A stretch of DNA of 64,000 nt. It comes from Heterodontus francisci. Its lineage: Eukaryota. Shown here one piece after another: positions 1 through 64,000 of the stretch. The notes under the pieces were generated by a model, which made no database searches, was not told the origin of the DNA, and saw only the letters and a list, made by a program, of their open reading frames with translations. The position numbers were made by a program, and so were the translations under genes. Location: the NCBI RefSeq assembly GCF_036365525.1, contig NC_090399.1, positions 66,520,862-66,584,861 of the forward strand. Direction: 5' to 3'. Positions within the stretch are counted from its first letter, which is position 1. The number at the start of each line of letters is the position of its first letter.

Positions 1-3000
1 GTTCATGCCCAGATGTCTCTCTCTCTCTGGGGTTGGTGTTTTGGGGTTCATGCCCTGATGTCTCTCTCTCTGGGGTTGATGTTTTGGGGTTCATGCCCTG
101 ATGTCTCCCTCTTTGGGGTTGATGTTTTGGGGTTCATGCCCTGATGTCTCTCTTTCATTGGGGTTGATGTTTTGGGGTTCATGCCGATGTCTCTCTCTTT
201 GGGGTTGATGTTTTGGGGTTCATGCCCTGATGTCTCTCTCTCATTGGGGTTGATGTTTTGGGGTTCATGCCGATGTCTCTCTCTTTGGGGTTGATGTTTT
301 GGGGTTCATGCACTGATGTCTCTCTCTCTCTGGGGTTGATGTTTTGGGGTTCATGCCCTGATGTCTCTCTCTCTCTGGGGTTAATGTTTTGGGGTTCATG
401 TCCTGATGTCTCTCTCTCTCTGTGGGGTTGATGTTTTGGGGTTCATGCCCTGATGTCTCTCTCTCTCTCTGGGGTTGATGTTTTGGGGTTCATGCCCTGA
501 TGTCTCTCTCTCACTCTGGGGTTGATGTTTTGGGGTTCATGCCCTGATGTCTCTCGCTGTCTGTGGGGTTGATGTTTTGGGATTCATGCCCTGATGTCTC
601 TCTCTCTCTCTGGGGTTGATGTTTTGGGGTTCATGCCCTGATGTCTCTCTCTCTCTCTGTGGGGTTGATGTTTTGGGGTTCATGCCCTGATGTCTCTCTC
701 TCTGTGGCGTTGATGTTTTGGGGTTCATGCCCTGATGTCTCTGTCTCTGGGGTTGGTGTTTTGGGTTTCATGCCCTGCTGTCTCTCTCTCTGTGGGGTTG
801 ATGTTTTGGGGTTCATGCCCTGATGTCCATCTCTCTCTGCGGTTGGTGTTTTGGGGTTCATGCCCTGATGTCTCTCTCTCTGTGGGGTTGATGTTTTGGG
901 GTTCATGCCCTGATGTCCATCTCTCTCTCTCTGGGGTTCATGTTTTGGGGTTCATGCCCTGATGTCTCTCTCTCTCTGGGGTTGGTGTTTTGGGGTTCAT
1001 GCCCTGATGTCTCTCTCTCTGGGGTTGATGTTTTGGGGTTCATGCCCTGATGTCTCTCTCTTTCTCTTGGGTTGATGTTTTGGGGTTCATGCCCTGATGT
1101 CTCTCTCTCTCTGTGGGGTTGATGTTTTGGGGTTCATGCCCTGATGTCTTTTTCTCTGTGGGGTTGATGTTTTGGGGTTCATGCCCTCATGTCCATCTCG
1201 CTCTCTCTGGGGTTGATGTTTTGGGGTTCATGCCCTGATGTCTCTCTTTGGGGATGATATTTTGGGGTTCATGCCCTGATGTCTCTCTCTCTGTGGGGTT
1301 GATGTTTTGGGGTTCATGCCCTGATGTCTCTCTCTGGGGTTGATGTTTTGGGGTTCATGCCCTGATGTCTCTCTTCGGGGATGATATTTTGGGGTTCATG
1401 CCCTGATGTCTCTGTCTCTGTGGGGTTGATGTTTTGGGGTTCATGCCCTGATGTCCATGTCTCTCTCTCTGGGGTTGATGTTTTGGGGTTCATGCCCTGA
1501 TGTCTCTCTGTCTGGGGTTGATGTTTTGGGGTTCATGCCCTGATGTCTCTCTCTTTGGGGTTGATGTTTTGGGGTTCATGCCCTGATGTCTCTCTCTCTT
1601 TGGGGTTGATGTTTTGGGGTTCATGCCCTGATGTCTTTCTCTGGGGTTGATGTTTTGGGGTTCATGCCCTGATGTCTGTCTTTGGGGATGATATTTTGGG
1701 GTTCATGCCCTGATGTCTCTCTCTCTCTGGGGTTGATGTTTTGGGGTTCATGCCCTGATGTCCATCTCTCTCTCTCTGGGGTTGATGTTTTGGGGTTCAT
1801 GCCCTGATGTCTCTCTCTCTCTGTGGGGTTGATGTTTTGGGGTTCATGCCCTGATGTCCATCTCTCTCTCTCTGGGGTTGATGTTTTGGGGTTCATGCCC
1901 TGATGTCTCTCTCTCATTGGGGTTGATGTTTTGGGGTTCATGCCGATGTCTCTCTCTTTGGGGTTGATGTTTTGGGGTTCATGCACTGATGTCTCTCTCT
2001 CTCTGGGGTTGATGTTTTGGGGTTCATGCCCTGATGTCTCTCTCTCTCTGGGGTTAATGTTTTGGGGTTCATGTCCTGATGTCTCTCTCTCTCTGTGGGG
2101 TTGATGTTTTGGGGTTCATGCCCTGATGTCTCTCTCTCTCTCTGGGGTTGATGTTTTGGGGTTCATGCCCTGATGTCTCTCTCTCACTCTGGGGTTGATG
2201 TTTTGGGGTTCATGCCCTGATGTCTCTCGCTGTCTGTGGGGTTGATGTTTTGGGATTCATGCACTGATGTCTCTCTCTCTCTCTGGGGTTGATGTTTTGG
2301 GGTTCATGCCCTGATGTCTCTCTCTCTCTCTGTGGGGTTGATGTTTTGGGGTTCATGCCCTGATGTCTCTCTCTCTGTGGCGTTGATGTTTTGGGGTTCA
2401 TGCCCTGATGTCTCTGTCTCTGGGGTTGGTGTTTTGGGTTTCATGCCCTGCTGTCTCTCTCTCTGTGGGGTTGATGTTTTGGGGTTCATGCCCTGATGTC
2501 CATCTCTCTCTGCGGTTGGTGTTTTGGGGTTCATGCCCTGATGTCTTTCTCTCTGTGGGGTTGATGTTTTGGGGTTCATGCCCTGATGTCCATCTCTCTC
2601 TCTCTGGGGTTCATGTTTTGGGGTTCATGCCCTGATGTCTCTCTCTCTCTGGGGTTGGTGTTTTGGGGTTCATGCCCTGATGTCTCTCTCTCTGGGGTTG
2701 ATGTTTTGGGGTTCATGCCCTGATGTCTCTCTCTTTCTCTTGGGTTGATGTTTTGGGGTTCATGCCCTGATGTCTCTCTCTCTCTGTGGGGTTGATGTTT
2801 TGGGGTTCATGCCCTGATGTCTTTCTCTCTGTGGGGTTGATGTTTTGGGGTTCATGCCCTCATGTCCATCTCGCTCTCTCTGGGGTTGATGTTTTGGGGT
2901 TCATGCCCTGATGTCTCTCTTTGGGGATGATATTTTGGGGTTCATGCCCTGATGTCTCTCTCTCTCTGGGGTTGATGTTTTGGGGTTCATGCCCTGATGT

Positions 3001-6000
3001 CTCTCTCTGGGGTTGATGTTTTGGGGTTCATGCCCTGATGTCTCTCTTCGGGGATGATATTTTGGGGTTCATGCCCTGATGTCTCTGTCTCTGTGGGGTT
3101 GATGTTTTGGGGTTCATGCCCTGATGTCCATCTCTCTCTCTCTGGGGTTGATGTTTTGGGGTTCATGCCCTGATGTCTCTCTGTCTGGGGTTGATGTTTT
3201 GGGGTTCATGCCCTGATGTCTCTCTCTTTGGGGTTGATGTTTTGGGGTTCATGCCCTGATGTCTCTCTCTCTTTGGGGTTGATGTTTTGGGGTTCATGCC
3301 CTGATGTCTTTCTCTGGGGTTGATGTTTTGGGGTTCATGCCCTGATGTCTCTCTTTGGGGATGATATTTTGGGGTTCATGCCCTGATGTCTCTCTCTCTC
3401 TGGGGTTGATGTTTTGGGGTTCATGCCCTGATGTCCATCTCTCTCTCTCTGGGGTTGATGTTTTGGGGTTCATGCCCTGATGTCTGTCTCTCTCTGTGGG
3501 GTTGATGTTTTGGGGTTCATGCCCTGATGTCCATCTCTCTCTCTCTGGGGTTGATGTTTTGGGGTTCATGCCCTGATGTCTCTCTCTCTCTGTGGGGTTG
3601 ATGTTTTGGGGTTCATGCCCTGATGTCTCTCTCTCTCTCTGGGGTTGATGTTTTGGGGTTCATGCCCTGATGTCTCTCTCTCTGTGGGGTTGATGTTTTG
3701 GGGTTCATGCCCTGATGTCTCTCTCTCTCTCTGGGGTTGATGTTTTGGGGTTCATGCCCTGATGTCTCTCTCTCTCTCTGGGGTTGATGTTTTGGGGTTC
3801 ATGCCCTGATGTCTCTCTCTCTCTGTGGCGTTGATGTTTTGGGGTTCATGCCCTGATGTCTCTGTCTCTGGGGTTGGTGTTTTGGGTTTCATGCCCTGCT
3901 GTCTCTCTCTCTGTGGGGTTGATGTTTTGGGGTTCATGCCCTGATGTCCATCTCTCTCTCTCTGGGGTTCATGTTTTGGGGTTCATGCCCTGATGTCTCT
4001 CTCTCTCTGGGGTTGGTGTTTTGGGGTTCATGCCCTGATGTCTCTCTCTCTGGGGTTGATGTTTTGGGGTTCATGCCCTGATGTCTCTCTCTTTCTGTTG
4101 GGTTGATGTTTTGGGGTTCATGCCCTGATGTCTCTGTCTCTGTGGGGTTGATGTTTTGGGGTTCATGCCCTGATGTCCATCTCTCTCTCTCTGGGGTTGG
4201 TGTTTTGGGGTTCATGCCCTGATGTCTCTCTCTCTGGGGTTGATGTTTTGGGGTTCATGCCCTGATGTCTCTCTCTTTCTCTTGGGTTGATGTTTTGGGG
4301 TTCATGCCCTGATGTCTCTCTCTCTCTGGGGTTGATGTTTTGGGGTTCATGCCCTGATGTCTCTCTCTCTCTGGGGTTGGGGTTTTGGGGTTCATGCCCT
4401 GATGTCTCTCTCTCTCTGGGGTTGATGTTTTGGGGTTCATGCCCTGATGTCTCTCTCTCTCTGCGATTGATGTTTTGCGTTCATGCCCTGATGTCTCTCT
4501 CTCTGGGGTTGATGTTTTGGGGTTCATGCCCTGATGTCTCTCTCTCATTGGGGTTGATGTTTTGGGGTTCATGCCGATGTCTCTCTCTTTGGGGTTGATG
4601 TTTTGGGGTTCATGCACTGATGTCTCTCTCTCTCTGGGGTTGATGTTTTGGGGTTAATGCCCTGATGTCTCTCTCTTTGGGGTTGATGTTTTGGGGTTCA
4701 TGCCCTGATGTCTCTCTCTCTTTGGGGCTGATGTTTTGGGGTTCATGCCCTGATGTCTCTCTCTTTGGTGTTGATGTTTTGGGGTTCGTGCCCTGATGTC
4801 TCTCTCTCTCTGGGGTTGATGTTTTGGGGTTCCTGCCCTGATGTCTCTCTCTCTCTGTGGTTGATATTTTGGGGTTTTTGCCCTGATGTCTCTCTCTCTG
4901 GGGTTGATGTTTTGGGGTTCATGCCCTGATGTCTCTCTCTTTGGGGTTCATGCCCTGATGTCTCTCTCTCTTTGGGGTTGACGTTTTGGGGTTCATGCCC
5001 TGATGTCTCTCTCTCTCTGGGGTTGATGTTTTGGGGTTCATGCCCTGATGTCTCTCTCTTTGGGGTTGATGTTTTGGGGTTCTTGCCCTGATGTCTCTCT
5101 CTCTTTGGGGTTGATGTTTTGGGGTTCATGCCCTGATGTCTCTCTCTTTGGGGTTGATGTTTTGGGGTTCATGCCCTGATGTCTCTCTCTGGGGTTGATG
5201 TTTTGGGGTTCTTGCCCTGATGTCTCTCTCTCTCTCTGGGGTTGATGTTTTGGGGTTCATGCCCTGATGTCCATCTCTCTCTCTCTGGGGTTGATGTTTT
5301 GGGGTTCATGCCCTGATGTCTCTCTCTCTCTCTGGGGTTGATGTTTTGGGGTTCATGCCCTGATGTCTCTCTCTCTGGGGTTGATGTTTTGGGGTTCATG
5401 CCCTGATGTCTCTCTCTCTGTGGGATTGGTGTTTTGGGTTCATGCGCTGATGTCTCTCTCTTTCTCTGGGGTTGATGTTTTGGGGTTCATGCCCTGATGT
5501 CTCTCTCTCTGTGGTGTTGATGTTTTGGGGTTCATGCCCTGATGTCTCTCTCTCTGTGGTGTTGATGTTTTGGGGTTCATGCCCTGATGTCTCTCTCTTT
5601 GGGGTTGATGTTTTGGGGTTCATGCCCTGATGTCTCTCTCTGGGGTTGATGTTTTGGGGTTCTTGCCCTGATGTCTCTCTCTCTCTCTGGGGTTGATGTT
5701 TTGGGGTTCATGCCCTGATGTCCATCTCTCTCTCTCTGGGGTTGATGTTTTGGGGTTTATGCCCTGATGTCTCTCTCTCTCTGTGGGGTTGATGTTTTGG
5801 GGTTCATGCCCTGATGTCCATCTCTCTCTCTCTGGGGTTGATGTTTTGGGGTTCATGCCCTGATGTCTCTCTCTCTCTCTGGGGTTGATGTTTTGGGGTT
5901 CATGCCCTGATGTCTCTCTCTCTGGGGTTGATGTTTTGGGGTTCATGCCCTGATGTCTCTCTCTCTCTGGGATTGGTGTTTTGGGTTCATGCGCTGATGT

Positions 6001-7270
6001 CTCTCTCTTTCTCTGGGGTTGATGTTTTGGGGTTCATGCCCTGATGTCTCTGTCTCTGGGTTTGATGTTTTGGGGTTCATGCCCTGATGTCTCTCTCTCT
6101 GTGGTGTTGATGTTTTGGGGTTCATGCCCTGATGTCTCTCTCTCTGTGGTGTTGATGTTTTGGAGTTCATGCCCTGATGTCTCTCTCTCTGGGGTTGATG
6201 ATTTGGGGTTCATGCCCTGATGTCTCTCTCTCTCTCTGGGGTTGATGTTTTGGGGTTTTTGCCCTGATGTATCTCTCTCTGTGGGGTTGATGTTTTGGGG
6301 TGTTTGCCCTGATGTCTCTCTCTGTGGGGTTGATGTTTTGGGGTTCATGCCCTGAAGTTTCTCTCTGGGGTTGATGTTTTGGGGTTCATGCCCTGATGTC
6401 TCTCTCTATCTCTGGGGTTGATTTTTTCTGGTTCATGCCCTGATGTCTCTCTCTCTCTGGGGTTGATGTTTTGGGGTTCATGCCCTGATGTCTCTCTCTC
6501 TCTGGGGTTGATGTTTTGGGGTTCATGCCCTGAGGTCTCTCTCTGGGGTTGATGTTTTGGGGTTCATGCCCTGATGTCTCTCTCTCTGTGGGGTTGATGT
6601 TTTGGGGTTCATGCCCTGATGTCTCTCTCTCTCTGTGGGGTTGATATTTTGGGGTTCATGCCCTGATGTCTCTCTCTCTCTGGGGTTGATGTTTTGGGGT
6701 TCATGCCCTGATGTCTCTCTCTCTCTGGGGTTGATGTTTTGGGGTTCATGCCCTGAGGTCTCTCTCTGGGGTTGATGTTTTGGGGTTCATGCCCTGATGT
6801 CTCTCTCTCTGTGGGGTTGATGTTTTGGGGTTCATGCCCTGATGTCTCTCTCTCTCTGTTGGGTTGATATTTTGGGGTTCATGCCCTGATGTCTCTCTCT
6901 CTCTGGGGTTGATGTATTGGGGTTCATGCCCTGATGTCTCTCTCTCTCTGTGGGGTTGATATTTTGGGGTTCATGCCCTGATGTCTCTCTCTCTGTGGGG
7001 TTGATGTTTTGGGGTTCATGCCCTGATGTCTCTCTCTCTGTGGGGTTGATGTTTTGGGGTTCATGCCCTGATGTCTCTCTCTCTCTGTGGGGTTGATGTT
7101 TTGGGGTTCATGCCCTGATGCCTCTCTCTCTTTGGGGTTGATGTTTTGAGGTTCATCTCCTGATGTCTCTCTCTGGGGTTGATGTTTTGGGGTTCATGCC
7201 CTGATGTCTCTCTCTCTTTGGGATTGATGTTTTGGGGTTCATGCCCTGATGTCTCTCTCTCTCTCTCTGC
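1..7270. repeat. Intron-1 minisatellite, ~45-bp unit GGGGTTGATGTTTTGGGGTTCATGCCCTGATGT(CT)n, roughly 160 copies, open at the window start
   Basis: Directly visible tandem unit with a variable CT tract. ORF-track pairs 537/2210, 631/2304, 735/2408 and 1621/3294 show a 1673-bp higher-order duplication. Confidence 0.98.
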
Positions 7271-7277
7271 GTTTCAG

Positions 7278-7538
7278 GCTCTCATTCGCTCCGGTTTTTC
7301 TTTACCTCAATGACCCCGATTCCCGGTCTCCCAGATTTTTTTTCTGTCGGTTATGTGGATGAGGCTCAGATCGATTACTACGATAGCAACCTTCAGAAGG
7401 CGACCTTTCGGCAGCGGTGGATGTCGGAGAGTCCGGGTCCTGATTTCTGGCAGGAACAGACACAGAGGCTGCGGATTTGGGAGCAGACTGCAAAGGCCCA
7501 GATTCAGACCCTCATGAAACGGAACAACCAGTCGGCCG
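7278..7538 (+). CDS. MHC class I alpha1 exon: (G)SHSLRFFFTSMTPIPGLPDFFSVGYVDEAQIDYYDSNLQKATFRQRWMSESPGPDFWQEQTQRLRIWEQTAKAQIQTLMKRNNQSA(G)
   Basis: Acceptor (ct)n-gcgtttcag at 7277 and donor GTGAGT at 7539. Contains the GSHSLR start, VGYVD, conserved Trp residues, R84 and the N86-Q-S glycosylation sequon. Confidence 0.96.
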
Positions 7539-7684
7539 GTGAGTCATCCCCCCTCTCGGGGATCAGGGCTTGGAATGGGGCCTCAGACTAGGAGCGGGTG
7601 GGAGTACGTGATCCGGGGTCACGGTGATCCGGGTGGCTCCGCCCACTCCCTCATCACCCCTAACCTCTGGGGTCTCTGTGAACC

Positions 7685-7775
7685 GTGCTCTGATTGGCTG
7701 TGTGTATGTGTGTTTGCCATGGGACCTCTGATTGGCTGTGTGTGTTTGATTGGCAGTGGAGAGAGGGCGGGGTCT
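7685..7775. repeat. Short degenerate CTGATTGGCTGTGTGTGTTTG repeat, left half of a unit that resumes at 9062-9279
   Basis: CTGATTGGCT at 7690-7699 and 7728-7737, TGATTGG at 7747, GGGCGGGG at 7765-7772. The same unit forms the alpha2 acceptor. Confidence 0.7.
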
Positions 7776-7869
7776 GTGTGAGCCAGGCACTGATTTTGTC
7801 AATAAAAACAAAACAAAAAATGTTGTAAATACTCAGGAACTCTGGCAGCATCTGTGGAGAGAGAAGCAG

Positions 7870-7904
7870 AGTTAACATTTCAGGTCAGTGACCCTTCATC
7901 AGAA
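7870..7904 (-). ncRNA. Minimal type I hammerhead ribozyme motif of the Penelope-like terminus (stem I broken by the CR1 insertion)
   Basis: The minus strand reads UU-CUGAUGA-AGGGUCACUGACCU-GAAA-UGUU-AACU: both catalytic boxes intact, with a GGUC/GACC stem II. Confidence 0.6.
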
Positions 7905-8105
7905 ACATAGAAAATCGGAGCAGGAGTAGGCCATTCGGCCCTTCAGCCTGCTTCGCCATTCATGATGATCATGGCTGATCATCGAACTCAGTGATCTGTT
8001 CCTGCTTTTGCCCCATACCCTTTGATCCCTTCAAACCCAAGAGCTTTTTCTAACTCCTTCTTGAAAACGTACAATGTTTTGGCCTCAACTGCTTTCCTTG
8101 GTAGC
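7905..8105 (-). mobile_element. 5'-truncated CR1-type LINE 3' end nested in the Penelope fragment
   Basis: The minus frame gives KAVEAKTLYVFKKELEKALGFEGIKGYG, typical of the CR1 ORF2 C-terminus, followed by a 3' UTR and catagaaa tail. The flanks rejoin as catcagaactggca. Confidence 0.8.
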
Positions 8106-8589
8106 GAACTGGCAGAGCTAGAAATGTGATAGGTTTTAAGCAAGTAAAGTGGGGGTGGGGCAAGAGATAAGAAAAGCAAAGGTGTTGATAGGACAGAGAG
8201 TCACAGAGAATAACTGACCAGAAGGTCATGGAGCAAAGGCAAATGGTCTGTTAATGGTGTGGTAAAAGACAAAGCGTTAGTTCAGAGAAGGTGTTAATTG
8301 ACAGAAAACTGAACAGCCCTGGCCCAAAGCACAAACATGAAAAAAACACAGTGGGCATGCACATGGTAAGAAAAATGAATGATGTAACAGACTAAAATAA
8401 AATAAAAAGAACGAAGAAAAAGGAAAAATACTGAAAATAAATTGGGGGGGGTGGGGGGTGGGGGGTGGTGGTGGGGGGTGGCCTGACATGCTCTGAAATT
8501 ATTAAACTCAATATTCAGTTGCTACAACCTGCCGGACTGAACATTGAGTTTGATCATTTCAGAGCATGACAGGCTCCCCCTTTTCAGCG

Positions 8590-9060
8590 ATGGTAATGCT
8601 TGTGAACATCAGGGGGAAATGGTTAGATATGCTCTTGTTGGAGATGGTCATTGCCTGGCACTTGTGTGCCACTTATCAGCCCAAGCCTGGATATTGTCCA
8701 GGTCTTGCTGCATTTCTACACAGACTGCTTCAGTATCTGAGGAGTCACGAATGGTGCTGAACATTGTGCAATCATCAGTGAACATCCCCACTTCTGGACT
8801 TTATGATTGAAGGAAGGTCATTGATGAAGCAGCTGAAGATGTTTGGGCCCAGGACACTACCCTGAGGATCTCCTGCATTGATGTCCTGGAGCTCAGATGA
8901 TTGACCTCCAACAACCACAACCATCTTCCTTTGTGCTAGGTATGGCTCCAGCCAGCGGTAGGTTTTCTGCCTGATTCCCATTGACTGCAGTTTTGCTGGG
9001 GATGCTTGATGCCGTACTCGGTCAAATGCTGCCTTGATGTCAAGGGCAGTCACTCTCACC
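8590..9060 (-). mobile_element. Non-LTR retrotransposon (CR1/L2 clade) reverse transcriptase fragment, frameshifted
   Basis: ALDIKAAFDRV, AGDPQGSVLGP and FINDL motifs in ORF 8775-9059, continuing in another frame as MFTDDCT...QDLDNIQAWADKW. Confidence 0.88.
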
Positions 9061-9061
9061 T

Positions 9062-9279
9062 CCCGATTGGCTGTCTTTGATTGACATTGCGGGGAGGGTG
9101 GGCTCTCTGGGTCAGGCTGTGTTTGGCTGTCAGTGGAGGATTGTCGGGGTCTCAGTAGGACAAGGTCTGATTGGCTGTGTGGTTGATTGACAGTTTGATT
9201 GGCGGTGGGGGCTCTGACTGGCTATCTGTTTGAACGTGGTGGAGAGGGCTCTGAATGGCTGTGTGTGTTTGATTGACAG
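9062..9279. repeat. Degenerate GATTGGCTGTGTGTTTGATTGACAG repeat whose last copy is the alpha2 acceptor
   Basis: About five diverged copies; the final one reads ctgaatggctgtgtgtgtttgattgacag|GG. Confidence 0.7.
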
Positions 9280-9552
9280 GGATTCACATACTCCAGACAG
9301 TGTACGGCTGTGAGCTGCGGGAAGATGGGAGCACCTGGGGGTTTTATCAAGATGGCTGGGACGGGAAGGATGCCATCGTGTTAGACAAAGAGAACATGAT
9401 GTGGGTCGCAGTGACACCATTCATGGTGCTGACCAAACAGGAGTGGGACAGAGACACTGCCAGGAACCAGCGGTGGAAGGATTACCTGGAGCAGGAGTGC
9501 ATCGCCTGGCTGAATGAATTCCTGAAACTTGGAGAGAACGAACTGAGACCGG
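9280..9552 (+). CDS. MHC class I alpha2 exon: (G)IHILQTVYGCELREDGSTWGFYQDGWDGKDAIVLDKENMMWVAVTPFMVLTKQEWDRDTARNQRWKDYLEQECIAWLNEFLKLGENELRP
   Basis: Acceptor CAG at 9277-9279 and donor GTGAGT at 9553. Contains H93, Q96, YGC101, DGKD, T143, W147, Y159, C164 and W167. Confidence 0.97.
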
Positions 9553-10015
9553 GTGAGTGAATGGGGAGTGGGGGTACTGAGAGTCGGCAAGTGAGGGCGG
9601 GGGGCAGGACTGAGAGTGGATGAGTGGGCGGGGAGTGGGGGTACTGAGAGTCGGCAAGTGAGGGAGGGGGGCAGGACTGAGAGTGGGTGAGTGGGGGCAC
9701 TGGGAGTCTGCAAGTGAGGGTGGGGGGCAGGATTGAGAGTGGATGAGTGGGTGGGGAGTGGGGGTACTGAGAGTCGGCAAGTGAGGGCGGGGGCAGGACT
9801 GAGAGTGTTGAGTGAGGTACTGAGAGTAGGTGAGTGCGGGCGAGAGGCAGGACTGAGAGTGGGTGAGTGGGCGGGGGGACTGAGAGTAGGTGAGTGAGTG
9901 GGGAGTGAGGTACTGAGAGTCAGCGAGTCAGGGCGGGAGTGGGGGACTGAGAGTGGGAGGAGCTGAGAATCAGCGAGTGAGTATGGGGGTACTGAGAGTC
10001 GGTGAGTCGGGTGGG
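9553..10015. repeat. G-rich degenerate minisatellite (~30/60-bp period) starting at the alpha2 donor
   Basis: Repeating gtgagtg..ggggagtgggggtactgagagtcggcaagtgaggg..gcaggactgagagt units. Confidence 0.85.
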
Positions 10016-10082
10016 GGGGATGTGGAGCTGGGATTGGGAGCACAGTGAATGAGGGGAGGAGTTTGGGAGCAGGAATTGAGTG

Positions 10083-13000
10083 ACAGAGGTCTGATCCCCA
10101 GTTTAAAGAGGTATGTAAAATTCCCCGGGGTCAGGAGTCTGATCCCCAGTTTAAAGAGATATGTACCATTCCCTGGGGTCTGGGGTCTATTCCCCAGTTT
10201 AAAGGGATATGTACCATTGTCTGGGGTAAGGGGTCTAATCCTCAGTTTGAAGGGATATGTACCATTCCCTGGGGTCAGGGGTCTATTCCCCAGTTTAAAG
10301 GGATATGTACCATTCCCTGGGGTAAGGGGTCTAATCCCCAGTTTAAAGGGATATGTACCATTCCCTGGGGTAAGGGGTCTAATCCCCAGTTTAAAGGGAT
10401 ATGTACCATTTCCCGAGGTCAGGGATCTAATCCCCAGTTTAAAGGGGTATGTACCGTTTCTTGGGGTCAGGGGACTGATCCCCAGTTTAAAAGGATATGT
10501 ACCGTTCCTTGGGGTCAGGGGACTGATCCCCAGTTTAAAGGGATATATACCGTTCCGTGGGGTCAGGGGTCTGATCCCAAGTTTAAAGGGGTATGTACCA
10601 TTCCTGCGGTCAGGGCTCTGATCCCCAGTTTAAAGGGGTATGTACCATTCCTGGGGTCAGGGGTCTAATCCCCAGTTTAAAGGGATATGTACCGTTCCTT
10701 GGGGTCACGGGACTGATTCCCAGTTTTAAGGGATATGTACCATTCCTTGGGGTCAGGGGTCTGATCCCCAGTTTAAAGGGGTATGTACCATTCCTGAGGT
10801 CAGGGGTCTGATCCCCAGTTCAAGGAGTATGTACCGTTCCTTGGGGTCAGGGGACTGATCCCTGGTTTAAAGGGATATGTACCGTACATTGGGGACAGGG
10901 GACTCATCCCCAGTTTAAAGGGATATGTACCGTTCCTTGGGGTCAGGGGTCTGATCCCAAGTTTAAAGGGGTATATACCGTTCCTGGGGTCAGGGCTCTG
11001 ATCTCCAGTTTAAAGGGGTATGTACCATTCCTGGGGTCAGGGGTCTGATCCCCAATTTAAAGGGATATGTACCATTCCTTGGTGACAGGGGTCCAATCCC
11101 CAGTTTAAAGGGGTATGTACCATTTCCCGAGGTCAGGGGTCTAATCCTCAGTTTAAAGGGATATGTACCATTCCCTGGGGTCAGGGGTCTGATCCCCAGT
11201 TTAAAGGGGTATGTACCATTCCTGGGGTCAGGGGTCTGATCCCCAGTTTAAAGGGGTATGGACCATTCCTGAGGTCAGGGGTCTGATCCCCAGTTTAAAG
11301 GGATATGTACCGATCCTTGGGGTCAGAGGTCGAATCCCCAGTTTAAAGGGATATGTACCATTTCCTGAGGTCAGGGGTCTAATCCGCAGTTTAAAGGGGT
11401 ATGTACCATTCCTGGGGTCAGGTGTCTGATCCCAAATTTAAAGGGGTATGTAACATAGCTGGGGTCAGGGCTCTGATCCCCAGTTTAAAGGGGTATGTAC
11501 CATTCCTGGGGTCAGGGGTCTAATCCCCAGTTTAAAGGGGTATGTACCATTCTTGGGGTCAGGTGTCTGATCCCCAGTTTAAAGGGATATGTAACGGTCC
11601 TCGGGGTCAGGGGACTGATCCCCAGTTTAAAGGGATATGTAACGGTCCTCGGGGTCAGGGGTCTGATCCCCAGTTTAAAGGGGTATGTACCATTCCTGAG
11701 GTCAGGGTAAAGATCCCCAGTTTAAAGGGATATGCACCGTTCCTTGGGGTCAGGGGACGGATCCCCAGTTTAAACGGATATGTACCGTTCCTTGGGGTCA
11801 GGGGTCTTATCCCAAATTTAAAGGGGTATGTACCATTTCTGGGGTCAGGGGTCTGATCCCCAGTTTAAAGGGGTATGTACCATTCCTGGGGTCAGGTCTA
11901 ATCCGCAGTTTAAAGGGGTATGTACCATTCCTGGGGTCAGGGGTCTGATCCCCAGTTTAAAGGGCTATGTACCATTCCTGCGGTCAGGTCTAATCCGCAG
12001 TTTAAAGGGGTCTGTACCATTCTAGAGGTCAGGGGTCTGATCCCCAGTAAAAGGGGTATGTACCATTCCTGGGGTCAGGGGTCTGATCCCCAGTTTAAAG
12101 GGTTATGTACCGTTCCTTGGGGTCAGGGGACTGATTGCCAGTTTAATGGGATCTGTACTGCTCCCGGGGTCAGGGGTCTGATCCCCAGTTTAAAGGGTAT
12201 GTTCCGTTCTTTGGGGTCTGGGTCCGATCGCCAGTTTAAAGGGATATGTACCATTCCCTGGGGTCCGGGGTCTAATCCCTCATTTAAAGGGGTATGTACC
12301 ATTTCCTGGGGTCAGGAATCTAATCCGCAGTTGAAAGGGATATGTACCATTCCCTGGGGTCAGGTGTCTAACCCCAGTTTAAAGGGATATGTACCATTCC
12401 CTGGGGTCAGGGCTCTGATCTCCAGTTTAAAGGGGTATGTGCCATTCCCTGGGGTCAGGGGTCTGATCCCCAGTTTAAAGGGTATGTACCATTCCTGGGG
12501 TCAGGGGTCCGATCTCCAATTTAAAGGGATATGTACCATTCCCTGGGGTCAGGGGTCGAATCCCCAGTTTAAAGGGAAATGTACCGTTCCTTGGGGTCAG
12601 GGGACTGATCCCCAGTTTAAAGGGATATGTACCATTCCCTGGGGTCAGGGGTCGAATCCCCAGTTTAAAGGGATATAGACCGTTCCTTGGGGTCAGGGGT
12701 CTGATCCCCAGTTTAAAGGGGTATGTACCATTCCTGCGGTCAGGGCTCTGATCCCCAGTTTAAAGGGATATGTACCATTCCTTGGGGTCAGGGGACCGAT
12801 CCCCAGTTCAAAGGGATATGTACCGTTCCTTGGGGTCAGGGGACCGATCCCCAGTTCAAAGGGATATGTACCGTTCCTTGGGGGCAGGGGACTGATCCCC
12901 AGTTTAAAAGGATATGTACCGTTCCTTGGGGTCAGGGGTCTGATCCCAAGTTTAAAGGGGTGTGTACTATTCCTGCGGTCAGGGCTCTGAACCCCAGTTT

Positions 13001-16000
13001 AAAGGGGTATGTACCATTCCTGGGGTCAGGGGTCTAATCCTCAGTTTAAAGGGGTATGTACCATTCCTTGGGGTCAGGGGACCGATCCCCAGTTCAAAGG
13101 GATATGTACCGTTCCTTGGGGTCAGGGGACTGATCCCCAGTTTAAAGGGATATGTACCATTCCTGGGGTCAGGGGGCTGATCCCCAGTTTAAAGGGGTAT
13201 GTACCATTCCTGAGGTCAGGGGTCTGATCCCCAGTTTAAAGGAGTATGTACCGTTCCTGGGGTCAGGGGTCTGATCCCCAATTTAAAGGGGTATGTACCA
13301 TTCCTGAGGTCAGGGGAAAGATCCCCAGTTTAAAGGGATATGCACCGTTCCTTGGGGTCAGGGGTCTTATCCCAAATTTAAATGGGGATGTACCATTTCT
13401 GGGGTCAGGGGTCTGATCCCCAGTTTAAAGGGGTATGTACCATTCCTGGGGTCAGGTCTAATCCGCAGTTTAAAGGGGTATGTACCATTCCTGGGGTCAG
13501 GGGTCTGATCCCCAGTTTAAAGGGGTATGTACCATTCCTGCGGTCAGGTCTAATCCGCAGTTTAAAGGGGTCTGTACCATTCTAGAGGTCAGGGGTCTGA
13601 TCCCCAGTTTAAAGGGGTACGTACCATTCCTGGGGTCAGGGGTCTGATCCCCAGTTTAAAGGGTTATGTACCGTTCCTTGGGGTCAGGGGACTGATCCCC
13701 AGTTTAATGGGATCTGTACTTCTCCCGGGGTCAGGGGTCTGATCCCCAGTTTAAAGGGTATGGTCCGTTCTTTGGGGTCTGGGTCCGATCGCCAGTTTAA
13801 AGGGATATGTACCATTCCCTGGGGTCAGGGGTCTAATCCCTCATTTAAAGGGGTATGTACCATTTCCTGGGGTCAGGAATCTAATCCGCAGTTGAAAGGG
13901 ATATGTACCATTCCCTGGGGTCAGGTGTCTAACCCCAGTTTAAAGGGATATGTACCATTCCCCGGGGTCAGGGCTCTGATCTCCAGTTTAAAGGGGTATG
14001 TACCATTCCCTGGGGTCAGGGGTCTGATCCCCAGTTTAAAGGGTATGTACCATTCCTGGGGTCAGGGGTCTGATCTCCAATTTAAAGGGATATGTACCAT
14101 TCCCTGGGGTCAGGGGTCGAATCCCCAGTTTAAAGGGATATGTACCGTTCCTTGGGGTCAGGGGACTGATCCCCAGTTTAAAGGGATATGTACCATTCCC
14201 TGGGGTCAGAGGTCGAATCCCCAGTTTAAAGGGATATAGACCGTTCCTTGGGGTCAGGGGTCTGATCCCCAGTTTAAAGGGGTATGTACCATTCCTGCGG
14301 TCAGGGCTCTGATCCCCAGTTTAAAGGGGTATGTACCATTCCTGGGGTCAGTGGTCTAATCCTCAGTTTAAAGGGGTATGTACCATTCCTTGGGGTCAGG
14401 GGACCGATCCCCAGTTCAAAGCGATATGTACCGTTCCTTGGGGTCAGGGGACTGATCCCCAGTTTAAAGGGATATGTACCATTCCTGGGGTCAGGGGTCT
14501 GATCCCCAGTTTAAAGGGGTATGTACCATTCCTAAGGTCAGGGATCTGATCCCCAGTTTAAAGGAGTATGTACCGTTCCTTGGGGTCAGGGGACTCATCC
14601 CCAGTTTAAAGGGATATGTACCGTTCCTTGGGGTCAGGGGTCTGATCCCAAGTTTAAAGGGTATGTACCATTCCTGGGGTCAGGGGTCTGATCCCCAGTT
14701 TAAAGGGTATGTACCATTCCTGGGGTCAGGGGTCTGATCCCCAATTTAAAGGGATATGTACCGTTCCTGGGGTAAGGGGTCTAATCCCCAGTTTAAAGGG
14801 ATATGTACCATTTCCCGAGGTCAGGGGTCTAATCCTCAGTTTAAAGGGATATGTACCATTCCTGGGGTCAGGGGTCTGATCCCCAGTTTAAAGGGGTATG
14901 TACCATTCCCTGGGGTCAGGGGTCTGATCCCCAGTTTAAAGGGATATGTACCGATCCTTGGGGTCAGGGGTCTAATCCCCAGTTTAAAGGGATATGTACC
15001 ATTTCCTGAGGTCAGAGGTCTAATCCCAAGTTTAAAGGGATATGTACCATTTCCCGAGGTCAGGGGTCTAATCCGCAGTTTAAAGGGGTATGTACCATTC
15101 CTGGGGTCAGTTGTCTGATCCCAAATTTAAAGGAGTATGTACCATTCCTGTGGTCAGGGGTCTAATCCCCAGTTTAAAGGGGTATGTACCATTCTTGGGG
15201 TCAGGGGTCTGATCCCCAGTTTAAAGGGGTATGTACCATTCCTGAGGTCAGGTGTCTGATCCCCAGTTTAAAGGGATATGTAACGTTCCTTGGGGTCAGG
15301 GGACTGATCCCCAGTTTAAAGGGATATGTACCGTTCCTTGGAGTCAGGGGTCTTATCCCAAATTTAAAGGGGTATGTACCATTCCTGGTGTCAGATGTCT
15401 GATCCCCAGTTTAAAGGGATATGTAACGTTCCTTGGGGTCAGGGGACTGATCCCCAGTTTAAAGGGATATGTACCGTTCCTTGGAGTCAGGGGTCTTATC
15501 CCAAATTTAAAGGGGTATGTACCATTTCTGGGGTCAGGGGTCTGATCCCCAGTTTAAAGGGGTATGTACCATTCCTGGGGTCAGGTCTAATCCGCAGTTT
15601 AAAGGGGTATGTACCATTCCTGCGGTCAGGTCTAATCCGCAGTTTAAAGGGATATGTACCATTCCAGACGTCAGGGCTCTGATCCCCAGTTTAAAGGGGT
15701 ATGTTCCATTCCTGGGGTCAGGGGTCTAATCCACAGTTTAAAGGGATATATACCGTTCCTTGGGGTCAGGGGTCTGATCCCAAGTTTAAAGGGTATGTAC
15801 CATTCCTGGGGTCAGGGGTCTGATCCCCAGTTTAAAGGGTATGTACCATTCCTGGGGTCAGGGGTCTGATCCCCAATTTAAAGGGGTATGTACCATTCCT
15901 GAGGTCAGGGGAAAGATCCCCAGTTTAAAGGGATATGCACCGTTCCTTGGGGTCAGGGGACGGATCCCCAGTTTAAAGGGATATGTACCGTTCCTTGGGG

Positions 16001-19000
16001 TCAGGGGTCTTATCCCAAATTTCAAGGGGTATGTACCATTCCTGGGGTCAGGGGTCTGATCCCCAGTTTAAAGGGGTATGTACCATTCCTGGGGTCAGGT
16101 CTAATCCGCAGTTTAAAGGGGTATGTACCATTCCTGGGGTCAGGGGTCTGATCCCCAGTTTAAAGGGGTATGTACCATTCCTGCGGTCAGGTCTAATCCG
16201 CAGTTTAAAGGGGTCTGTACCATTCTAGAGGTCAGGGGTCTGATCCCCAGTTTAAAGGGGTATGTACCATTCCTGGGGTCAGGGGTCTGATCCCCAGTTT
16301 AAAGGGTTATGTACCGTTCCTTGGGGTCAGGGGACTGATCCCCAGTTTAATGGGATCTGTACTGCTCCCGGGGTCAGGGGTCTGATCCCCAGTTTAAAGG
16401 GTATGTTCCGTTCTTTGGGGTCTGGGTCCGATCGCCAGTTTAAAGGGATATGTACCATTCCCTGGGGTCAGGGGTCTAATCCCTCATTTAAAGGGGTATG
16501 TACCATTTCCTGGGTCAGGAATCTAATCCGCAGTTGAAAGGGATATGTACCATTCCCTGGGGTCAGGTGTCTAACCCCAGTTTAAAGGGATATGTACCAT
16601 TCCCTGGGGTCAGGGCTCTGATCTCCAGTTTAAAGGGTTATGTACCATTCCCTGGGGTCAGGGGTCTGATCCCCAGTTTAAAGGGTATGTACCATTCCTG
16701 GGGTCAGGGGTCTGATCTCCAATTTAAAGGGATATGTACCATTCCCTGGGGTCAGGGGTCGAATCCCCAGTTTAAAGGGATATGTACCGTTCCTTGGGGT
16801 CAGGGGACTGATCCCCAGTTTAAAGGGATATGTACCATTCCCTGGGGTCAGGGGTCGAATCCCCAGTTTAAAGGGATATAGACCGTTCCTTGGGGTCAGG
16901 GGTCTGATCCCCAGTTTAAAGGGGTATGTACCATTCCTGCGGTCAGGGCTCTGATCCCCAGTTTAAGGGGTATGTACCATTCCTGGGGTCAGGGGTCTAA
17001 TCCTCAGTTTAAAGGGGTATGTACCATTCCTTGGGGTCAGGGGACCGATCCCCAATTTAAAGGGATATGTACCATTCCTGGTGTAAGGGGTCTAATCCCC
17101 AGTTTAAAGGGATATGTACCATTTCCCGAGGTCAGGGGTCTAATCCTCAGTTTAAAGGGATATGTACCATTCCTGGGGTCAGGGCTCTGATCCCCAGTTT
17201 AAAGGGGTATGTACCATTCCTTGGGGTCAGGGGACCGATCCCCAGTTCAAAGGGATATGTACCGTTCCTTGGGGTCAGGGGACCGATCCCCAGTTCAAAG
17301 GGATATGTACCGTTCCTTGGGGTCAGGGGACTGATCCCCAGTTTAAAGGGATATGTACCATTCCTTGGGGTCAGGGGTCTGATCCCAAGTTTAAAGGGGT
17401 GTGTACTATTCCTGCGGTCAGGGCTCTGATCCCCAGTTTAAAGGGGTATGTACCATTCCTGGGGTCAGGGGTCTAATCCTCAGTTTAAAGGGATATGTAC
17501 CGTTCCTTGGGGTCAGGGGACTGATCCCCAGTTTAAAGGGATATGTACCATTCCTGGGGTCAGGGGGCTGATCCCCAGTTTAAAGGGGTATGTACCATTC
17601 CTGAGGTCAGGGGTCTGATCCCCAGTTTAAAGGAGTCTGTTCCGTTCCTGGGGTCAGGGGTCTGATCCCCAATTTAAAGGGGTATGTACCATTCCTGAGG
17701 TCAGGGGAAAGATCCCCAGTTTAAAGGGATATGCACCGTTCCTTGGGGTCAGGGGTCTTATCCCAAATTTAAATGGGGATGTACCATTTCTGGGGTCAGG
17801 GGTCTGATCCCCAGTTTAAAGGGGTATGTACCATTCCTGGGGTCAGGTCTAATCCGCAGTTTAAAGGGGTATGTACCATTCCTGGGGTCAGGGGTCTGAT
17901 CCCCAGTTTAAAGGGGTATGTACCATTCCTGCGGTCAGGTCTAATCCGCAGTTTAAAGGGGTCTGTACCATTCTAGAGGTCAGGGGTCTGATCCCCAGTT
18001 TAAAGGGGTATGTACCATTCCTGGGGTCAGGGGTCTGATCCCCAGTTTAAAGGGTTATGTACCGTTCCTTGGGGTCAGGGGACTGATCCCCAGTTTAATG
18101 GGATCTGTACTGCTCCCGGGGTCAGGGGTCTGATCCCAGTTTAAAGGGTATGGTCCGTTCTTTGGGGTCTGGGTCCGATCGCCAGTTTAAAGGGATATGT
18201 ACCATTCCCTGGGGTCAGGGGTCTAATCCCTCATTTAAAGGGGTATGTACCATTTCCTGGGGTCAGGAATCTAATCCGCAGTTGAAAGGGATATGTACCA
18301 TTCCCTGGGGTCAGGTGTCTAACCCCAGTTTAAAGGGATATGTACCATTCCCCGGGGTCAGGGCTCTGATCTCCAGTTTAAAGGGGTATGTACCATTCCC
18401 TGGGGTCAGGGGTCTGATCCCCAGTTTAAAGGGTATGTACCATTCCTGGGGTCAGGGGTCTGATCTCCAATTTAAAGGGATATGTACCATTCCCTGGGGT
18501 CAGGGGTCGAATCCCCAGTTTAAAGGGATATGTACCGTTCCTTGGGGTCAGGGGACTGATCCCCAGTTTAAAGGGATATGTACCATTCCCTGGGGTCAGG
18601 GGTCGAATCCCCAGTTTAAAGGGATATAGACCGTTCCTTGGGGTCAGGGGTCTGATCCCCAGTTTAAAGGGGTATGTACCATTCCTGCGGTCAGGGCTCT
18701 GATCCCCAGTTTAAAGGGGTATGTACCATTCCTGGGGTCAGGGGTCGAATCCCCAGTTTAAAGGGATATAGACCGTTCCTTGGGGTCAGGGGACTGATCC
18801 CCAGTTTAAAGGGATATGTACCATTCCTGGGGTCAGGGGTCTGATCCCCAGTTGAAAGGGGTATGTACCATTCCTAAGGTCAGGGGTCTGATCCCCAGTT
18901 TAAAGGAGGATGTACCGTTCCTTGGGGTCAGGGGACTCATCCCCAGTTTAAAGGGATATGTACCGTTCCTTGGGGTCAGGGGTCTGATCCCAAGTTTAAA

Positions 19001-22000
19001 GGGTATGTACCATTCCTGGGGTCAGGGGTCTGATCCCCAGTTTAAAGGGTATGTACCATTCCTGGGGTCAGGGGTCTGATCCCCAATTTAAAGGGATATG
19101 TACCATTCCTGGGGTAAGGGGTCTAATCCCCAGTTTAAAGGGATATGTACCATTTCCCGAGGTCAGGGGTCTAATCCTCAGTTTAAAGGGATATGTACCA
19201 TTCCTGGGGTCAGGGGTCTGATCCCCAGTTTAAAGGGGTATGTACCATTCCCTGGGGTCAGGGGTCTGATCCCCAGTTTAAAGGGATATGTACCGATCCT
19301 TGGGGTCAGGGGTCTAATCCCCAGTTTAAAGGGATATGTACCATTTCCTGAGGTCAGAGGTCTAATCCCCAGTTTAAAGGGATATGTACCATTTCCCGAG
19401 GTCAGGGGTCTAATCCGCAGTTTAAAGGGGTATGTACCATTCCTGGCGTCAGTTGTCTGATCCCAAATTTAAAGGAGTATGTACCATTCCTGTGGTCAGG
19501 GGTCTAATCCCCAGTTTAAAGGGGTATGTACCATTCTTGGGGTCAGGGGTCTGATCCCCAGTTTAAAGGGGTATGTACCATTCCTGAGGTCAGGTGTCTG
19601 ATCCCCAGTTTAAAGGGATATGTAACGTTCCTTGGGGTCAGGGGACTGATCCCCAGTTTAAAGGGATATGTACCGTTCCTTGGAGTCAGGGGTCTTATCC
19701 CAAATTTAAAGGGGTATGTACCATTTCTGGGGTCAGGGGTCTGAACCCCAGTTTAAAGGGGTATGTACCATTCCTGGGGTCAGGTCTAATCCGCAGTTTA
19801 AAGGGGTATGTACCATTCCTGGGGTCAGGGGTCTGATCCCCAGTTTAAAGGGGTATGTCCCATTCCTGCGGTCAGGTCTAATCCGCAGTTTAAAGGGATA
19901 TGTACCATTCCAGACGTCAGGGCTCTGATCCCCAGTTTAAAGGGGTATGTTCCATTCCTGGGGTCAGGGGTCTAATCCACAGTTTAAAGGGATACATACC
20001 GTTCCTTGGGGTCTGGGGTCTGATCCCAAGTTTAAAGGGTATGTACCATTCCTGGGGTCAGGGGTCTGATCCCCAGTTTAAAGGGTATGTACCATTCCTG
20101 GGGTCAGGGGTCTGATCCCCAATTTAAAGGGGTATGTACCATTCCTGAGGTCAGGGGAAAGATCCCCAGTTTAAAGGGATATGCACCGTTCCTTGGGGTC
20201 AGGGGACGGATCCCCAGTTTAAAGGGATATGTACCGTTCCTTGGGGTCAGGGGTCTTATCCCAAATTTCAAGTGGTATGTACCATTCCTAGGGTCAGGGG
20301 TCTGATCCCCAGTTTAAAGGTGTATGTACCATTCCTGGGGTCAGGTCTAATCCGCAGTTTAAAGGGGTATGTACCATTCCTGGGGTCAGGGGTCTGATCC
20401 CCAGTTTAAAGGGGTATGTACCATTCCTGCGGTCAGGTCTAATCCGCAGTTTAAAGGGGTCTGTACCATTCTAGAGGTCAGGGGTCTGATCCCCAGTTTA
20501 AAGGGGTATGTACCATTCCTGGGGTCAGGGGTCTGATCCCCAGTTTAAAGGGTTATGTACCGTTCCTTGGGGTCAGGGGACTGATCCCCAGTTTAATGGG
20601 ATCTGTACTGCTCCCGGGGTCAGGGGTCTGATCCCCAGTTTAAAGGGTATGTTTCGTTCTTTGGGGTCTGGGTCCGATCGCCAGTTTAAAGGGATATGTA
20701 CCATTCCCTGGGGTCAGGGGTCTAATCCCTCATTTAAAGGGGTATGTACCATTCCTGGGGTCAGGGGTCTGATCTCCAATTTAAAGGGATATGTACCGTT
20801 CCCTGGGTTCAGGGGTCGAATCCCCAGTTTAAAGGGATATGTACCGTTCCTTGGGGTCAGGGGACTGATCCCCAGTTTAAAGGGATATGTACCATTCCCT
20901 GGGGTCAGGGGTCGAATCCCCAGTTTAAAGGGATATAGACCGTTCCTTGGGGTCAGGGGTCTGATCCCCAGTTTAAAGGGGTATGTACCATTCCTGCGGT
21001 CAGGGCTCTGATCCCCAGTTTAAAGGGGTATGTACCATTCCTGGGGTCAGGGGTCTAATCCTCAGTTTAAAGGGGTATGTACCATTCCTTGGGGTCAGGG
21101 GACCGATCCCCAATTTAAAGGGATATGTACCATTCCTGGGGTAAGGGGTCTAATCCCCAGTTTAAAGGGATATGTACCATTTCCCGAGGTCAGGGGTCTA
21201 ATCCTCAGTTTAAAGGGATATGTACCATTCCTGGGGTCAGGGGTCTGATCCCCAGTTTAAAGGGGTATGTACCATTCCCTGGGGTCAGGGGTCTGATCCC
21301 CAGTTTAAAGGGATATGTACCGATCCTTGGGGTCAGGGGTCTAATCCCCAGTTTAAAGGGATGTGTACCATTTCCTGAGGTCAGGGGTCTAATCCCCAGT
21401 TTAAAGGGATATGTACCATTTCCTGAGGTCAGGAGTCTGATCCCCAGTTTAAAGGGGTATGTACCTTTCCTGAGGTCAGGTGTCTGATCCCCAGTTTAAA
21501 GGGATATGTAACGTTCCTTGGGGTCAGGGGACTGATCCCCAGTTTAAAGGGATATGTACCGTTCCTTGGGGTCAGGGGTCTTATCCCAAATTTAAAGGGG
21601 TATGTACCATTTCTGGGGTCAGGGGTCTGATCCCCAGTTTAAAGTGGTACGTACCATTCCTGGGGTCAGGTCTACTCCGCAGTTTAAAGGGGTATGTACC
21701 ATTCCTGGGGTCAGGGGTCTGATCCCCAGTTTAAAGTGGTATGTTACATTCCTGCGGTCAGGACTAATCCGCAGTTTAAAGGGATATGTACCATTCCAGA
21801 GGTCAGGGGTCTAATCCCCAGTTTAAAGGGGTATGTACCATTCTTGGGGTCAGGGGTCTGATCCCCAGTTTAAAGGGGTATGTACCATTCCTGAGGTCAG
21901 GTGTCTGATCCCCAGTTTAAAGGGATATGTAACGTTCCTTGGGGTCAGGGGACTGATCCCCAGTTTAAAGGGATATGTACCGTTACTTGGGGTCAGGGGT

Positions 22001-25000
22001 CTTATCCCAAATTTAAAGGGGTATGTATCATTTCTGGGGTCAGGGGTCTGATCCCCAGTTTAAAGGGGTATGTACCATTCCTGGGGTCAGGTCTAATCCG
22101 CAGTTTAAAGGGGTATGTACCATTCCTGGGGTCAGGGGTCTGATCCCCAGTTTAAAGGGGTATGTACCATTTCTGCGGTCAGGTCTAATCCGCAGTTTAA
22201 AGGGATATGTACCATTCCAGAGGTCAGGGGTCTGATCCCCAGTTTCAAGGGTATGTTCCTTTCTTTGGGGTCAGGATCCGATCGCCAGTTTAAAGGGATA
22301 GGTACCATTCCCTGGGGTCAGGGGTCTAATCCCCAGTTGAAAGGGATATGTACCATTCCCTGGGGTCAGGTGTCCAACCCCAGTTTAAAGGGATAGGTAC
22401 CATTCCCTGGGGTCGGGGGTCTGATCCCCAGTTTAAAGGGGTATGTACCATTCCTGGTGTCAGGGGTCTGATCCCCAGTTTAAAGGGATATGTACCGATC
22501 CTTGGGGTCAGGGGTCTAATCCCCAGTTTAAAGGGATATGTACCATTTCCTGAGGTCAGGGGTCTAATCCCCAGTTTAAAGGGATATGTACCATTTCCCG
22601 AGGTCAGGGGTCTGATCCCCAGTTTAAAGGGGTATGTACCATTCCTGAGGTCAGGTGTCTGATCCCCAGTTTAAAGGGATATGTAACGTTCCTTGGGGTC
22701 AGGGGACTGATCCCCAGTTTAAAGGGATATGTACCGTTCCTTGGGGTCAGGGGTCTTATCCCAAATTTAAAGGGGTATGTACCATTTCTGGGGTCAGGGG
22801 TCTGATCCCCAGTTTAAAGTGGTACGTACCATTCCTGGGGTCAGGTCTAATCCGCAGTTTAAAGGGGTATGTACCATTCCTGGGGTCAGGGGTCTGATCC
22901 CCAGTTTAAAGTGGTATGTACCATTCCTGCGGTCAGGTCTAATCCGCAGTTTAAAGGGATATGTACCATTCCAGAGGTCAGGGGTCTGATCCCCAGTTTA
23001 AAGGGGTATGTACCATTCCTGGGGTCAGGGGACTGATCCCAGTTTAACGGGATCTGTACTGCTCCCGGGGTCAGTGGTCTGATCCCCAGTTTAAAGGGAT
23101 ATGTACCATTCCCTGGGGTCAGGGGTCGAATCCCCAGTTTAAAGGGATATAGACCGTTCCTTGGGGTCAGGGGTCTGATCCCCAGTTTAAAGGGGTATGT
23201 ACCATTCCTGCGGTCAGGGCTCTGATCCCCAGTTTAAAGGGGTATGTACCATTCCTGGGGTCAGGGGTCTAATCCTCAGTTTAAAGGGGTATGTACCATT
23301 CCTTGGGGTCAGGGGACCGATCCCCAATTTAAAGGGATATGTACCATTCCTGGGGTAAGGGGTCTAATCCCCAGTTTAAAGGGATATGTACCATTTCCCG
23401 AGGTCAGGGGTCTAATCCTCAGTTTAAAGGGATATGTACCATTCCTGGGGTCAGGGGTCTGATCCCCAGTTTAAAGGGGTATGTACCATTCCCTGGGGTC
23501 AGGGGTCTGATCCCCAGTTTAAAGGGATATGTACCGATCCTTGGGGTCAGGGGTCTAATCCCCAGTTTAAAGGGATGTGTACCATTTCCTGAGGTCAGGG
23601 GTCTAATCCCCAGTTTAAAGGGATATGTACCATTTCCTGAGGTCAGGAGTCTGATCCCCAGTTTAAAGGGGTATGTACCTTTCCTGAGGTCAGGTGTCTG
23701 ATCCCCAGTTTAAAGGGATATGTAACGTTCCTTGGGGTCAGGGGACTGATCCCCAGTTTAAAGGGATATGTACCGTTCCTTGGGGTCAGGGGTCTTATCC
23801 CAAATTTAAAGGGGTATGTACCATTTCTGGGGTCAGTGGTCTGATCCCCAGTTTAAAGTGGTACGTACCATTCCTGGGGTCAGGTCTAATCCGCAGTTTA
23901 AAGGGGTATGTACCATTCCTGGGGTCAGGGGTCTGATCCCCAGTTTAAAGGGGTATGTACCATTCCTGAGGTCAGGTGTCTGATCCCCAGTTTAAAGGGA
24001 TATGTAACGTTCCTTGGGGTCAGGGGACTGATCCCCAGTTTAAAGGGATATGTACCGTTACTTGGGGTCAGGGGTCTTATCCCAAATTTAAAGGGGTATG
24101 TATCATTTCTGGGGTCAGGGGTCTGATCCCCAGTTTAAAGGGGTATGTACCATTCCTGGGGTCAGGTCTAATCCGCAGTTTAAAGGGGTATGTACCATTC
24201 CTGGGGTCAGGGGTCTGATCCCCAGTTTAAAGGGGTATGTACCATTTCTGCGGTCAGGTCTAATCCGCAGTTTAAAGGGATATGTACCATTCCAGAGGTC
24301 AGGGGTCTGATCCCCAGTTTCAAGGGTATGTTCCTTTCTTTGGGGTCAGGATCCGATCGCCAGCTTAAAGGGATATGTACCATTCCCTGGGGTCAGGGGT
24401 CTAATCCCCAGTTGAAAGGGATATGTACCATTCCCTGGGGTCAGGTGTCCAACCCCAGTTTAAAGGGATAGGTACCATTCCCTGGGGTCAGGGGTCTAAT
24501 CCCTCATTTAAAGGGGTATGTACCATTCCCTGGGGTCAGGTGTCTAATCCCCAGTTTAAAGGGATAGGTACCATTCCCTGGGGTCAGGTGTCCAACCCCA
24601 GTTTAAAGGGATAGGTACCATTCCCTGGGGTCAGGGGTCTAATCCCTCATTTAAAGGGGTATGTACCATTCCCTGGGGTCAGGGGTCTAATCCCCAGTTA
24701 AAAGGGATATGTACCATTCCCTGGGGTCAGGTGTCTAACCCCAGTTTAAAGGGATATGTACCATTTCCCGAGGTCAGGGGTCTAATCCGCAGTTTAAAGG
24801 GGTATGTACCATTCCTGGGGTCAGGTGTCTGATCCCAAATTTAAAGGGGTATGTACCATTTCTGGGGTCGGGGGTCTGATCCCCAGTTTAAAGGGGTATG
24901 TACCATTCCTGGTGTCAGGGGTCTAATCCGCAGTTTAAAGGGGTATGTACCATTCCTGGGGTCAGGGATCTGATCCCCAGTTTAAAGGGGTATGGACCAT

Positions 25001-28000
25001 TCCTGAGGTCTGGGGTCTGATCCCCAGTTTAAAGGGGTATGTACCATTCCTGAGGTCAGGTGTCTGATCCCCAGTTTAAAGGGATATGTGACGTTCCTTG
25101 GGGTCAGGGGACTGATCCCCAGTTTAAAGGGATATGTACCGTTCCTTGGGGTCAGGGGTCTTATCCCAAATTTAAAGGGGTATGTACCATTTCTGGGGTC
25201 AGGGGTCTGATCCCCAGTTTAAAGTGGTACGTACCATTCCTGGGGTCAGGTCTAATCCGCAGTTTAAAGGGGTATGTACCATTCCTGGGGTCAGGGGTCT
25301 GATCCCCAGTTTAAAGTGGTATGTACCATTCCTGCGGTCAGGTCTAATCCGCAGTTTAAAGGGATATGTACCATTCCAGAGGTCAGGGGTCTGATCCCCA
25401 GTTTAAAGGGGTATGTACCATTCCTGGGGTCAGGGGACTGATCCCAGTTTAACGGGATCTGTACTGCTCCCGGGGTCAGTGGTCTGATCCCCAGTTTAAA
25501 GGGATATGTACCATTCCCTGGGGTCAGGGGTCGAATCCCCAGTTTAAAGGGATATAGACCGTTCCTTGGGGTCAGGGGTCTGATCCCCAGTTTAAAGGGG
25601 TATGTACCATTCCTGCGGTCAGGGCTCTGATCCCCAGTTTAAAGGGGTATGTACCATTCCTGGGGTCAGGGGTCTAATCCTCAGTTTAAAGGGGTATGTA
25701 CCATTCCTTGGGGTCAGGGGACCGATCCCCAATTTAAAGGGATATGTACCATTCCTGGGGTAAGGGGTCTAATCCCCAGTTTAAAGGGATATGTACCATT
25801 TCCCGAGGTCAGGGGTCTAATCCTCAGTTTAAAGGGATATGTACCATTCCTGGGGTCAGGGGTCTGATCCCCAGTTTAAAGGGATATGTACCATTTCCCG
25901 AGGTCAGGGGTCTAATCCTCAGTTTAAAGGGATATGTACCATTCCTGGGGTCAGGGGTCTGATCCCCAGTTTAAAGGGGTATGTACCATTCCCTGGGGTC
26001 AGGGGTCTGATCCCCAGTTTAAAGGGATATGTACCGATCCTTGGGGTCAGGGGTCTAATCCCCAGTTTAAAGGGATGTGTACCATTTCCTGAGGTCAGGG
26101 GTCTAATCCCCAGTTTAAAGGGATATGTACCATTTCCTGAGGTCAGGAGTCTGATCCCCAGTTTAAAGGGGTATGTACCTTTTCCTGAGGTCAGGAGTCT
26201 GATCCCCAGTTTAAAGGGGTATGTACCTTTCCTGAGGTCAGGTGTCTGATCCCCAGTTTAAAGGGATATGTAACGTTCCTTGGGGTCAGGGGACTGATCC
26301 CCAGTTTAAAGGGATATGTACCGTTCCTTGGGGTCAGGGGACTTATCCCAAATTTAAAGGGGTATGTACCATTTCTGGGGTCAGGGGTCTGATCCCCAGT
26401 TTAAAGTGGTACGTACCATTCCTGGGGTCAGGTCTAATCCGCAGTTTAAAGGGGTATGTACCATTCCTTTGGTCAGGGGTCTGATCCCCAGTTTAAAGTG
26501 GTATGTTACATTCCTGCGGTCAGGTCTAATCCGCAGTTTAAAGGGATATGTACCATTCCAGAGGTCAGGGGTCTAATCCCCAGTTTAAAGGGTATTGTAC
26601 CATTCTTGGGGTCAGGGGTCTGATCCCCAGTTTAAAGGGGTATGTACCATTCCTGAGGTCAGGTGTCTGATCCCCAGTTTAAAGGGATATGTAACGTTCC
26701 TTGGGGTCAGGGGACTGATCCCCAGTTTAAAGGGATATGTACCGTTACTTGGGGTCAGGGGTCTTATCCCAAATTTAAAGGGGTATGTATCATTTCTGGG
26801 GTCAGGGGTCTGATCCCCAGTTTAAAGGGGTATGTACCATTCCTGGGGTCAGGGGTCTAATCCTCAGTTTAAAGATGTATGTACCATTCCTTGGGGTCAG
26901 GGGACCGATCCCCAATTTAAAGGGATATGTACCATTCCTGGGGTAAGGGGTCTAATCCCCAGTTTAAAGGGATATGTACCATTTCCCGAGGTCAGGGGTC
27001 TATTCCTCAGTTTAAAGGGATATATACCATTCCTGGGGTCAGGGGTCTGATCCCCAGTTTAAAGGGGTATGTACCATTCCCTGGGGTCAGGGGTCTGATC
27101 CCCAGTTTAAAGGGATATGTACCGATCCTTGGGGTCAGGGGTCTAATCCCCAGTTTAAAGGGATGTGTACCATTTCCTGAGGTCAGGGGTCTAATCCCCA
27201 GTTTAAAGGGATATGTACCATTTCCTGAGGTCAGGAGTCTGATCCCCAGTTTAAAGGGGTATGTACCTTTCCTGAGGTCAGGTGTCTGATCCCCAGTTTA
27301 AAGGGATATGTAACGTTCCTTGGGGTCAGGGGACTGATCCCCAGTTTAAAGGGATATGTACCGTTCCTTGGGGTCAGGGGTCTTATCCCAAATTTAAAGG
27401 GGTATGTACCATTTCTGGGGTCAGGGGTCTGATCCCCAGTTTAAAGTGGTACGTACCATTCCTGGGGTCAGGTCTAATCCGCAGTTTAAAGGGGTATGTA
27501 CCATTCCTGGGGTCAGGGGTCTGATCCCCAGTTTAAAGGGGTATGTACCATTCCTGAGGTCAGGTGTCTGATCCCCAGTTTAAAGGGATATGTAACGTTC
27601 CTTGGGGTCAGGGGACTGATCCCCAGTTTAAAGGGATATGTACCGTTACTTGGGGTCAGGGGTCTTATCCCAAATTTAAAGGGGTATGTATCATTTCTGG
27701 GGTCAGGGGTCTGATCCCCAGTTTAAAGGGGTATGTACCATTCCTGGGGTCAGGTCTAATCCGCAGTTTAAAGGGGTATGTACCATTCCTGGGGTCAGGG
27801 GTCTGATCCCCAGTTTAAAGGGGTATGTACCATTTCTGCGGTCAGGTCTAATCCGCAGTTTAAAGGGATATGTACCATTCCAGAGGTCAGGGGTCTGATC
27901 CCCAGTTTCAAGGGTATGTTCCTTTCTTTGGGGTCAGGATCCGATCGCCAGCTTAAAGGGATATGTACCATTCCCTGGGGTCAGGGGTCTAATCCCCAGT

Positions 28001-31000
28001 TGAAAGGGATATGTACCATTCCCTGGGGTCAGGTGTCCAACCCCAGTTTAAAGGGATAGGTACCATTCCCTGGGGTCAGGGGTCTAATCCCTCATTTAAA
28101 GGGGTATGTACCATTCCCTGGGGTCAGGGGTCTAATCCCCAGTTTAAAGGGATAGGTACCATTCCCTGGGGTCAGGTGTCCAACCCCAGTTTAAAGGGAT
28201 AGGTACCATTCCCTGGGGTCAGGGGTCTAATCCCTCATTTAAAGGGGTATGTACCATTCCCTGGGGTCAGGGGTCTAATCCCCAGTTAAAAGGGATATGT
28301 ACCATTCCCTGGGGTCAGGTGTCTAACCCCAGTTTAAAGGGATATGTACCATTTCCCGAGGTCAGGGGTCTAATCCGCAGTTTAAAGGGGTATGTACCAT
28401 TCCTGGGGTCAGGTGTCTGATCCCAAATTTAAAGGGGTATGTACCATTTCTGGGGTCGGGGGTCTGATCCCCAGTTTAAAGGGGTATGTACCATTCCTGG
28501 TGTCAGGGGTCTAATCCGCAGTTTAAAGGGGTATGTACCATTCCTGGGGTCAGGGATCTGATCCCCAGTTTAAAGGGGTATGGACCATTCCTGAGGTCTG
28601 GGGTCTTATCCCCAGTTTAAAGGGGTATGTACCATTCCTGAGGTCAGGTGTCTGATCCCCAGTTTAAAGGGATATGTAACGTTCCTTGGGGTCAGGGGAC
28701 TGATCCCCAGTTTAAAGGGATATGTACCGTTCCTTGGGGTCAGGGGTCTTATCCCAAATTTAAAGGGGTATGTACCATTTCTGGGGTCAGGGGTCTGATC
28801 CCCAGTTTAAAGTGGTACGTACCATTCCTGGGGTCAGGTCTAATCCGCAGTTTAAAGGGGTATGTACCATTCCTGGGGTCAGGGGTCTGATCCCCAGTTT
28901 AAAGTGGTATGTACCATTCCTGCGGTCAGGTCTAATCCGCAGTTTAAAGGGATATGTACCATTCCAGAGGTCAGGGGTCTGATCCCCAGTTTAAAGGGGT
29001 ATGTACCATTCCTGGGGTCAGGGGACTGATCCCAGTTTAACGGGATCTGTACTGCTCCCGGGGTCAGTGGTCTGATCCCCAGTTTAAAGGGATATGTACC
29101 ATTCCCTGGGGTCAGGGGTCGAATCCCCAGTTTAAAGGGATATAGACCGTTCCTTGGGGTCAGGGGTCTGATCCCCAGTTTAAAGGGGTATGTACCATTC
29201 CTGCGGTCAGGGCTCTGATCCCCAGTTTAAAGGGGTATGTACCATTCCTGGGGTCAGGGGTCTAATCCTCAGTTTAAAGGGGTATGTACCATTCCTTGGG
29301 GTCAGGGGACCGATCCCCAATTTAAAGGGATATGTACCATTCCTGGGGTAAGGGGTCTAATCCCCAGTTTAAAGGGATATGTACCATTTCCCGAGGTCAG
29401 GGGTCTAATCCTCAGTTTAAAGGGATATGTACCATTCCTGGGGTCAGGGGTCTGATCCCCAGTTTAAAGGGGTATGTACCATTCCCTGGGGTCAGGGGTC
29501 TGATCCCCAGTTTAAAGGGATATGTACCGATCCTTGGGGTCAGGGGTCTAATCCCCAGTTTAAAGGGATGTGTACCATTTCCTGAGGTCAGGGGTCTAAT
29601 CCCCAGTTTAAAGGGATATGTACCATTTCCTGAGGTCAGGAGTCTGATCCCCAGTTTAAAGGGGTATGTACCTTTCCTGAGGTCAGGTGTCTGATCCCCA
29701 GTTTAAAGGGATATGTAACGTTCCTTGGGGTCAGGGGACTGATCCCCAGTTTAAAGGGATATGTACCGTTCCTTGGGGTCAGGGGTCTTATCCCAAATTT
29801 AAAGGGGTATGTACCATTTCTGGGGTCAGGGGTCTGATCCCCAGTTTAAAGTGGTACGTACCATTCCTGGGGTCAGGTCTAATCCGCAGTTTAAAGGGGT
29901 ATGTACCATTCCTGGGGTCAGGGGTCTGATCCCCAGTTTAAAGTGGTATGTTACATTCCTGCGGTCAGGTCTAATCCGCAGTTTAAAGGGATATGTACCA
30001 TTCCAGAGGTCAGGGGTCTAATCCCCAGTTTAAAGGGGTATGTACCATTCTTGGGGTCAGGGGTCTGATCCCCAGTTTAAAGGGGTATGTACCATTCCTG
30101 AGGTCAGGTGTCTGATCCCCAGTTTAAAGGGATATGTAACGTTCCTTGGGGTCAGGGGACTGATCCCCAGTTTAAAGGGATATGTACCGTTACTTGGGGT
30201 CAGGGGTCTTATCCCAAATTTAAAGGGGTATGTATCATTCCTGGGGTCAGGGGTCTGATCCCCAGTTTAAAGGGGTATGTACCATTTCTGCGGTCAGGTC
30301 TAATCCGCAGTTTAAAGGGATATGTACCATTCCAGAGGTCAGGGGTCTGATCCCCAGTTTCAAGGGTATGTTCCTTTCTTTGGGGTCAGGATCCGATCGC
30401 CAGTTTAAAGGGATATGTACCATTCCCTGGGGTCAGGGGTCTAATCCCCAGTTGAAAGGGATATGTACCATTCCCTGGGGTCAGGTGTCCAACCCCAGTT
30501 TAAAGGGATAGGTACCATTCCCTGGGGTCAGGGGTCTTATCCCTCATTTAAAGGGGTATGTACCATTCCCTGGGGTCAGGGGTCTAATCCCCAGTTTAAA
30601 GGGATAGGTACCATTCCCTGGGGTCAGGTGTCCAACCCCAGTTTAAAGGGATAGGTACCATTCCCTGGGGTCAGGGGTCTAATCCCTCATTTAAAGGGGT
30701 ATGTACCATTCCCTGGGGTCAGGGGTCTAATCCCCAGTTAAAAGGGATATGTACCATTCCCTGGGGTCAGGTGTCTAACCCCAGTTTAAAGGGATATGTA
30801 CCATTTCCCGAGGTCAGGGGTCTAATCCGCAGTTTAAAGGGGTATGTACCATTCCTGGGGTCAGGTGTCTGATCCCAAATTTAAAGGGGTATGTACCATT
30901 TCTGGGGTCGGGGGTCTGATCCCCAGTTTAAAGGGGTATGTACCATTCCTGGTGTCAGGGGTCTAATCCGCAGTTTAAAGGGGTATGTACCATTCCTGGG

Positions 31001-34000
31001 GTCAGGGATCTGATCCCCAGTTTAAAGGGGTATGGACCATTCCTGAGGTCTGGGGTCTGATCCCCAGTTTAAAGGGATATGTACCGATCCTTGGGGTCAG
31101 GGGTCTAATCCCCAGTTTAAAGGGATATGTACCATTTCCTGAGGTCAGGGGTCTAATCCCCAGTTTAAAGGGATATGTACCATTTCCCGAGGTCAGGGGT
31201 CTGATCCCCAGTTTAAAGGGGTATGTACCATTCCTGAGGTCAGGTGTCTGATCCCCAGTTTAAAGGGATATGTAACGTTCCTTGGGGTCAGGGGACTGAT
31301 CCCCAGTTTAAAGGGATATGTACCGTTCCTTGGGGTCAGGGGTCTTATCCCAAATTTAAAGGGGTATGTACCATTTCTGGGGTCAGGGGTCTGATCCCCA
31401 GTTTAAAGTGGTAAGTACCATTCCTGGGGTCAGGTCTAATCCGCAGTTTAAAGGGGTATGTACCATTCCTGGGGTCAGGGGTCTGATCCCCAGTTTAAAG
31501 TGGTATGTACCATTCCTGCGGTCAGGTCTAATCCGCAGTTTAAAGGGATATGTACCATTCCAGAGGTCAGGGGTCTGATCCCCAGTTTAAAGGGGTATGT
31601 ACCATTCCTGGGGTCAGGGGACTGATCCCAGTTTAACGGGATCTGTACTGCTCCCGGGGTCAGTGGTCTGATCCCCAGTTTAAAGGGATATGTACCATTC
31701 CCTGGGGTCAGGGGTCGAATCCCCAGTTTAAAGGGATATAGACCGTTCCTTGGGGTCAGGGGTCTGATCCCCAGTTTAAAGGGGTATGTACCATTCCTGC
31801 GGTCAGGGCTCTGATCCCCAGTTTAAAGGGGTATGTACCATTCCTGGGGTCAGGGGTCTAATCCTCAGTTTAAAGGGGTATGTACCATTCCTTGGGGTCA
31901 GGGGACCGATCCCCAATTTAAAGGGATATGTACCATTCCTGGGGTAAGGGGTCTAATCCCCAGTTTAAAGGGATATGTACCATTTCCCGAGGTCAGGGGT
32001 CTAATCCTCAGTTTAAAGGGATATGTACCATTCCTGGGGTCAGGGGTCTGATCCCCAGTTTAAAGGGGTATGTACCATTCCCTGGGGTCAGGGGTCTGAT
32101 CCCCAGTTTAAAGGGATATGTACCGATCCTTGGGGTCAGGGGTCTAATCCCCAGTTTAAAGGGATGTGTACCATTTCCTGAGGTCAGGGGTCTAATCCCC
32201 AGTTTAAAGGGATATGTACCATTTCCTGAGGTCAGGAGTCTGATCCCCAGTTTAAAGGGGTATGTACCTTTCCTGAGGTCAGGTGTCTGATCCCCAGTTT
32301 AAAGGGATATGTAACGTTCCTTGGGGTCAGGGGACTGATCCCCAGTTTAAAGGGATATGTACCGTTCCTTGGGGTCAGGGGTCTTATCCCAAATTTAAAG
32401 GGGTATGTACCATTTCTGGGGTCAGGGGTCTGATCCCCAGTTTAAAGTGGTACGTACCATTCCTGGGGTCAGGTCTAATCCGCAGTTTAAAGGGGTATGT
32501 ACCATTCCTGGGGTCAGGGGTCTGATCCCCAGTTTAAAGTGGTATGTTACATTCCTGCGGTCAGGTCTAATCCGCAGTTTAAAGGGATATGTACCATTCC
32601 AGAGGTCAGGGGTCTAATCCCCAGTTTAAAGGGGTATGTACCATTCTTGGGGTCAGGGGTCTGATCCCCAGTTTAAAGGGGTATGTACCATTCCTGAGGT
32701 CAGGTGTCTGATCCCCAGTTTAAAGGGATATGTAACGTTCCTTGGGGTCAGGGGACTGATCCCCAGTTTAAAGGGATATGTACCGTTACTTGGGGTCAGG
32801 GGTCTTATCCCAAATTTAAAGGGGTATGTATCATTCCTGGGGTCAGGGGTCTGATCCCCAGTTTAAAGGGGTATGTACCATTTCTGCGGTCAGGTCTAAT
32901 CCGCAGTTTAAAGGGATATGTACCATTCCAGAGGTCAGGGGTCTGATCCCCAGTTTCAAGGGTATGTTCCTTTCTTTGGGGTCAGGATCCGATCGCCAGT
33001 TTAAAGGGATATGTACCATTCCCTGGGGTCAGGGGTCTAATCCCCAGTTGAAAGGGATATGTACCATTCCCTGGGGTCAGGTGTCCAACCCCAGTTTAAA
33101 GGGATAGGTACCATTCCCTGGGGTCAGGGGTCTAATCCCTCATTTAAAGGGGTATGTACCATTCCCTGGGGTCAGGGGTCTAATCCCCAGTTTAAAGGGA
33201 TAGGTACCATTCCCTGGGGTCAGGTGTCCAACCCCAGTTTAAAGGGATAGGTACCATTCCCTGGGGTCAGGGGTCTAATCCCTCATTTAAAGGGGTATGT
33301 ACCATTCCCTGGGGTCAGGGGTCTAATCCCCAGTTAAAAGGGATATGTACCATTCCCTGGGGTCAGGTGTCTAACCCCAGTTTAAAGGGATATGTACCAT
33401 TTCCCGAGGTCAGGGGTCTAATCCGCAGTTTAAAGGGGTATGTACCATTCCTGGGGTCAGGTGTCTGATCCCAAATTTAAAGGGGTATGTACCATTTCTG
33501 GGGTCGGGGGTCTGATCCCCAGTTTAAAGGGGTATGTACCATTCCTGGTGTCAGGGGTCTAATCCGCAGTTTAAAGGGGTATGTACCATTCCTGGGGTCA
33601 GGGATCTGATCCCCAGTTTAAAGGGGTATGGACCATTCCTGAGGTCTGGGGTCTGATCCCCAGTTTAAAGGGATATGTACCGATCCTTGGGGTCAGGGGT
33701 CTAATCCCCAGTTTAAAGGGATATGTACCATTTCCTGAGGTCAGGGGTCTAATCCCCAGTTTAAAGGGATATGTACCATTTCCCGAGGTCAGGGGTCTGA
33801 TCCCCAGTTTAAAGGGGTATGTACCATTCCTGAGGTCAGGTGTCTGATCCCCAGTTTAAAGGGATATGTAACGTTCCTTGGGGTCAGGGGACTGATCCCC
33901 AGTTTAAAGGGATATGTACCGTTCCTTGGGGTCAGGGGTCTTATCCCAAATTTAAAGGGGTATGTACCATTTCTGGGGTCAGGGGTCTGATCCCCAGTTT

Positions 34001-37000
34001 AAAGTGGTACGTACCATTCCTGGGGTCAGGTCTAATCCGCAGTTTAAAGGGGTATGTACCATTCCTGGGGTCAGGGGTCTGATCCCCAGTTTAAAGTGGT
34101 ATGTACCATTCCTGCGGTCAGGTCTAATCCGCAGTTTAAAGGGATATGTACCATTCCAGAGGTCAGGGGTCTGATCCCCAGTTTAAAGGGGTATGTACCA
34201 TTCCTGGGGTCAGGGGACTGATCCCAGTTTAACGGGATCTGTACTGCTCCCGGGGTCAGTGGTCTGATCCCCAGTTTAAAGGGTATGTTCCGTTCTTTGG
34301 GGTCTGGGTCCGCTCGCCAGTTTAAAGGGATATGTACCATTCCCTGGGGTCAGGGGTCTAATCCCTCATTTAAAGAGATATGTACCATTTCCTGGGGTCA
34401 GGAATCTAATCCGCAGTTGAAAGGGATATGTATCATTCCTGGGGTCAGGGCTCTGATCTCCAGTTTAAAGGGGTATGTACCATTCCCTGGGGTCAGGGCT
34501 CTGATCCCCAGTTTAAAGGGTATGTACCATTCCCTGGGGTCAGGTGCCAACCCCAGTTTAAAGGGATATGTACCATTCCCTGGGGTCAGGGCTCTGATCT
34601 CCAGTTTAAAGGGATATGTACCGTTCTTTGGGGTCAGGGGTCTGATCCGAAGTTTAAAGGGGTATGTACCATTCCTGGGGTCAGGTGTCTGATCCCAAAT
34701 TTAAAGGGGTATGTACCATTCCTGGGGTCAGGGGTCTAATCCCCAGTTTAAAGGGGTATGTACCATTCCCTGGGGTCAGGGGTCTAATCCCCAGTTGAAA
34801 GGGATATGTACCATTCCCTGGGGTCAGGTGTCTAACCCCAGTTTAAAGGGATATGTACCATTCCCTGGGGTCAGGTGTCCAACCCCAGTTTAAAGGGATA
34901 TGTACCGTTCCTTGGGGTCAGGGGTCTGATCCCCAGTATAAAGGGGTATGTACCATTTCTGGGGTCGGGGGTCTGATCCCCAGTTTAAAGGGGTATGTAC
35001 CATTCCTGGTGTCAGGGGTCTAATCCGCAGTTTAAAGGGGTATGTACCATTCCTGGGGTCAGGGATCTGATCCCCAGTTTAAAGGGGTATGGACCATTCC
35101 TGAGGTCAGGGGTCTGATCCCCAGTTTAAAGGGATATGTACCGATCCTTGGGGTCAGGGGTCTAATCCCCAGTTTAAAGGGATATGTACCATTTCCTGAG
35201 GTCAGGGGTCTAATCCCCAGTTTAAAGGGATATGTACCATTTCCCAAGGTCAGGGGTCTGATCCCCAGTTTAAAGGGGTATGTACCATTCCTGAGGTCAG
35301 GTGTCTGATCCCCAGTTTAAAGGGATATGTAACGTTCCTTGGGGTCAGGGGACTGATCCCCAGTTTAAAGGGATATGTACCGTTCCTTGGGGTCAGGGGT
35401 CTTATCCCAAATTTAAAGGGGTATGTACCATTTCTGGGGTCAGGGGTCTGATCCCCAGTTTAAAGTGGTACGTACCATTCCTGGGGTCAGGTCTAATCCG
35501 CAGTTTAAAGGGGTATGTACCATTCCTGGGGTCAGGGGTCTGATACCCAGTTTAAAGTGGTATGTACCATTCCTGCGGGTCAGGTCTAATCCGCAGTTTA
35601 AAGGGATATGTACCATTCCAGAGGTCAGGGGTCTGATCCCCAGTTTAAAGGGGTATGTACCATTCCTGGGGTCAGGGGACTGATCCCAGTTTAACGGGAT
35701 CTGTACTGCTCCCGGGGTCAGTGGTCTGATCCCCAGTTTAAAGGGTATGTTCCGTTCTTTGGGGTCTGGGTCCGCTCGCCAGTTTAAAGGGATATGTACC
35801 ATTCCCTGGGGTCAGGGGTCTAATCCCTCATTTAAAGGGATATGTACCATTTCCTGGGGTCAGGAATCTAATCCGCAGTTGAAAGGGATATGTATCATTC
35901 CTGGGGTCAGGGCTCTGATCTCCAGTTTAAAGGGGTATGTACCATTCCCTGGGGTCAGGGCTCTGATCTCCAGTTGAAAGGGATATGTACCGTTCTTTGG
36001 GGTCAGGGGTCTGATCCGAAGTTTAAAGGGGTATGTACCATTCCTTGGGGTCAGGGGTCTGATCCCCAGTTTAAAGGGATATGTACCGATCCTTGGGGTC
36101 AGGGGTCTAATCCCCAGTTTAAAGGGATATGTACCATTCCTGGTTTCAGGTGTCTGATCCCAAATTTAAAGGAGTATGTACCATTCCTGGGGCCAGGGGT
36201 CTAATCCCCAGTTTAAAGGGGTATGTACCATTCTTGGGGTCAGGGGTCTGATCCCCAGTTTAAAGGGGTATGTACCATTCCTGAGGTCAGGTGTCTGATC
36301 CCCAGTTTAAAGGGATATGTAACGTTCCTTGGGGTCAGGGGACTGATCCCCAGTTTAAAGGGATATGTACCGTTACTTGGGGTCAGGGGTCTTATCCCAA
36401 ATTTAAAGGGGTATGTATCATTTCTGGGGTCAGGGGTCTGATCCCCAGTTTAAAGGGGTATGTACCATTCCTGGGGTCAGGTCTAATCCGCAGTTTAAAG
36501 GGGTATGTACCATTGCTGGGGTCAGGGGTCTGATCCCCAGTTTAAAGGGGTATGTACCATTCCTGCGGTCAGGTCTAATCCGCAGTTTAAAGGGATATGT
36601 ACCATTCCAGAGGTCAGGGCTCTGATCCCCAGTTTCAAGGGTATGTTCCGTTCTTTGGGGTCAGGATCCGATCGCCAGTTTAAAGGGATATGTACCATTC
36701 CCTGGGGTCAGGGGTCTAATCCCCAGTTGAAAGGGATATGTACCATTCCTAGGGGTCAGGTGTCTAACCCCAGTTTAAAGGGATATGTAACATTCCCCGG
36801 GGTCAGGGGTCTAATCCCTCATTTAAAGGGGTATGTACAATTCCCTGGGGTCAGGGGTCTAATCCCCAGTTGAAAGGGATATGTACCATTCCCTGGGGTC
36901 AGGTGTGTAACCCCAGTTTAAAGGGATAGGTACCATTCCCTGGGGTCAGATGTCTAACCCCAGTTTAAAGGGATATATACCATTTCCCGAGGTCAGGGGT

Positions 37001-40000
37001 CTAATCCGCAGTTTAAAGGGGTATGTACCATTCCTGGGGTCAGGTGTCTGATCCCAAATTTAAAGGGGTATGTACCATTCCTGGGGTCAGGGGTCTAATC
37101 CCCAGTTTAAAGGGGTATGTACCATTCCCTGGGGTCAGGGGTCTAATCCCCAGTTGAAAGGGATATGTACCATTCCCTGGGGTCAGGTGTCTAACCCCAG
37201 TTTAAAGGGATATGTACCATTCCCTGGGGTCAGGTGTCCAACCCCAGTTTAAAGGGATATGTACCGTTCCTTGGGGTCAGGGGTCTGATCCCCAGTATAA
37301 AGGGGTATGTACCATTTCTGGGGTCGGGGGTCTGATCCCCAGTTTAAAGGGGTATGTACCATTCCTGGTGTCAGGGGTCTAATCCGCAGTTTAAAGGGGT
37401 ATGTACCATTCCTGGGGTCAGGGATCTGATCCCCAGTTTAAAGGGGTATGGACCATTCCTGAGGTCAGGGGTCTGATCCCCAGTTTAAAGGGATATGTAC
37501 CGATCCTTGGGGTCAGGGGTCTAATCCCCAGTTTAAAGGGATATGTACCATTTCCTGAGGTCAGGGGTCTAATCCCCAGTTTAAAGGGATATGTACCATT
37601 TCCCGAGGTCAGGGGTCTGATCCCCAGTTTAAAGGGGTATGTACCATTCCTGAGGTCAGGTGTCTGATCCCCAGTTTAAAGGGATATGTAACGTTCCTTG
37701 GGGTCAGGGGACTGATCCCCAGTTTAAAGGGATATGTACCGTTCCTTGGGGTCAGGGGTCTTCTCCCAAATTTAAAGGGGTATGTACCATTTCTGGGGTC
37801 AGGGGTCTGATCCCCAGTTTAAAGTGGTACGTACCATTCCTGGGGTCAGGTCTAATCCGCAGTTTAAAGGGGTATGTACCATTCCTGGTGTCAGGTGTCT
37901 AATCCGCAGTTTAAAGGGGTATGTACCATTCCTGGGGTCAGGGATCTGATCCCCAGTTTAAAGGGGTATGGACCATTCCTGAGGTCAGGGGTCTGATCCC
38001 CAGTTTAAAGGGATATGTACCGATCCTTGGGGTCAGGGGTCTAATCCCCAGTTTAAAGGGATATGTACCATTTCCTGAGGTCAGGGGTCTAATCCCCAGT
38101 TTAAAGGGATATGTACCATTTCCCGAGGTCAGGGGTCTGATCCCCAGTTTAAAGGGGTATGTACCATTCCTGAGGTCAGGTGTCTGATCCCCAGTTTAAA
38201 GGGATATGTAACGTTCCTTGGGGTCAGGGGACTGATCCCCAGTTTAAAGGGATATGTACCGTTCCTTGGGGTCAGGGGTCTGATCCCCAGTATAAAGGGG
38301 TATGTACCATTTCTGGGGTCGGGGGTCTGATCCCCAGTTTAAAGGGGTATGTACCATTCCTGGTGTCAGGGGTCTAATCCGCAGTTTAAAGGGGTATGTA
38401 CCATTCCTGGGGTCAGGGATCTGATCCCCAGTTTAAAGGGGTATGGACCATTCCTGAGGTCAGGGGTCTGATCCCCAGTTTAAAGGGATATGTACCATTT
38501 CCTGAGGTCAGGGGTCTAATCCCCAGTTTAAAGGGATATGTACCATTTCCCGAGGTCAGGGGTCTGATCCCCAGTTTAAAGGGGTATGTACCATTCCTGA
38601 GGTCAGGTGTCTGATCCCCAGTTTAAAGGGATATGTAACGTTCCTTGGGGTCAGGGGACTGATCCCCAGTTTAAAGGGATATGTACCGATCCTTGGGGTC
38701 AGGGGTCTAATCCCAAATTTAAAGGGGTATGTACCATTTCTGGGGTCAGGGGTCTGATCCCCAGTTTAAAGTGGTACGTACCATTCCTGGGGTCAGGTCT
38801 AATCCGCAGTTTAAAGGGGTATGTACCATTCCTGGGGTCAGGGGTCTGATCCCCAGTTTAAAGTGGTATGTACCATTCCTGCGGTCAGGTCTAATCCGCA
38901 GTTTAAAGGGATATGTACCATTCCAGAGGTCAGGGGTCTGATCCCCAGTTTAAAGTGGTACGTACCATTCCTGGGGTCAGGTCTAATCCGCAGTTTAAAG
39001 GGGTATGTAGCATTCCTGGGGTCAGGGGTCTGATCCCCAGTTTAAAGTGGTATGTACCATTCCTGCGGTCAGGTCTAATCCGCAGTTTAAAGGGATATGT
39101 ACCATTCCAGAGGTCAGGGGTCTGATCCCCAGTTTAAAGGGGTATGTACCATTCCTGGGGTCAGGGGACTGATCCCAGTTTAACGGGATCTGTACTGCTC
39201 CCGGAGTCAGTGGTCTGATCCCCAGTTTAAAGGGTATGTTCCGTTCTTTGGGGTCTGGGTCCGCTCGCCAGTTTAAAGGGATATGTACCATTCCCTGGGG
39301 TCAGGGGTCTAATCCCTCATTTAAAGGGATATGTACCATTTCCTGGGGTCAGGAATCTAATCCGCAGTTGAAAGGGATATGTATCATTCCTGGGGTCAGG
39401 GCTCTGATCTCCAGTTTAAAGGGGTATGTACCATTCCCTGGGGTCAGGGCTCTGATCTCCAGTTGAAAGGGATATGTACCGTTCTTTGGGGTCAGGGGTC
39501 TGATCCGAAGTTTAAAGGGGTATGTACCATTCCTTGGGGTCAGGGGTCTGATCCCCAGTTTAAAGGGATATGTACCGATCCTTGGGGTCAGGGGTCTAAT
39601 CCCCAGTTTAAAGGGATATGTACCATTCCTGGTGTCAGGTGTCTGATCCCAAATTTAAAGGAGTATGTACCATTCCTGGGGCCAGGGGTCTAATCCCCAG
39701 TTTAAAGGGGTATGTACCATTCTTGGGGTCAGGGGTCTGATCCCCAGTTTAAAGGGGTATGTACCATTCCTGAGGTCAGGTGTCTGATCCCCAGTTTAAA
39801 GGGATATGTAACGTTCCTTGGGGTCAGGGGACTGATCCCCAGTTTAAAGGGATATGTACCGTTACTTGGGGTCAGGGGTCTTATCCCAAATTTAAAGGGG
39901 TATGTATCATTTCTGGGGTCAGGGGTCTGATCCCCAGTTTAAAGGGGTATGTACCATTCCCGGGGTCAGGTCTAATCCGCAGTTTAAAGGGGTATGTACC

Positions 40001-43000
40001 ATTGCTGGGGTCAGGGGTCTGATCCCCAGTTTAAAGGGGTATGTACCATTCCTGCGGTCAGGTCTAATCCGCAGTTTAAAGGGATATGTACCATTCCAGA
40101 GGTCAGGGCTCTGATCCCCAGTTTCAAGGGTATGTTCCGTTCTTTGGGGTCAGGATCCGATCGCCAGTTTAAAGGGATATGTACCATTCCCTGGGGTCAG
40201 GGGTCTAATCCCCAGTTGAAAGGGATATGTACCATTCCTAGGGGTCAGGTGTCTAACCCCAGTTTAAAGGGATATGTAACATTCCCCGGGGTCAGGGGTC
40301 TAATCCCTCATTTAAAGGGGTATGTACAATTCCCTGGGGTCAGGGGTCTAATCCCCAGTTGAAAGGGATATGTACCATTCCCTGGGGTCAGGTGTGTAAC
40401 CCCAGTTTAAAGGGATAGGTACCATTCCCTGGGGTCAGATGTCTAACCCCAGTTTAAAGGGATATATACCATTTCCCGAGGTCAGGGGTTTAATCCGCAG
40501 TTTAAAGGGGTATGTACCATTCCTGGGGTCAGGTGTCTGATCCCAAATTTAAAGGGGTATGTACCATTCCTGGGGTCAGGGGTCTAATCCCCAGTTTAAA
40601 GGGGTATGTACCATTCCCTGGGGTCAGGGGTCTAATCCCCAGTTGAAAGGGATATGTACCATTCCCTGGGGTCAGGTGTCTAACCCCAGTTTAAAGGGAT
40701 ATGTACCATTCCCTGGGGTCAGGTGTCCAACCCCAGTTTAAAGGGATATGTACCGTTCCTTGGGGTCAGGGGTCTGATCCCCAGTATAAAGGGGTATGTA
40801 CCATTTCTGGGGTCGGGGGTCTGATCCCCAGTTTAAAGGGGTATGTACCATTCCTGGTGTCAGGGGTCTAATCCGCAGTTTAAAGGGGTATGTACCATTC
40901 CTGGGGTCAGGGATCTGATCCCCAGTTTAAAGGGGTATGGACCATTCCTGAGGTCAGGGGTCTGATCCCCAGTTTAAAGGGATATGTACCGATCCTTGGG
41001 GTCAGGGGTCTAATCCCCAGTTTAAAGGGATATGTACCATTTCCTGAGGTCAGGGGTCTAATCCCCAGTTTAAAGGGGTATGTACCATTCCTGAGGTCAG
41101 GGGTCTGATCCCCAGTTTAAAGGGATATGTAACGTTCCTTGGGGTCAGGGGACTGATCCCCAGTTTAAAGGGATATGTACCGTTCCTTGGGGTCAGGGGT
41201 CTTATCCCAAATTTAAAGGGGTATGTACCATTTCTGGGGTCAGGGGTCTGATCCCCAGTTTAAAGTGGTACGTACCATTCCTGGGGTCAGGTCTAATCCG
41301 CAGTTTAAAGGGGTATGTACCATTCCTGGGGTCAGGGGTCTGATCCCCAGTTTAAAGTGGTATGTACCATTCCTGCGGTCAGGTCTAATCCGCAGTTTAA
41401 AGGGGTATGTACCATTCTTGGGGTCAGGGGTCTGATCCCCAGTTTAAAGGGGTATGTACCATTCCTGAGGTCAGGTGTCTGATCCCCAGTTTAAAGGGAT
41501 ATGCAACGTTCCTTGGGGTCAGGGGACTGATCCCCAGTTTAAAGGGATATGTACCGTTACTTGGGGTCAGGGGTCTTATCCCAAATTTAAAGGGGTATGT
41601 ATCATTTCTGGGGTCAGGGGTCTGATCCCCAGTTTAAAGGGGTATGTACCATTCCTGGGGTCAGGTCTAATCCACAGTTTAAAGGGGTATGTACCATTCC
41701 TGGGGTCAGGGGTCTGATCCCCAGTTTAAAGGGGTATGTACCATTTCTGCGGTCAGGTCTAATCCGCAGTTTAAAGGGATATGTACCATTCCAGAGGTCA
41801 GGGGTCTGATCCCCAGTTTCAAGGGTATGTTCCGTTCTTTGGGGTCAGGATCCGATCGCCAGTTTAAAGGGATATGTACCATTCCCTGGGGTCAGGGGTC
41901 TAATCCCCAGTTGAAAGGGATATGTACCATTCCCTGGGGTCAGGTGTCCAACCCCAGTTTAAAGGGATAGGTACCATTCCCTGGGGTCAGGGGTCTAATC
42001 CCTCATTTAAAGGGGTATGTACCATTCCCTGGGGTCAGGGGTCTAATCCCCAGTTGAAAGGGATATGTACCATTCCCTGGGGTCAGGTGTCTAACCCCAG
42101 TTTAAAGGGATAGGTACCATTCCCTGGGGTCAGGTGTCCAACCCCAGTTTAAAGGGATAGGTACCATTCCCTGGGGTCAGGGGTCTAATCCCTCATTTAA
42201 AGGGGTATGTACCATTCCCTGGGGTCAGGTGTCCAACCCCAGTTAAAAGGGATATGTACCATTCCCTGGGGTCAGGTGTCTAACCCCAGTTTAAAGGGAT
42301 ATGTACCATTTCCCGAGGTCAGGGGTCTAATCCGCAGTTTAAAGGGGTATGTACCATTCCTGGGGTCAGGTGTCTGATCCCAAATTTAAAGGGGTATGTA
42401 CCATTTCTGGGGTCGGGGGTCTGATCCCCAGTTTAAAGGGGTATGTACCATTCCTGGTGTCAGGGGTCTAATCCGCAGTTTAAAGGGGTATGTACCATTC
42501 CTGGGGTCAGGGATCTGATCCCCAGTTTAAAGGGGTATGGACCATTCCTGAGGTCAGGGGTCTGATCCCCAGTTTAAAGGGATATGTACCGATCCTTGGG
42601 GTCAGGGGTCTAATCCCCAGTTTAAAGGGATATGTACCATTTCCTGAGGTCAGGGGTCTAATCCCCAGTTTAAAGGGATATGTACCATTTCCCGAGGTCA
42701 CGGGACTGATCCCCAGTTTAAAGGGGTATGTACCATTCCTGAGGTCAGGTGTCTGATCCCCAGTTTAAAGGGATATGTAACGTTCCTTGGGGTCAGGGGA
42801 CTGATCCCCAGTTTAAAGGGATATGTACCGATCCTTTGGGTCAGGGGTCTAATCCCAAATTTAAAGGGGTATGTACCATTTCTGGGGTCAGGGGTCTGAT
42901 CCCCAGTTTAAAGTGGTACGTACCATTCCTGGGGTCAGGTCTAATCCGCAGTTTAAAGGGGTATGTACCATTCCTGGGGTCAGGGGTCTGATCCCCAGTT

Positions 43001-46000
43001 TAAAGTGGTATGTACCATTCCTGCGGTCAGGTCTAATCCGCAGTTTAAAGGGATATGTACCATTCCAGAGGTCAGGGGTCTGATCCCCAGTTTAAAGGGG
43101 TATGTACCATTCCTGGGGTCAGGGGACTGATCCCAGTTTAACGGGATCTGTACTGCTCCCGGGGTCAGTGGTCTGATCCCCAGTTTAAAGGGTATGTTCC
43201 ATTCTTTGGGGTCTGGGTCCGCTCGCCAGTTTAAAGGGATATGTACCATTCCCTGGGGTCAGGGGTCTAATCCCTCATTTAAAGGGATATGTACCATTTC
43301 CTGGGGTCAGGAATCTAATCCGCAGTTGAAAGGGATATGTATCATTCCTGGGGTCAGGGCTCTGATCTCCAGTTTAAAGGGGTATGTACCATTCCCTGGG
43401 GTCAGGGGTCTGATCCCCAGTTTAAAGAGTATGTACCATTCCCTGGGGTCAGGTGCCAACCCCAGTTGAAAGGGATATGTACCATTCCCTGGGGTCAGGG
43501 GTCTATTCCTCAGTTTAAAGGAATATGTACCATTCCTGGGGTCAGGGGTCTAATCCCCAGTTTAAAGGGATATGTACCATTCCTGGGGTCAGGGGTCTAA
43601 TCCTCAGTTTAAAGGAATATGTACCATTCCCTGGGGACAGGTGTCTAATCCGCAGTTTAAAGGGGGATGTCCGATTTCCCGAGGTCAGGGGTCTAATCCT
43701 CAGTTTAAAGGAATATGTACCATTCCTGGGGTCAGGGGTCTAATCCTCAGTTTAAAGGGGTATGTACCATTCCTGGGGACAGGTGTCTAATCCGCAGTTT
43801 AAAGGGGTATGTACCATTCCTGAGGTCAGGTGTCTGATCCCCAGTTTAAAGGGATATGTACTGGTCATTGGGGTCAGGGGACTGATCCCCAGTTGAAAGG
43901 GATATGTACCGTTCCTTGGGGTCAGGGGTCTTACCCCAAGTTTAAAGGGGTATGTACCATTTCTGGGGTCAGGGGTCTGATCCCCAGTTTAAAGGGGTAT
44001 GTACCGGTCCTTGGGGCAGGTGCCAACCCCAGTTTAAAGGGATATGTACCATTCCCTGGGGTCAGGGCTCTGATCTCCAGTTTAAAGGGATATGTACCGT
44101 TCTTTGGGGTCAGGGGTCTGATCCGAAGTTTAAAGGGGTATGTACCATTCCTTGGGGTCAGGGGTCTGATCCCCAGTTTAAAGGGATATGTACCGTTCCT
44201 TGAGGTCAGGGGTCTGATCCCAAGTTTAAAGGGGTATGTACCATTCCTGAGGTCAGGGCTCTGATCTCCAGTTTAAAGGGGTATGTACCATTCCTGGGGT
44301 CAGGGGTCTGATCCCCAGTTTAAAGGGTATGTACCATTCCTGGCGTCAGGGCTCTGATCTCCAGTTTAAAGGGATATGTACCATTCCCTGGGGTCAGGGG
44401 TCTGATCCCCAGTTTAAAGGGATATGTACCGTTCCTTGGGGTCAGGGGTCTGATCCCAAGTTTAAAGGGGTATGTACCATTCCTGGGGTCAGGTCTCTGA
44501 TCTCCAGTTTAAAGGGATATGTACCGTTCCTTGGGGACAGGGGTCTAATCTCCAGTTTAAAGCGATATGTACCATTCCTGGGGTCAGGGGTCTAATCCTC
44601 AGTTTAAAGGAATATGTACCATTCCTGGGGTCAGGGGTCGATTCCTCAGTTTTAAGGAATATGTACCATTCCAGGGGTCAGGGGTCTAATCCCCAGTTTA
44701 AAGGGATATGTACCATTCCTGGGGTCAGGGGTCTAATCCTCAGTTTAAAGGAATTTGTACCATTCCCTGGGGACAGGTTTCTAATCCGCAGTTTAAAGGG
44801 GTATGTCCGATTTCCCGAGGTAAGGGGTCTAATCCTCAGTTTAAAGGAATATGTACCATTCCTGGGGTCAGGGGTCTAATCCTCAGTTTAAAGGAATATA
44901 TACCATTCCTGGGGTCAGGGGTCTAATCCTCAGTTTAAAGGGGTATGTACCATTCCCTGGGGACAGGTGTCTAATCCGCAGTTTAAAGGGGGATGTACCA
45001 TTCCTGAGGTCAGGTGTCTGATCCCCAGTTTAAAGGGATATGTACTGGTCATTGGGGTCAGGGGACTGATCCCCAGTTTAAAGGGATATGTACCGTTCCT
45101 TGGGGTCAGGGGTCTTACCCCAAGTTTAAAGGGGTATGTACCATTTCTGGGGTCAGGGGTCCGATACCCAGTTTAAAGGGGTATGTACCGGTCCTTGGGG
45201 TCAGGGGATTGATCCCCAGTTTAAAGGGATATGTACCGTTTCTTGGGGTCAGGGGTCTGATCCCCAGTTTAAAGGGGTATGTACCATTCCTTGGGGTCAG
45301 GTCTAATCTGCAGTTTAAAGGGGTATGTACCATTCCTGGGGTCAGGGGTCTGATCCCCAGTTTAAAGGGGTATGTACCATTCCTGGGGTCAGGTGTCTGA
45401 TCCCCAGTTTAAAGGGGTATGTACCATTCCTGGGGTCAGGGGTCTTATCCACAGTTTAAAGGGATATATACCGTTCCTTGGGGTCAGTGGTCTTATCCCA
45501 AGCTTAAAGGGGTATGTACCATTCCAGAGGTCAGGGGTCTGATCCCCAGTTTAAAGGGGTATGTACCATTCCTGGGGTCAGGGGACTGATCCCCAGTTTA
45601 AAGGGATCTGTACTGCTCCCGGGGTCAGGGGTCTGATCCCCAGTTTCAAGGGTATGTTCCGTTCTTTGGGGTCAGGATCCGATCGCCAGTTTAAAGTATA
45701 TGTCCCATTCCCTGGGGTCAGGGGTCTAATCCTTCATTTAAAGGGGTATGTACCATTCCCTGGGGTCAGGGGTCTAATCCCCAGTTTAAAGGGATACGTA
45801 CCATTCCCTGGGGTCAGGTGTCTCACCCCAGTTTAAAGGGATTATGTACCATTCCCTGGGGTCAGGTGTCTAACCCCAGTTTAAAGGGATAGATACCATT
45901 CCCTGGGGTCAGGTGTCTAACCCCAGTTTAAAGGGATATGTAACATTCCCTGGGGTCTGGTGTCCAACCCCAGTTTAAAGGGATATGTACCATTCCCTGG

Positions 46001-49000
46001 GGTCAGGTGTCTAACCCCAGTTTAAAGGGATATGTACCATTCCCTGGGGTCAGGTGTCTAACCCCAGTTTAAAGGGGTATGTACCGTTCCTTGGGGTCAG
46101 GGGTCTGATCCCCAGTTTCAAGGGTATGTTCCGTTCTTTGGGGTCAGGATCCGATCGCCAGTTTAAAGGGGTATGTACCATTCCCTGGGGTCAGGGGTCT
46201 AATCCCCAGTTGAAAGGGATATGTACCATTCCCTGGGGTCAGGGGTCTAATCCCCAGTTTAAAGGGGTATGTACCGTTTCTTGGGGTCAGGGGTCTGATC
46301 CCCAGTTTAAAGGGGTATGTACCAATCCTTGGGGTCAGGTCTAATCTGCAGTTTAAAGGGGGATGTACCATTCCTGGGGTCAGGGGTCTGATCCCCAGTT
46401 TAAAGGGGTATGTACCATTCCTGGGGTCAGGGGTCTGATCCCCAGTTTAAAGGTGTATGTACCATTCCTGGGGTCAGGAGTCTGATCCGCAGTTTAAAGG
46501 GGTATGTACCATTCCAGAGGTCAGGGGTCTGACCCCCAGTTTAAAGGGGTATGTACCATTCTTGGGGTCAGGGGACTGATCCCCAGTTTAAAGGGATCTG
46601 TACTGCTCCCGGGGTCAGGGGTCTGATCCCCTGTTTCAAGGGTATGTTCCGTTCTTTGGGGTCAGGATCCGATCGCCAGTTTAAGGTATATGTACCATTC
46701 CCTGGGGTCAGGGGTCTAATCCCTCATTTAAAGGGGTATGTACCATTCCCTGGGGTCAGGGGTCTAATCCCCAGTTTAAAGGGATAGGTACCATTCCCTG
46801 GGGTCAGGTGTCTAACCCCAGTTTAAAGGGATATGTACCATTCCCTGGGGTCAGGTGTCTAACCCCAGTTTAAAGGGATAGATACCATTCCCTGGGGTCA
46901 GGTGTCTAACCCCAGTTTCAAGGGATATGTACCATTCCCTGGGGTCTGGTGTCCAACCCCAGTTTAAAGGGATATGTACCATTCCCTGGAGTCAGGGGTC
47001 TAATCCCCAGTTGAAAGGGATATGTACCATTCCCTGGGATCAGGGGTCTAATCCCCAGTTGAAAGGGATATGTACCATTCCCTGGGGTCAGGTGTCTAAC
47101 CCCAGTTTAAAGGGGTATGTACCGTTCCTTGGGGTCAGGGGACTGATCCCCAGTTTAAGGGGATCTGTACTGCTCCCGGGGTCAGGGGTCTGATCCCCAG
47201 TTTCAAGGGTATGTTCCGTTCTTTGGGGTCAGGATCCGATCGCCAGTTTAAAGGGGTATGTACCATTCCCTGGGGTCAGGGGTCTAATCCCCAGTTTAAA
47301 GGGATATGTACCATTCCCTGGGGTCAGGTGTCCAACCCCAGTTTAAAGGGATATGTACCATTCCCTGGGGTCAGGTGTCCAACCCCAGTTTAAAGGGATA
47401 TGTACCGTTCCTTGGGGTCAGGGGTCTGATCCCCAGTATAAAGGGGTATGTACCATTTCTGGGGTCAGGGGTCTGATCCCCAGTTTAAAGGGGTATGTAC
47501 CATTCCTGGGGTCAGGTTGAATCCGCAGTTTAAAGGGGTATGTACCATTCCTGGGGTCAGGGGTCTGATCCCCAGTTTGAAGGGGTATGTACCATTCCTG
47601 GGGTCAGGGGTCTAATCCACAGTTTTAAGGGATATGTCCCGTTCCTTGGGGTCAGTGGTCTTAGCCCAAGCTTAAAGGGGTATGTACCATTCCAGAGTTC
47701 AGGGGTCTGATCCCCAGTTTGAAGGGGTATGTACCATTCCTGGGGTCAGGGAACTGATCCCCAGTTTAAAGGGATATGTACCGTTCCTTGGGGTCAGGTG
47801 TCTGATCCCCAGTTTAAAGGGGTATGTACCATTCCTGGGGTCAGGGGTCTGATCCCCAGTTTAAAGGGGTATGTACCATTCCACAGGTCAGGGGTCTGAT
47901 CCCCAGTTTGAAGGGGTATGTACCATTCCTGGGGTCAGAAAACTGATCCCCGGTTTAAAGGGGTATGTACCGTTCCTTGGGGTCAGGGGACTGATCCCCA
48001 GTTTAAAGGGATATGTACCGTTCCTTGGGGTCAGGGGTCTGATCCCAAGTTTAAAGGGGTATGTACCATTCCTGCGGTCAGGGCTCTGATCCCCAGTTTA
48101 AAGGGGTATGTACCATTACCTGGGGTCAGGGGTCTAATCCCCAGTTTAAAGGGGTATGTACCATTCCTTGGGGTCAGGGGACTAATACCCAGTTTAAAGG
48201 GATATGTACCGTTCCCTGGGGTCAGGGGTCTGATCCCCAGTTTAAAGGGATATGTACCGTTCCTTGGGGTCAGGGGACTGATCCCCAGTTTAAAGGGATA
48301 TGTACCGTTCCTTGGGGTCAGGGGACTGATCCCCAGTTTAAACTGATATGTACCGTTCCTTGGGGTCAGGGGACTGATCCCCAGTTTAAAGGGGTATGTA
48401 CCATTCCCTGGGGTCAGGTGACTGATCCCCAGATTAAAGGGATATGTACCGTTCCCTGAGGTCAGGGGTCTGATCCCCAGTTTAAAGTGGTATGTACCAT
48501 ACCTGGGGTCTGGGGTCTAATCCCCAGTTTAAAGGGATATGTACCATTACCTGGTGTCAGGGGACTGATACCCAGTTTAAAGGGATATGTACCGTTCCCT
48601 GAGGTCAGGGGTCTGATCCCCAGTTTAAAGGGGTATGTACCATACCTGGGGTCTAATCCCCAGTTTAAAGGGATATGTACCATTACCTGGTGTCAGGGGA
48701 CTGATCCCCAGTTTAAAGGGATATGTACCGTTCCTTGGGGTCAGGGGACTGATCCCCAGTTTAAAGGGGTATGTACCATTCCTGGGGTCAGGGGTCTAAT
48801 CCGCAGTTTAAAGGGGTATGTCCCATTCCTTGGGGTCAGGGCACTGATCCCCAGTTTAAAGGGGTATGTACCATTCCTGGGGTCAGGTGTCTAATCCGCA
48901 GTTTAAAGGGGTATGTCCCATTCCTGAGGTCAGGGGTCTGATCCCCCGTTTAAAGGAATATGTACCATTCCCTGGGGACAGGGGTCTAATCCCTCATTTA

Positions 49001-52000
49001 AAGGGGTATGTACCATTCCCTGGGGTCAGGGGTATAATCCCCAGTTGAAAGGGATTTGTACCATTCCCTGGGGTCAGGAGTCTAACCCCAGTTTAAAGGG
49101 ATATGTACCATTCCCTGGGGTCAGGTGTCTAACCCCAGTTTAAAGGGGTATGTACCATTCCCTGGGGTCAGGTGTCTAACCCCAGTTTAAAGGGATATGT
49201 ACCATTCCCCGGGGTGAGGTGTCTAACCCCAGTTTAAAGGGATATGTACCATTCCCTGGGGTCAGGTGTCCAACCCCAGTTTAAAGGGATATGTACCGTT
49301 CCTTGGGGTCAGGGGTCTGATCCCCAGTATAAAGGGGTATGTACCATTTCTGGGTTCAGGGGTCTGATCCCCAGTTTAAAGGGGTATGTACCATTCCTGG
49401 GGTCAGGTCGAATCCGCAGTTTATTGGGGTATGTACCATTCCTGGGGTCAGGGGTCTAATCCACAGTTTAAAGGGGTATGTACCAATCCAGAGTTCAGGG
49501 GTCTGATCCCCAGTTTGAAGGGGTATGTACCATTCCTGGGGTCAGGGAACTGATCCCCGGTTTAAAGGGGTATGTACCGTTCCTTGGGGTCAGGGGTCTA
49601 ATCCGCAGTTTAAAGGGGTATGTCCCATTCCTTGGGGTCAGGGCACTGATCCCCAGTTTAAAGGGGTATGTACCATTCCTGGGGTCAGGTGTCTAATCCG
49701 CAGTTTAAAGGGGTATGTCCCATTCCTGAGGTCAGGGGTCTGATCCCCCGTTTAAAGGAATATGTACCATTCCCTGGGGTCAGGGGTCTAATCCCTCATT
49801 TAAAGGGGCATTTACCATTCCCTGGGGTCAGGGGTATAATCCCCAGTTGAAAGGGATATGTACCATTCCCTGGGGTCAGGTGTCTAACCCCAGTTTAAAG
49901 GGATATGTACCATTCCCTGGGGTCAGGTGTCTAACCCCAGTTTAAAGGGGTATGTACCATTCCCTGGGGTCAGGTGTCTAACCCCAGTTTAAAGGGATAT
50001 GTACCATTCCCTGGGGTGAGGTGTCTAACCCCAGTTTAAAGGGATATGTACCATTCCCTGGGGTCAGGTGTCCAACCCCAGTTTAAAGGGATATGTACCG
50101 TTCCTTGGGGTCAGGGGTCTGATCCCCAGTATAAAGGGGTATGTACCATTTCTGGGGTCAGGGGTCTGATCCCCAGTTTAAAGGGGTATGTACCATTCCT
50201 GGGGTCAGGGGTCTAATCCACAGTTTAAAGGGATATGTCCTGTTCCTTGGGGTCAGTGGTCTTAGCCCAAGCTTAAAGGGGTATGTACCAATCCAGAGTT
50301 CAGGGGTCTGATCCCCAGTTTGAAGGGGTATGTACCATTCCTGGGGTCAGGGGTCTAATCCCCAGTTTAAAGGGGTATGTACCGTTCCTTGGGGTCAGGG
50401 GACTGATCCCCAGTTTAAAGGGATATGTACCGTTCCTTGGGGTCAGGGGTCTGATCCCAAGTTTAAAGTGGTATGTACCATTCCTGGGGTCAGGGGTCTG
50501 AGCCCCAGTTTCAAGGGGTATGTACCATTCCAGAGGTCAGGGGCTGATCCCCAATTTAAAGGGGTATGTACCATTCCAGAGGTCAGGGGTCTGATCCCCA
50601 GTTTAAAGGGGTATGTACCATTTTGGGGTCAGGGGTCTGATCCCCAGTTTAAAGGGATATGTACCGTTCCTTGGGGTCAGGTGTCTGATCCCCAGTTTAA
50701 AGGGATATGTACCGTTCCCTGAGGTCAGGGGTCTGATCCCAAGTTTAAAGGGGTATGTACCATTCCTGGGGTCAGGGGTCTGAGCCCCAGTTTCAAGGGG
50801 TATGTACCATTCCAGAGGTCAGGGGCTGATCCCCAATTTAAAGTGGTATGTACCATTCCAGAGGTCAGGGGTCTGATCCCCAGTTTAAAGGGGTATGTAC
50901 CATTTTGGGGTCAGGGGTCTGATCCCCAGTTTAAAGGGGTATGTACCATTCCAGAGGTCAGGGGTCTGATCCCCAGTTTGAAGGGGTATGTACCATTCCT
51001 GGGGTCAGGGAACTGATCCCCGGTTTAAAGGGGTATGTACCGTTCCTTGGGGTCAGGGGACTGATCCCCAGTTTAAAGGGATATGTACCGTTCCTTGGGG
51101 TCAGGTGTCTGATCCCCAGTTTAAAGGGATATGTACCGTTCCCTGAGGTCAGGGGTCTGATCCCCAGTTTAAAGGGGTATGTACCATACCTGGGGTCTGG
51201 GGTCTAATCCCCAGTTAAAAGGGATATTTCCCATTCCTGGGGTCAGGGGACTGATCCCCAGTTTAAATGGGTATGTACCATTCCTGAGGTCAGGGGTCTG
51301 ATCCCCCGTTTAAAGGAATATGTACCATTCCCTGGAGTCAGGGGTCTAATCCCTCATTTAAAGGGGTATGTACCATTCCCTGGGGTCAGGGGTCTAATCC
51401 CTCATTTAAAGGGATATGTACCATTCCCTGGGGTCAGGTGTCGAACCCCAGTTTAAAGGGATATGTACCATTACCTGGGGTCAGGTGTCTAACCCCAGTT
51501 TAAAGGGATATGTACCATTCCCTGGGGTCTGGAATCTAATCCGCAGTTTAAAGGGATAAGTACCGTTCCTTGGGGTCAGGGGTCTAAACCCCAGTTTAAA
51601 GGGATATGTACCATTTCTGGGGTCAGGGGTCTAATCCACAATTTAAAGGGATATGTACCGTTCCTTGGGGTCAGGGGTCTGATTCCCAGTTTAAAAGGGT
51701 ATGTTCCATTCCAGGGGTCAGGGGTCTGATCCCCAGTTTAAAGGGGTATGTACCATTCCTGAGGTCAGGGGTCTGATCCCCCGTTTAAAGGGGTATGTAC
51801 CGTTCCTTGGGGTCAGGGGTCTGATCCCCAGTTTAAAGGAATATGTTCCGTTCCCGGTGGTCAGTGGACTGATCCCAGTTTCAAGGGGTATGTACCGTTC
51901 CTTGGGGTCAGGGGACTGATCCCCAGTTTTAAGGGATATGTACCATTCCTGGGGTCAGGTGTCTGATCCCCAGTTTAAAGGGACATGTACCATTCCTGGG

Positions 52001-53780
52001 GTCAGGGTTCTGATCCCCAGTTTAAAGGGGTGTAATCCCCAGTTTAAAGGGGTATGTACCATACCTGGGGTCTGGGGTCTAATCCCCAGTTTAAAGGGAT
52101 ATGTACCATTACCTGGTGTCAGGGGACTGATACCCAGTTTAAAGGGATATGTACCGTTCCTGGGGTCAGGGGTCTAATCCGCAGTTTAAAGGGGTATTTC
52201 CCATTCCTGGGGTCAGGGGACTGATCTCCAGTTTAAATGGGTATGTACCATTCCTGAGGTCAGGGGTCTGATCCCCCGTTTAAAGGAATATGTACCATTC
52301 CCTGGAGTCAGGGGTCTAATCCCTCATTTAAAGGGGTATGTACCATTCCCTGGGGTCAGGGGTCTAATCCCTCATTTAAAGGGATATGTACCATTCCCTG
52401 GGGTCAGGTGTCTAACCCCAGTTTAAAGGGATATGTACCATTACCTGGGGTCAGGTGTCTAACCCCAGTTTAAAGGGATATGTACCATTCCCTGGGGTCT
52501 GGAATCTAATCCGCAGTTTAAAGGGATAAGTACCGTTCCTTGGGGTCAGGGGTCTAAACCCCAGTTTAAAGGGATATGTACCATTCCTGGGGTCAGGGGT
52601 CTAATCCACAGTTTAAAGGGATATGTACCGTTCCTTGGGGTCAGGGGTCTGATTCCCAGTTTAAAAGGGTATGTACCATTCCAGGGGTCAGGGGTCTGAT
52701 CCCCAGTTTAAAGGGGTCTGTACCATTCCTGGGCTCAGGGGACTGATCCCCAGTTTAAATGGGTATGTACCATTCCTGAGGTCAGGGGTCTGATCCCCCG
52801 TTTAAAGGAATATGTTCCGTTCCCGGTGGTCAGTGGACTGATCCCAGTTTCAAGGGGTATGTACCGTTCCTTGGGGTCAGGGGACTGATCCCCAGTTTTA
52901 AGGGATATGTACCATTCCTGGGGTCAGGTGTCTGATCCCCAGTTTAAAGGGACATGTACCATTCCTGGGGTCAGGGTTCTGATCCCCAGTTTAAAGGGGT
53001 GTAATCCCCAGTTTAAAGGGGTATGTACCATACCTGGGGTCAGGAGTGTGATCCCCAGTTTAAAGGGATATGTACCATTCCTGGGGTCAGGGGTCTGATC
53101 TCCAGTTTAAAGGGACATGTACCATTCCTGGGGTCAGGGTTCTGATCCCCAGTTTAAAGGGGTGTAATCCCCAGTTTAAAGGGATATGTACCATTCCTGG
53201 GGTCAGGAGTGTGATCCCCAGTTTAAAGGGATATGTACTATTCCTGGGCTCAGGGGTCTGATCCCCAGTTTAAAGGGATATGTACCATTCCTGGGGTCAG
53301 GTGTCTGATCCCCAGTTGAAAGGGACATGTACCATTCCTGGGGTCAGGGTTCTGATCCCCAGTTTAAAGGGGTGTAATCCCCAGTTTAAAGGGATATGTA
53401 CCATTCCTGGGGTCAGGAGTGTGATCCCCAGTTTAAAGGGATATGTACTATTCCTGGGCTCAGGGGTCTGATCCCCAGTTTAAAGGGATATGTACCATTC
53501 CTGGGGTCAGGTGTCTGATCCCCAGTTGAAAGGGACATGTACCATTCCTGGGGTCAGGGTTCTGATCCCCTGTTTAAAGGGGTGTAATCCCCAGTTTCAA
53601 GGGATATGTACCATTCCTGGGGTCAGGGTTCTGATCCCCTGTTTAAAGGGGTGTAATCCCCAGTTTAAAGGGATATGTATTATTCCTGGGCTCAGGGGTC
53701 TGATCTCCAGTTTAAAGGGATATGTACCATTCCTGGGGTCAGGGGTCTGATCCCCAGTTTAAAGGGATATGCACCATTTT
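10083..53780. repeat. 43.7-kb intronic satellite, 47/48-bp unit GGGGTCAGGGGTCTGATCCCCAGTTTAAAGGGRTATGTACCATTCC(C)T, on the order of 900 monomers, with higher-order repeats
   Basis: Continuous tandem array with no interrupting unique sequence seen. It ends about 40 bp before the alpha3 acceptor. Confidence 0.99.
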
Positions 53781-53821
53781 CTGTCTCTTGCTGACTTATT
53801 TCTGATCCGTTTTACTCTCAG

Positions 53822-54097
53822 TTGCTCCTCATCTGTTTCCATCCGTGGACAAAGTGTCAGCCACTAAACCGACCCAGTTCTCCTGCCTGGTCACGGGCTT
53901 TTATCCTCGCGATATCGAAGTCACCCTCCTGAGAAATGGCAGATCAATGGCAGACACGGAATCCCATGACATCCTGCCCAACCACGATGGCACCTACCAG
54001 CTCCGGAAATGGGCTCAGATCGACCCTAATGATGGAGCCACCTATTCCTGTCAGTATGAGCAGAGTGGAAAAGAAGGAGTGAAGATCCGAGACTGGG
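53822..54097 (+). CDS. MHC class I alpha3 (Ig C1-set) exon: VAPHLFPSVDKVSATKPTQFSCLVTGFYPRDIEVTLLRNGRSMADTESHDILPNHDGTYQLRKWAQIDPNDGATYSCQYEQSGKEGVKIRDW
   Basis: CTGAC branch-like motif, pyrimidine tract and CAG ending at 53821; donor GTAAGA at 54098. Contains CLVTGFYP, LPNHDGTYQ and YSC motifs. Confidence 0.97.
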
Positions 54098-54194
54098 GTA
54101 AGAGGAACAGTGACTGTAGGGGCAGTGTCTGTTTGTGAGATTTCAAGATGTTTATAATCACCTCTCCTCACTGTGTCTCCCAAAATCGATCGCC

Positions 54195-54480
54195 TCTCAC
54201 TTCTCAGCATTAAACTGTATCTGCCACTTGTCAGCCCATTTCACCAGCCTGTCTCTGTGCTCCTGAAGGCTGTTATTATCCTCCATGCTGTTTCCTGCAT
54301 TTCCAAGTTTTGTGTCTGACTTTGAAATTATGCCCTCTGTACTCAAATTTAGGACATTAATATATATCAGACAGAGCAATGATCTGCTACTGACTGCTGG
54401 GAAACATCACTGTATACTTCCCTCCAGTCCAAAACACAGCCATTCACCATTGCTGTCTGCTCCATGTTTCAGTCAATTCC
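54195..54480 (-). mobile_element. Old CR1-type RT fragment
   Basis: The minus frame reads ISKSDTKLG...LQEHRDRLVKWADKWQIQFNAEK. A further YMDFEK remnant lies at about 54955-54975, beyond the SINE. Confidence 0.7.
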
Positions 54481-54554
54481 CTTTCCACTTTGCCATTTCC
54501 ATGGGCTTCGGTTTTACTCCCAAGTCTATTATTTGGCCCTTTTAATCAAGGTGT

Positions 54555-54950
54555 TTGTTATTCTTTCATGGGATGAGGGTGTCACTGGCAAGGCCGGAAT
54601 TTGTTACTCATCCCTAATTGTCCTTGAATTTAGTGGCTTGCTGGGCCACTTCAGAGGGCAGTTAAGAGTCAACCACATTGCTGTGGGTCTGGAGTCACCT
54701 GTAGGCCAGACCAGGTAAGGACGGCAGATTTCCTTCCCTGAAAGACATTAGTGAAGCAGATGGGTTTTTATGGCAATCGATGATAGTTTCACGGCACCAT
54801 TACTGAGACTAGCTTTATTAATTAATTGAATTTGTTGAATATAAATACCGCCAGCTGCTGTGGTGGGATTTGAACCCATGTCTCCAGGGCATTAGCCTGT
54901 GCCTCTGGATTAATAGTCCTGTGACATTACCACTACACCACCATCTCCCC
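54555..54950 (-). mobile_element. tRNA-derived SINE, resembling the shark SacSINE1-type family
   Basis: Minus-strand head GGGGAGATGGTGGTGTAGTGG with A box (54930-54940) and B box GGTTCAAATCC (54866-54876), ~400 bp long, A-rich 3' end. The family name is from recall only. Confidence 0.78.
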
Positions 54951-54973
54951 TAAAGTACCTTTTCAAAGTCCAT

Positions 54974-55308
54974 ATAGAAAGACCAGGTGCTACTCCTCGA
55001 GCTTGCATTGATGTTCACTGGAGCATTGGAGCAGGCCATGTTGGCATGAGAGCAGGGGGATGATGTTGAAATGACCAGTGACCGGAAGCTCAGGGTCATA
55101 CTTTCGAACTGAGCGGAGGTATTCCGCAAAGCGGTCACCCAGTCTGCGTTTGGTCTCCCCAATGTAGAGGAGACCACATTGTGAGCAGTGAATACAGTAT
55201 ACTACATTGAAAGTACAAGTAAATCACTGCATCACCTGAAAGGAGTGTTTGGGGCCTTGGATATTGAGGAGGGAGGAGGTAAATGGGCAGGTATTACACC
55301 TCCTGCAA
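54974..55308 (-). mobile_element. Inverted partial copy of the Penelope GIY-YIG region
   Basis: The reverse complement aligns by eye with 56450-56792 (ttgcaggaggtgtaatacctgcccatttacc ... ggggagaccaaacgcagactgggtgaccgc). Confidence 0.85.
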
Positions 55309-55329
55309 ACAGGACTGTCCTGGTAGACC

Positions 55330-57205
55330 CATTGTTTCAGCCTGCTCCTGCCCCACTGAACTTATTTCTTCCTATCTTGACTCTCTTTTCTCCGCTAGTC
55401 CAGTCTCTTCCCACCTACATCCGTGACTCTTCGGATGCCTTACGTCATTTTGACAATTTCCAGTTTCCTGGCCCCAACCGCCTCCTCTTCACTATGGACG
55501 TCCAATCTCTCTACACCTCCATCCCCCACCAGGATAGTTTGAGGGCTCTCCGCTTCTTCCTGGAACAGAGGCCCAACCAGTCCCCATCCACCGCCACCCT
55601 CCTCCGCCTGGCTGAACTTGTTCTCACATTGAACAACTTCTCCTTCAACTCCAAGCACTTCCTTCAAGTAAAAGGTGTCGCTATGGGTACCCGCATGGGT
55701 CCTAGTTATGCCTGTCTTTTTGTGGGATATGTCGAACATTCCTTGTTCCAGTCCTACTCAGGCCCCCTCCCCCAACTCTTTTTCCGGTACATTGATGACT
55801 GTATCGGTGCCGTTTCCTGCTCCCGCCCCGAACAGGAAAACTTTATCAACTTTGCTTCCAGTCTCCACCCTTCTCTCAGCTTTACATGATCCATCTCTGA
55901 CACTTCCCTTCCCTTCCTCGACTTCTCTGTCTCCATCTCTGGGGATAGGCTGTCTACTAATATTCATTATAAACCCACCAACTCCCACAGCTACCTCGAC
56001 TACACTTCTTCACACCCTACCTCCTGTAAGGAGTCAGTCGCATTCTCCCAGTTTCTCCGTCTCCGACGCATCTGCTCTGATGATGCTACCTTCCATGACA
56101 GTGCTTCTGATATGTCTTCCTTTTTCCTCAACCGAGGATTCCCCCCCACTGTTGTTGACAGGGCCCTAAACCTTGTCCGGCCCATTTCCTGCACCTCTAC
56201 CCTCACCCCTTCCCCTTCCTCCCAGAACTGCCACAGGGATCCCCTTGTCCTCACTTTCCACCCCACCAGCCTCCACATCCAAAGGATCATCCTCCGCCAT
56301 TTCCACCACCTCCAGCGTGATGCCAAACACATCTTCCCCTCCCTTCCCCTGTCAGCATTCCGAAGGGATCATTCCCTCTGTGACACCCTGGTCCACTCCT
56401 CCATTACCCCCACCACCTCGTCCCCGTCCCATGGCACCTTCCCCTGCAATTGCAGGAGGTGTAATACCTGCCCATTTACCTCCTCTCTCCTCACTATCCC
56501 AGGCCCCAAACACTCCTTTCAGGTGCGATTTACTTGAACTTTCAATGTAGTATACTGTATTCGCTGCTCACAATGTGGTCTCCACTACATTGGGGAGACC
56601 AAACGCAGACTGGGTGACCGCTTTGCTGAGCACCTCCGCTCAGTCCGCAAGCAGGACCCCGAGCTTCTGGTTGCTTGCCATTTCAACATCGTCTCCCCAC
56701 CCTCCTGCCTGTCCACATTTCTGTCTTTGGCCTGCTCCAATGTTCCAGTGAACATCAACACAAGCTCGAGAAACAGCACCTGATCTTTCTATTAGGCACT
56801 CTACAGCCTTGTGAACTGAACATTGAGTTCAATAACTTCAGAGCATAACTGGGATTTTTTTTATATTTTATTTTATTTTTTAACCATGTGCCCGTTTTTC
56901 ATGTAGTCAGAACTGCTCGTTATTCTGCTATTAACCCTCTCTCTGAACTAATGCTTTGTCTTCCACCACAAGCATTAACACACTCTTTGCCTTTGTCCCA
57001 GGACAGCTTTGTTATTTAATCTCTCCTGCCCTATCAAACACCTTCCCCTTTGTTCTCTCTCCCCTTCACTTGCTTAAAACCTAATTATTTTCTCATCTTT
57101 GCCAGTTCTGTTGAAATGTGACAGACCTGAAACGTTAACTCTGTTCCTCTCTCCACAGATGCTGCCAGACCTGCTGAGTATTTCCAGCACTCTTTGTTTT
57201 TATTT
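55330..57205 (+). mobile_element. Penelope-like retroelement, 5'-truncated and inactivated (RT + GIY-YIG endonuclease + 3' terminus)
   Basis: TMDVQSLYTSIP, QVKGVAMGTRMGPSYA, FFRYIDD, LPFLD, YKPT..HSYLDY, a Cys-rich linker, and VVYCIRCSQCGLHYIGETKRRLGDRFAEH. Premature TGA at 55887-55889 and a frameshift near 56530. Confidence 0.92.
57104..57140 (+). ncRNA. Degenerate hammerhead ribozyme motif in the Penelope 3' terminus
   Basis: AGUU-CUGUUGA-AAUGUGACAGACCU-GAAA-CGUU-AACU. Stem I (AGUU/AACU) and the palindromic ACGU are retained; the CUGAnGA core is mutated and stem II is eroded. Confidence 0.5.
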
Positions 57206-57209
57206 ATGG

Positions 57210-57371
57210 TCAACACTGTTATTGGGTAAAAGTACAGATGAACAGTGGGAAGTGTTCAAAAGATAATTTAGCTTAAAGCAAGACCAGTATGTACCCATAA
57301 GGGGAAGAGGTCTACTTGACAAAAGAGGAGAGAGATAATATAAAATTCAAGATAAAAGCAAAGAATAGTGT
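57210..57371 (+). mobile_element. Old sense-strand CR1-like fragment, apparently continuing at 60912-61137
   Basis: Remnants EQWEVFK and QDQYVPIRG here, and ENKEMIDFLNNYF near 61090-61130, match the inter-domain region of CR1 ORF2. Confidence 0.5.
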
Positions 57372-57737
57372 ACAAAGAACAGTACAGCACAGGAACAGGC
57401 CATTTGGCCCTCCAAGCCTGCGCCGATCTTGATGCCTGCCAAAACTAACACCTTCTGCACTTCCGGGGCTCATATCCCTCTATTCCCTTCCTATTCATAT
57501 ATTTGTCAAGATGTCTCTTAAACATCGCTATCGTATCTGCTTCCACCACCTCCCCCGGCAGCAAGTTCCAGGCACTCACCACCCTCTGTGTAAAGAACTT
57601 GCCTCGCACATCCCCTCTAAACTTTGCCCCTCGCACCTTAAACCTATGTCCCCTAGTAACTGACTCTTCCACCCTGGGAAAAAGCTTCTGACTATCCACT
57701 CTGTCCATGCCGCTCATAACTTTGTAAACCTCTATCA
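57372..57737 (-). mobile_element. Young 5'-truncated CR1 LINE 3' end
   Basis: IEVYKVMSGMDRVDSQKLFP...TRGHRFKVRG...FFTQRVVSAWNLLP; nearly identical to 59877-60256. Confidence 0.92.
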
Positions 57738-59811
57738 CACTCTGCACACCTCTCGTATACACTTGACTATGCTTGCACAATCTCGGCGCTCCACCACACA
57801 TGTTCCATCACCGAGCACACTCTTAGCCATATTAGGGCACACTTCTTCAACACTTTCACCTCTAGCACCTGCTGCCATCTCCTAGCACACTCTTGGGCAT
57901 ACTGTGGGCACAGCAGCAGACATTTAGGCAGCTTTACCGCACTCTTGGGCATCCGTAGTAAACACTTGACGTCCCAGCACACGCCTGACAACCTCGAGCA
58001 CCTGTTTGGACACCATTATCTGGGCTAACCGTGCACCTCCTTGCAAACCTGACTGGTTCACCCGAGCACAAACCTGCTGACTCTTAGCATACACTTGGTT
58101 GTCCGTAGCACACTACGTCATTCTCTAGCACCCTCTTGGACAGACCGAACACACTCTGGACATACTGAGCACTCCCCTTGACACCTCTATCACGCACTGA
58201 GCTTCCCTACCACACTATTGCGCACCCCAGCACACCCTTGGGCACCTCAATACATACTTCAGCACCCGTACCAAACTCTTCGGCAGCCCCAGAACATTCT
58301 GGGTACTCCTGACATTCAGTTACCATTATGTAGCACACTCTTGGGAACGTCTATTACACAACTGGTCACGCATAGTACAGTCTGGTCTAACGGAGCACAC
58401 ACTTGGAAACCTCGAGCATACTCTGGGCACCCTGTGTGTACACTTGTAACACACACTTGGGCACGCCGAGCTCCTTATTGTGCAATACTAGCAGAATCTG
58501 GGCACTCCTGGCACACGTGCCATCTCCTAGCACACAACTGGGCACAGTTAATACATTTTAGGCACACCAAGCACGCCTTGGCCATCTTGACACACACTTG
58601 GTCACCACGAGAACACGCCTGTTGCACACTTTTGTCATTCTCTAGCACACTCTTGGATACCCCTATCAGTCTCTGGGCACACGAATCACACTCTTTGGCA
58701 CTGCTACCACACACTGGGCGCCCCAAAACACTCTGGGCACCTGAGCACCATCTTGGACACCACTGGCACACTCTTGCCATCCCCAAGTACACTCTTGGGC
58801 AACCCGGAACACTCACTGTCACTTATCACACTCTGGACACCCCCAGAACACTCCTTGGTACCCCTATCATACTCTTGGGCTCTCCTAGTTCACTCTTGTG
58901 CGCCACAAAACATTCTTGGTTACCCCCAGTACACTCTTGGCCACCCATATTACAATATTGGGCATCCCGAATACAATCTTGGGTAGCACTAGTACACTCT
59001 TGGGCACCCCTATCACCTTATGGGCACTCCAATCACACTCTGGGCACTCCGGACATCCTTTGTGCAAAGTAGCCACACTTGGGCAGTCCTAGCACACACT
59101 TGGACACCCTAGCACACACTTGCCATCCTCTAGCACATGTTGGTTACCAAAGCACATTCTTGGGGACCTGTAGCAGACTCTTGTCTTTTGTTACCACCCT
59201 CTTGGACAGACCTAGGACACTGTGGGCACAGCGATCACTCTCATTGACACACCTGTCTCACACTGGGCACCCCGGCACACTCTGAGCACTCTAGTACAAT
59301 CTTGGGCACCTCTATCACACTCTTGGGAAAGCCTAGCACACACTTGAACAACCCTAGCCAATCTGGGCACTCCTAGCACACACTTGCCTTCACCCAGCAC
59401 ACGATTGGTTACCCCGAACACACACTGGGCACACTGTATACCCCCTTGGGTACTTCTCACGCTCACTAGGGCACCCATAGAACACTTTCGAGTACTCCTG
59501 CACTCTCTTAGATTCAGATATTACACTCTTGGTCACCCTTAGAACATTCTTGGGCACACCTTGAACACCCTTTGCACACTCTTGGCAAACTAAGCTCACA
59601 CCTCCGCACCTCTATCACACACCGGGCTCCCCTATCACACACATGTGCACCACAGCACTCTCTTGGACACACCTAGAACACTCTTGCCATCCCCTACCAC
59701 ACTGTTAGGCTCCCCTAACACACTCTGGGCACACCGTTGACACCCTTGTCCACCTGTAGCACATAGTGGGCTCCCCAGTACACTCTTGTGTACACAACAC
59801 ACTCTTGGACA
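57738..59811. repeat. Highly degenerate CA-rich satellite built on CACACTCTTGGGCACC-like short units
   Basis: Recurrent cacactcttgg, gggcac and ctagcacac motifs with strong C+A strand skew over about 2 kb. Confidence 0.8.
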
Positions 59812-59876
59812 CTAAAATAAAAGCAAAATAGTGCAGATGCTGGAAATCTGAAATAAAACCAAAACGTATTTCCAGC

Positions 59877-60911
59877 ACAAAGAACAAAGAACAAAGAACA
59901 GTACAGCACAGGAACAGGCCATTCGGCCCTCCAAGCCTGCGCCGATCTTGATGCCTGCCGAAAGTAACACCTTCTGCACTTCCGGGGCCCATATCCCTCT
60001 ATTCCCTTCCTATTCATATATTTGTCAAGATGTCTCTTAAACGTCGCTATCATATCTGCTTCCACCACCTCCCCCGGCAGCAAGTTCCAGGCACTCACCA
60101 CCCTCTGTGTAAAGAACTTGCCTCGCACATCCCCTCTAAACTTTGCCCCTCGCACCTTAAACCTATGTCCCCTAGTAACTGACTCTTACACCCTGGGAAA
60201 AAGCTTCTGACTATCCACTCTGTCCATGCCGCTCATAACTTTGTAAACCTCTATCATGTCACCCCTCCACCTCCGTCGTTCCAGTGAAAACAATCCGAGT
60301 TTTTCCAACCTCTCCTCATAGCTAATGCCCTCCAGACCAGGAAACATCCTGGTAAACCTCCTCTGTACCCTCTCCAAAGCCTCCACGGCCTTCTGGTAGT
60401 GTGGCGACCAGAATTACACGCAATATTCTAAGTGTGGCCTAACTAAGGTTCTGTACAGCTGCAACATGACTTGCCAATTTTTATACTCTATGCCCCGACC
60501 GATGAAGGCAAGCATGCCGTATGCCTTCTTGACTACCTTATCCACCTGCGTTGCCACTTTCAGTGACCTGTGGACCTGTACGCCCAGATCTCTCTGCCTG
60601 TCAATACTCCTAAGGGTTCTGCCATTTACTGTATACTTCCCACCTGCATTAGACCTTCCAAAATGCATTACCTCACATTTGTCCGGATTAAACTCCATCT
60701 GCCATTTCTCCGCCCAAGTCTCCAACCGATCTATATCCTGCTGTATCCTCTGACAATCCTCATCACTATCCGCAACTCCACCAACCTTTGTGTCGTCCGC
60801 AAACTTACTAATCAGACCAGCTACATTTTCCTCCAAATCATTTATATATACTACAAACAGCAAAGGTCCCAGCAGAACACCACTAGTCACATCCCTCCAT
60901 TCAGAAAAACA
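59877..60911 (-). mobile_element. CR1 LINE 3' kilobase (RT C-terminal half), inactivated
   Basis: GPLLFVVYINDL, KFADDTK, MEFNPDKC, LVRPHLEYCV*FWSPH and LERVQRRFTRM, with an (ACAAAGA)n tail. Stop at 60414-60416 and a deletion in the PQGS motif. Confidence 0.93.
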
Positions 60912-61137
60912 GATCCAGCGGACTAGGAGGGATAGAGAGAACAGCAAAGGAAGACAAAATAGAGAGCAAGTGCAGCAAAAATGAAATATGAATGGAAATT
61001 TGAGAGAATCAAGATGAACAGCTTTTACAGTTCTATCAGAAGAGAAAGGGTAACACAGCCCTGTAAAAATCAATGCAGGAATATTACAATTGAAAATAAG
61101 GAAATGATAGACTTTTTGAATAACTACTTTGTCATCG

Positions 61138-61390
61138 AATCATAGAAACTTACAGCACAGAAAGAGGCCATTCAGCCCATTGTGTCTGTGCTGGCTCTTT
61201 GAAAGAGCAGTTATTCTTTGTCTCACATCTCTGCTTTCTGTCCCTAATGCTGTCAGTTCCTTATCCTTAAATACCTGTCCAACTCCCTTTTTTCAAATGT
61301 TTATGGATTCAGCTTCCACCATCTTCTCAGATCGAGCATTCCCGATCCCAACAACTGAGTGAAAAATTATTCTCCTCATCTCCCCTCTCG
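61138..61390 (-). mobile_element. Older CR1 3' end fragment
   Basis: aatcatagaa...acagcacagaaagaggccattcagccca tail and gcttccaccat...ttctcctcatctcccctct, homologous to the other CR1 ends. Confidence 0.7.
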
Positions 61391-61399
61391 ATCAGACTT

Positions 61400-62780
61400 C
61401 ATCACATTGAACTCTATCTGCTGAGCTTATTCCTTTCTCACCATCCTGTTGTAGTTATCCTGAGGACTATACTTTACCAAGTTTCATATCACCTGTAAAC
61501 TTTACAATGCTGCTCTCCACACTCGAGTCTAGGTCTTTTATAAAAGTTGCAGAGTAATGGACCCAAAACTGACCCTTGGGAAATAACACTGCAACACACC
61601 TCCCAGTCTGAAAAACATCCATCACCCTTTGTTTCCTGTCACTGAGACAGTTTTGTATCCATCATGTCACTTTCCTGTTAATTCCATGGGCTGACATCAT
61701 CTTAAGCCTGCTGTGTGACACTTTGTCAAGTGCCTTTCAAAAGTCCATATATACAACATCTACTGCACGACCTTGATCAACCTTCTCTGAATTCAGTCAA
61801 ATTAGTCAGACATGATTTACCATTAACAAATCCGTGCTGGCTCTCCTTCATTAACCCAGTTTATTTTGCCTCTGATAATGGTTTCCAATAACATCCTCAC
61901 CACTGATGTTTGGCTGACTGGCCTATAGTTTCCTGGTTTATCCCTCTCCCCTTTCTGGAACAGTGTGGTATAACATTAGCGACCCTCCAGTCCTCCGGCA
62001 GTATTCCTGTGAGGATTGAAAGATTGTGACCAATGCCCCTGCTGTTTCTACATTTGCATCTTTCAGTAACCTCGGATGCATTCCATCCGGACGGGTGACT
62101 TTCCTGACTGTGACATTAATCTTTAATAAAGATCGATGCAGAGTGCTCGTTTTGTAGCTGTGCCCTGCCCTCTGACTCCATATGATGATCTCCTTTTCAG
62201 TCCCTAACTGGCTCCATCCTTCCTCAATTACCCCCTTTACTACTTGTATGTTTATAAAACTAATCCACTGGGTCAGATTCCTTTTCAACTCCCTGAAATT
62301 AGCCCTCCTCCAGTTGAATAATTACAAGCTTGATTTTGCCGTGTCTATTTCTGTAAAGCCGATGATATTGTGATCACTATTGCCCAAATGCGCCCCCACT
62401 GAAACATTCCCCACTTCATTCCCTCGGACTCGATCCAGCACTGCTTCCTTCCTCATTGGGCTGGAAACATACTGATCAAGAATGATCTCCTGTGCACATT
62501 TCAGGAATTCCTCCCCTTCTGTCCTTCACACTGTTACTATCCCAGTCTATATTTGGATATCACCACTGTACATTTCTTGCACCTTTCTGCAATTTGCTCC
62601 TGTAACACCTTCCCGCTATTTGGTGACCTGTACTGTACACCCAGCAGTGAAATCGCTCCTCTATTTGTCTTTAACTCTATCCAATTAGATTATGTCTTTG
62701 AATCCTCCAGCACATCACCTCTTTCCAGTGCTGTAACAATATTTTTGATCAATACCGTCACCCCGTCTTTCCTTTCCTAG
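61400..62780 (-). mobile_element. Decayed CR1 ORF2 fragments (RT and endonuclease remnants)
   Basis: Minus-strand remnants VDVVYMDF, SQHGF, DKPGNYRP, PDGMHPRLLK and HLGNSDH in the expected order, with many lesions. Confidence 0.72.
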
Positions 62781-63140
62781 AAACCTCCTACCTCCCATCA
62801 CTCCACTACCAATGAGTCTATTCTGAGTCTGATGTGGGGATGAATCACTCGTGTAGGTGACTGGAAATGTCTTTGGAATGATGTGGAATTCCAATATCTG
62901 CAGACAAGCAACCCCTGCATTTATTTATCTCCTTTACTGCAGATAAACATCCCAAAGTGCTTCACAGGAGTGTAATCCAATGACACTGAAGCTTTCTAAC
63001 CTATAACATGCTCTGCTCAGACTGCCCATCACATCACAGACTCGAATCTCATTCAACCTCAGGCCCCGCTTTGGTACAATTGCTTCTGAAGGAGCAGTGA
63101 CTGTGGTTATTCATTCATCTCTTCCTCATTCCCCCCACAG

Positions 63141-63266
63141 ACGGGACATTCCGAGATACTCCAGGATCTCCAGAAGGGACAAATCTGGGTTTGATTGTTG
63201 GAATTGTTGTTGCTGCCGTCGCTGTGATTGCTCTTGTCATCGGTGCTGTTGTGTGGAAGAGGAGAG
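63141..63266 (+). CDS. MHC class I connecting peptide/transmembrane exon: DGTFRDTPGSPEGTNLGLIVGIVVAAVAVIALVIGAVVWKRR
   Basis: Strong acceptor cttcctcattccccccacag, phase 1 giving W-D-G after alpha3. A ~23-residue hydrophobic helix, basic WKRR stop-transfer, and donor GTAGGG at 63267. Too short for the ORF track. Confidence 0.93.
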
Positions 63267-63425
63267 GTAGGGAATGAGGGCAGAATCTGTCACTCTCGGG
63301 TATGAGCAGCTTAAAATATTACAGCACAAGGTCAGAACATTAGACACTTCACTACACAGGTGGGAAACTCACATACAGCCCAGTGATGGACAGGGAGTGA
63401 GGGGACTGGGAGAATGGGATAGGGA

Positions 63426-64000
63426 GTGAGCTGTTTGTAACTGATGTTCCCCCTGTGTGTGTACAGTAAGTTTGTGTGGGTGAGGGGGGGTGAGCTGTTT
63501 GTCACTGAAGTTCCCCCTGTGTGTGTACAGTAAGTTTGTGTGGGTGAGGGGGGAGGGGGGAGCTGTTTGGAACTGAAGTTCCCCCTATGTGTGTACAGTA
63601 AGTTTGTGTGGGTGAGGGGGGGTGGGGTGAGCTGTTTGTAACTGAAGTTCCCCCTGTGTGTGGACAGTAAGTTTGTGTGGGTGAGGGGGGGGGGTGTGAG
63701 CTGTTTGTAACTGACGTTCCCCCTGTGTGTGTACAGTAAGTTTGTGTGGGTGAGGGGGGGGTGAGCTGTTTGTAACTGAAGTTCCCCCTGTGTGTGTACA
63801 GTAAGTTTGTGTGGGTGAGGGGGGGGTGAGCTGTTTGTAACTGAAGTTCCCCCTGTGTGTGTACAGTAAGTTTGTGTGGGTGAGGGGGGGGGGGGTGAGC
63901 TGTTTGTAACTGACGTTCCCCCTGTGTGTGTACAGTAAGTTTGTGTGGGTGAGGGGGGGGTGAGCTGTTTGTAACTGAAGTTCCCCCTGTGTGTGTACAG
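63426..64000. repeat. 64-69-bp minisatellite GTGAGCTGTTTGTAACTGAAGTTCCCCCTGTGTGTGTACAGTAAGTTTGTGTGGGTGA(G)n, 9 copies, open at the window end
   Basis: The CAG of successive copies ends at 63466, 63530, 63598, 63667, 63736, 63801, 63866, 63935 and 64000. Length varies mainly in the G run. Confidence 0.97.

What the first reader, a model, noticed from the sequence alone, without database searches (positions are those of the whole stretch)
1..7277. >7-kb AG-exclusion zone made of ~160 repeated branch-point/polypyrimidine modules
Seen: each monomer has CCCTGAT (fits the yUnAy branch consensus) followed by GT(CT)n, and the last monomer runs directly into gcgtttcag, the real acceptor. The consensus has no AG on the sense strand. 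By eye I found only about six AGs (11, 6164, 6356, 6533, 6756, 7149), and only the first is a YAG. Established: the spliceosome normally uses the first AG after the branch point, and CU-rich tracts bind U2AF/PTBP1. Inference: the array could expand harmlessly because it lacks AG, and it may offer very distant branch points or act as a PTBP1/U2AF sink controlling alpha1 inclusion.
Basis: partly seen in the sequence, partly recalled or inferred. Interest (0 to 1): 0.72.

Follow-up and report, generated by a model that had tools for sequence, protein, structure and literature searches.

The report
Giant repeated splice-site tail, shark MHC
The last 45 letters of the first intron of a shark immune gene (MHC class I) are repeated about 1,200 times over 54 kb, yet the gene is still spliced at its normal site, so the repeat is likely a tolerated expansion that inherited its lack of AG rather than a splicing control device.

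Summary
The array is real but misdescribed. It is the 3' end of a 54-kb, ~1,170-1,220-unit minisatellite filling 92% of the 58.8-kb intron 1 of an expressed shark nonclassical MHC class I gene. The unit is the intron's own branch point and pyrimidine tract minus the final AG; 1-2 copies precede alpha1 in 7 of 31 paralogues and 14 to 1,308 in 13. The strict AG-free zone is 127 nt, not 7 kb; only YAG is absent for 7.3 kb. The whole array holds 44 AG, 15 of them after a pyrimidine tract. An RNA-like contig joins this gene's leader to the normal acceptor. Neighbouring class I genes carry acceptor-abutting arrays with AG in every unit, and the family's largest array (99 kb) lies before TAP2. Verdict: likely tolerated repeat expansion seeded on a splice site; weak selection against AG possible (~20%); distant branch points or a PTBP1 sink untested and unlikely. 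The scan earlier noted another satellite-filled class I intron in this genome.

The parts
1..7268 (+). 3' end of a 43-47-bp minisatellite (consensus GTTCATGCCCTGATGT(CT)nGGGGTTGATGTTTTGGG); about 162 units in the window, about 1,170-1,220 in all; the array begins near window coordinate -46,690
   Evidence: TRF; unit counts 1,166 and 1,211-1,220
11..12 (+). Nearest YAG upstream of the acceptor (CCCAG variant, 6 copies in the whole array)
7149..7150 (+). Nearest AG upstream of the acceptor (GAG); bounds the true 127-nt AG-exclusion zone
7244..7250 (+). Terminal CCCTGAT, predicted branch site, A at 7249 (-29)
   Evidence: position kept in paralogues; use inferred, not mapped
7251..7277 (+). Pyrimidine tract and acceptor, GT(CT)n GCGTTTCAG; end of the 58,843-nt intron 1
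   Evidence: sequence; leader-to-alpha1 join in run X3
7278..7538 (+). MHC class I alpha1 exon (261 nt, open)
   Evidence: contigs with 0 differences over 234 nt
9280..9552 (+). alpha2 exon (273 nt, open)
10084..53778 (+). Intron 2 array of a different 47-bp unit, 2,898 AG and 1,749 YAG, ending about 45 nt before the alpha3 acceptor; used as control
53822..54097 (+). alpha3 exon (Ig C1-set)
63141..63266 (+). Predicted transmembrane exon
   Evidence: read from the sequence; not searched against a family

Best explanation
The array is a 54-kb minisatellite whose unit is the last ~45 nt of intron 1 (predicted branch point plus pyrimidine tract, without the final AG), likely amplified by ordinary repeat turnover and likely tolerated because the spliceosome would use only the last unit. 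Steps: (1) shown: the unit occurs as 1-2 copies at the alpha1 acceptor of distant class I paralogues. (2) Inferred: a duplication that stopped short of GCGTTTCAG seeded the array, so it inherited the AG-free make-up of any normal 3' splice site. (3) Shown: growth went by block duplications up to 3.7 kb; the enzymology (unequal exchange, conversion, slippage) is inferred. (4) Shown at contig level: the leader joins the normal acceptor. (5) Inferred: inner units are ignored because they lack an AG or, where one arose, any donor site to define an exon.
For: 1-2 units at the acceptor in 7 of 31 paralogues, 14-1,308 in 13 of 31. Identical alpha1 proteins carry 187, 204 and 295 units; one clade (95/92 support) spans 1 to 1,308. 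66% of array positions start a 120-mer that occurs more than once; longest duplication 3,761 nt. AG 44 vs AA 46 in the whole array. 15 pyrimidine-tract+YAG decoys, 2.8 per 10 kb, against 2.4 and 2.1 in two same-family arrays; no GTRAG donor in 54 kb. The five AGs nearest the acceptor lie in the last 1.2 kb. 11 of 13 paralogue arrays have an AG within 180 nt of the acceptor, 5 of 13 a YAG within 66-84 nt. 4 of 31 paralogues have other arrays with 1-11 AG per unit against the acceptor; for one (L050), a contig joins a leader to its alpha1 start. X3 contig with 0 differences to this gene's unique leader continues into alpha1. Same-family arrays of 58 kb (L018) and 99 kb (before TAP2) gain AG at the neutral rate, ratios 0.9-1.5.
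Against: In this array AG-making substitutions are short: 12 events vs 42-48 expected, p 0.007-0.02; 18 vs 43, p 0.03, when clustered changes are kept; 8 vs 42, p 0.0015, on a shorter core; 0 vs 5.7 reached 0.8% of units, p 0.007; AG is the most depleted of 16 dinucleotides; 0.82 AG per kb against 1.7-21.6 in 12 of 13 paralogue arrays, 0 in one short one. RNA evidence is contigs of one sample, RNA status guessed; rare isoforms would be lost. Branch points were not mapped.
Confidence: 0.72

Rival explanations
1. Same origin, but weak purifying selection trims AG-bearing blocks from this expressed gene's array, because amplified AG units would draw some splicing to cryptic acceptors.
For: Shortage of amplified AG variants here but not in two context-matched arrays; own vs TAP2-side array Fisher p 0.0005 under loose event counting. 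YAG-making changes 3 vs 16 in the core.
Against: Presence of AG variants is normal (8 vs 9.6 sites, p 0.43); under stricter clustering p is 0.04 then 0.17 and the Fisher tests give 0.11-0.47; dropping four hot sites gives p 0.08-0.34. The core test misses the strongest decoys (TGCAG x9, TTAG x4, TCAG x1), which are as dense as in controls. The AG-rich intron 2 array shows a like ratio, 0.17-0.30, p 0.04-0.07; 3 of 15 unrelated strand tests fall at or below 0.30. AGs upstream of the used branch point are expected to be free of selection (PMC1431707, passages).
Confidence: 0.2
2. The array is a splicing regulator: distant branch points or massed PTBP1/U2AF binding delay or repress alpha1 inclusion, or it soaks up PTBP1 like PNCTR.
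For: 7,485 overlapping (1,676 non-overlapping) YUCUYY/YYUCUY motifs per transcript, against 2,178 (565) in PNCTR (PMC6224606, passages). Skipping alpha1 would keep the frame (phase 1-1, 261 nt). Distal branch points can delay splicing (PMC5378181, passages).
Against: A canonical branch site lies at -29; published distant branch points lie within some hundred nt (largest zone in the passages read: 590 nt). Unit number is not conserved even between identical paralogues. The biggest array precedes TAP2, not a class I alpha1 exon. No stable array RNA is shown.
Confidence: 0.06
3. The array's length is inflated or scrambled by assembly.
For: Near-exact block duplications up to 3.7 kb; no long reads were laid on the array.
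Against: No N in the stretch; variants change along the array and 34% of 120-mers are unique; arrays of like size stand at other loci.
Confidence: 0.04

Closest known systems
AG-exclusion-zone / distant-branch-point exons (PTBP1 exon 11, GABBR1 exon 23; PMC1431707)
   Same: AG-poor, pyrimidine-rich sequence before an acceptor with several yUnAy motifs.
   Different: There the zone is AG-free from a distant branch point to the acceptor and lacks a near candidate; here the strict zone is 127 nt, a canonical site lies at -29, and the AG-poor state comes from a repeat unit.
Splice-site-adjacent tandem repeats (human spl-TRs such as NARS2, PMC10078293; ABCA7 VNTR, seen only in its reference list)
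   Same: Tandem repeat at a splice site whose length varies.
   Different: The NARS2 repeat pushes the branch site away from the acceptor; here each unit carries its own branch motif, so the last spacing stays normal. Size is tens of kb. No splicing effect shown here.
Satellite-filled giant introns (Drosophila kl-3, kl-5; PMC6508621, search listing and abstract start only)
   Same: A working gene whose intron is mostly tandem repeat.
   Different: 59 kb rather than megabases; unit derived from the splice site; no special expression programme known.
PNCTR, PTBP1-sequestering repeat RNA (PMC6224606)
   Same: Thousands of CU motifs per molecule.
   Different: PNCTR is a stable Pol I transcript at ~36 copies per HeLa cell; this is an intron of a Pol II gene with no sign of stability.
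Elasmobranch nonclassical MHC class Ib genes (PMC10751288)
   Same: Host gene has class I alpha1-alpha3 exons in a class I cluster near TAP2.
   Different: Lineage (UBA, UDA, UEA or other) not assigned; the word 'intron' does not occur in that paper's main text.

Membership tests
AGEZ / distant-branch-point exon | Long stretch without any AG directly upstream of the acceptor (150 nt or more in the paper's main set) | tested here: not met
   127 nt; YAG-free for 7,265 nt
AGEZ / distant-branch-point exon | No good branch candidate near the acceptor | tested here: not met
   CCCTGAT with A at -29
AGEZ / distant-branch-point exon | Zone length conserved among homologues | tested here: not met
   66-910 nt in 13 paralogue arrays, 11 at or under 180 nt; orthologues not available
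AGEZ / distant-branch-point exon | Selection against AG in the zone | tested here: inconclusive
   nominal p 0.002-0.03, lost under strict counting
AGEZ / distant-branch-point exon | Lariat formed at a distant branch point | not testable with these tools
   only contigs available
Intronic minisatellite / VNTR | Head-to-tail units of 10-100 bp | tested here: met
   period 43-47, 85-88% matches
Intronic minisatellite / VNTR | Copy number labile | tested here: met
   between paralogues 1 to 1,308; between alleles not tested
Intronic minisatellite / VNTR | Lies in an intron that is spliced out | tested here: met
   leader-alpha1 join, one contig, RNA status guessed
Splicing-modulating repeat (spl-TR) | Length associated with splicing outcome | not testable with these tools
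   needs alleles or minigenes
PTBP1-sequestering repeat RNA (PNCTR type) | Dense YUCUYY/YYUCUY motifs | tested here: met
   7,485 / 1,676
PTBP1-sequestering repeat RNA (PNCTR type) | Stable, abundant nuclear RNA bound by PTBP1 | not testable with these tools
   no reads laid on the array, no binding data
MHC class I heavy chain (host gene) | Leader, alpha1, alpha2, alpha3, TM exons, open frames | tested here: met
   TM read by eye
Classical class Ia (host gene) | Conserved peptide-anchoring residues (Y7, Y59, Y171 and others; set recalled, not from a call) | tested here: not met
   F at the Y7, Y59 and Y171 positions read by eye; no formal alignment

The most novel reading that the evidence does not exclude
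Shark MHC genes turn their own splice-site flanks into giant minisatellites, and in an expressed gene selection edits the repeat's evolution over tens of kilobases by stopping AG-bearing blocks from spreading; the 1-to-1,300-unit series, with sister arrays of hundreds to thousands of decoy acceptors, would be a natural experiment in how a spliceosome finds one true acceptor, and array length might tune class I output.
Probability: 0.2. Interest if true: 0.65.

Novelty: new variant of a known kind. Interest (0 to 1): 0.36.

Why it matters
It shows that an intron can carry over a thousand copies of its own branch/pyrimidine signal, and neighbours thousands of AG-bearing units, and still be spliced at the right place. 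The paralogue series offers ready test material for exon definition against AG scanning. It also warns that very long 'AG-exclusion zones' can be by-products of repeat expansion, and explains why shark class I genes are hard to assemble and annotate.

Tried and rejected
7-kb strict AG-exclusion zone: rejected (127 nt). Base-composition test of AG rarity: rejected as uninformative, since all dinucleotides absent from the unit are rare. Sequence context (GG vs GT) as cause of the AG shortage: not supported, the same sites mutate freely in the TAP2-side array. Antisense control on this array: ratio 0.86, few sites. In one search, 19 strand tests had expectation 8 or more; 4 belonged to the same repeat family and were dropped, leaving 15. 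Variants above 10% of units were dropped (among them a TAG-making variant in 39 of 293 units of L012). Event counts come from flank clustering and over-split old variants; p values are nominal and the tests overlap. No run is on record as RNA. No loose end behind the leader matched array sequence or alpha2; contigs drop rare forms, so this says nothing on skipping. The TAP2 first exon had no PDB hit; identity rests on two later exons. One alignment row (L052) was cut at the wrong offset and ignored. Of 2,294 exact matches to a 30-nt unit pattern in the genome, at least 1,690 were placed in fetched loci; the rest were not placed. Literature: searches gave 0 papers; two searches gave nothing on this repeat by title and abstract start; these four searches of an open-access library do not prove it unpublished. 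No supplements were read.
Full report
Observation. The window opens inside a tandem array: period 45, 161.6 copies, 1-7264. The contrast with base composition (6 vs 152) means little, because AA, AC, TA and CG, also absent from the unit, are as rare. The AG nearest the acceptor is at 7149, so the AG-exclusion zone as defined in PMC1431707 (passages) is 127 nt; the YAG-free stretch is 7,265 nt, and a 10,205-nt YAG-free stretch lies mid-array.

Host gene. Exons at 7278-7538, 9280-9552 and 53822-54097 match Pfam MHC_I and C1-set; the best PDB hit is 6LUP (that it is a shark protein is recalled, and earlier scan notes call this genome a shark). Phe at three anchor-Tyr positions suggests a nonclassical gene (read by eye). 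The window is G000:C29:66520862-66584861. Upstream stretches show the array starting near window coordinate -46,690: 53,959 nt, 1,166 units by core matching and 1,211-1,220 by TRF. A leader exon ends at -51,566, so intron 1 is 58,843 nt and 92% array. That leader is unique in the genome: next hits are 87% or less.

Splicing. Three runs of one sample, guessed to be RNA, hold contigs with 0 differences over alpha1 (X1, X2: 234 nt) and alpha2 (X1, X2, X3: 215 nt) that leave the genome sequence at the exon ends. In X3 a 229-nt contig matches 138 nt of this leader with 0 differences and runs on; the two-contig loose-end consensus (agreement 0.95) is what this gene's alpha1 start plus a paralogue's would give (my reading of the tie letters). 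The normal acceptor is therefore used. Isoform shares cannot be read from contigs.

Origin. Of 34 other alpha1 hits, 31 were examined together, 2 later (80 and 58 units) and 1 not fetched. Among the 31: 13 have this array against the acceptor (14 to 1,308 units), 7 have 1-2 units, 1 has part of a unit, 4 have other arrays, 6 none. In the 21 that carry the module, the CTGAT/TTGAT adenine lies at -19 to -34 in 19 (one lacks it, one was not scored); here it is at -29. So the unit is the ordinary tail of intron 1, copied without its AG. In L019 and L020 a few more units lie about 4 kb upstream, so their single unit may be secondary; the direction of change is not fixed by the tree. Copy number is labile: identical alpha1 proteins carry 187, 204 and 295 units, and one clade spans 1 to 1,308. 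Growth went by blocks up to 3,761 nt; 66% of 120-mers recur.

Is AG-lessness needed? The full array has 44 AG and 23 YAG; 15 follow a pyrimidine tract, such as CCCTGATGTCTCTGTCTCTCTGCAG. It has no GTRAG donor. In 11 of 13 paralogue arrays an AG lies within 180 nt of the acceptor. The gene at L050 has an array with TTTATTTACAG in its unit that ends 23 nt before the acceptor and was found in all 13 stretches sampled over about 190 kb; an X1 contig joins a leader to exactly that alpha1 start. L015 and L016 repeat a whole acceptor plus a piece of alpha1, 136 and 14 times. Intron 2 of the window's gene holds 2,898 AG in an array ending about 45 nt before its acceptor. Expansion next to an acceptor thus does not depend on lacking AG.

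I counted isolated substitutions in the 35-nt constant core, merged copies with shared flanks, and compared AG-making with other sites of the same substitution class by permutation. Result: 12-13 events vs 35-48 expected, p 0.014-0.021; 12 vs 42, p 0.007, and 18 vs 43, p 0.03 with clustered changes; 8 vs 42, p 0.0015, and 17 vs 45, p 0.027 on a 32-nt core. AG is the most depleted of 16 dinucleotides. The same unit in a 58-kb paralogue array and in a 98.7-kb array elsewhere gives 0.9-1.5. Against it: AG variants arise at the normal share of sites (8 vs 9.6); only their amplification is short (0 vs 5.7, p 0.007); stricter merging gives p 0.04 and 0.17; four hot non-AG sites carry much of the effect; the core misses the strongest decoys, whose density equals the controls (2.8, 2.4, 2.1 per 10 kb); the AG-rich intron 2 array gives 0.30 and 0.17; 3 of 15 unrelated strand tests reach 0.30 or less, none p 0.02 or less. 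I leave this at about one in five for selection.

The largest array. A 2,180-unit, 98.7-kb array of the same unit (C29:65681504-65780186, minus strand) ends in CCCTGAT(CT)nTTTCAG about 107 nt before the start codon of a gene whose later exons match TAP2. A GC box and an ISRE-like motif (consensus recalled) follow, so this end may be a promoter or a 5'-UTR acceptor; I could not tell. Either way the repeat is not tied to class I alpha1.

Mechanism. Most likely the intron tail was duplicated and amplified by repeat turnover; splicing would define alpha1 by its own donor and the last unit; inner units lack AG or a partner donor. Published work places the AG constraint between branch point and acceptor (PMC1431707 passages; PMC9284458 abstract) and finds distal branch points of modest effect (PMC5378181 passages). 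A PTBP1 sink is possible by motif count (1,676 non-overlapping vs 565 in PNCTR, PMC6224606 passages) but needs a stable RNA, which is not shown.

Known context. Repeats that alter splicing near acceptors are known (PMC10078293 passages), as are satellite-filled giant introns (PMC6508621, listing only) and high tandem-repeat content on short shark chromosomes (PMC10620051 passages). PMC10751288 (passages and section 9) describes shark class Ib clusters without mention of introns. Four searches found no report of this repeat. An earlier scan note reports another satellite-filled class I intron in this genome (unchecked). Verdict: new variant of a known kind, interest 0.36.

Noticed in passing
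L036/L015 (C29:66.70-66.72 Mb, +) and L016 (C29:66.35 Mb, -): A 137-bp unit made of branch point (TTCTAAC), pyrimidine tract, acceptor TTTCAG and a shortened alpha1 piece (one frame reads DPEYWERQTQI) is repeated about 136 and 14 times directly before the true alpha1 exon: arrays of complete decoy acceptors. L016 keeps the anchor Tyr residues by eye and may be the classical gene; X2 contigs continue a leader with 9 letters matching its alpha1 start. Stranger than the finding itself.
   Followed up: partly
C29:66.846-67.034 Mb (L006, L039, L060-L069, L050): About 190 kb of a 26-32-bp unit containing TTTATTTACAG fills intron 1 of a class I gene and ends 23 nt before the acceptor; the leader-alpha1 join is seen in an X1 contig.
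   Followed up: partly
C29:65681504-65780186, minus strand (L089:2504 upward): 98.7-kb array of the same 43-45-bp unit ends at TTTCAG just before the first coding exon of TAP2; likely moved between loci; promoter or 5'-UTR intron unknown.
   Followed up: partly
L005/L007 (C29:66.833-66.837 Mb, -): 96% identical paralogue with a TGA in alpha2, no same-strand leader among the hits and only 14 units: likely a pseudogene cut by a rearrangement.
   Followed up: partly
window 9542-9999: Repeats after the alpha2 donor copy the exon-end and donor motif (ACTGAGAGTGG GTGAGTG): decoy donors, the mirror of the acceptor arrays.
   Followed up: no
window 10084-53778: 43.7-kb, ~930-copy array of a 47-bp AG-rich unit fills intron 2.
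   Followed up: partly
window 63422-64000 and L034/L035: 64-69-bp array after the TM exon, containing GTAAGT donor-like motifs, runs on for about 19 kb.
   Followed up: no
window about 55300-56850: Reverse-transcriptase-like retroelement remnant in intron 3 (judged by eye, no search).
   Followed up: no

What the first reader, a model, noticed from the sequence alone, without database searches (positions are those of the whole stretch)
1..64000. Splice-signal-derived tandem arrays at the exon borders of one MHC class I gene
Seen: five unrelated arrays each abut or lie near an exon border, and four are built from the adjacent type of splice signal. Array 1-7270 is branch point plus pyrimidine tract of alpha1. 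9062-9279 is the alpha2 acceptor. 9553-10015 is the alpha2 donor. 63426-64000 is branch/pyrimidine/CAG plus GTAAGT. The 43.7-kb satellite stops about 40 bp from the alpha3 acceptor. All exons stay intact and in frame. Inference: this locus repeatedly amplifies exon-flanking sequence, giving copy-number-variable splice-signal arrays that could tune splicing efficiency, expression timing or exon exchange between class I paralogues. I do not know a described equivalent, but cannot exclude that this is general in GC-rich shark chromosomes.
Basis: partly seen in the sequence, partly recalled or inferred. Interest (0 to 1): 0.8.

Follow-up and report, generated by a model that had tools for sequence, protein, structure and literature searches.

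The report
Repeat-swollen introns of shark MHC gene
An expressed shark MHC class I gene has had its once-short introns blown up by tandem repeats, two of which are copies of the splice junctions of one exon; the gene is still spliced at the true sites, and this kind of junction-copying repeat is already known from human and amphioxus genes.

Summary
The arrays are real: tandem repeats fill 83.5% of the window, around four intact, phase 1-1 exons of an MHC class I gene (alpha1, alpha2, alpha3, TM). The splice-signal reading holds only in part.

- **True junction copies:** two arrays flank alpha2. The first unit of the donor array is the last 11 nt of the exon plus GTGAGT. The last unit of the degenerate acceptor array ends in the real CAG.
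- **Positional only:** the 45-bp array stops 13 nt before alpha1. It supplies the pyrimidine tract and a candidate branch point, but it has no AG and no exon homology.
- **No demonstrable junction origin:** the 43.7-kb 47-bp satellite and the 67-bp array.
a sixth array that lies mid-intron.

RNA contigs from the reference animal use the authentic alpha1 donor and alpha2 acceptor. Contigs also end at the alpha1 acceptor (within 3 nt) and exactly at the alpha2 donor. No pseudo-site use was seen.

The ancestral introns were probably about 200 nt, so arrays beside borders are expected. Described equivalents exist: human F7, IFI6, CBS, LMNB2 and PDGF boundary minisatellites, and amphioxus "mirages".

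This scan had already noted the same phenomenon in neighbouring class I genes of this genome (s1-872915, s1-872932, s1-873570). No function is shown.

The parts
1..7264 (+). 45-bp tandem array filling the 3' end of intron 1 (leader to alpha1). Unit GTTCATGCCCTGATGTCTCTCTCTCTCTGGGGTTGATGTTTTGGG, about 162 units in the window, about 97% identity per position, with variation mostly in (CT)n length. Only 6 AG dinucleotides occur in 7264 nt.
7235..7277 (+). Last array unit (CTGAT at 7244-7248 as candidate branch point, then a CT run) plus 13 unique nt (ctgcgtttcag) ending in the alpha1 acceptor CAG at 7275-7277.
   Evidence: RNA contig X7 record 23 leaves the genome at 7275.
7278..7538 (+). alpha1 exon (261 nt, phase 1-1); donor CCG|GTGAGT.
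   Evidence: RNA joint 7537/8 to 9279/80.
7669..7800 (+). Upstream part of a degenerate acceptor-type array in intron 2 (units of about 38-62 bp, containing CTCTGATTGGCTGTGTGTGTTTGATTGGCAG). Pseudo-acceptor CAG at 7754-7756.
7801..9061 (-). Retroelement insertion (approximate limits) that splits the acceptor array. It holds a SINE/LINE tail and a reverse-transcriptase fragment at 8775-9059 (-).
   Evidence: Very high multi-copy RNA depth.
9062..9279 (+). Downstream part of the acceptor-type array. Its last unit, 9249-9279, is 94% identical to 7726-7756 and ends in the true alpha2 acceptor CAG at 9277-9279. Further CAG copies lie at 9131-9133 and 9191-9193.
   Evidence: RNA joint.
9280..9552 (+). 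alpha2 exon (273 nt, phase 1-1); donor CGG|GTGAGT.
   Evidence: RNA contigs end exactly at 9552.
9542..10026 (+). Donor-junction minisatellite of about 15 units of about 33 bp, with two unit types forming a 67-bp dimer. Unit 1 is the last 11 nt of the alpha2 exon plus GTGAGTG. Ten pseudo-donors match at least 7 of 9 positions, and five of them have G|GTGAGT (9687, 9830, 9863, 9890, 10002).
10084..53778 (+). 47/48-bp satellite of about 928 units, about 93% identical to the consensus with no gradient and no higher-order period. It makes up 98.7% of intron 3.
53779..53821 (+). 43 unique nt holding the pyrimidine tract, CTGAC/CTGAT and the acceptor CAG of alpha3. It shows a weak match (TCTGATCC) to the satellite unit.
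53822..54097 (+). alpha3 exon (276 nt, Ig C1-set, phase 1-1).
54098..63140 (+). Intron 4, rich in transposable elements. It has no array at either border. It holds a decayed Penelope-like element and LINE reverse-transcriptase fragments.
58642..59726 (+). Degenerate 21-bp array in the middle of intron 4, between two copies of the same repeated element. It is not near any exon border.
63141..63266 (+). Connecting-peptide and transmembrane exon (126 nt, phase 1-1); donor GAG|GTAGGG.
63422..64000 (+). 64-69-bp array (8.7 units, runs off the window). The unit carries TTCCCCCTGTGTGTGTACAGTAAGT and TGG|GTGAGG followed by a variable G run. It starts 155 nt after the TM donor.

Best explanation
This is an expressed shark non-classical MHC class I gene. 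Earlier scan notes call the species horn shark; I did not test that. Its originally short introns (about 150-250 nt once arrays and transposable elements are subtracted) were hit several times, independently, by tandem duplication followed by minisatellite or satellite expansion.

In an intron that short, almost any seed duplication lies on or next to a splice signal. Two seeds spanned the borders of the alpha2 exon. One had its left breakpoint 11 nt inside the exon and produced a donor-junction array. The other had its right end at the acceptor AG and produced an acceptor array. These are boundary minisatellites of the F7-IVS7 or 'mirage' type. A third seed ended 13 nt before the alpha1 acceptor, so its last unit now serves as the pyrimidine tract and probably the branch point. 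The 47-bp satellite and the 67-bp array are ordinary intronic arrays.

The spliceosome uses the authentic, exon-proximal sites. The reiterated pseudo-sites are silent passengers that leave with the intron. Expansion is tolerated because only the exons and a few tens of flanking nucleotides are constrained.

Shown: the anatomy, the junction homology and the use of the authentic sites. Inferred: short ancestral introns, slippage or unequal exchange favoured by G-run and (CT)n low-complexity sequence, and neutrality.
For: - **Arrays and exons:**
- **Donor array:** unit 1 (9542-9575) matches a following unit at 28 of 34 positions. Nine of the 11 exon-derived nucleotides are shared.
- **Acceptor array:** 9249-9279 is 94% identical to 7726-7756, and a retroelement splits the array.
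- **RNA contigs of the reference animal:** a GT..AG joint 7537/8 to 9279/80 occurs in two runs. Contigs of 617 nt lie on 9338-9552 and stop at the true donor; the remaining 402 nt equals alpha3 (276) plus TM (126). Another contig leaves the genome at the alpha1 acceptor.
- **Cost of pseudo-donors:** a TGA lies two codons past the true donor.
- **Residual unique intron 3:** only 111 nt, because the satellite is 98.7% of it.
- **No sign of constraint within units:** the 45-bp and 47-bp units show flat conservation. AG scarcity in the 45-bp array (6 observed for 16 mutational paths) is in the range of the other dinucleotides absent from the unit (AA 4/6, AC 7/13, CG 21/23, TA 17/22).
- **Precedents with the same behaviour:** PMC1557585, PMC3087553.
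Against: - Tandem repeats at 83.5% of a 64-kb genic window, with six separate arrays in one gene, are far more than ordinary introns carry. I could not measure the genome-wide background.
- Earlier scan notes (untested here) report the same habit in neighbouring class I genes and in Ig and TCR loci. That could point to a locus-class-specific process and not simple neutrality.
- All five units share G runs and CTGA (p about 0.03).
- Contigs drop rare isoforms, so low-level pseudo-site use is not excluded.
- The contigs that fit with no differences could in principle come from an identical paralogue.
Confidence: 0.72

Rival explanations
1. The arrays are functional splice-signal devices. Repeated branch-point, pyrimidine-tract, acceptor and donor modules would tune splicing efficiency or timing. 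For example, G-run-rich donor-array units could act as intronic enhancers that mark the 5' splice site of a 44-kb intron, or the long arrays could delay expression.
For: The donor array is packed with G runs directly downstream of the true donor. G triplets downstream of donors are known intronic enhancers (established knowledge). In the first 130 nt the pseudo-donors are weakened (GGATGAGT, CAA|GTGAGG), and the strong ones lie further away. RNA of the 45-bp array folds far better than shuffles (z -4.9), which could mask its decoy pyrimidine tracts.
Against: No alternative junctions appeared among the RNA contigs shown. No position within the units is conserved above the rest. AG depletion is explained by unit composition. 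The alpha1 donor, alpha3 donor and TM acceptor work without arrays. In the F7 model the pseudo-sites are simply silent (PMC1557585).
Confidence: 0.1
2. The arrays are recombination substrates. Long homogeneous tracts in the same intron of tandem class I paralogues would promote unequal crossing-over and shuffle the alpha1, alpha2 and alpha3 exons between genes.
For: Earlier scan notes (untested here) describe a 30-bp minisatellite made of the alpha2 exon end plus its donor in the neighbouring class I gene (s1-872932). That is the same kind of unit as here, so paralogues may share arrays. RNA contigs 95-99% identical to these exons, some at very high depth, show that close paralogues exist.
Against: I could not read any paralogue's intron, so shared arrays are not shown. 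The five arrays here are private within the window (no 12-mer occurs outside its own array). No recombinant structure was observed.
Confidence: 0.1
3. The arrays are an assembly artefact, with array lengths or positions misassembled.
For: Long arrays are hard to size. Several arrays reported in this genome have similar lengths of about 44-48 kb (scan notes, untested).
Against: DNA contigs of four runs from the same sample hold 51-54% of the sampled words of 7201-10100, borders included. The exon-array junctions are exact and the exons intact. RNA contigs agree with all the exon borders tested. The window contains no N.
Confidence: 0.03

Closest known systems
Human boundary-spanning minisatellites: F7 IVS7 37-bp VNTR, IFI6 (6-16) intron 2, CBS IVS13, LMNB2, PDGF intron 4 (PMC1557585)
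   Same: The first monomer spans the exon-intron boundary (4 exon nt in F7, 11 here), so the donor is reiterated in the intron. The most upstream, authentic donor is used and the downstream pseudo-sites stay silent.
   Different: The units here have diverged, and several pseudo-donors are mutated. Length polymorphism was not tested. The same exon also carries an acceptor-side array. The host is a shark MHC class I gene.
Amphioxus 'mirages': minisatellite-like duplications of intron-exon boundaries in Adh3 and globin genes (PMC3087553)
   Same: Both 5' and 3' exon borders can be duplicated in tandem. Many units keep AG or GT signals. Regular splicing is not disturbed. The phenomenon recurs across genes of one genome.
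   Different: Mirage units carry clear exon pieces, whereas the acceptor array here stops at the AG. The mirage arrays reported (for example 3 and 6 units in the two BflGb6 haplotypes) are far shorter than the 928-unit satellite lying beside the arrays here.
Satellite-filled gigantic introns of Drosophila Y-linked fertility genes kl-3 and kl-5 (PMC6508621)
   Same: The introns consist almost wholly of tandem satellite, yet the gene is transcribed through them and spliced correctly.
   Different: The scale is 44 kb and more than 50 kb here, against megabases there. The units are 45-47 bp and not simple satellites. The gene is an autosomal immune gene. No dedicated expression programme is known.
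AG-exclusion zones with distant branch points upstream of some human exons (own knowledge: Gooding et al. 2006)
   Same: A long AG-poor stretch precedes the alpha1 acceptor. The last AG lies 127 nt upstream, and only 6 AG occur in 7.26 kb.
   Different: The AG poverty here is a by-product of the repeat unit. Use of a distant branch point was not tested.

Membership tests
Boundary-spanning minisatellite (F7 IVS7 / mirage type): alpha2 donor array | Head-to-tail array whose terminal unit spans the exon-intron boundary and includes exon nucleotides. | tested here: met
   Unit 1 is 9542-9575: 11 exon nt plus GTGAGTG. It matches the unit at 9609-9642 at 28 of 34 positions.
Boundary-spanning minisatellite (F7 IVS7 / mirage type): alpha2 donor array | The authentic splice site is reiterated as pseudo-sites in the intron. 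| tested here: met
   Ten GT sites match the 9-nt donor consensus at 7 or more positions, and five of them are G|GTGAGT.
Boundary-spanning minisatellite (F7 IVS7 / mirage type): alpha2 donor array | The authentic, exon-proximal site is the one used in mRNA. | tested here: met
   Contigs from four runs of the reference animal's sample, labelled 'RNA?' by the tool, end their match exactly at 9552 and continue elsewhere. No pseudo-site joint is listed. Contigs cannot exclude rare isoforms.
Boundary-spanning minisatellite (F7 IVS7 / mirage type): alpha2 donor array | Length polymorphism between alleles. | not tested
   Reads were laid on RNA runs. An X5 contig that joins 9665 to 9988 could be a shorter allele, a paralogue or a collapsed repeat.
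Boundary-spanning minisatellite: alpha2 acceptor array | The terminal unit contains the true acceptor and the array repeats it. | tested here: met
   9249-9279 is 94% identical to 7726-7756. CAG copies lie at 7754-56, 9131-33, 9191-93 and, for the true site, 9277-79.
Boundary-spanning minisatellite: alpha2 acceptor array | The unit includes exon nucleotides. | tested here: inconclusive
   Only a displaced GGATT follows one copy (9134-). Homology otherwise stops at the AG.
Boundary-spanning minisatellite: 45-bp array at alpha1 | The unit contains the splice site (AG) or exon sequence. | tested here: not met
   The unit has no AG. There is no homology to 7265-7320 (z 0.3). The array ends 13 nt before the exon.
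Boundary-spanning minisatellite: 47-bp satellite and 67-bp array | The unit is homologous to the adjacent junction. | tested here: inconclusive
   The 47-bp unit against the alpha3 acceptor flank gives z 2.1, p 0.05 (shared TCTGATCC). The 67-bp unit against the TM donor region gives z 1.3. The exon downstream of the 67-bp array lies outside the window.
Satellite-filled giant intron (Drosophila kl-gene type) | The intron consists almost wholly of tandem satellite and is nevertheless removed correctly. | tested here: met
   The satellite is 98.7% of the 44,269-nt intron 3. The RNA contigs continue for 402 nt beyond the alpha2 donor, which equals alpha3 plus TM by arithmetic.
Satellite-filled giant intron (Drosophila kl-gene type) | Megabase scale and a dedicated expression programme. 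| tested here: not met
   Intron 3 is 44 kb. Intron 1 is more than 50 kb according to scan notes only. An expression programme cannot be tested with these tools.
Recursive splice sites | A pyrimidine tract followed by AG|GTRAGT inside the long intron. | tested here: not met
   Only four AGGTRAG sites occur in the window, and none has a pyrimidine-rich upstream stretch.
MHC class I heavy chain gene | alpha1 and alpha2 (MHC_I) exons, a C1-set alpha3 exon and a TM exon, all phase 1-1. | tested here: met
   Pfam PF00129 at 5e-17 and 1e-20, and PF07654 at 8e-15. The best solved relative of alpha2 is 6lup_A.

The most novel reading that the evidence does not exclude
Multigene immune loci of this shark (MHC class I and II, Ig kappa, TCR) may share a locus-class-specific process. 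It would repeatedly seed tandem duplications on short spacers bounded by conserved signals (splice junctions, recombination signals) and inflate them to arrays of tens of kb. Arrays shared between paralogues would then act as long homology tracts for exon or segment shuffling, or as timing or insulating spacers. On that reading the arrays are a feature of how these gene families evolve, not neutral litter.
Probability: 0.1. Interest if true: 0.7.

Novelty: new member of a known kind. Interest (0 to 1): 0.36.

Why it matters
The gene gives a natural vertebrate test case for splice-site choice. A true donor is followed by ten look-alikes, a true acceptor is preceded by three, and a 44-kb intron that is 98.7% satellite is still removed accurately.

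It also documents that shark non-classical class I genes can exceed 100 kb because of private satellites. The main paper on elasmobranch MHC organisation that I checked does not mention this (PMC10751288 contains neither 'intron' nor 'satellite').

There is a practical consequence. Such genes are easily split or missed by annotation and by short-read assembly.

If the habit proved specific to immune multigene families, it would bear on how those families diversify. Nothing found here shows that it is.

Tried and rejected
- **Unit-versus-junction homology:** Smith-Waterman with shuffles, each array unit against all eight junction regions. Only the donor array scored against its own junction (z 3.3). 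It scored equally against the G-rich region after the TM donor (z 3.1), so part of that signal is composition.
- **Selection against AG in the 45-bp array:** rejected. AG is not clearly rarer than the four other dinucleotides that the unit lacks.
- **Position-specific constraint inside the 45-bp and 47-bp units:** none. There is also no higher-order repeat or edge gradient in the satellite.
- **Recursive splice sites:** none found.
- **Rfam and tRNA scans of the window:** nothing.
- **Word search with the alpha2 exon alone:** no candidates, because of the length filter. I therefore could not fetch paralogous or orthologous loci, and the comparison of introns between genes or species was not done.
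- The joined-protein step was left out.
- **Big representative-protein search:** not used, because the protein is not in doubt.
- **The search of earlier findings by sequence, with units of both big arrays:** blank.
- **Shared CTGA and G-run motifs among the units:** marginal (p about 0.03, post hoc), and not used as evidence.
Full report
**What is in the window**

The window has no N. It holds four exons of an MHC class I heavy-chain gene on the + strand:

| Exon | Coordinates | Acceptor CAG | Donor GT |
|---|---|---|---|
| alpha1 | 7278-7538 | 7275-77 | 7539-40 |
| alpha2 | 9280-9552 | 9277-79 | 9553-54 |
| alpha3 | 53822-54097 | 53819-21 | 54098-99 |
| connecting peptide/TM | 63141-63266 | 63138-40 | 63267-68 |

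All four are phase 1-1. Pfam gives MHC_I for alpha1 (5e-17) and alpha2 (1e-20), and C1-set for alpha3 (8e-15). The best solved relative of alpha2 is chain 6lup_A, named MHC class I protein. The joined-protein step was left out.

Earlier notes of this scan call the species horn shark and the gene non-classical. They place its leader exon about 51.5 kb before the window, with the 45-bp array filling more than 48 kb of intron 1 (s1-872046, s1-872105). I did not test those statements.

**The arrays**

TRF and my own wrap-around alignments give the following.

- **45-bp array, 1-7264.** About 162 units at about 97% identity per position. Nearly all the variation is in (CT)n length.
- **33-bp array, 9542-10026.** About 15 units of two types that form a 67-bp dimer.
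- **47/48-bp satellite, 10084-53778.** About 928 units at about 93% identity to the consensus. The profile is flat along the array, with no higher-order period.
- **64-69-bp array, 63422-64000.** It runs off the window.
- **Degenerate array in intron 2.** The repeat finder shows it at 7669-7800 and 9062-9279, split by a retroelement insertion of about 1.26 kb. That insertion carries a reverse-transcriptase fragment at 8775-9059 on the minus strand.
It is a degenerate 21-bp array at 58642-59726, in the middle of the TE-rich intron 4 and far from any exon.

Together the arrays cover 53,436 of 64,000 nt (83.5%). The satellite alone is 98.7% of the 44,269-nt intron 3. The units are unrelated to one another, and none of their 12-mers occurs outside its own array.

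**Which arrays are really built from a splice junction**

*Donor array.* This is a true junction array. Split at its ACTGAGA anchor, the first unit is ACTGAGACCGG|GTGAGTGAATGGGGAGTGGGGGT. That is the last 11 nt of the alpha2 exon, then the real donor, then 23 intron nt in all. It matches the unit at 9609-9642 at 28 of 34 positions, including 9 of the 11 exon nucleotides. Ten further GT sites match the 9-nt donor consensus at 7 or more positions. Five are G|GTGAGT, at 9687, 9830, 9863, 9890 and 10002. The reading frame hits TGA two codons after the true donor, so any pseudo-donor would give a truncated product.

*Acceptor array.* This too is a junction array. The 31 nt ending in the true acceptor (9249-9279) are 94% identical to 7726-7756. 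CAG-ending copies also lie at 9131-33 and 9191-93. Homology stops at the AG. The array is old (65-94% identity) and predates the retroelement that splits it.

*45-bp array.* It stops 13 nt before alpha1. Its last unit places CTGAT (A at 7247, 30 nt before the acceptor G at 7277) and a CT run where a branch point and pyrimidine tract belong. The unit has no AG, and it shows no homology to the unique acceptor remnant and exon start (z 0.3). The striking AG poverty (6 in 7264 nt) follows from the unit. Relative to the number of single-substitution paths, AG (6 observed for 16 paths) is not clearly rarer than the other absent dinucleotides: AA 4/6, AC 7/13, CG 21/23, TA 17/22.

*47-bp satellite.* It ends 43 nt before alpha3 and shares only TCTGATCC with that flank (z 2.1, p 0.05).

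*67-bp array.* It does carry ...TTCCCCCTGTGTGTGTACAGTAAGT... and TGG|GTGAGG. It starts 155 nt after the TM donor and shows no homology to that region (z 1.3). Whatever junction might have seeded it lies beyond the window.

In sum, two of the five arrays are junction-derived, one is positionally co-opted, and two are undetermined. Three of the eight borders in the window have no array (alpha1 donor, alpha3 donor, TM acceptor).

**Is the gene spliced at the true sites**

The look-up of sequencing runs found four runs from the same sample as the best DNA holders. The tool labels them 'RNA?'. Laid on 7201-10100, they show the following.

- A GT..AG joint from 7537/8 to 9279/80 appears in two runs, on contigs with no differences from the window. 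This also shows that the runs contain spliced RNA.
- Contigs of 617 nt in three runs, and of 334 nt in the fourth, lie on 9338-9552. They stop matching exactly at the true donor.
- The unmatched 402 nt of the 617-nt contigs equals 276 + 126, the lengths of alpha3 and TM. That is arithmetic, not a seen alignment.
- A 229-nt contig leaves the genome at 7275, at the alpha1 acceptor, with 134 nt elsewhere.
- No joint from a pseudo-donor or into a pseudo-acceptor is among the rows shown.

Three caveats apply. These are contigs, which drop rare isoforms. Ten joints were not shown. An identical paralogue could also have produced them. Low depth over 9626-10013, and one X5 contig joining 9665 to 9988, cannot be interpreted: they could reflect pre-mRNA, a shorter allele, a paralogue or repeat collapse.

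**Is border abutment more than chance**

Subtracting the arrays leaves 68 + 43 = 111 unique nt in intron 3. Intron 2 is 1741 nt. About 1261 nt of it are retroelement and about 350 nt are degenerate array, which leaves about 130 unique nt. The ancestral introns were therefore probably about 150-250 nt, as in class I genes of other vertebrates (inference).

A 33-62-bp seed dropped at random into such an intron lies within 45 nt of a border about half the time or more. Abutment therefore needs no special mechanism. What is unusual is the number and size of the expansions. I could not compare these with the genome background.

**Mechanism**

The best reading is passive. Repeated tandem duplication and expansion (slippage, unequal exchange) struck short introns whose sequence near the splice sites is low-complexity: G runs after donors, and CT or TG runs before acceptors. 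Expansion was tolerated because everything except the exon-proximal signal is dispensable.

Choice of the authentic donor fits the 5'-to-3' preference for the most upstream site shown experimentally for the F7 minisatellite (PMC1557585).

Hints that could support a function are weak:

- G-run density in the donor array.
- Weakened pseudo-donors in the first 130 nt.
- Strong predicted self-pairing of 45-bp-array RNA (z -4.9).
- CTGA and G runs shared by all five units (p about 0.03, post hoc).

**Comparison with what is known**

Minisatellites whose first monomer spans an exon-intron boundary are described for human F7, IFI6 (6-16), CBS, LMNB2 and PDGF. Their pseudo-sites are mostly or wholly silent (PMC1557585). 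In amphioxus, tandem duplications of both 5' and 3' exon borders are called 'mirages' and recur across genes without disturbing splicing (PMC3087553). Satellite-filled giant introns that are still spliced are known from Drosophila Y-linked genes (PMC6508621).

The main paper on elasmobranch MHC organisation contains neither 'intron' nor 'satellite' (PMC10751288). My searches found no description of satellite-swollen shark MHC introns.

**Earlier notes of this scan**

These are leads that I did not test. The same phenomenon was already noted, and followed up, in neighbouring class I genes:

- s1-872915: 122 kb downstream, a gene with three exons in more than 60 kb of repeats, one repeat family built from an exon plus its splice site.
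- s1-872932: a 30-bp minisatellite made of the alpha2 exon end plus its donor.
- s1-873570: 172 kb upstream, a 137-bp alpha1-border repeat in 14 copies.

Ig kappa V-J spacers and TCR recombination signals were noted as similarly inflated (for example s1-872822, s1-872357). This suggests a habit of the genome or of its multigene families, but those notes are biased towards immune genes.

**Verdict**

The junction-derived origin holds for the two alpha2 arrays. The functional interpretation is unsupported. The kind of structure is known. The finding is of moderate interest as a clean natural splice-choice model and as a note on shark MHC gene architecture.

Noticed in passing
window 7690-7754 and 9167-9203: All five window matches to YTGATTGGY lie in the intron-2 array. 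This motif is an inverted CCAAT box, like the Y box of MHC promoters. It is probably just part of the repeat unit, but it amounts to a small cluster of possible NF-Y sites inside the gene.
   Followed up: partly
window 54950-56800: Intron 4 holds a decayed Penelope-like retroelement. It has a reverse-transcriptase ORF (55188-55886, RVT_1 1.2e-6), a weak GIY-YIG match after an in-frame stop (56538-56780, E 3.5e-4) and an inverted partial copy of its tail at 54950-55177.
   Followed up: partly
window 57312-57801 and 59705-60210, with 58642-59726 between them: Two near-identical copies of one repeated element, in the same orientation, bracket a degenerate 21-bp array (unit CTAGTACACTCTTGGGCACCC). 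The array may be internal to a composite element.
   Followed up: no
window 7298-7394 and 9335-9431: RNA contigs at 95-99% identity pile up at very high depth on parts of alpha1 and alpha2. One 125-nt contig carries six differences (7370-7434). Close, more strongly expressed class I paralogues or alleles therefore exist in the same animal.
   Followed up: no
window 1-7264: RNA of the 45-bp array is predicted to fold much better than shuffles (z -4.9). Its CT runs pair with the G/U-rich half of neighbouring units. Contigs matching the array's last units (7201-7264) are present in two of the four runs laid.
   Followed up: partly
window 9338-9552 and beyond: In three runs the 617-nt RNA contig ends, by arithmetic, exactly at the end of the TM exon. 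A branch in the assembly graph there could mean alternative downstream exons, intron retention or paralogue divergence at the start of the cytoplasmic tail. That is where the 67-bp CAGTAAGT array begins.
   Followed up: no
window 7278-7538 and 9280-9552: Reading the translation by eye, positions that are Tyr in classical class I (7, 59, 171) are Phe here.
   Followed up: no

Follow-up and report, generated by a model that had tools for sequence, protein, structure and literature searches.

A real, expressed MHC class I gene, as judged from sequencing contigs, lies in the stretch of DNA analysed here (the window, 64,000 nucleotides of Heterodontus francisci contig NC_090399.1), and it carries with it a testable, unproven ligand hypothesis. 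In this gene, four of the eight residues of the classical anchor set (Y7, Y59, R84, T143, K146, W147, Y159 and Y171) are changed. Based on the sequence, our tentative prediction, to which we give a little less than an even chance, is that the product may be a nonclassical peptide binder of recent origin, to which free peptide termini make no difference and which prefers a basic C-terminal anchor. The same anchor pattern could also come from ordinary drift in a spare gene copy, and much of what follows concerns the evidence that bears on these two readings.

Gene structure and transcription

The features of the window are the following.

1..7264, no strand: 45-bp tandem array that takes up the end of intron 1, with the leader exon upstream of the window
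7278..7538, plus strand: alpha1 exon, with F7 at 7295, F9, F59 at 7445, Q63, R84 and the N86 sequon
9280..9552, plus strand: alpha2 exon, with D116, A123 at 9372, T143, E146 at 9441, W147, Y159, W167, F171 at 9519 and the C101-C164 pair
10084..53778, no strand: 47-bp tandem array, about 890 copies in its main block
53822..54097, plus strand: alpha3 exon, of the UAA-2/dogfish type
63141..63266, plus strand: connecting peptide and transmembrane exon; the cytoplasmic exons lie outside the window, beyond its end

The alpha1, alpha2 and alpha3 exons translate letter for letter as RefSeq XP_067865031.1 (P0001, labelled Heterodontus francisci), one of four RefSeq isoforms of the gene. Splice sites are canonical (AG/GT). 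A 44-kb intron, the greater part of it occupied by the 47-bp array, separates alpha2 from alpha3. All features of an MHC class I heavy chain are present, namely the alpha1/alpha2 platform, a C1-set alpha3 domain, a transmembrane segment, two disulfides and an intact frame. The usual Tyr-bearing cytoplasmic tail is found in isoform X4, and the tail tyrosine is missing from three of the four isoforms. Among the matches listed for the flanks of the window (20 kb upstream, about 19 kb downstream), none corresponds to the leader or cytoplasmic exons. The nearest solved structure, by sequence and by fold, is nurse shark UAA (6LUP). An AF2 model built on a 30-row alignment, which informs on the fold only and not on pocket geometry, has a normal platform and Ig domain (mean pLDDT 73.6) with helices of normal length, and a fold search with this model returned 6LUP as the best hit and MR1 structures next. 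RefSeq names the product MR1-like.

Transcription was followed in contigs from sequencing runs that we presume to be RNA, splicing being read from the contigs themselves. Contigs of organism A match the window exons without mismatch and then diverge from the intron sequence. Contigs in runs X1, X3, X9 and X12 align as far as 9552 and are unlike the intron thereafter. The alpha1 exon is joined to the leader and alpha2 exons in record 4 of contig X14. In organism B, which we infer to be a congeneric shark, a single 1553-nt contig has leader, alpha1 and alpha2 spliced together where predicted. Cover of the alpha1 exon is absent in runs X9 and X10, an absence without evidential weight. The organism-B gene differs from the window gene at 9 of 534 bases (about 98% identity), none of them in the four anchor codons; five sites are in alpha1 and four in alpha2, the latter count ascribing an extra fifth mismatch to the alignment entering the intron and including one site from a loose contig end. 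The five alpha1 differences are the same in all three organism-B samples with exon cover (four runs), a small sample whose contigs lose rare variants. Seven amino acids differ between A and B and none is groove-facing (p ~0.15-0.2), the groove positions being those of a 43-site list. A low-polymorphism, nonclassical role is predicted for this gene.

Genomic place and ancestry

The chromosome of the gene (C29) bears more than 30 class I exon sets. The window gene sits at 66.53 Mb, amid UAA-type loci at 66.35, 66.72 and 67.03 Mb, with TAP-like exons at 65.15, 65.32 and 65.65 Mb (0.9-1.4 Mb away) and a proteasome subunit exon at 65.90 Mb (0.6 Mb away). The linkage to PSMB8/9 and TAP by which classical class Ia is recognised is thus present, the proteasome exon being scored as a subunit and not specifically as PSMB8/9. 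PMC10751288 refers to unpublished "MHC-Ia-like genes" whose number around the shark Ia gene varies among species, and the window gene fits this category.

Its closest relationships differ along its length. In the alpha3 tree the window gene falls in a clade (99/93) with UAA-2, dogfish AAN77874 and genes of Pristiophorus and Heptranchias, apart from UBA and from the neighbouring UAA loci, whose alpha3 is just ~50% identical to its own. For the transmembrane exon and the intron-4 flank, matches are confined to UAA-2-type loci. For nurse shark UAA-2 the identity amounts to 74% in alpha3, 75% in the transmembrane exon and 75% over 357 nt of the intron-4 flank, and among the intact paralogues compared UAA-2 has the smallest synonymous distance to both alpha1 and alpha2 of the window gene. 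The placement of the platform domains is less uniform: alpha1 is sister to the 66.72 Mb locus in the protein tree (98/85) and joins UAA-2 weakly in the DNA tree (84/85), alpha2 groups with Triakis D116/S123 sequences (98/78), and the protein trees join neither domain to UAA-2. Such conflicting sisters are usual for recombining class I domains. Taken together, the trees show alpha1 and alpha2 to derive, at the level of sequence, from the UAA/UAA-2 pool, with an exact sister that differs between protein and DNA trees.

The first-pass annotation had proposed that the molecule stands outside the described shark lineages, and this was borne out for UBA, UCA/UEA, UDA, UFA and UGA by our trees and by the labelled rows (UAA, UAA-2, UBA, UCA, UDA, UFA, UGA and UHA) in the PMC10751288 supplement. 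The window gene is none of these because its alpha3, transmembrane exon and intron-4 flank are of UAA-2 type and its alpha1 and alpha2 belong to the UAA/UAA-2 pool. It does not cluster with the UBA sequence Gici AAC60347 in the per-domain trees. UDA, a lineage defined by orthology to Gici/Leer UDA with the anchors retained, corresponds to a locus at C29:50.08 Mb (L053/L025) that matches, by eye, the UDA row of the supplement (PMC10751288) and is ~40% identical to the window gene. UCA/UEA, UFA and UGA, which are marked by divergent hydrophobic grooves and alpha3 types of their own, were excluded by eye against the labelled rows of the same source, together with the trees and groove hydropathy. 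UAA-2 itself was also considered and rejected: the alpha3 and transmembrane types match, but the conserved UAA-2 groove with all its anchors is absent. UEA, for its part, is reportedly defined by a hydrophobic groove, a definition attributed to Almeida in 2021.

The horn shark genome holds about ten near-identical UAA-2 copies, some at C29:57-63 Mb and others on unplaced contigs, and the UAA-2 row in the supplement of PMC10751288 matches the 57-63 Mb cluster by eye. In contrast to the window gene, UAA-2 has none of Y7, Y59, K146 or Y171 changed, and between horn shark and catshark its groove hardly varies; the window gene is ~60% identical to it in alpha1/alpha2 and lies 4 Mb away, among UAA loci. 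The comparison with classical shark UAA (nurse shark 6LUP/AF220063, the horn shark AAC60349 type, the Triakis AAB97336-53 series and dogfish AAN77874) runs as follows. Fold, exon plan, location in the class Ia region and most groove chemistry are common to both, with alpha2 on the side of Triakis and alpha3 on that of the dogfish, whereas the window gene has half of its terminal anchors changed and, in the few samples at hand, no allelic variation was seen.

Two further relatives deserve mention. A copy at C29:66.83 Mb, 0.3 Mb from the window gene, is 97% identical in alpha1+alpha2 and has the same F7, F59, E146 and F171, but it is a pseudogene, with a TGA in alpha2 and neither a matching alpha3 nor a matching transmembrane exon. 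The catshark protein XP_038672229 (P0015), with a UAA-2-type alpha3 and S123, joined the window alpha2 in a quick tree only (89) and was not accepted as an orthologue, since this grouping is absent from the careful tree. Shallow searches (26, 72 and 112 candidates, or 50% representatives) returned no shark protein with F7/F59/F171 from outside Heterodontus.

Groove residues and selection on the anchors

Residues are numbered by alignment to nurse shark UAA 6LUP, in agreement with the HLA-A2 row in the supplement of PMC10751288. By translation and this alignment, the residue list of the first-pass annotation is correct throughout: F7 (TTT 7295), F59 (TTC 7445), F171 (TTC 9519), Q63, D116, A123 (GCC 9372) and E146 (GAG 9441) are present, and R84, T143, W147, Y159, W167, both disulfides, H3/D29, H93/D119, Q96 and N86 are retained. 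The special status given to these changes holds for only some of them. Q63 falls in the normal D/E/Q set according to PMC8236899, and it also occurs in 41 of 192 homologues (fetched proteins spanning both domains, with the four isoforms of the gene itself removed and other isoforms left uncollapsed). Position 123 is F in 135 of these 192 and is usually F, not Y, outside mammals, and D116 with a small residue at 123 (S) is already found in the Triakis class I proteins P0002, P0052 and P0053. These three features being ordinary in sharks, the distinctive set is F7, F59, F171 and E146, each one base away from the codon in UAA/UAA-2 genes of the same genome. Likewise, the residues behind the proposed acidic, enlarged F pocket are there, but they are in part inherited from an old alpha2 allelic type.

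Eight tyrosines are conserved across 16 reference shark and ray class I proteins; the window gene has Phe at four of these sites (7, 9, 59 and 171), which all lie at the N-terminal end, and retains Tyr at 27, 36, 99 and 159. PMC2193201 describes Tyr7, Tyr171 and, via water, Tyr59 as the set that binds the free amine of the peptide, which supports the earlier statement that the tyrosines lost are those bonding the amine, with Y159 kept. At the other end, K146 acts as an F-pocket lid that lifts for C-extended peptides, according to PMC7590165. Groove net charge is -1, vs +1 to +4 in the UAA/UAA-2 loci of the same genome. Changes at other invariant sites include W139F, P46F and E166A.

A larger share of the anchors than of the remaining invariant sites has changed (4 of 8 vs 8 of 67; Fisher p=0.02, or 0.057 with the strictest threshold), and in an intact, spliced gene this agrees with the first description of a nonclassical-looking molecule on an intact scaffold. 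If codons changed neutrally, Phe at all three sites would be improbable (p 0.0006-0.005), so the fold was under selection when those changes were fixed. That the triple Phe proves selection for a special ligand, as had been suggested, does not follow. Phe is the top non-Tyr state at positions 7, 59 and 171 (13/37, 35%; 18/47, 38%; and 37/51, 73%, among the 192 homologues), and as the commonest replacement it leads one to expect F/F/F in ~10% of genes that change all three tyrosines; it was observed in two of nine. Moreover, five UBA loci of the same genome have lost 3-6 of the 8 anchors with 8-23 of the 67 other sites changed, and this equal bias implies that such loss is generic among class Ib genes. 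Finally, the A and B orthologues have a dN/dS of 0.96-1.17 (7N/2S), for which an omega of 0.2 is rejected (p 0.02-0.03) and an omega of 0.5 is not.

Alternatively, the gene may be a redundant class Ia-like duplicate on which selection has relaxed. It would still fold, be transcribed and bind ordinary peptides more weakly, with no new ligand, having accumulated the most conservative changes open to it, from Tyr to Phe. We regard this as somewhat unlikely, while noting that several observations favour it besides the default nature of Phe and the orthologue dN/dS of about 1: the private changes of the window copy are 5N/0S, dN/dS along the branch is 0.93 for alpha1+alpha2 (CI 0.51-2.03), and the sister copy 0.3 Mb off is already a pseudogene. 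In HLA, Y171F reduces binding and does not abolish it, according to PMC4364491, and the number of MHC-Ia-like genes near UAA differs among species (PMC10751288). Against relaxed drift, the gene still has an intact frame, intact splice sites and both disulfides with a branch dS of ~0.2, the window copy has only 5 private changes vs 14 in the 66.83 Mb pseudogene (p=0.03), the groove is the same in both organisms, and Y159 was spared. On the branch of the gene, alpha1 has a groove dN of 0.38 with a non-groove (framework) dN of just 0.056 and a dS of 0.175; alpha2 has a dN/dS of 1.10 (CI 0.53-3.55) with a non-groove dN of 0.245, and alpha3 a dN/dS of 0.40 (95% CI 0.17-1.08). Elevated groove dN is normal in any descendant of a classical allele. 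Our data show that selection maintained the fold, and that selection on the terminus-reading groups was released or reversed; adaptation and tolerance cannot be separated on these data.

Putative ligands and known parallels

For the young nonclassical peptide binder that we favour, the following model can be drawn. The product would pair with beta2m and hold a peptide through the remaining backbone contacts, Y159, T143, W147 and R84; given these contacts and the polar character of the groove, a peptide is probably its ligand. Its A pocket (L5, F7, F59, W167 and F171) would be a small apolar cup, with W167 still forming a wall, able to accept an acetyl-like group or the small P1 side chain of an N-extended peptide, and not NH3+. 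Loss of the hydroxyls and of K146 would erase the advantage of free termini, so that blocked or extended ligands would become competitive. In the F pocket, D116, A123 and E146 would favour an Arg/Lys anchor and permit a C-terminal overhang; D116 goes with an Arg/Lys anchor in HLA-A3 and B27. There are precedents in classical molecules, which take N-acetyl peptides about tenfold less efficiently, with the acetyl probably in the A pocket (PMC2193201), and which accommodate N-extended peptides when the P1 side chain is small and rotates into the A pocket (PMC7590165).

The initial analogy with mouse H2-M3, a receptor for bacterial or mitochondrial N-formyl peptides, is very unlikely to extend to the ligand. 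Both molecules are nonclassical with an altered A pocket and have F171, and in the window gene the amine-binding hydroxyls are gone, which would remove the preference for NH3+. As described in PMC2193201, however, M3 depends, besides F171, on W167L and on His9, which contacts the formyl oxygen. The window gene has W167 and F9, together with F7 and F59, so that no formyl-binding donor is evident in it, and its origin is unrelated to that of M3.

A non-peptide ligand had also been envisaged, and groove hydropathy speaks against a hydrophobic one. At -0.23, this value lies within the range of classical-type references, vs 1.08 for a divergent UBA at 46.49 Mb, and the groove carries R66, Q77, D116, E146, R152, R155 and E163. 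A presenter of lipids or small metabolites akin to UFA/UGA/CD1 or to MR1 would draw on the additional aromatic residues at the A end, on the RefSeq name and on the second rank of MR1 in the fold search. We consider it highly unlikely, also in view of trees that put the gene among UAA/UAA-2 and apart from UFA-, UGA- and UEA-like loci. In addition, an Ala of alpha1 aligns with K43 of MR1, the residue for its Schiff-base ligand (PDB 4LCW is titled K43A).

The loss of terminus-specific contacts at both ends, the bulky W70, Y99, Y114 and W156 that line the mid-groove and the tail tyrosine missing from most isoforms would all suit an empty or ligand-independent class I-like molecule, for instance an NK-receptor ligand, whose groove need not hold peptide. 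The probability of this reading is low: Y159, T143, W147, R84, G26 and W167 are all retained, helix lengths are normal in the predicted model, and W70 and W156 are also found in P0003 and P0054, which retain most or all anchors.

To return to the predicted peptide binder, if the ligand prediction is true the gene would offer a naturally occurring case of three Tyr-to-Phe replacements in the most conserved site of MHC class I, and just a few point changes would separate it from a classical shark protein whose structure is solved (6LUP). Class I would then be seen to be retunable toward the display of N-acetylated or overhanging peptides, and the unnamed "MHC-Ia-like" genes beside shark UAA would gain a first function. 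An A pocket without hydroxyls (F7/F59/F171, W167 and Y159 being retained) would also differ from the solutions of H2-M3 and HLA-F. If drift is the explanation instead, this is another young class Ib copy of a kind numerous in sharks; young nonclassical genes of class I that have lost anchors are frequent there according to PMC12562908. Our literature search, in which most subscription journals and the two main shark class Ib papers were outside the scope, found no published description of the gene or of the F7/F59/F171 combination.

The triple Phe does occur elsewhere among vertebrates. The lungfish protein XP_043939240 (P0107) has F7, F59 and F171 and keeps Y159, R84, T143, W147 and W167, but unlike the window gene it retains K146 and F123. 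With just 38% identity overall, we infer that the shared triple arose by convergence. F7/F59/F171 is also found in a more eroded platypus gene, and the lungfish and platypus triples may have converged on a pocket design or may follow from how often Tyr changes to Phe in general. That bullhead sharks evolved, from the classical pool, a dedicated presenter of N-blocked, for example acetylated, or end-overhanging peptides, and lungfish independently the same pocket, as a recurrent class Ib design, is in our opinion unlikely. The fish Z lineage offers a partial parallel: Y171F alone is its defining change, most other anchors are kept and polymorphism is low (PMC4364491). Z is, however, ancient and undetected in sharks, and typical Z retains Y7 and Y59; zebrafish ZJA has F7/Y59/F171.

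Groove residues beyond sharks

The combination F7/F59/F171, which leaves the A pocket of the class I groove free of hydroxyls, is common to the gene under study (XP_067865031), a lungfish protein (P0107, XP_043939240) and a platypus protein (P0129, cluster of XP_028910655). Because lungfish P0107 retains R84, T143, K146, W147, Y159 and W167, it represents the cleaner test of such a pocket. E146 was present in 7 of the 192 homologues covering alpha1 and alpha2 (the gene's own four isoforms excluded). Among its carriers are the ray class I proteins P0056, P0061 and P0064, one of which also has F7.

Class I and TAP-like loci on the same chromosome

The class I and TAP-like matches lie on the chromosome carrying the gene (C29), with further copies on other contigs:

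C29:66833282-66836358, truncated pseudogene sister of the gene (L002, L032, L097)
C29:66.35 Mb (L043/L014), 66.72 Mb (L042/L013) and 67.03 Mb (L056/L015), three UAA-type loci
C29:65.15, 65.32 and 65.65 Mb, three TAP-like nucleotide-binding exons
C29:57.4-62.8 Mb and contigs C815, C1290 and C1655, about 10 copies of the UAA-2 lineage (L003-L012, L033-L041, L063-L072)

In the sister copy, alpha2 is interrupted by a TGA, and a search for an alpha3 or TM match found none. On the other strand, some 1.5 kb upstream of this copy, lies a class I leader exon, which suggests local rearrangement.

The UAA-type loci are almost alike in alpha3. A divergent 'SHWYRYF' alpha1 with F59 is found in the 67.03 Mb locus, and the 66.72 Mb locus carries Q84. 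As three TAP-like exons are one beyond the TAP1/TAP2 pair, one TAP gene may be duplicated.

The label 'UAA-2' comes from the PMC10751288 supplement, and a literature search under that name found no paper on the lineage. Its groove, in which every anchor is intact, hardly varies between horn shark, catsharks, bamboo shark and nurse shark. The horn shark copies are near-identical to one another and far apart.

Intronic repeats

The gene is spliced despite introns full of satellite arrays. Some stretches resemble LINE/SINE elements in that they contain ORF fragments and have a high repeat depth. Window positions are:

1-7264, satellite array, 45 bp unit, at least 161 copies
10084-53778, satellite array, 47 bp unit, main block of about 890 copies
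7830-9100, 55300-56850 and 60400-61140, intronic LINE/SINE retroelement-like fragments

What the first reader, a model, noticed from the sequence alone, without database searches (positions are those of the whole stretch)
10083..53780. A 43.7-kb pure satellite separates the ligand-binding exons from alpha3
Seen: about 99% of the 44,269-bp intron is one satellite with no transposon insertion I could detect, whereas the next 9-kb intron is almost all transposon debris. Established: this intron is usually hundreds of bp to a few kb in class I genes, and long recombination-prone introns are linked to domain shuffling in teleost class I. Inference: a young or actively homogenised array that may uncouple alpha1/alpha2 from alpha3/TM by recombination, delay transcription, or attract heterochromatin that lowers expression of a class Ib gene.
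Basis: partly seen in the sequence, partly recalled or inferred. Interest (0 to 1): 0.7.

Follow-up and report, generated by a model that had tools for sequence, protein, structure and literature searches.

The report
Satellite-swollen introns in shark MHC core
A 44-kb run of one 47-base repeat fills an intron of a shark immune (MHC class I) gene and is spliced out cleanly; neighbouring immune genes carry equally large or larger repeat-filled introns, so it is likely a by-product of runaway local repeat growth, like the 'sequence stuttering' described in birds but far larger, rather than a device for shuffling or silencing this gene.

Summary
Bases 10088-53780 are about 930 head-to-tail 47/48-bp units with no insertion, filling 98.7% of a 44,269-bp GT-AG intron. 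RNA contigs join 9552 to 53822 in 4 of 4 runs laid, including a related species, so this is one gene. The interpretation mostly fails. The array grew in place from a 2-3-copy seed found at the same intron position in 10 of 10 close paralogues. It is not exceptional locally: the same gene has 53.9-kb and 32.6-kb arrays in other introns, adjacent UAA-like genes have repeat-filled introns of 23-196 kb, and PSMB8 spans 361 kb. The gene does pair UAA-like alpha1/alpha2 with a distinct alpha3, but so do short-intron paralogues and proteins from five other shark species, so the mosaic predates the array. Silencing was not testable. Best reading: an avian-type 'sequence stuttering' domain at roughly 10-100 times the chicken scale in the shark class Ia region. 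The scan has already noted similar satellite introns in other shark class I genes.

The parts
1..7264 (+). 3' end of a 53.9-kb array of a 45-bp unit in intron 1; the leader exon lies 58.8 kb upstream of alpha1, outside the window
   Evidence: TRF; leader mapped with annotated protein P0004
7278..7538 (+). alpha1 exon of a nonclassical MHC class I gene
   Evidence: 100% match to annotated protein P0004
9280..9552 (+). alpha2 exon
   Evidence: RNA contigs leave the genome at 9552
9553..10087 (+). GA-rich degenerate repeat starting at the splice donor; related (66-74% identity) to the repeats in the same intron of UAA-like genes and of the 57-63 Mb paralogues
10088..53780 (+). 43.7-kb minisatellite, about 930 units of 47/48 bp on one strand, no insertion; core (12-43 kb) re-amplified by 1.5-11 kb block duplications, ends older
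53781..53821 (+). 41-bp unique polypyrimidine tract and acceptor; homologous to the sequence that follows the 2-3-copy seed in paralogues
53822..54097 (+). alpha3 exon of a lineage distinct from UAA and shared with several other sharks
   Evidence: RNA
54098..63140 (+). 9,043-bp intron, mostly dispersed-repeat debris, 2% tandem repeat
63141..63266 (+). connecting peptide / transmembrane exon
   Evidence: same contig depth as alpha3
63426..64000 (+). start of a 32.6-kb array of a 64-69-bp unit in the intron after the TM exon

Best explanation
The 43.7-kb array sits in a correctly spliced intron of a nonclassical shark MHC class I gene, shares its 47-bp unit with 2-3-copy seeds at the same place in paralogues, and most likely grew from such a seed as a near-neutral product of a regional repeat-expansion process that has also inflated other introns across the class Ia region. 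Shown: the splice, the seed in paralogues, kilobase block duplications inside the array, and intron-private arrays in four class I genes and PSMB8. Inferred: growth by unequal exchange or gene conversion between misaligned copies, mostly in the centre of the array; tolerance because the 41-bp acceptor tail and the exons stay intact; and absence of transposons because the array turns over faster than insertions accumulate.
For: Splice: in 4 of 4 runs laid, the loose end after 9552 reads as the start of alpha3. A 617-nt contig accounts for 215 + 276 + 126 nt of alpha2, alpha3 and TM. Local origin: all 213 genome-wide exact matches to a 27-bp unit motif lie in this intron, while 10 of 10 nearest paralogue loci carry 2-3 copies just before the acceptor and an orphan alpha3 carries one degenerate copy. 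Block duplication: the longest exact internal repeat is 1,719 bp at offset 2,596. The median best non-self identity of 44 windows of 500 bp is 99%, falling to 85-97% at the ends. Regional process: 69.7% of 854 kb is tandem repeat. UAA-like introns of 21, 23, 51, 84.5 and 196 kb are 97-100% repeat. PSMB8 spans 361 kb over six exons. Homologous introns carry the same unit at very different lengths: 137-mer 2.0 vs 18.7 kb, a different 47-mer 1.9 vs 51 kb. The 45-mer ranges from 2.2 to at least 10 kb among nine copies of the 57-63 Mb family, six of which were compared and are 98-100% identical.
Against: Neutrality is inferred, not shown. Array length in the animal was not checked with raw reads, and the neighbouring 82.7-kb array contains an assembly gap. 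Length variation between individuals was not measured. Not every intron in the domain is expanded: alpha1-alpha2 introns stay at 0.1-5 kb and the alpha3-TM intron here is transposon-type, which this explanation does not account for. GC3 is barely raised in the domain (0.64-0.71 vs 0.63-0.68 in mid-chromosome paralogues), unlike avian dot genes. Hairpin potential of the unit is inconsistent (z = -2.96, -1.24, -0.59 in 3 of 3 pieces folded).
Confidence: 0.75

Rival explanations
1. The array promotes recombination that uncouples alpha1/alpha2 from alpha3/TM.
For: The trees disagree: alpha1/alpha2 fall with UAA-like sequences and alpha3 falls apart from UAA. In the alpha3 tree a clade of this gene plus the Triakis UAA cDNA is rejected (p-AU 8.5e-49). 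In the smaller tree its alpha2 grouped with that cDNA at 99/96. A truncated alpha1-alpha2-only copy 300 kb away ends inside the GA-rich part of this intron.
Against: The same mosaic is present in paralogues whose intron is about 550 bp and in Squalus, Pristiophorus, Heptranchias and two Scyliorhinus species. With these added, the alpha2-Triakis grouping drops to 95/74, and a catshark protein of the same alpha3 lineage is sister at 89/93. Holding this gene's alpha2 with the 57-63 Mb paralogues is not rejected (p-AU 0.156). A related species has the same alpha2-alpha3 pair. UAA introns lack the 47-mer. The GA-rich 5' repeat, not the array, is the shared sequence.
Confidence: 0.08
2. The array lowers or delays expression of this class Ib gene through heterochromatin or long transcription time.
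For: Contig word depth for this gene is far below that of a class I look-alike in the same runs (80 vs about 4,000; 18 vs about 3,300). The three arrays add about 130 kb to the transcript.
Against: The tool states that contig depth cannot rank genes, and the deep sequence has no match in the assembly, so its introns are unknown. Classical-type UAA genes and PSMB8 carry larger arrays. Low expression is usual for class Ib genes (recalled). The array is CpG-poor (5-19 per kb).
Confidence: 0.1
3. The gene and splice are real, but the assembly inflates the array.
For: There is a near-perfect 2.6-kb tandem duplication at 28.8-34.0 kb. A gap occurs in a neighbouring array.
Against: There is no N in this intron. 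The longest exact repeat is 1.7 kb, shorter than typical long reads (read length recalled). Divergence is layered, with a young core and older ends. Dozens of unrelated arrays nearby show the same pattern.
Confidence: 0.07

Closest known systems
Intronic 'sequence stuttering' on avian dot chromosomes (Hron et al. 2026, PMC12954441; abstract and sections 7, 8 and 9 read in full, supplements not read)
   Same: Each intron holds its own locally derived unit of tens to hundreds of bases; arrays stop at exons; coding sequence is intact; few interspersed repeats; some units include splice-site or exon-like sequence.
   Different: Scale: chicken exon-stuttering spans are 112-23,555 bp (median 1,751), against 19-190 kb here. 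This is a distal domain of a 74.5-Mb chromosome, not a dot chromosome. GC3 is not extreme. Variation within the species was not measured here. The authors report it only in birds and gerbils.
Tandem-repeat enrichment of small chromosomes and chromosome ends in elasmobranchs (Yamaguchi 2023, PMC10620051; Squalomix preprint 10.1101/2025.06.08.657570; passages read)
   Same: Regions occupied largely by simple tandem repeats, increasing toward chromosome ends.
   Different: The passages seen describe window-level content and shorter genes at chromosome ends, not intron-private arrays that stretch genes to hundreds of kb.
Long intron 2 of teleost classical class I (PMC6523485, passages read)
   Same: A long intron between class I domain exons.
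   Different: The teleost intron lies between alpha1 and alpha2, is >10 kb and has documented allelic shuffling. Here it is alpha2-alpha3 of a nonclassical gene with no shuffling tied to it, and the alpha1-alpha2 introns are short.
Satellite-filled giant introns of Drosophila Y-loop genes (PMC6508621, search listing only) and mouse PAR minisatellite introns (10.1101/2022.03.26.485930, passages read)
   Same: Introns made of tandem repeats that are transcribed and spliced out; in the PAR they are attributed to unequal crossover.
   Different: Y-loop introns are megabase-sized with a dedicated expression programme. PAR introns are short and their exons extremely GC-rich.
Elasmobranch class Ia region (Verissimo et al. 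2023, PMC10751288; section 5 and passages read)
   Same: Class I genes next to PSMB8; extra 'MHC-Ia-like' genes near the class Ia gene are mentioned as unpublished.
   Different: The paper reports a span of 87 kb to 1.9 Mb between species; 'intron' does not occur in its main text, and intronic arrays are not discussed.

Membership tests
Sequence stuttering (Hron 2026) | Introns filled by locally derived, intron-specific units of tens to hundreds of bp that do not cross exons | tested here: met
   8 of 19 mapped intervals in four class I genes are at least 92% tandem repeat (seven introns of 21-196 kb at 97-100%, one of 59 kb at 92%); PSMB8 likewise; 213 of 213 motif hits lie in one intron
Sequence stuttering (Hron 2026) | Extensive intron length variation within the species | not testable with these tools
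   No raw long reads from several individuals. Proxy only: 2.2 to at least 10 kb among nine near-identical paralogues
Sequence stuttering (Hron 2026) | Occasional exon fragments in the unit (exon stuttering) | tested here: inconclusive
   Not for this 47-mer (17.5 bits vs 20.2 shuffled). The 137-mer of UAA intron 1 contains the acceptor plus about 10 exon bases and a 54-nt alpha1-like piece (41 bits vs 21 shuffled), just under the paper's 42.1 cut-off; 0 of 38 exon-intron pairs reached 42 bits
Sequence stuttering (Hron 2026) | Dot microchromosome with very GC-rich coding sequence | tested here: not met
   74.5-Mb contig; GC3 0.64-0.71 vs 0.63-0.68. It works like stuttering but is not the avian dot phenomenon itself
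MHC class I heavy chain | Leader, alpha1, alpha2, alpha3, TM and cytoplasmic exons in frame and spliced | tested here: met
   alpha2-alpha3-TM joins seen in RNA; the alpha1-alpha2 join is seen only in the annotation
Classical class Ia (UAA) | Eight conserved peptide-anchor residues (numbering recalled from HLA-A2) | tested here: not met
   4 of 8 kept (R84, T143, W147, Y159; F7, F59, E146, F171 replaced), against 8 of 8 in Triakis P0005
Named shark class Ib lineage (UBA-UGA) | Phylogenetic grouping with reference sequences of the named lineage | not tested
   Lineage-labelled references were not obtained and the lineage paper tried was not held; alpha3 groups with Squalus Q8HWH7 and other shark proteins
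Centromeric-type homogenised satellite | Shared across loci, with a fixed higher-order period | tested here: not met
   Large array at one locus only; no dominant period (best lag distance 0.135 vs mean 0.153)

The most novel reading that the evidence does not exclude
The shark class Ia core (UAA-like genes and PSMB8, probably TAP too) lies in a giant stuttering domain whose intron arrays differ by tens of kilobases between haplotypes. That length mismatch reshapes crossover across the region and helps hold co-adapted class I, proteasome and transporter alleles together. It would extend avian-type stuttering to cartilaginous fish at up to 100-fold scale and help explain the 87 kb to 1.9 Mb spread in class Ia region size.
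Probability: 0.15. Interest if true: 0.7.

Novelty: new variant of a known kind. Interest (0 to 1): 0.4.

Why it matters
This one intron is ordinary for its neighbourhood. The neighbourhood is the point. A form of intron instability reported so far in birds and gerbils appears to act on the core antigen-presentation genes of a shark at much larger scale. It shows that 40-190-kb pure minisatellite introns can be compatible with intact immune genes, and it may explain why shark MHC genes fragment in assemblies and why class Ia region size varies between species. Phased long reads could test it directly.

Tried and rejected
Misassembly of two genes: rejected by spliced contigs. A genome-wide satellite family that invaded the intron: rejected. 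My own first reading that the unit is private to this locus was wrong: the large array is private, but the unit is a lineage seed. A hidden insertion or inversion in the array: none over 17 bp, and no minus-strand unit. A fixed higher-order repeat: not found. Exon origin of the 47-mer: not above shuffle. A stable hairpin as cause: 1 of 3 pieces significant. Ranking expression by contig depth: not usable, and the deep class I sequence was not found in the assembly. No run was on record as RNA; the spliced joins are what identify them as RNA. X1 and X3 are one sample, which may be the source animal. Array length was not tested with DNA runs because both read-laying runs went to the splice question. 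The alpha1 tree is a quick tree, and seven near-duplicate rows were left out. Literature: ten searches gave no listing that reports intron-private giant arrays in a shark MHC. Subscription papers on shark class Ib lineages were not searchable, and no supplements were read.

Full report
Observation. The window holds exons of an MHC class I gene: alpha1 7278-7538, alpha2 9280-9552, alpha3 53822-54097 and TM 63141-63266, in one reading frame. The best PDB match of alpha2 is a class I protein. A public annotation has this protein at 100% identity in four isoforms and names it as a Heterodontus shark class I-related protein. The alpha2-alpha3 intron is 44,269 bp, of which 10088-53780 (98.7%) is about 930 units of 47/48 bp, all on one strand, with no uncovered stretch over 17 bp. 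Dispersed-repeat matches cover 0% of the array and 72% of the next intron.

One gene, spliced. RNA contigs laid on alpha2 leave the genome at 9552 and continue with the first 30 bases of alpha3 in 4 of 4 runs: two from one sample of this species, and two from two studies of a related organism. A 617-nt contig matches 215 nt of alpha2 and the alpha3 exon, and its remaining length equals the TM exon. Misjoining of two genes is excluded. Array length itself rests on the assembly.

Where the unit came from. A 27-bp unit motif has 213 exact matches in the 6-Gb genome, all inside this intron. The ten closest paralogue loci (seven at 57-63 Mb on the same chromosome, three on unplaced contigs; alpha3 73-74% identical) have 550-610-bp introns with the same layout: GA-rich repeats after the donor, then 2-3 copies of the 47-mer, then a homologous acceptor tail. 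An orphan alpha3 has one degenerate copy. The array therefore most likely expanded in place from an old seed. Units differ by 15% on average, about as much as they differ from the seeds, yet 500-bp windows in the core usually have a 98-100% copy elsewhere in the array at offsets of 1.5-11 kb, while the ends score 85-97%. This fits old unit diversity re-amplified recently by block duplication (inference: unequal exchange or conversion). There is no fixed higher-order period.

It is a regional process. Of 31 class I alpha2-alpha3 pairs on the chromosome, 27 are under 6 kb apart and one is 15.8 kb; the three over 20 kb are adjacent at 66.3-66.7 Mb (four unpaired alpha2 hits set aside). This gene also has a 53.9-kb 45-mer array in intron 1 and a 32.6-kb 64-mer array after TM. 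The flanking UAA-like genes have introns of 21, 23, 51, 84.5 (with a 200-N gap) and 196 kb that are 97-100% tandem repeat. In two of them it is the GA-rich 5' unit of this same intron that expanded instead. PSMB8, 274 aa, spans 361 kb with its own 29-, 31-, 37- and 51-bp arrays, so the effect is not specific to class I. The 854 kb around the window is 69.7% tandem repeat. In 20 spot samples of 10 kb, 10 of 10 between 10 and 56 Mb had under 6%, 5 of 5 between 64 and 70 Mb had 44-100%, those at 2, 6 and 73.5 Mb had 100%, and those at 71 and 72 Mb had 0.3% and 16%. Array lengths change quickly: the 45-mer runs from 2.2 to at least 10 kb among nine near-identical paralogues.

Domain shuffling. But the short-intron paralogues show it more strongly (alpha2 87%, alpha3 45% to a UAA cDNA), and the same combination occurs in Squalus, Pristiophorus, Heptranchias and two Scyliorhinus species. 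It is therefore much older than the array's young core. The related species keeps this alpha2 with this alpha3. UAA introns lack the 47-mer (best hit 14 bp). The teleost precedent is the alpha1-alpha2 intron (PMC6523485), which is short in all four genes here. One point remains for the rival: a truncated copy 300 kb away breaks off within the GA-rich part of this intron.

Expression. The gene keeps 4 of 8 anchor residues (numbering recalled), so class Ib is reasonable. Its contigs are much shallower than those of a class I look-alike, but contig depth cannot rank genes and that sequence is not in the assembly. Larger arrays in UAA-like genes and PSMB8 argue against array-driven silencing as a general rule. 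This remains untested.

Comparison and verdict. The closest description is 'sequence stuttering' (PMC12954441), reported for avian dot chromosomes and gerbils. Local, intron-private, exon-bounded arrays are met. Exon-derived units are borderline (the neighbouring 137-mer). Population variation is untested, and the dot-chromosome, GC-extreme setting is not met. It works like stuttering at 10-100 times the size without being that phenomenon strictly. Tandem-repeat-rich chromosome ends in sharks are already known, and earlier scan notes describe similar introns in other shark class I genes (unchecked). Verdict: real, spliced, and most likely a passenger of a regional expansion process; new variant of a known kind; interest 0.4.

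Noticed in passing
G000:C29:65829116-66190027 (L207-L226, L234-L246): PSMB8 spans 361 kb; introns of about 114, 32, 0.2, 141 and 72 kb, the long ones carrying different large arrays. One ~340-bp SINE-like insertion interrupts the intron 1 array, so not all arrays are insertion-free.
   Followed up: partly
G000:C29:66837832-67054955: UAA-like gene whose alpha1 and alpha3 resemble the published horn shark cDNA P0006; its leader-alpha1 intron is 196 kb, 99% tandem repeat.
   Followed up: partly
G000:C29:66702713-66721428 and 66346762-66348756: A 137-bp intron 1 unit containing the alpha1 acceptor, about 10 exon bases and a 54-nt alpha1-like piece (PEYWERQTQI-like): a candidate exon-stuttering unit that repeats a splice acceptor about 136 times.
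   Followed up: partly
window 7855-7883 joined to 9280: In two runs of the related organism the contig upstream of alpha2 is an intron 2 repeat fragment ending at a cryptic donor, not alpha1: a possible cryptic exon or internal start.
   Followed up: no
G000:C29:66628147-66672640: An alternative last (cytoplasmic) exon of this gene occurs in eight tandem copies spaced about 5-9 kb apart among 33-bp arrays; the annotation uses several as isoforms.
   Followed up: no
G000:C29:66832000-66837000 (minus strand): Truncated alpha1-alpha2 copy (91-94% protein identity, TGA in alpha2, no alpha3) inverted next to a UAA leader exon, with 0.6 kb of the 45-mer cut by a LINE-like piece.
   Followed up: partly
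G000:C29:57.4-62.8 Mb, C815, C1290, C1655: At least seven near-identical class I copies on the chromosome, spaced 0.3-1.4 Mb apart, sharing this gene's alpha3 lineage and intron seeds.
   Followed up: partly
window 1-7264, 10088-53780, 63426-64000: All three arrays end 13-41 bp before an acceptor, and the 45- and 64-bp units resemble the adjacent branch-point and polypyrimidine sequence, suggesting arrays are seeded next to splice sites.
   Followed up: no
window 57740-59810: About 2 kb of degenerate ~20-bp repeat between two 97%-identical 379-bp flanks inside the 9-kb intron.
   Followed up: no
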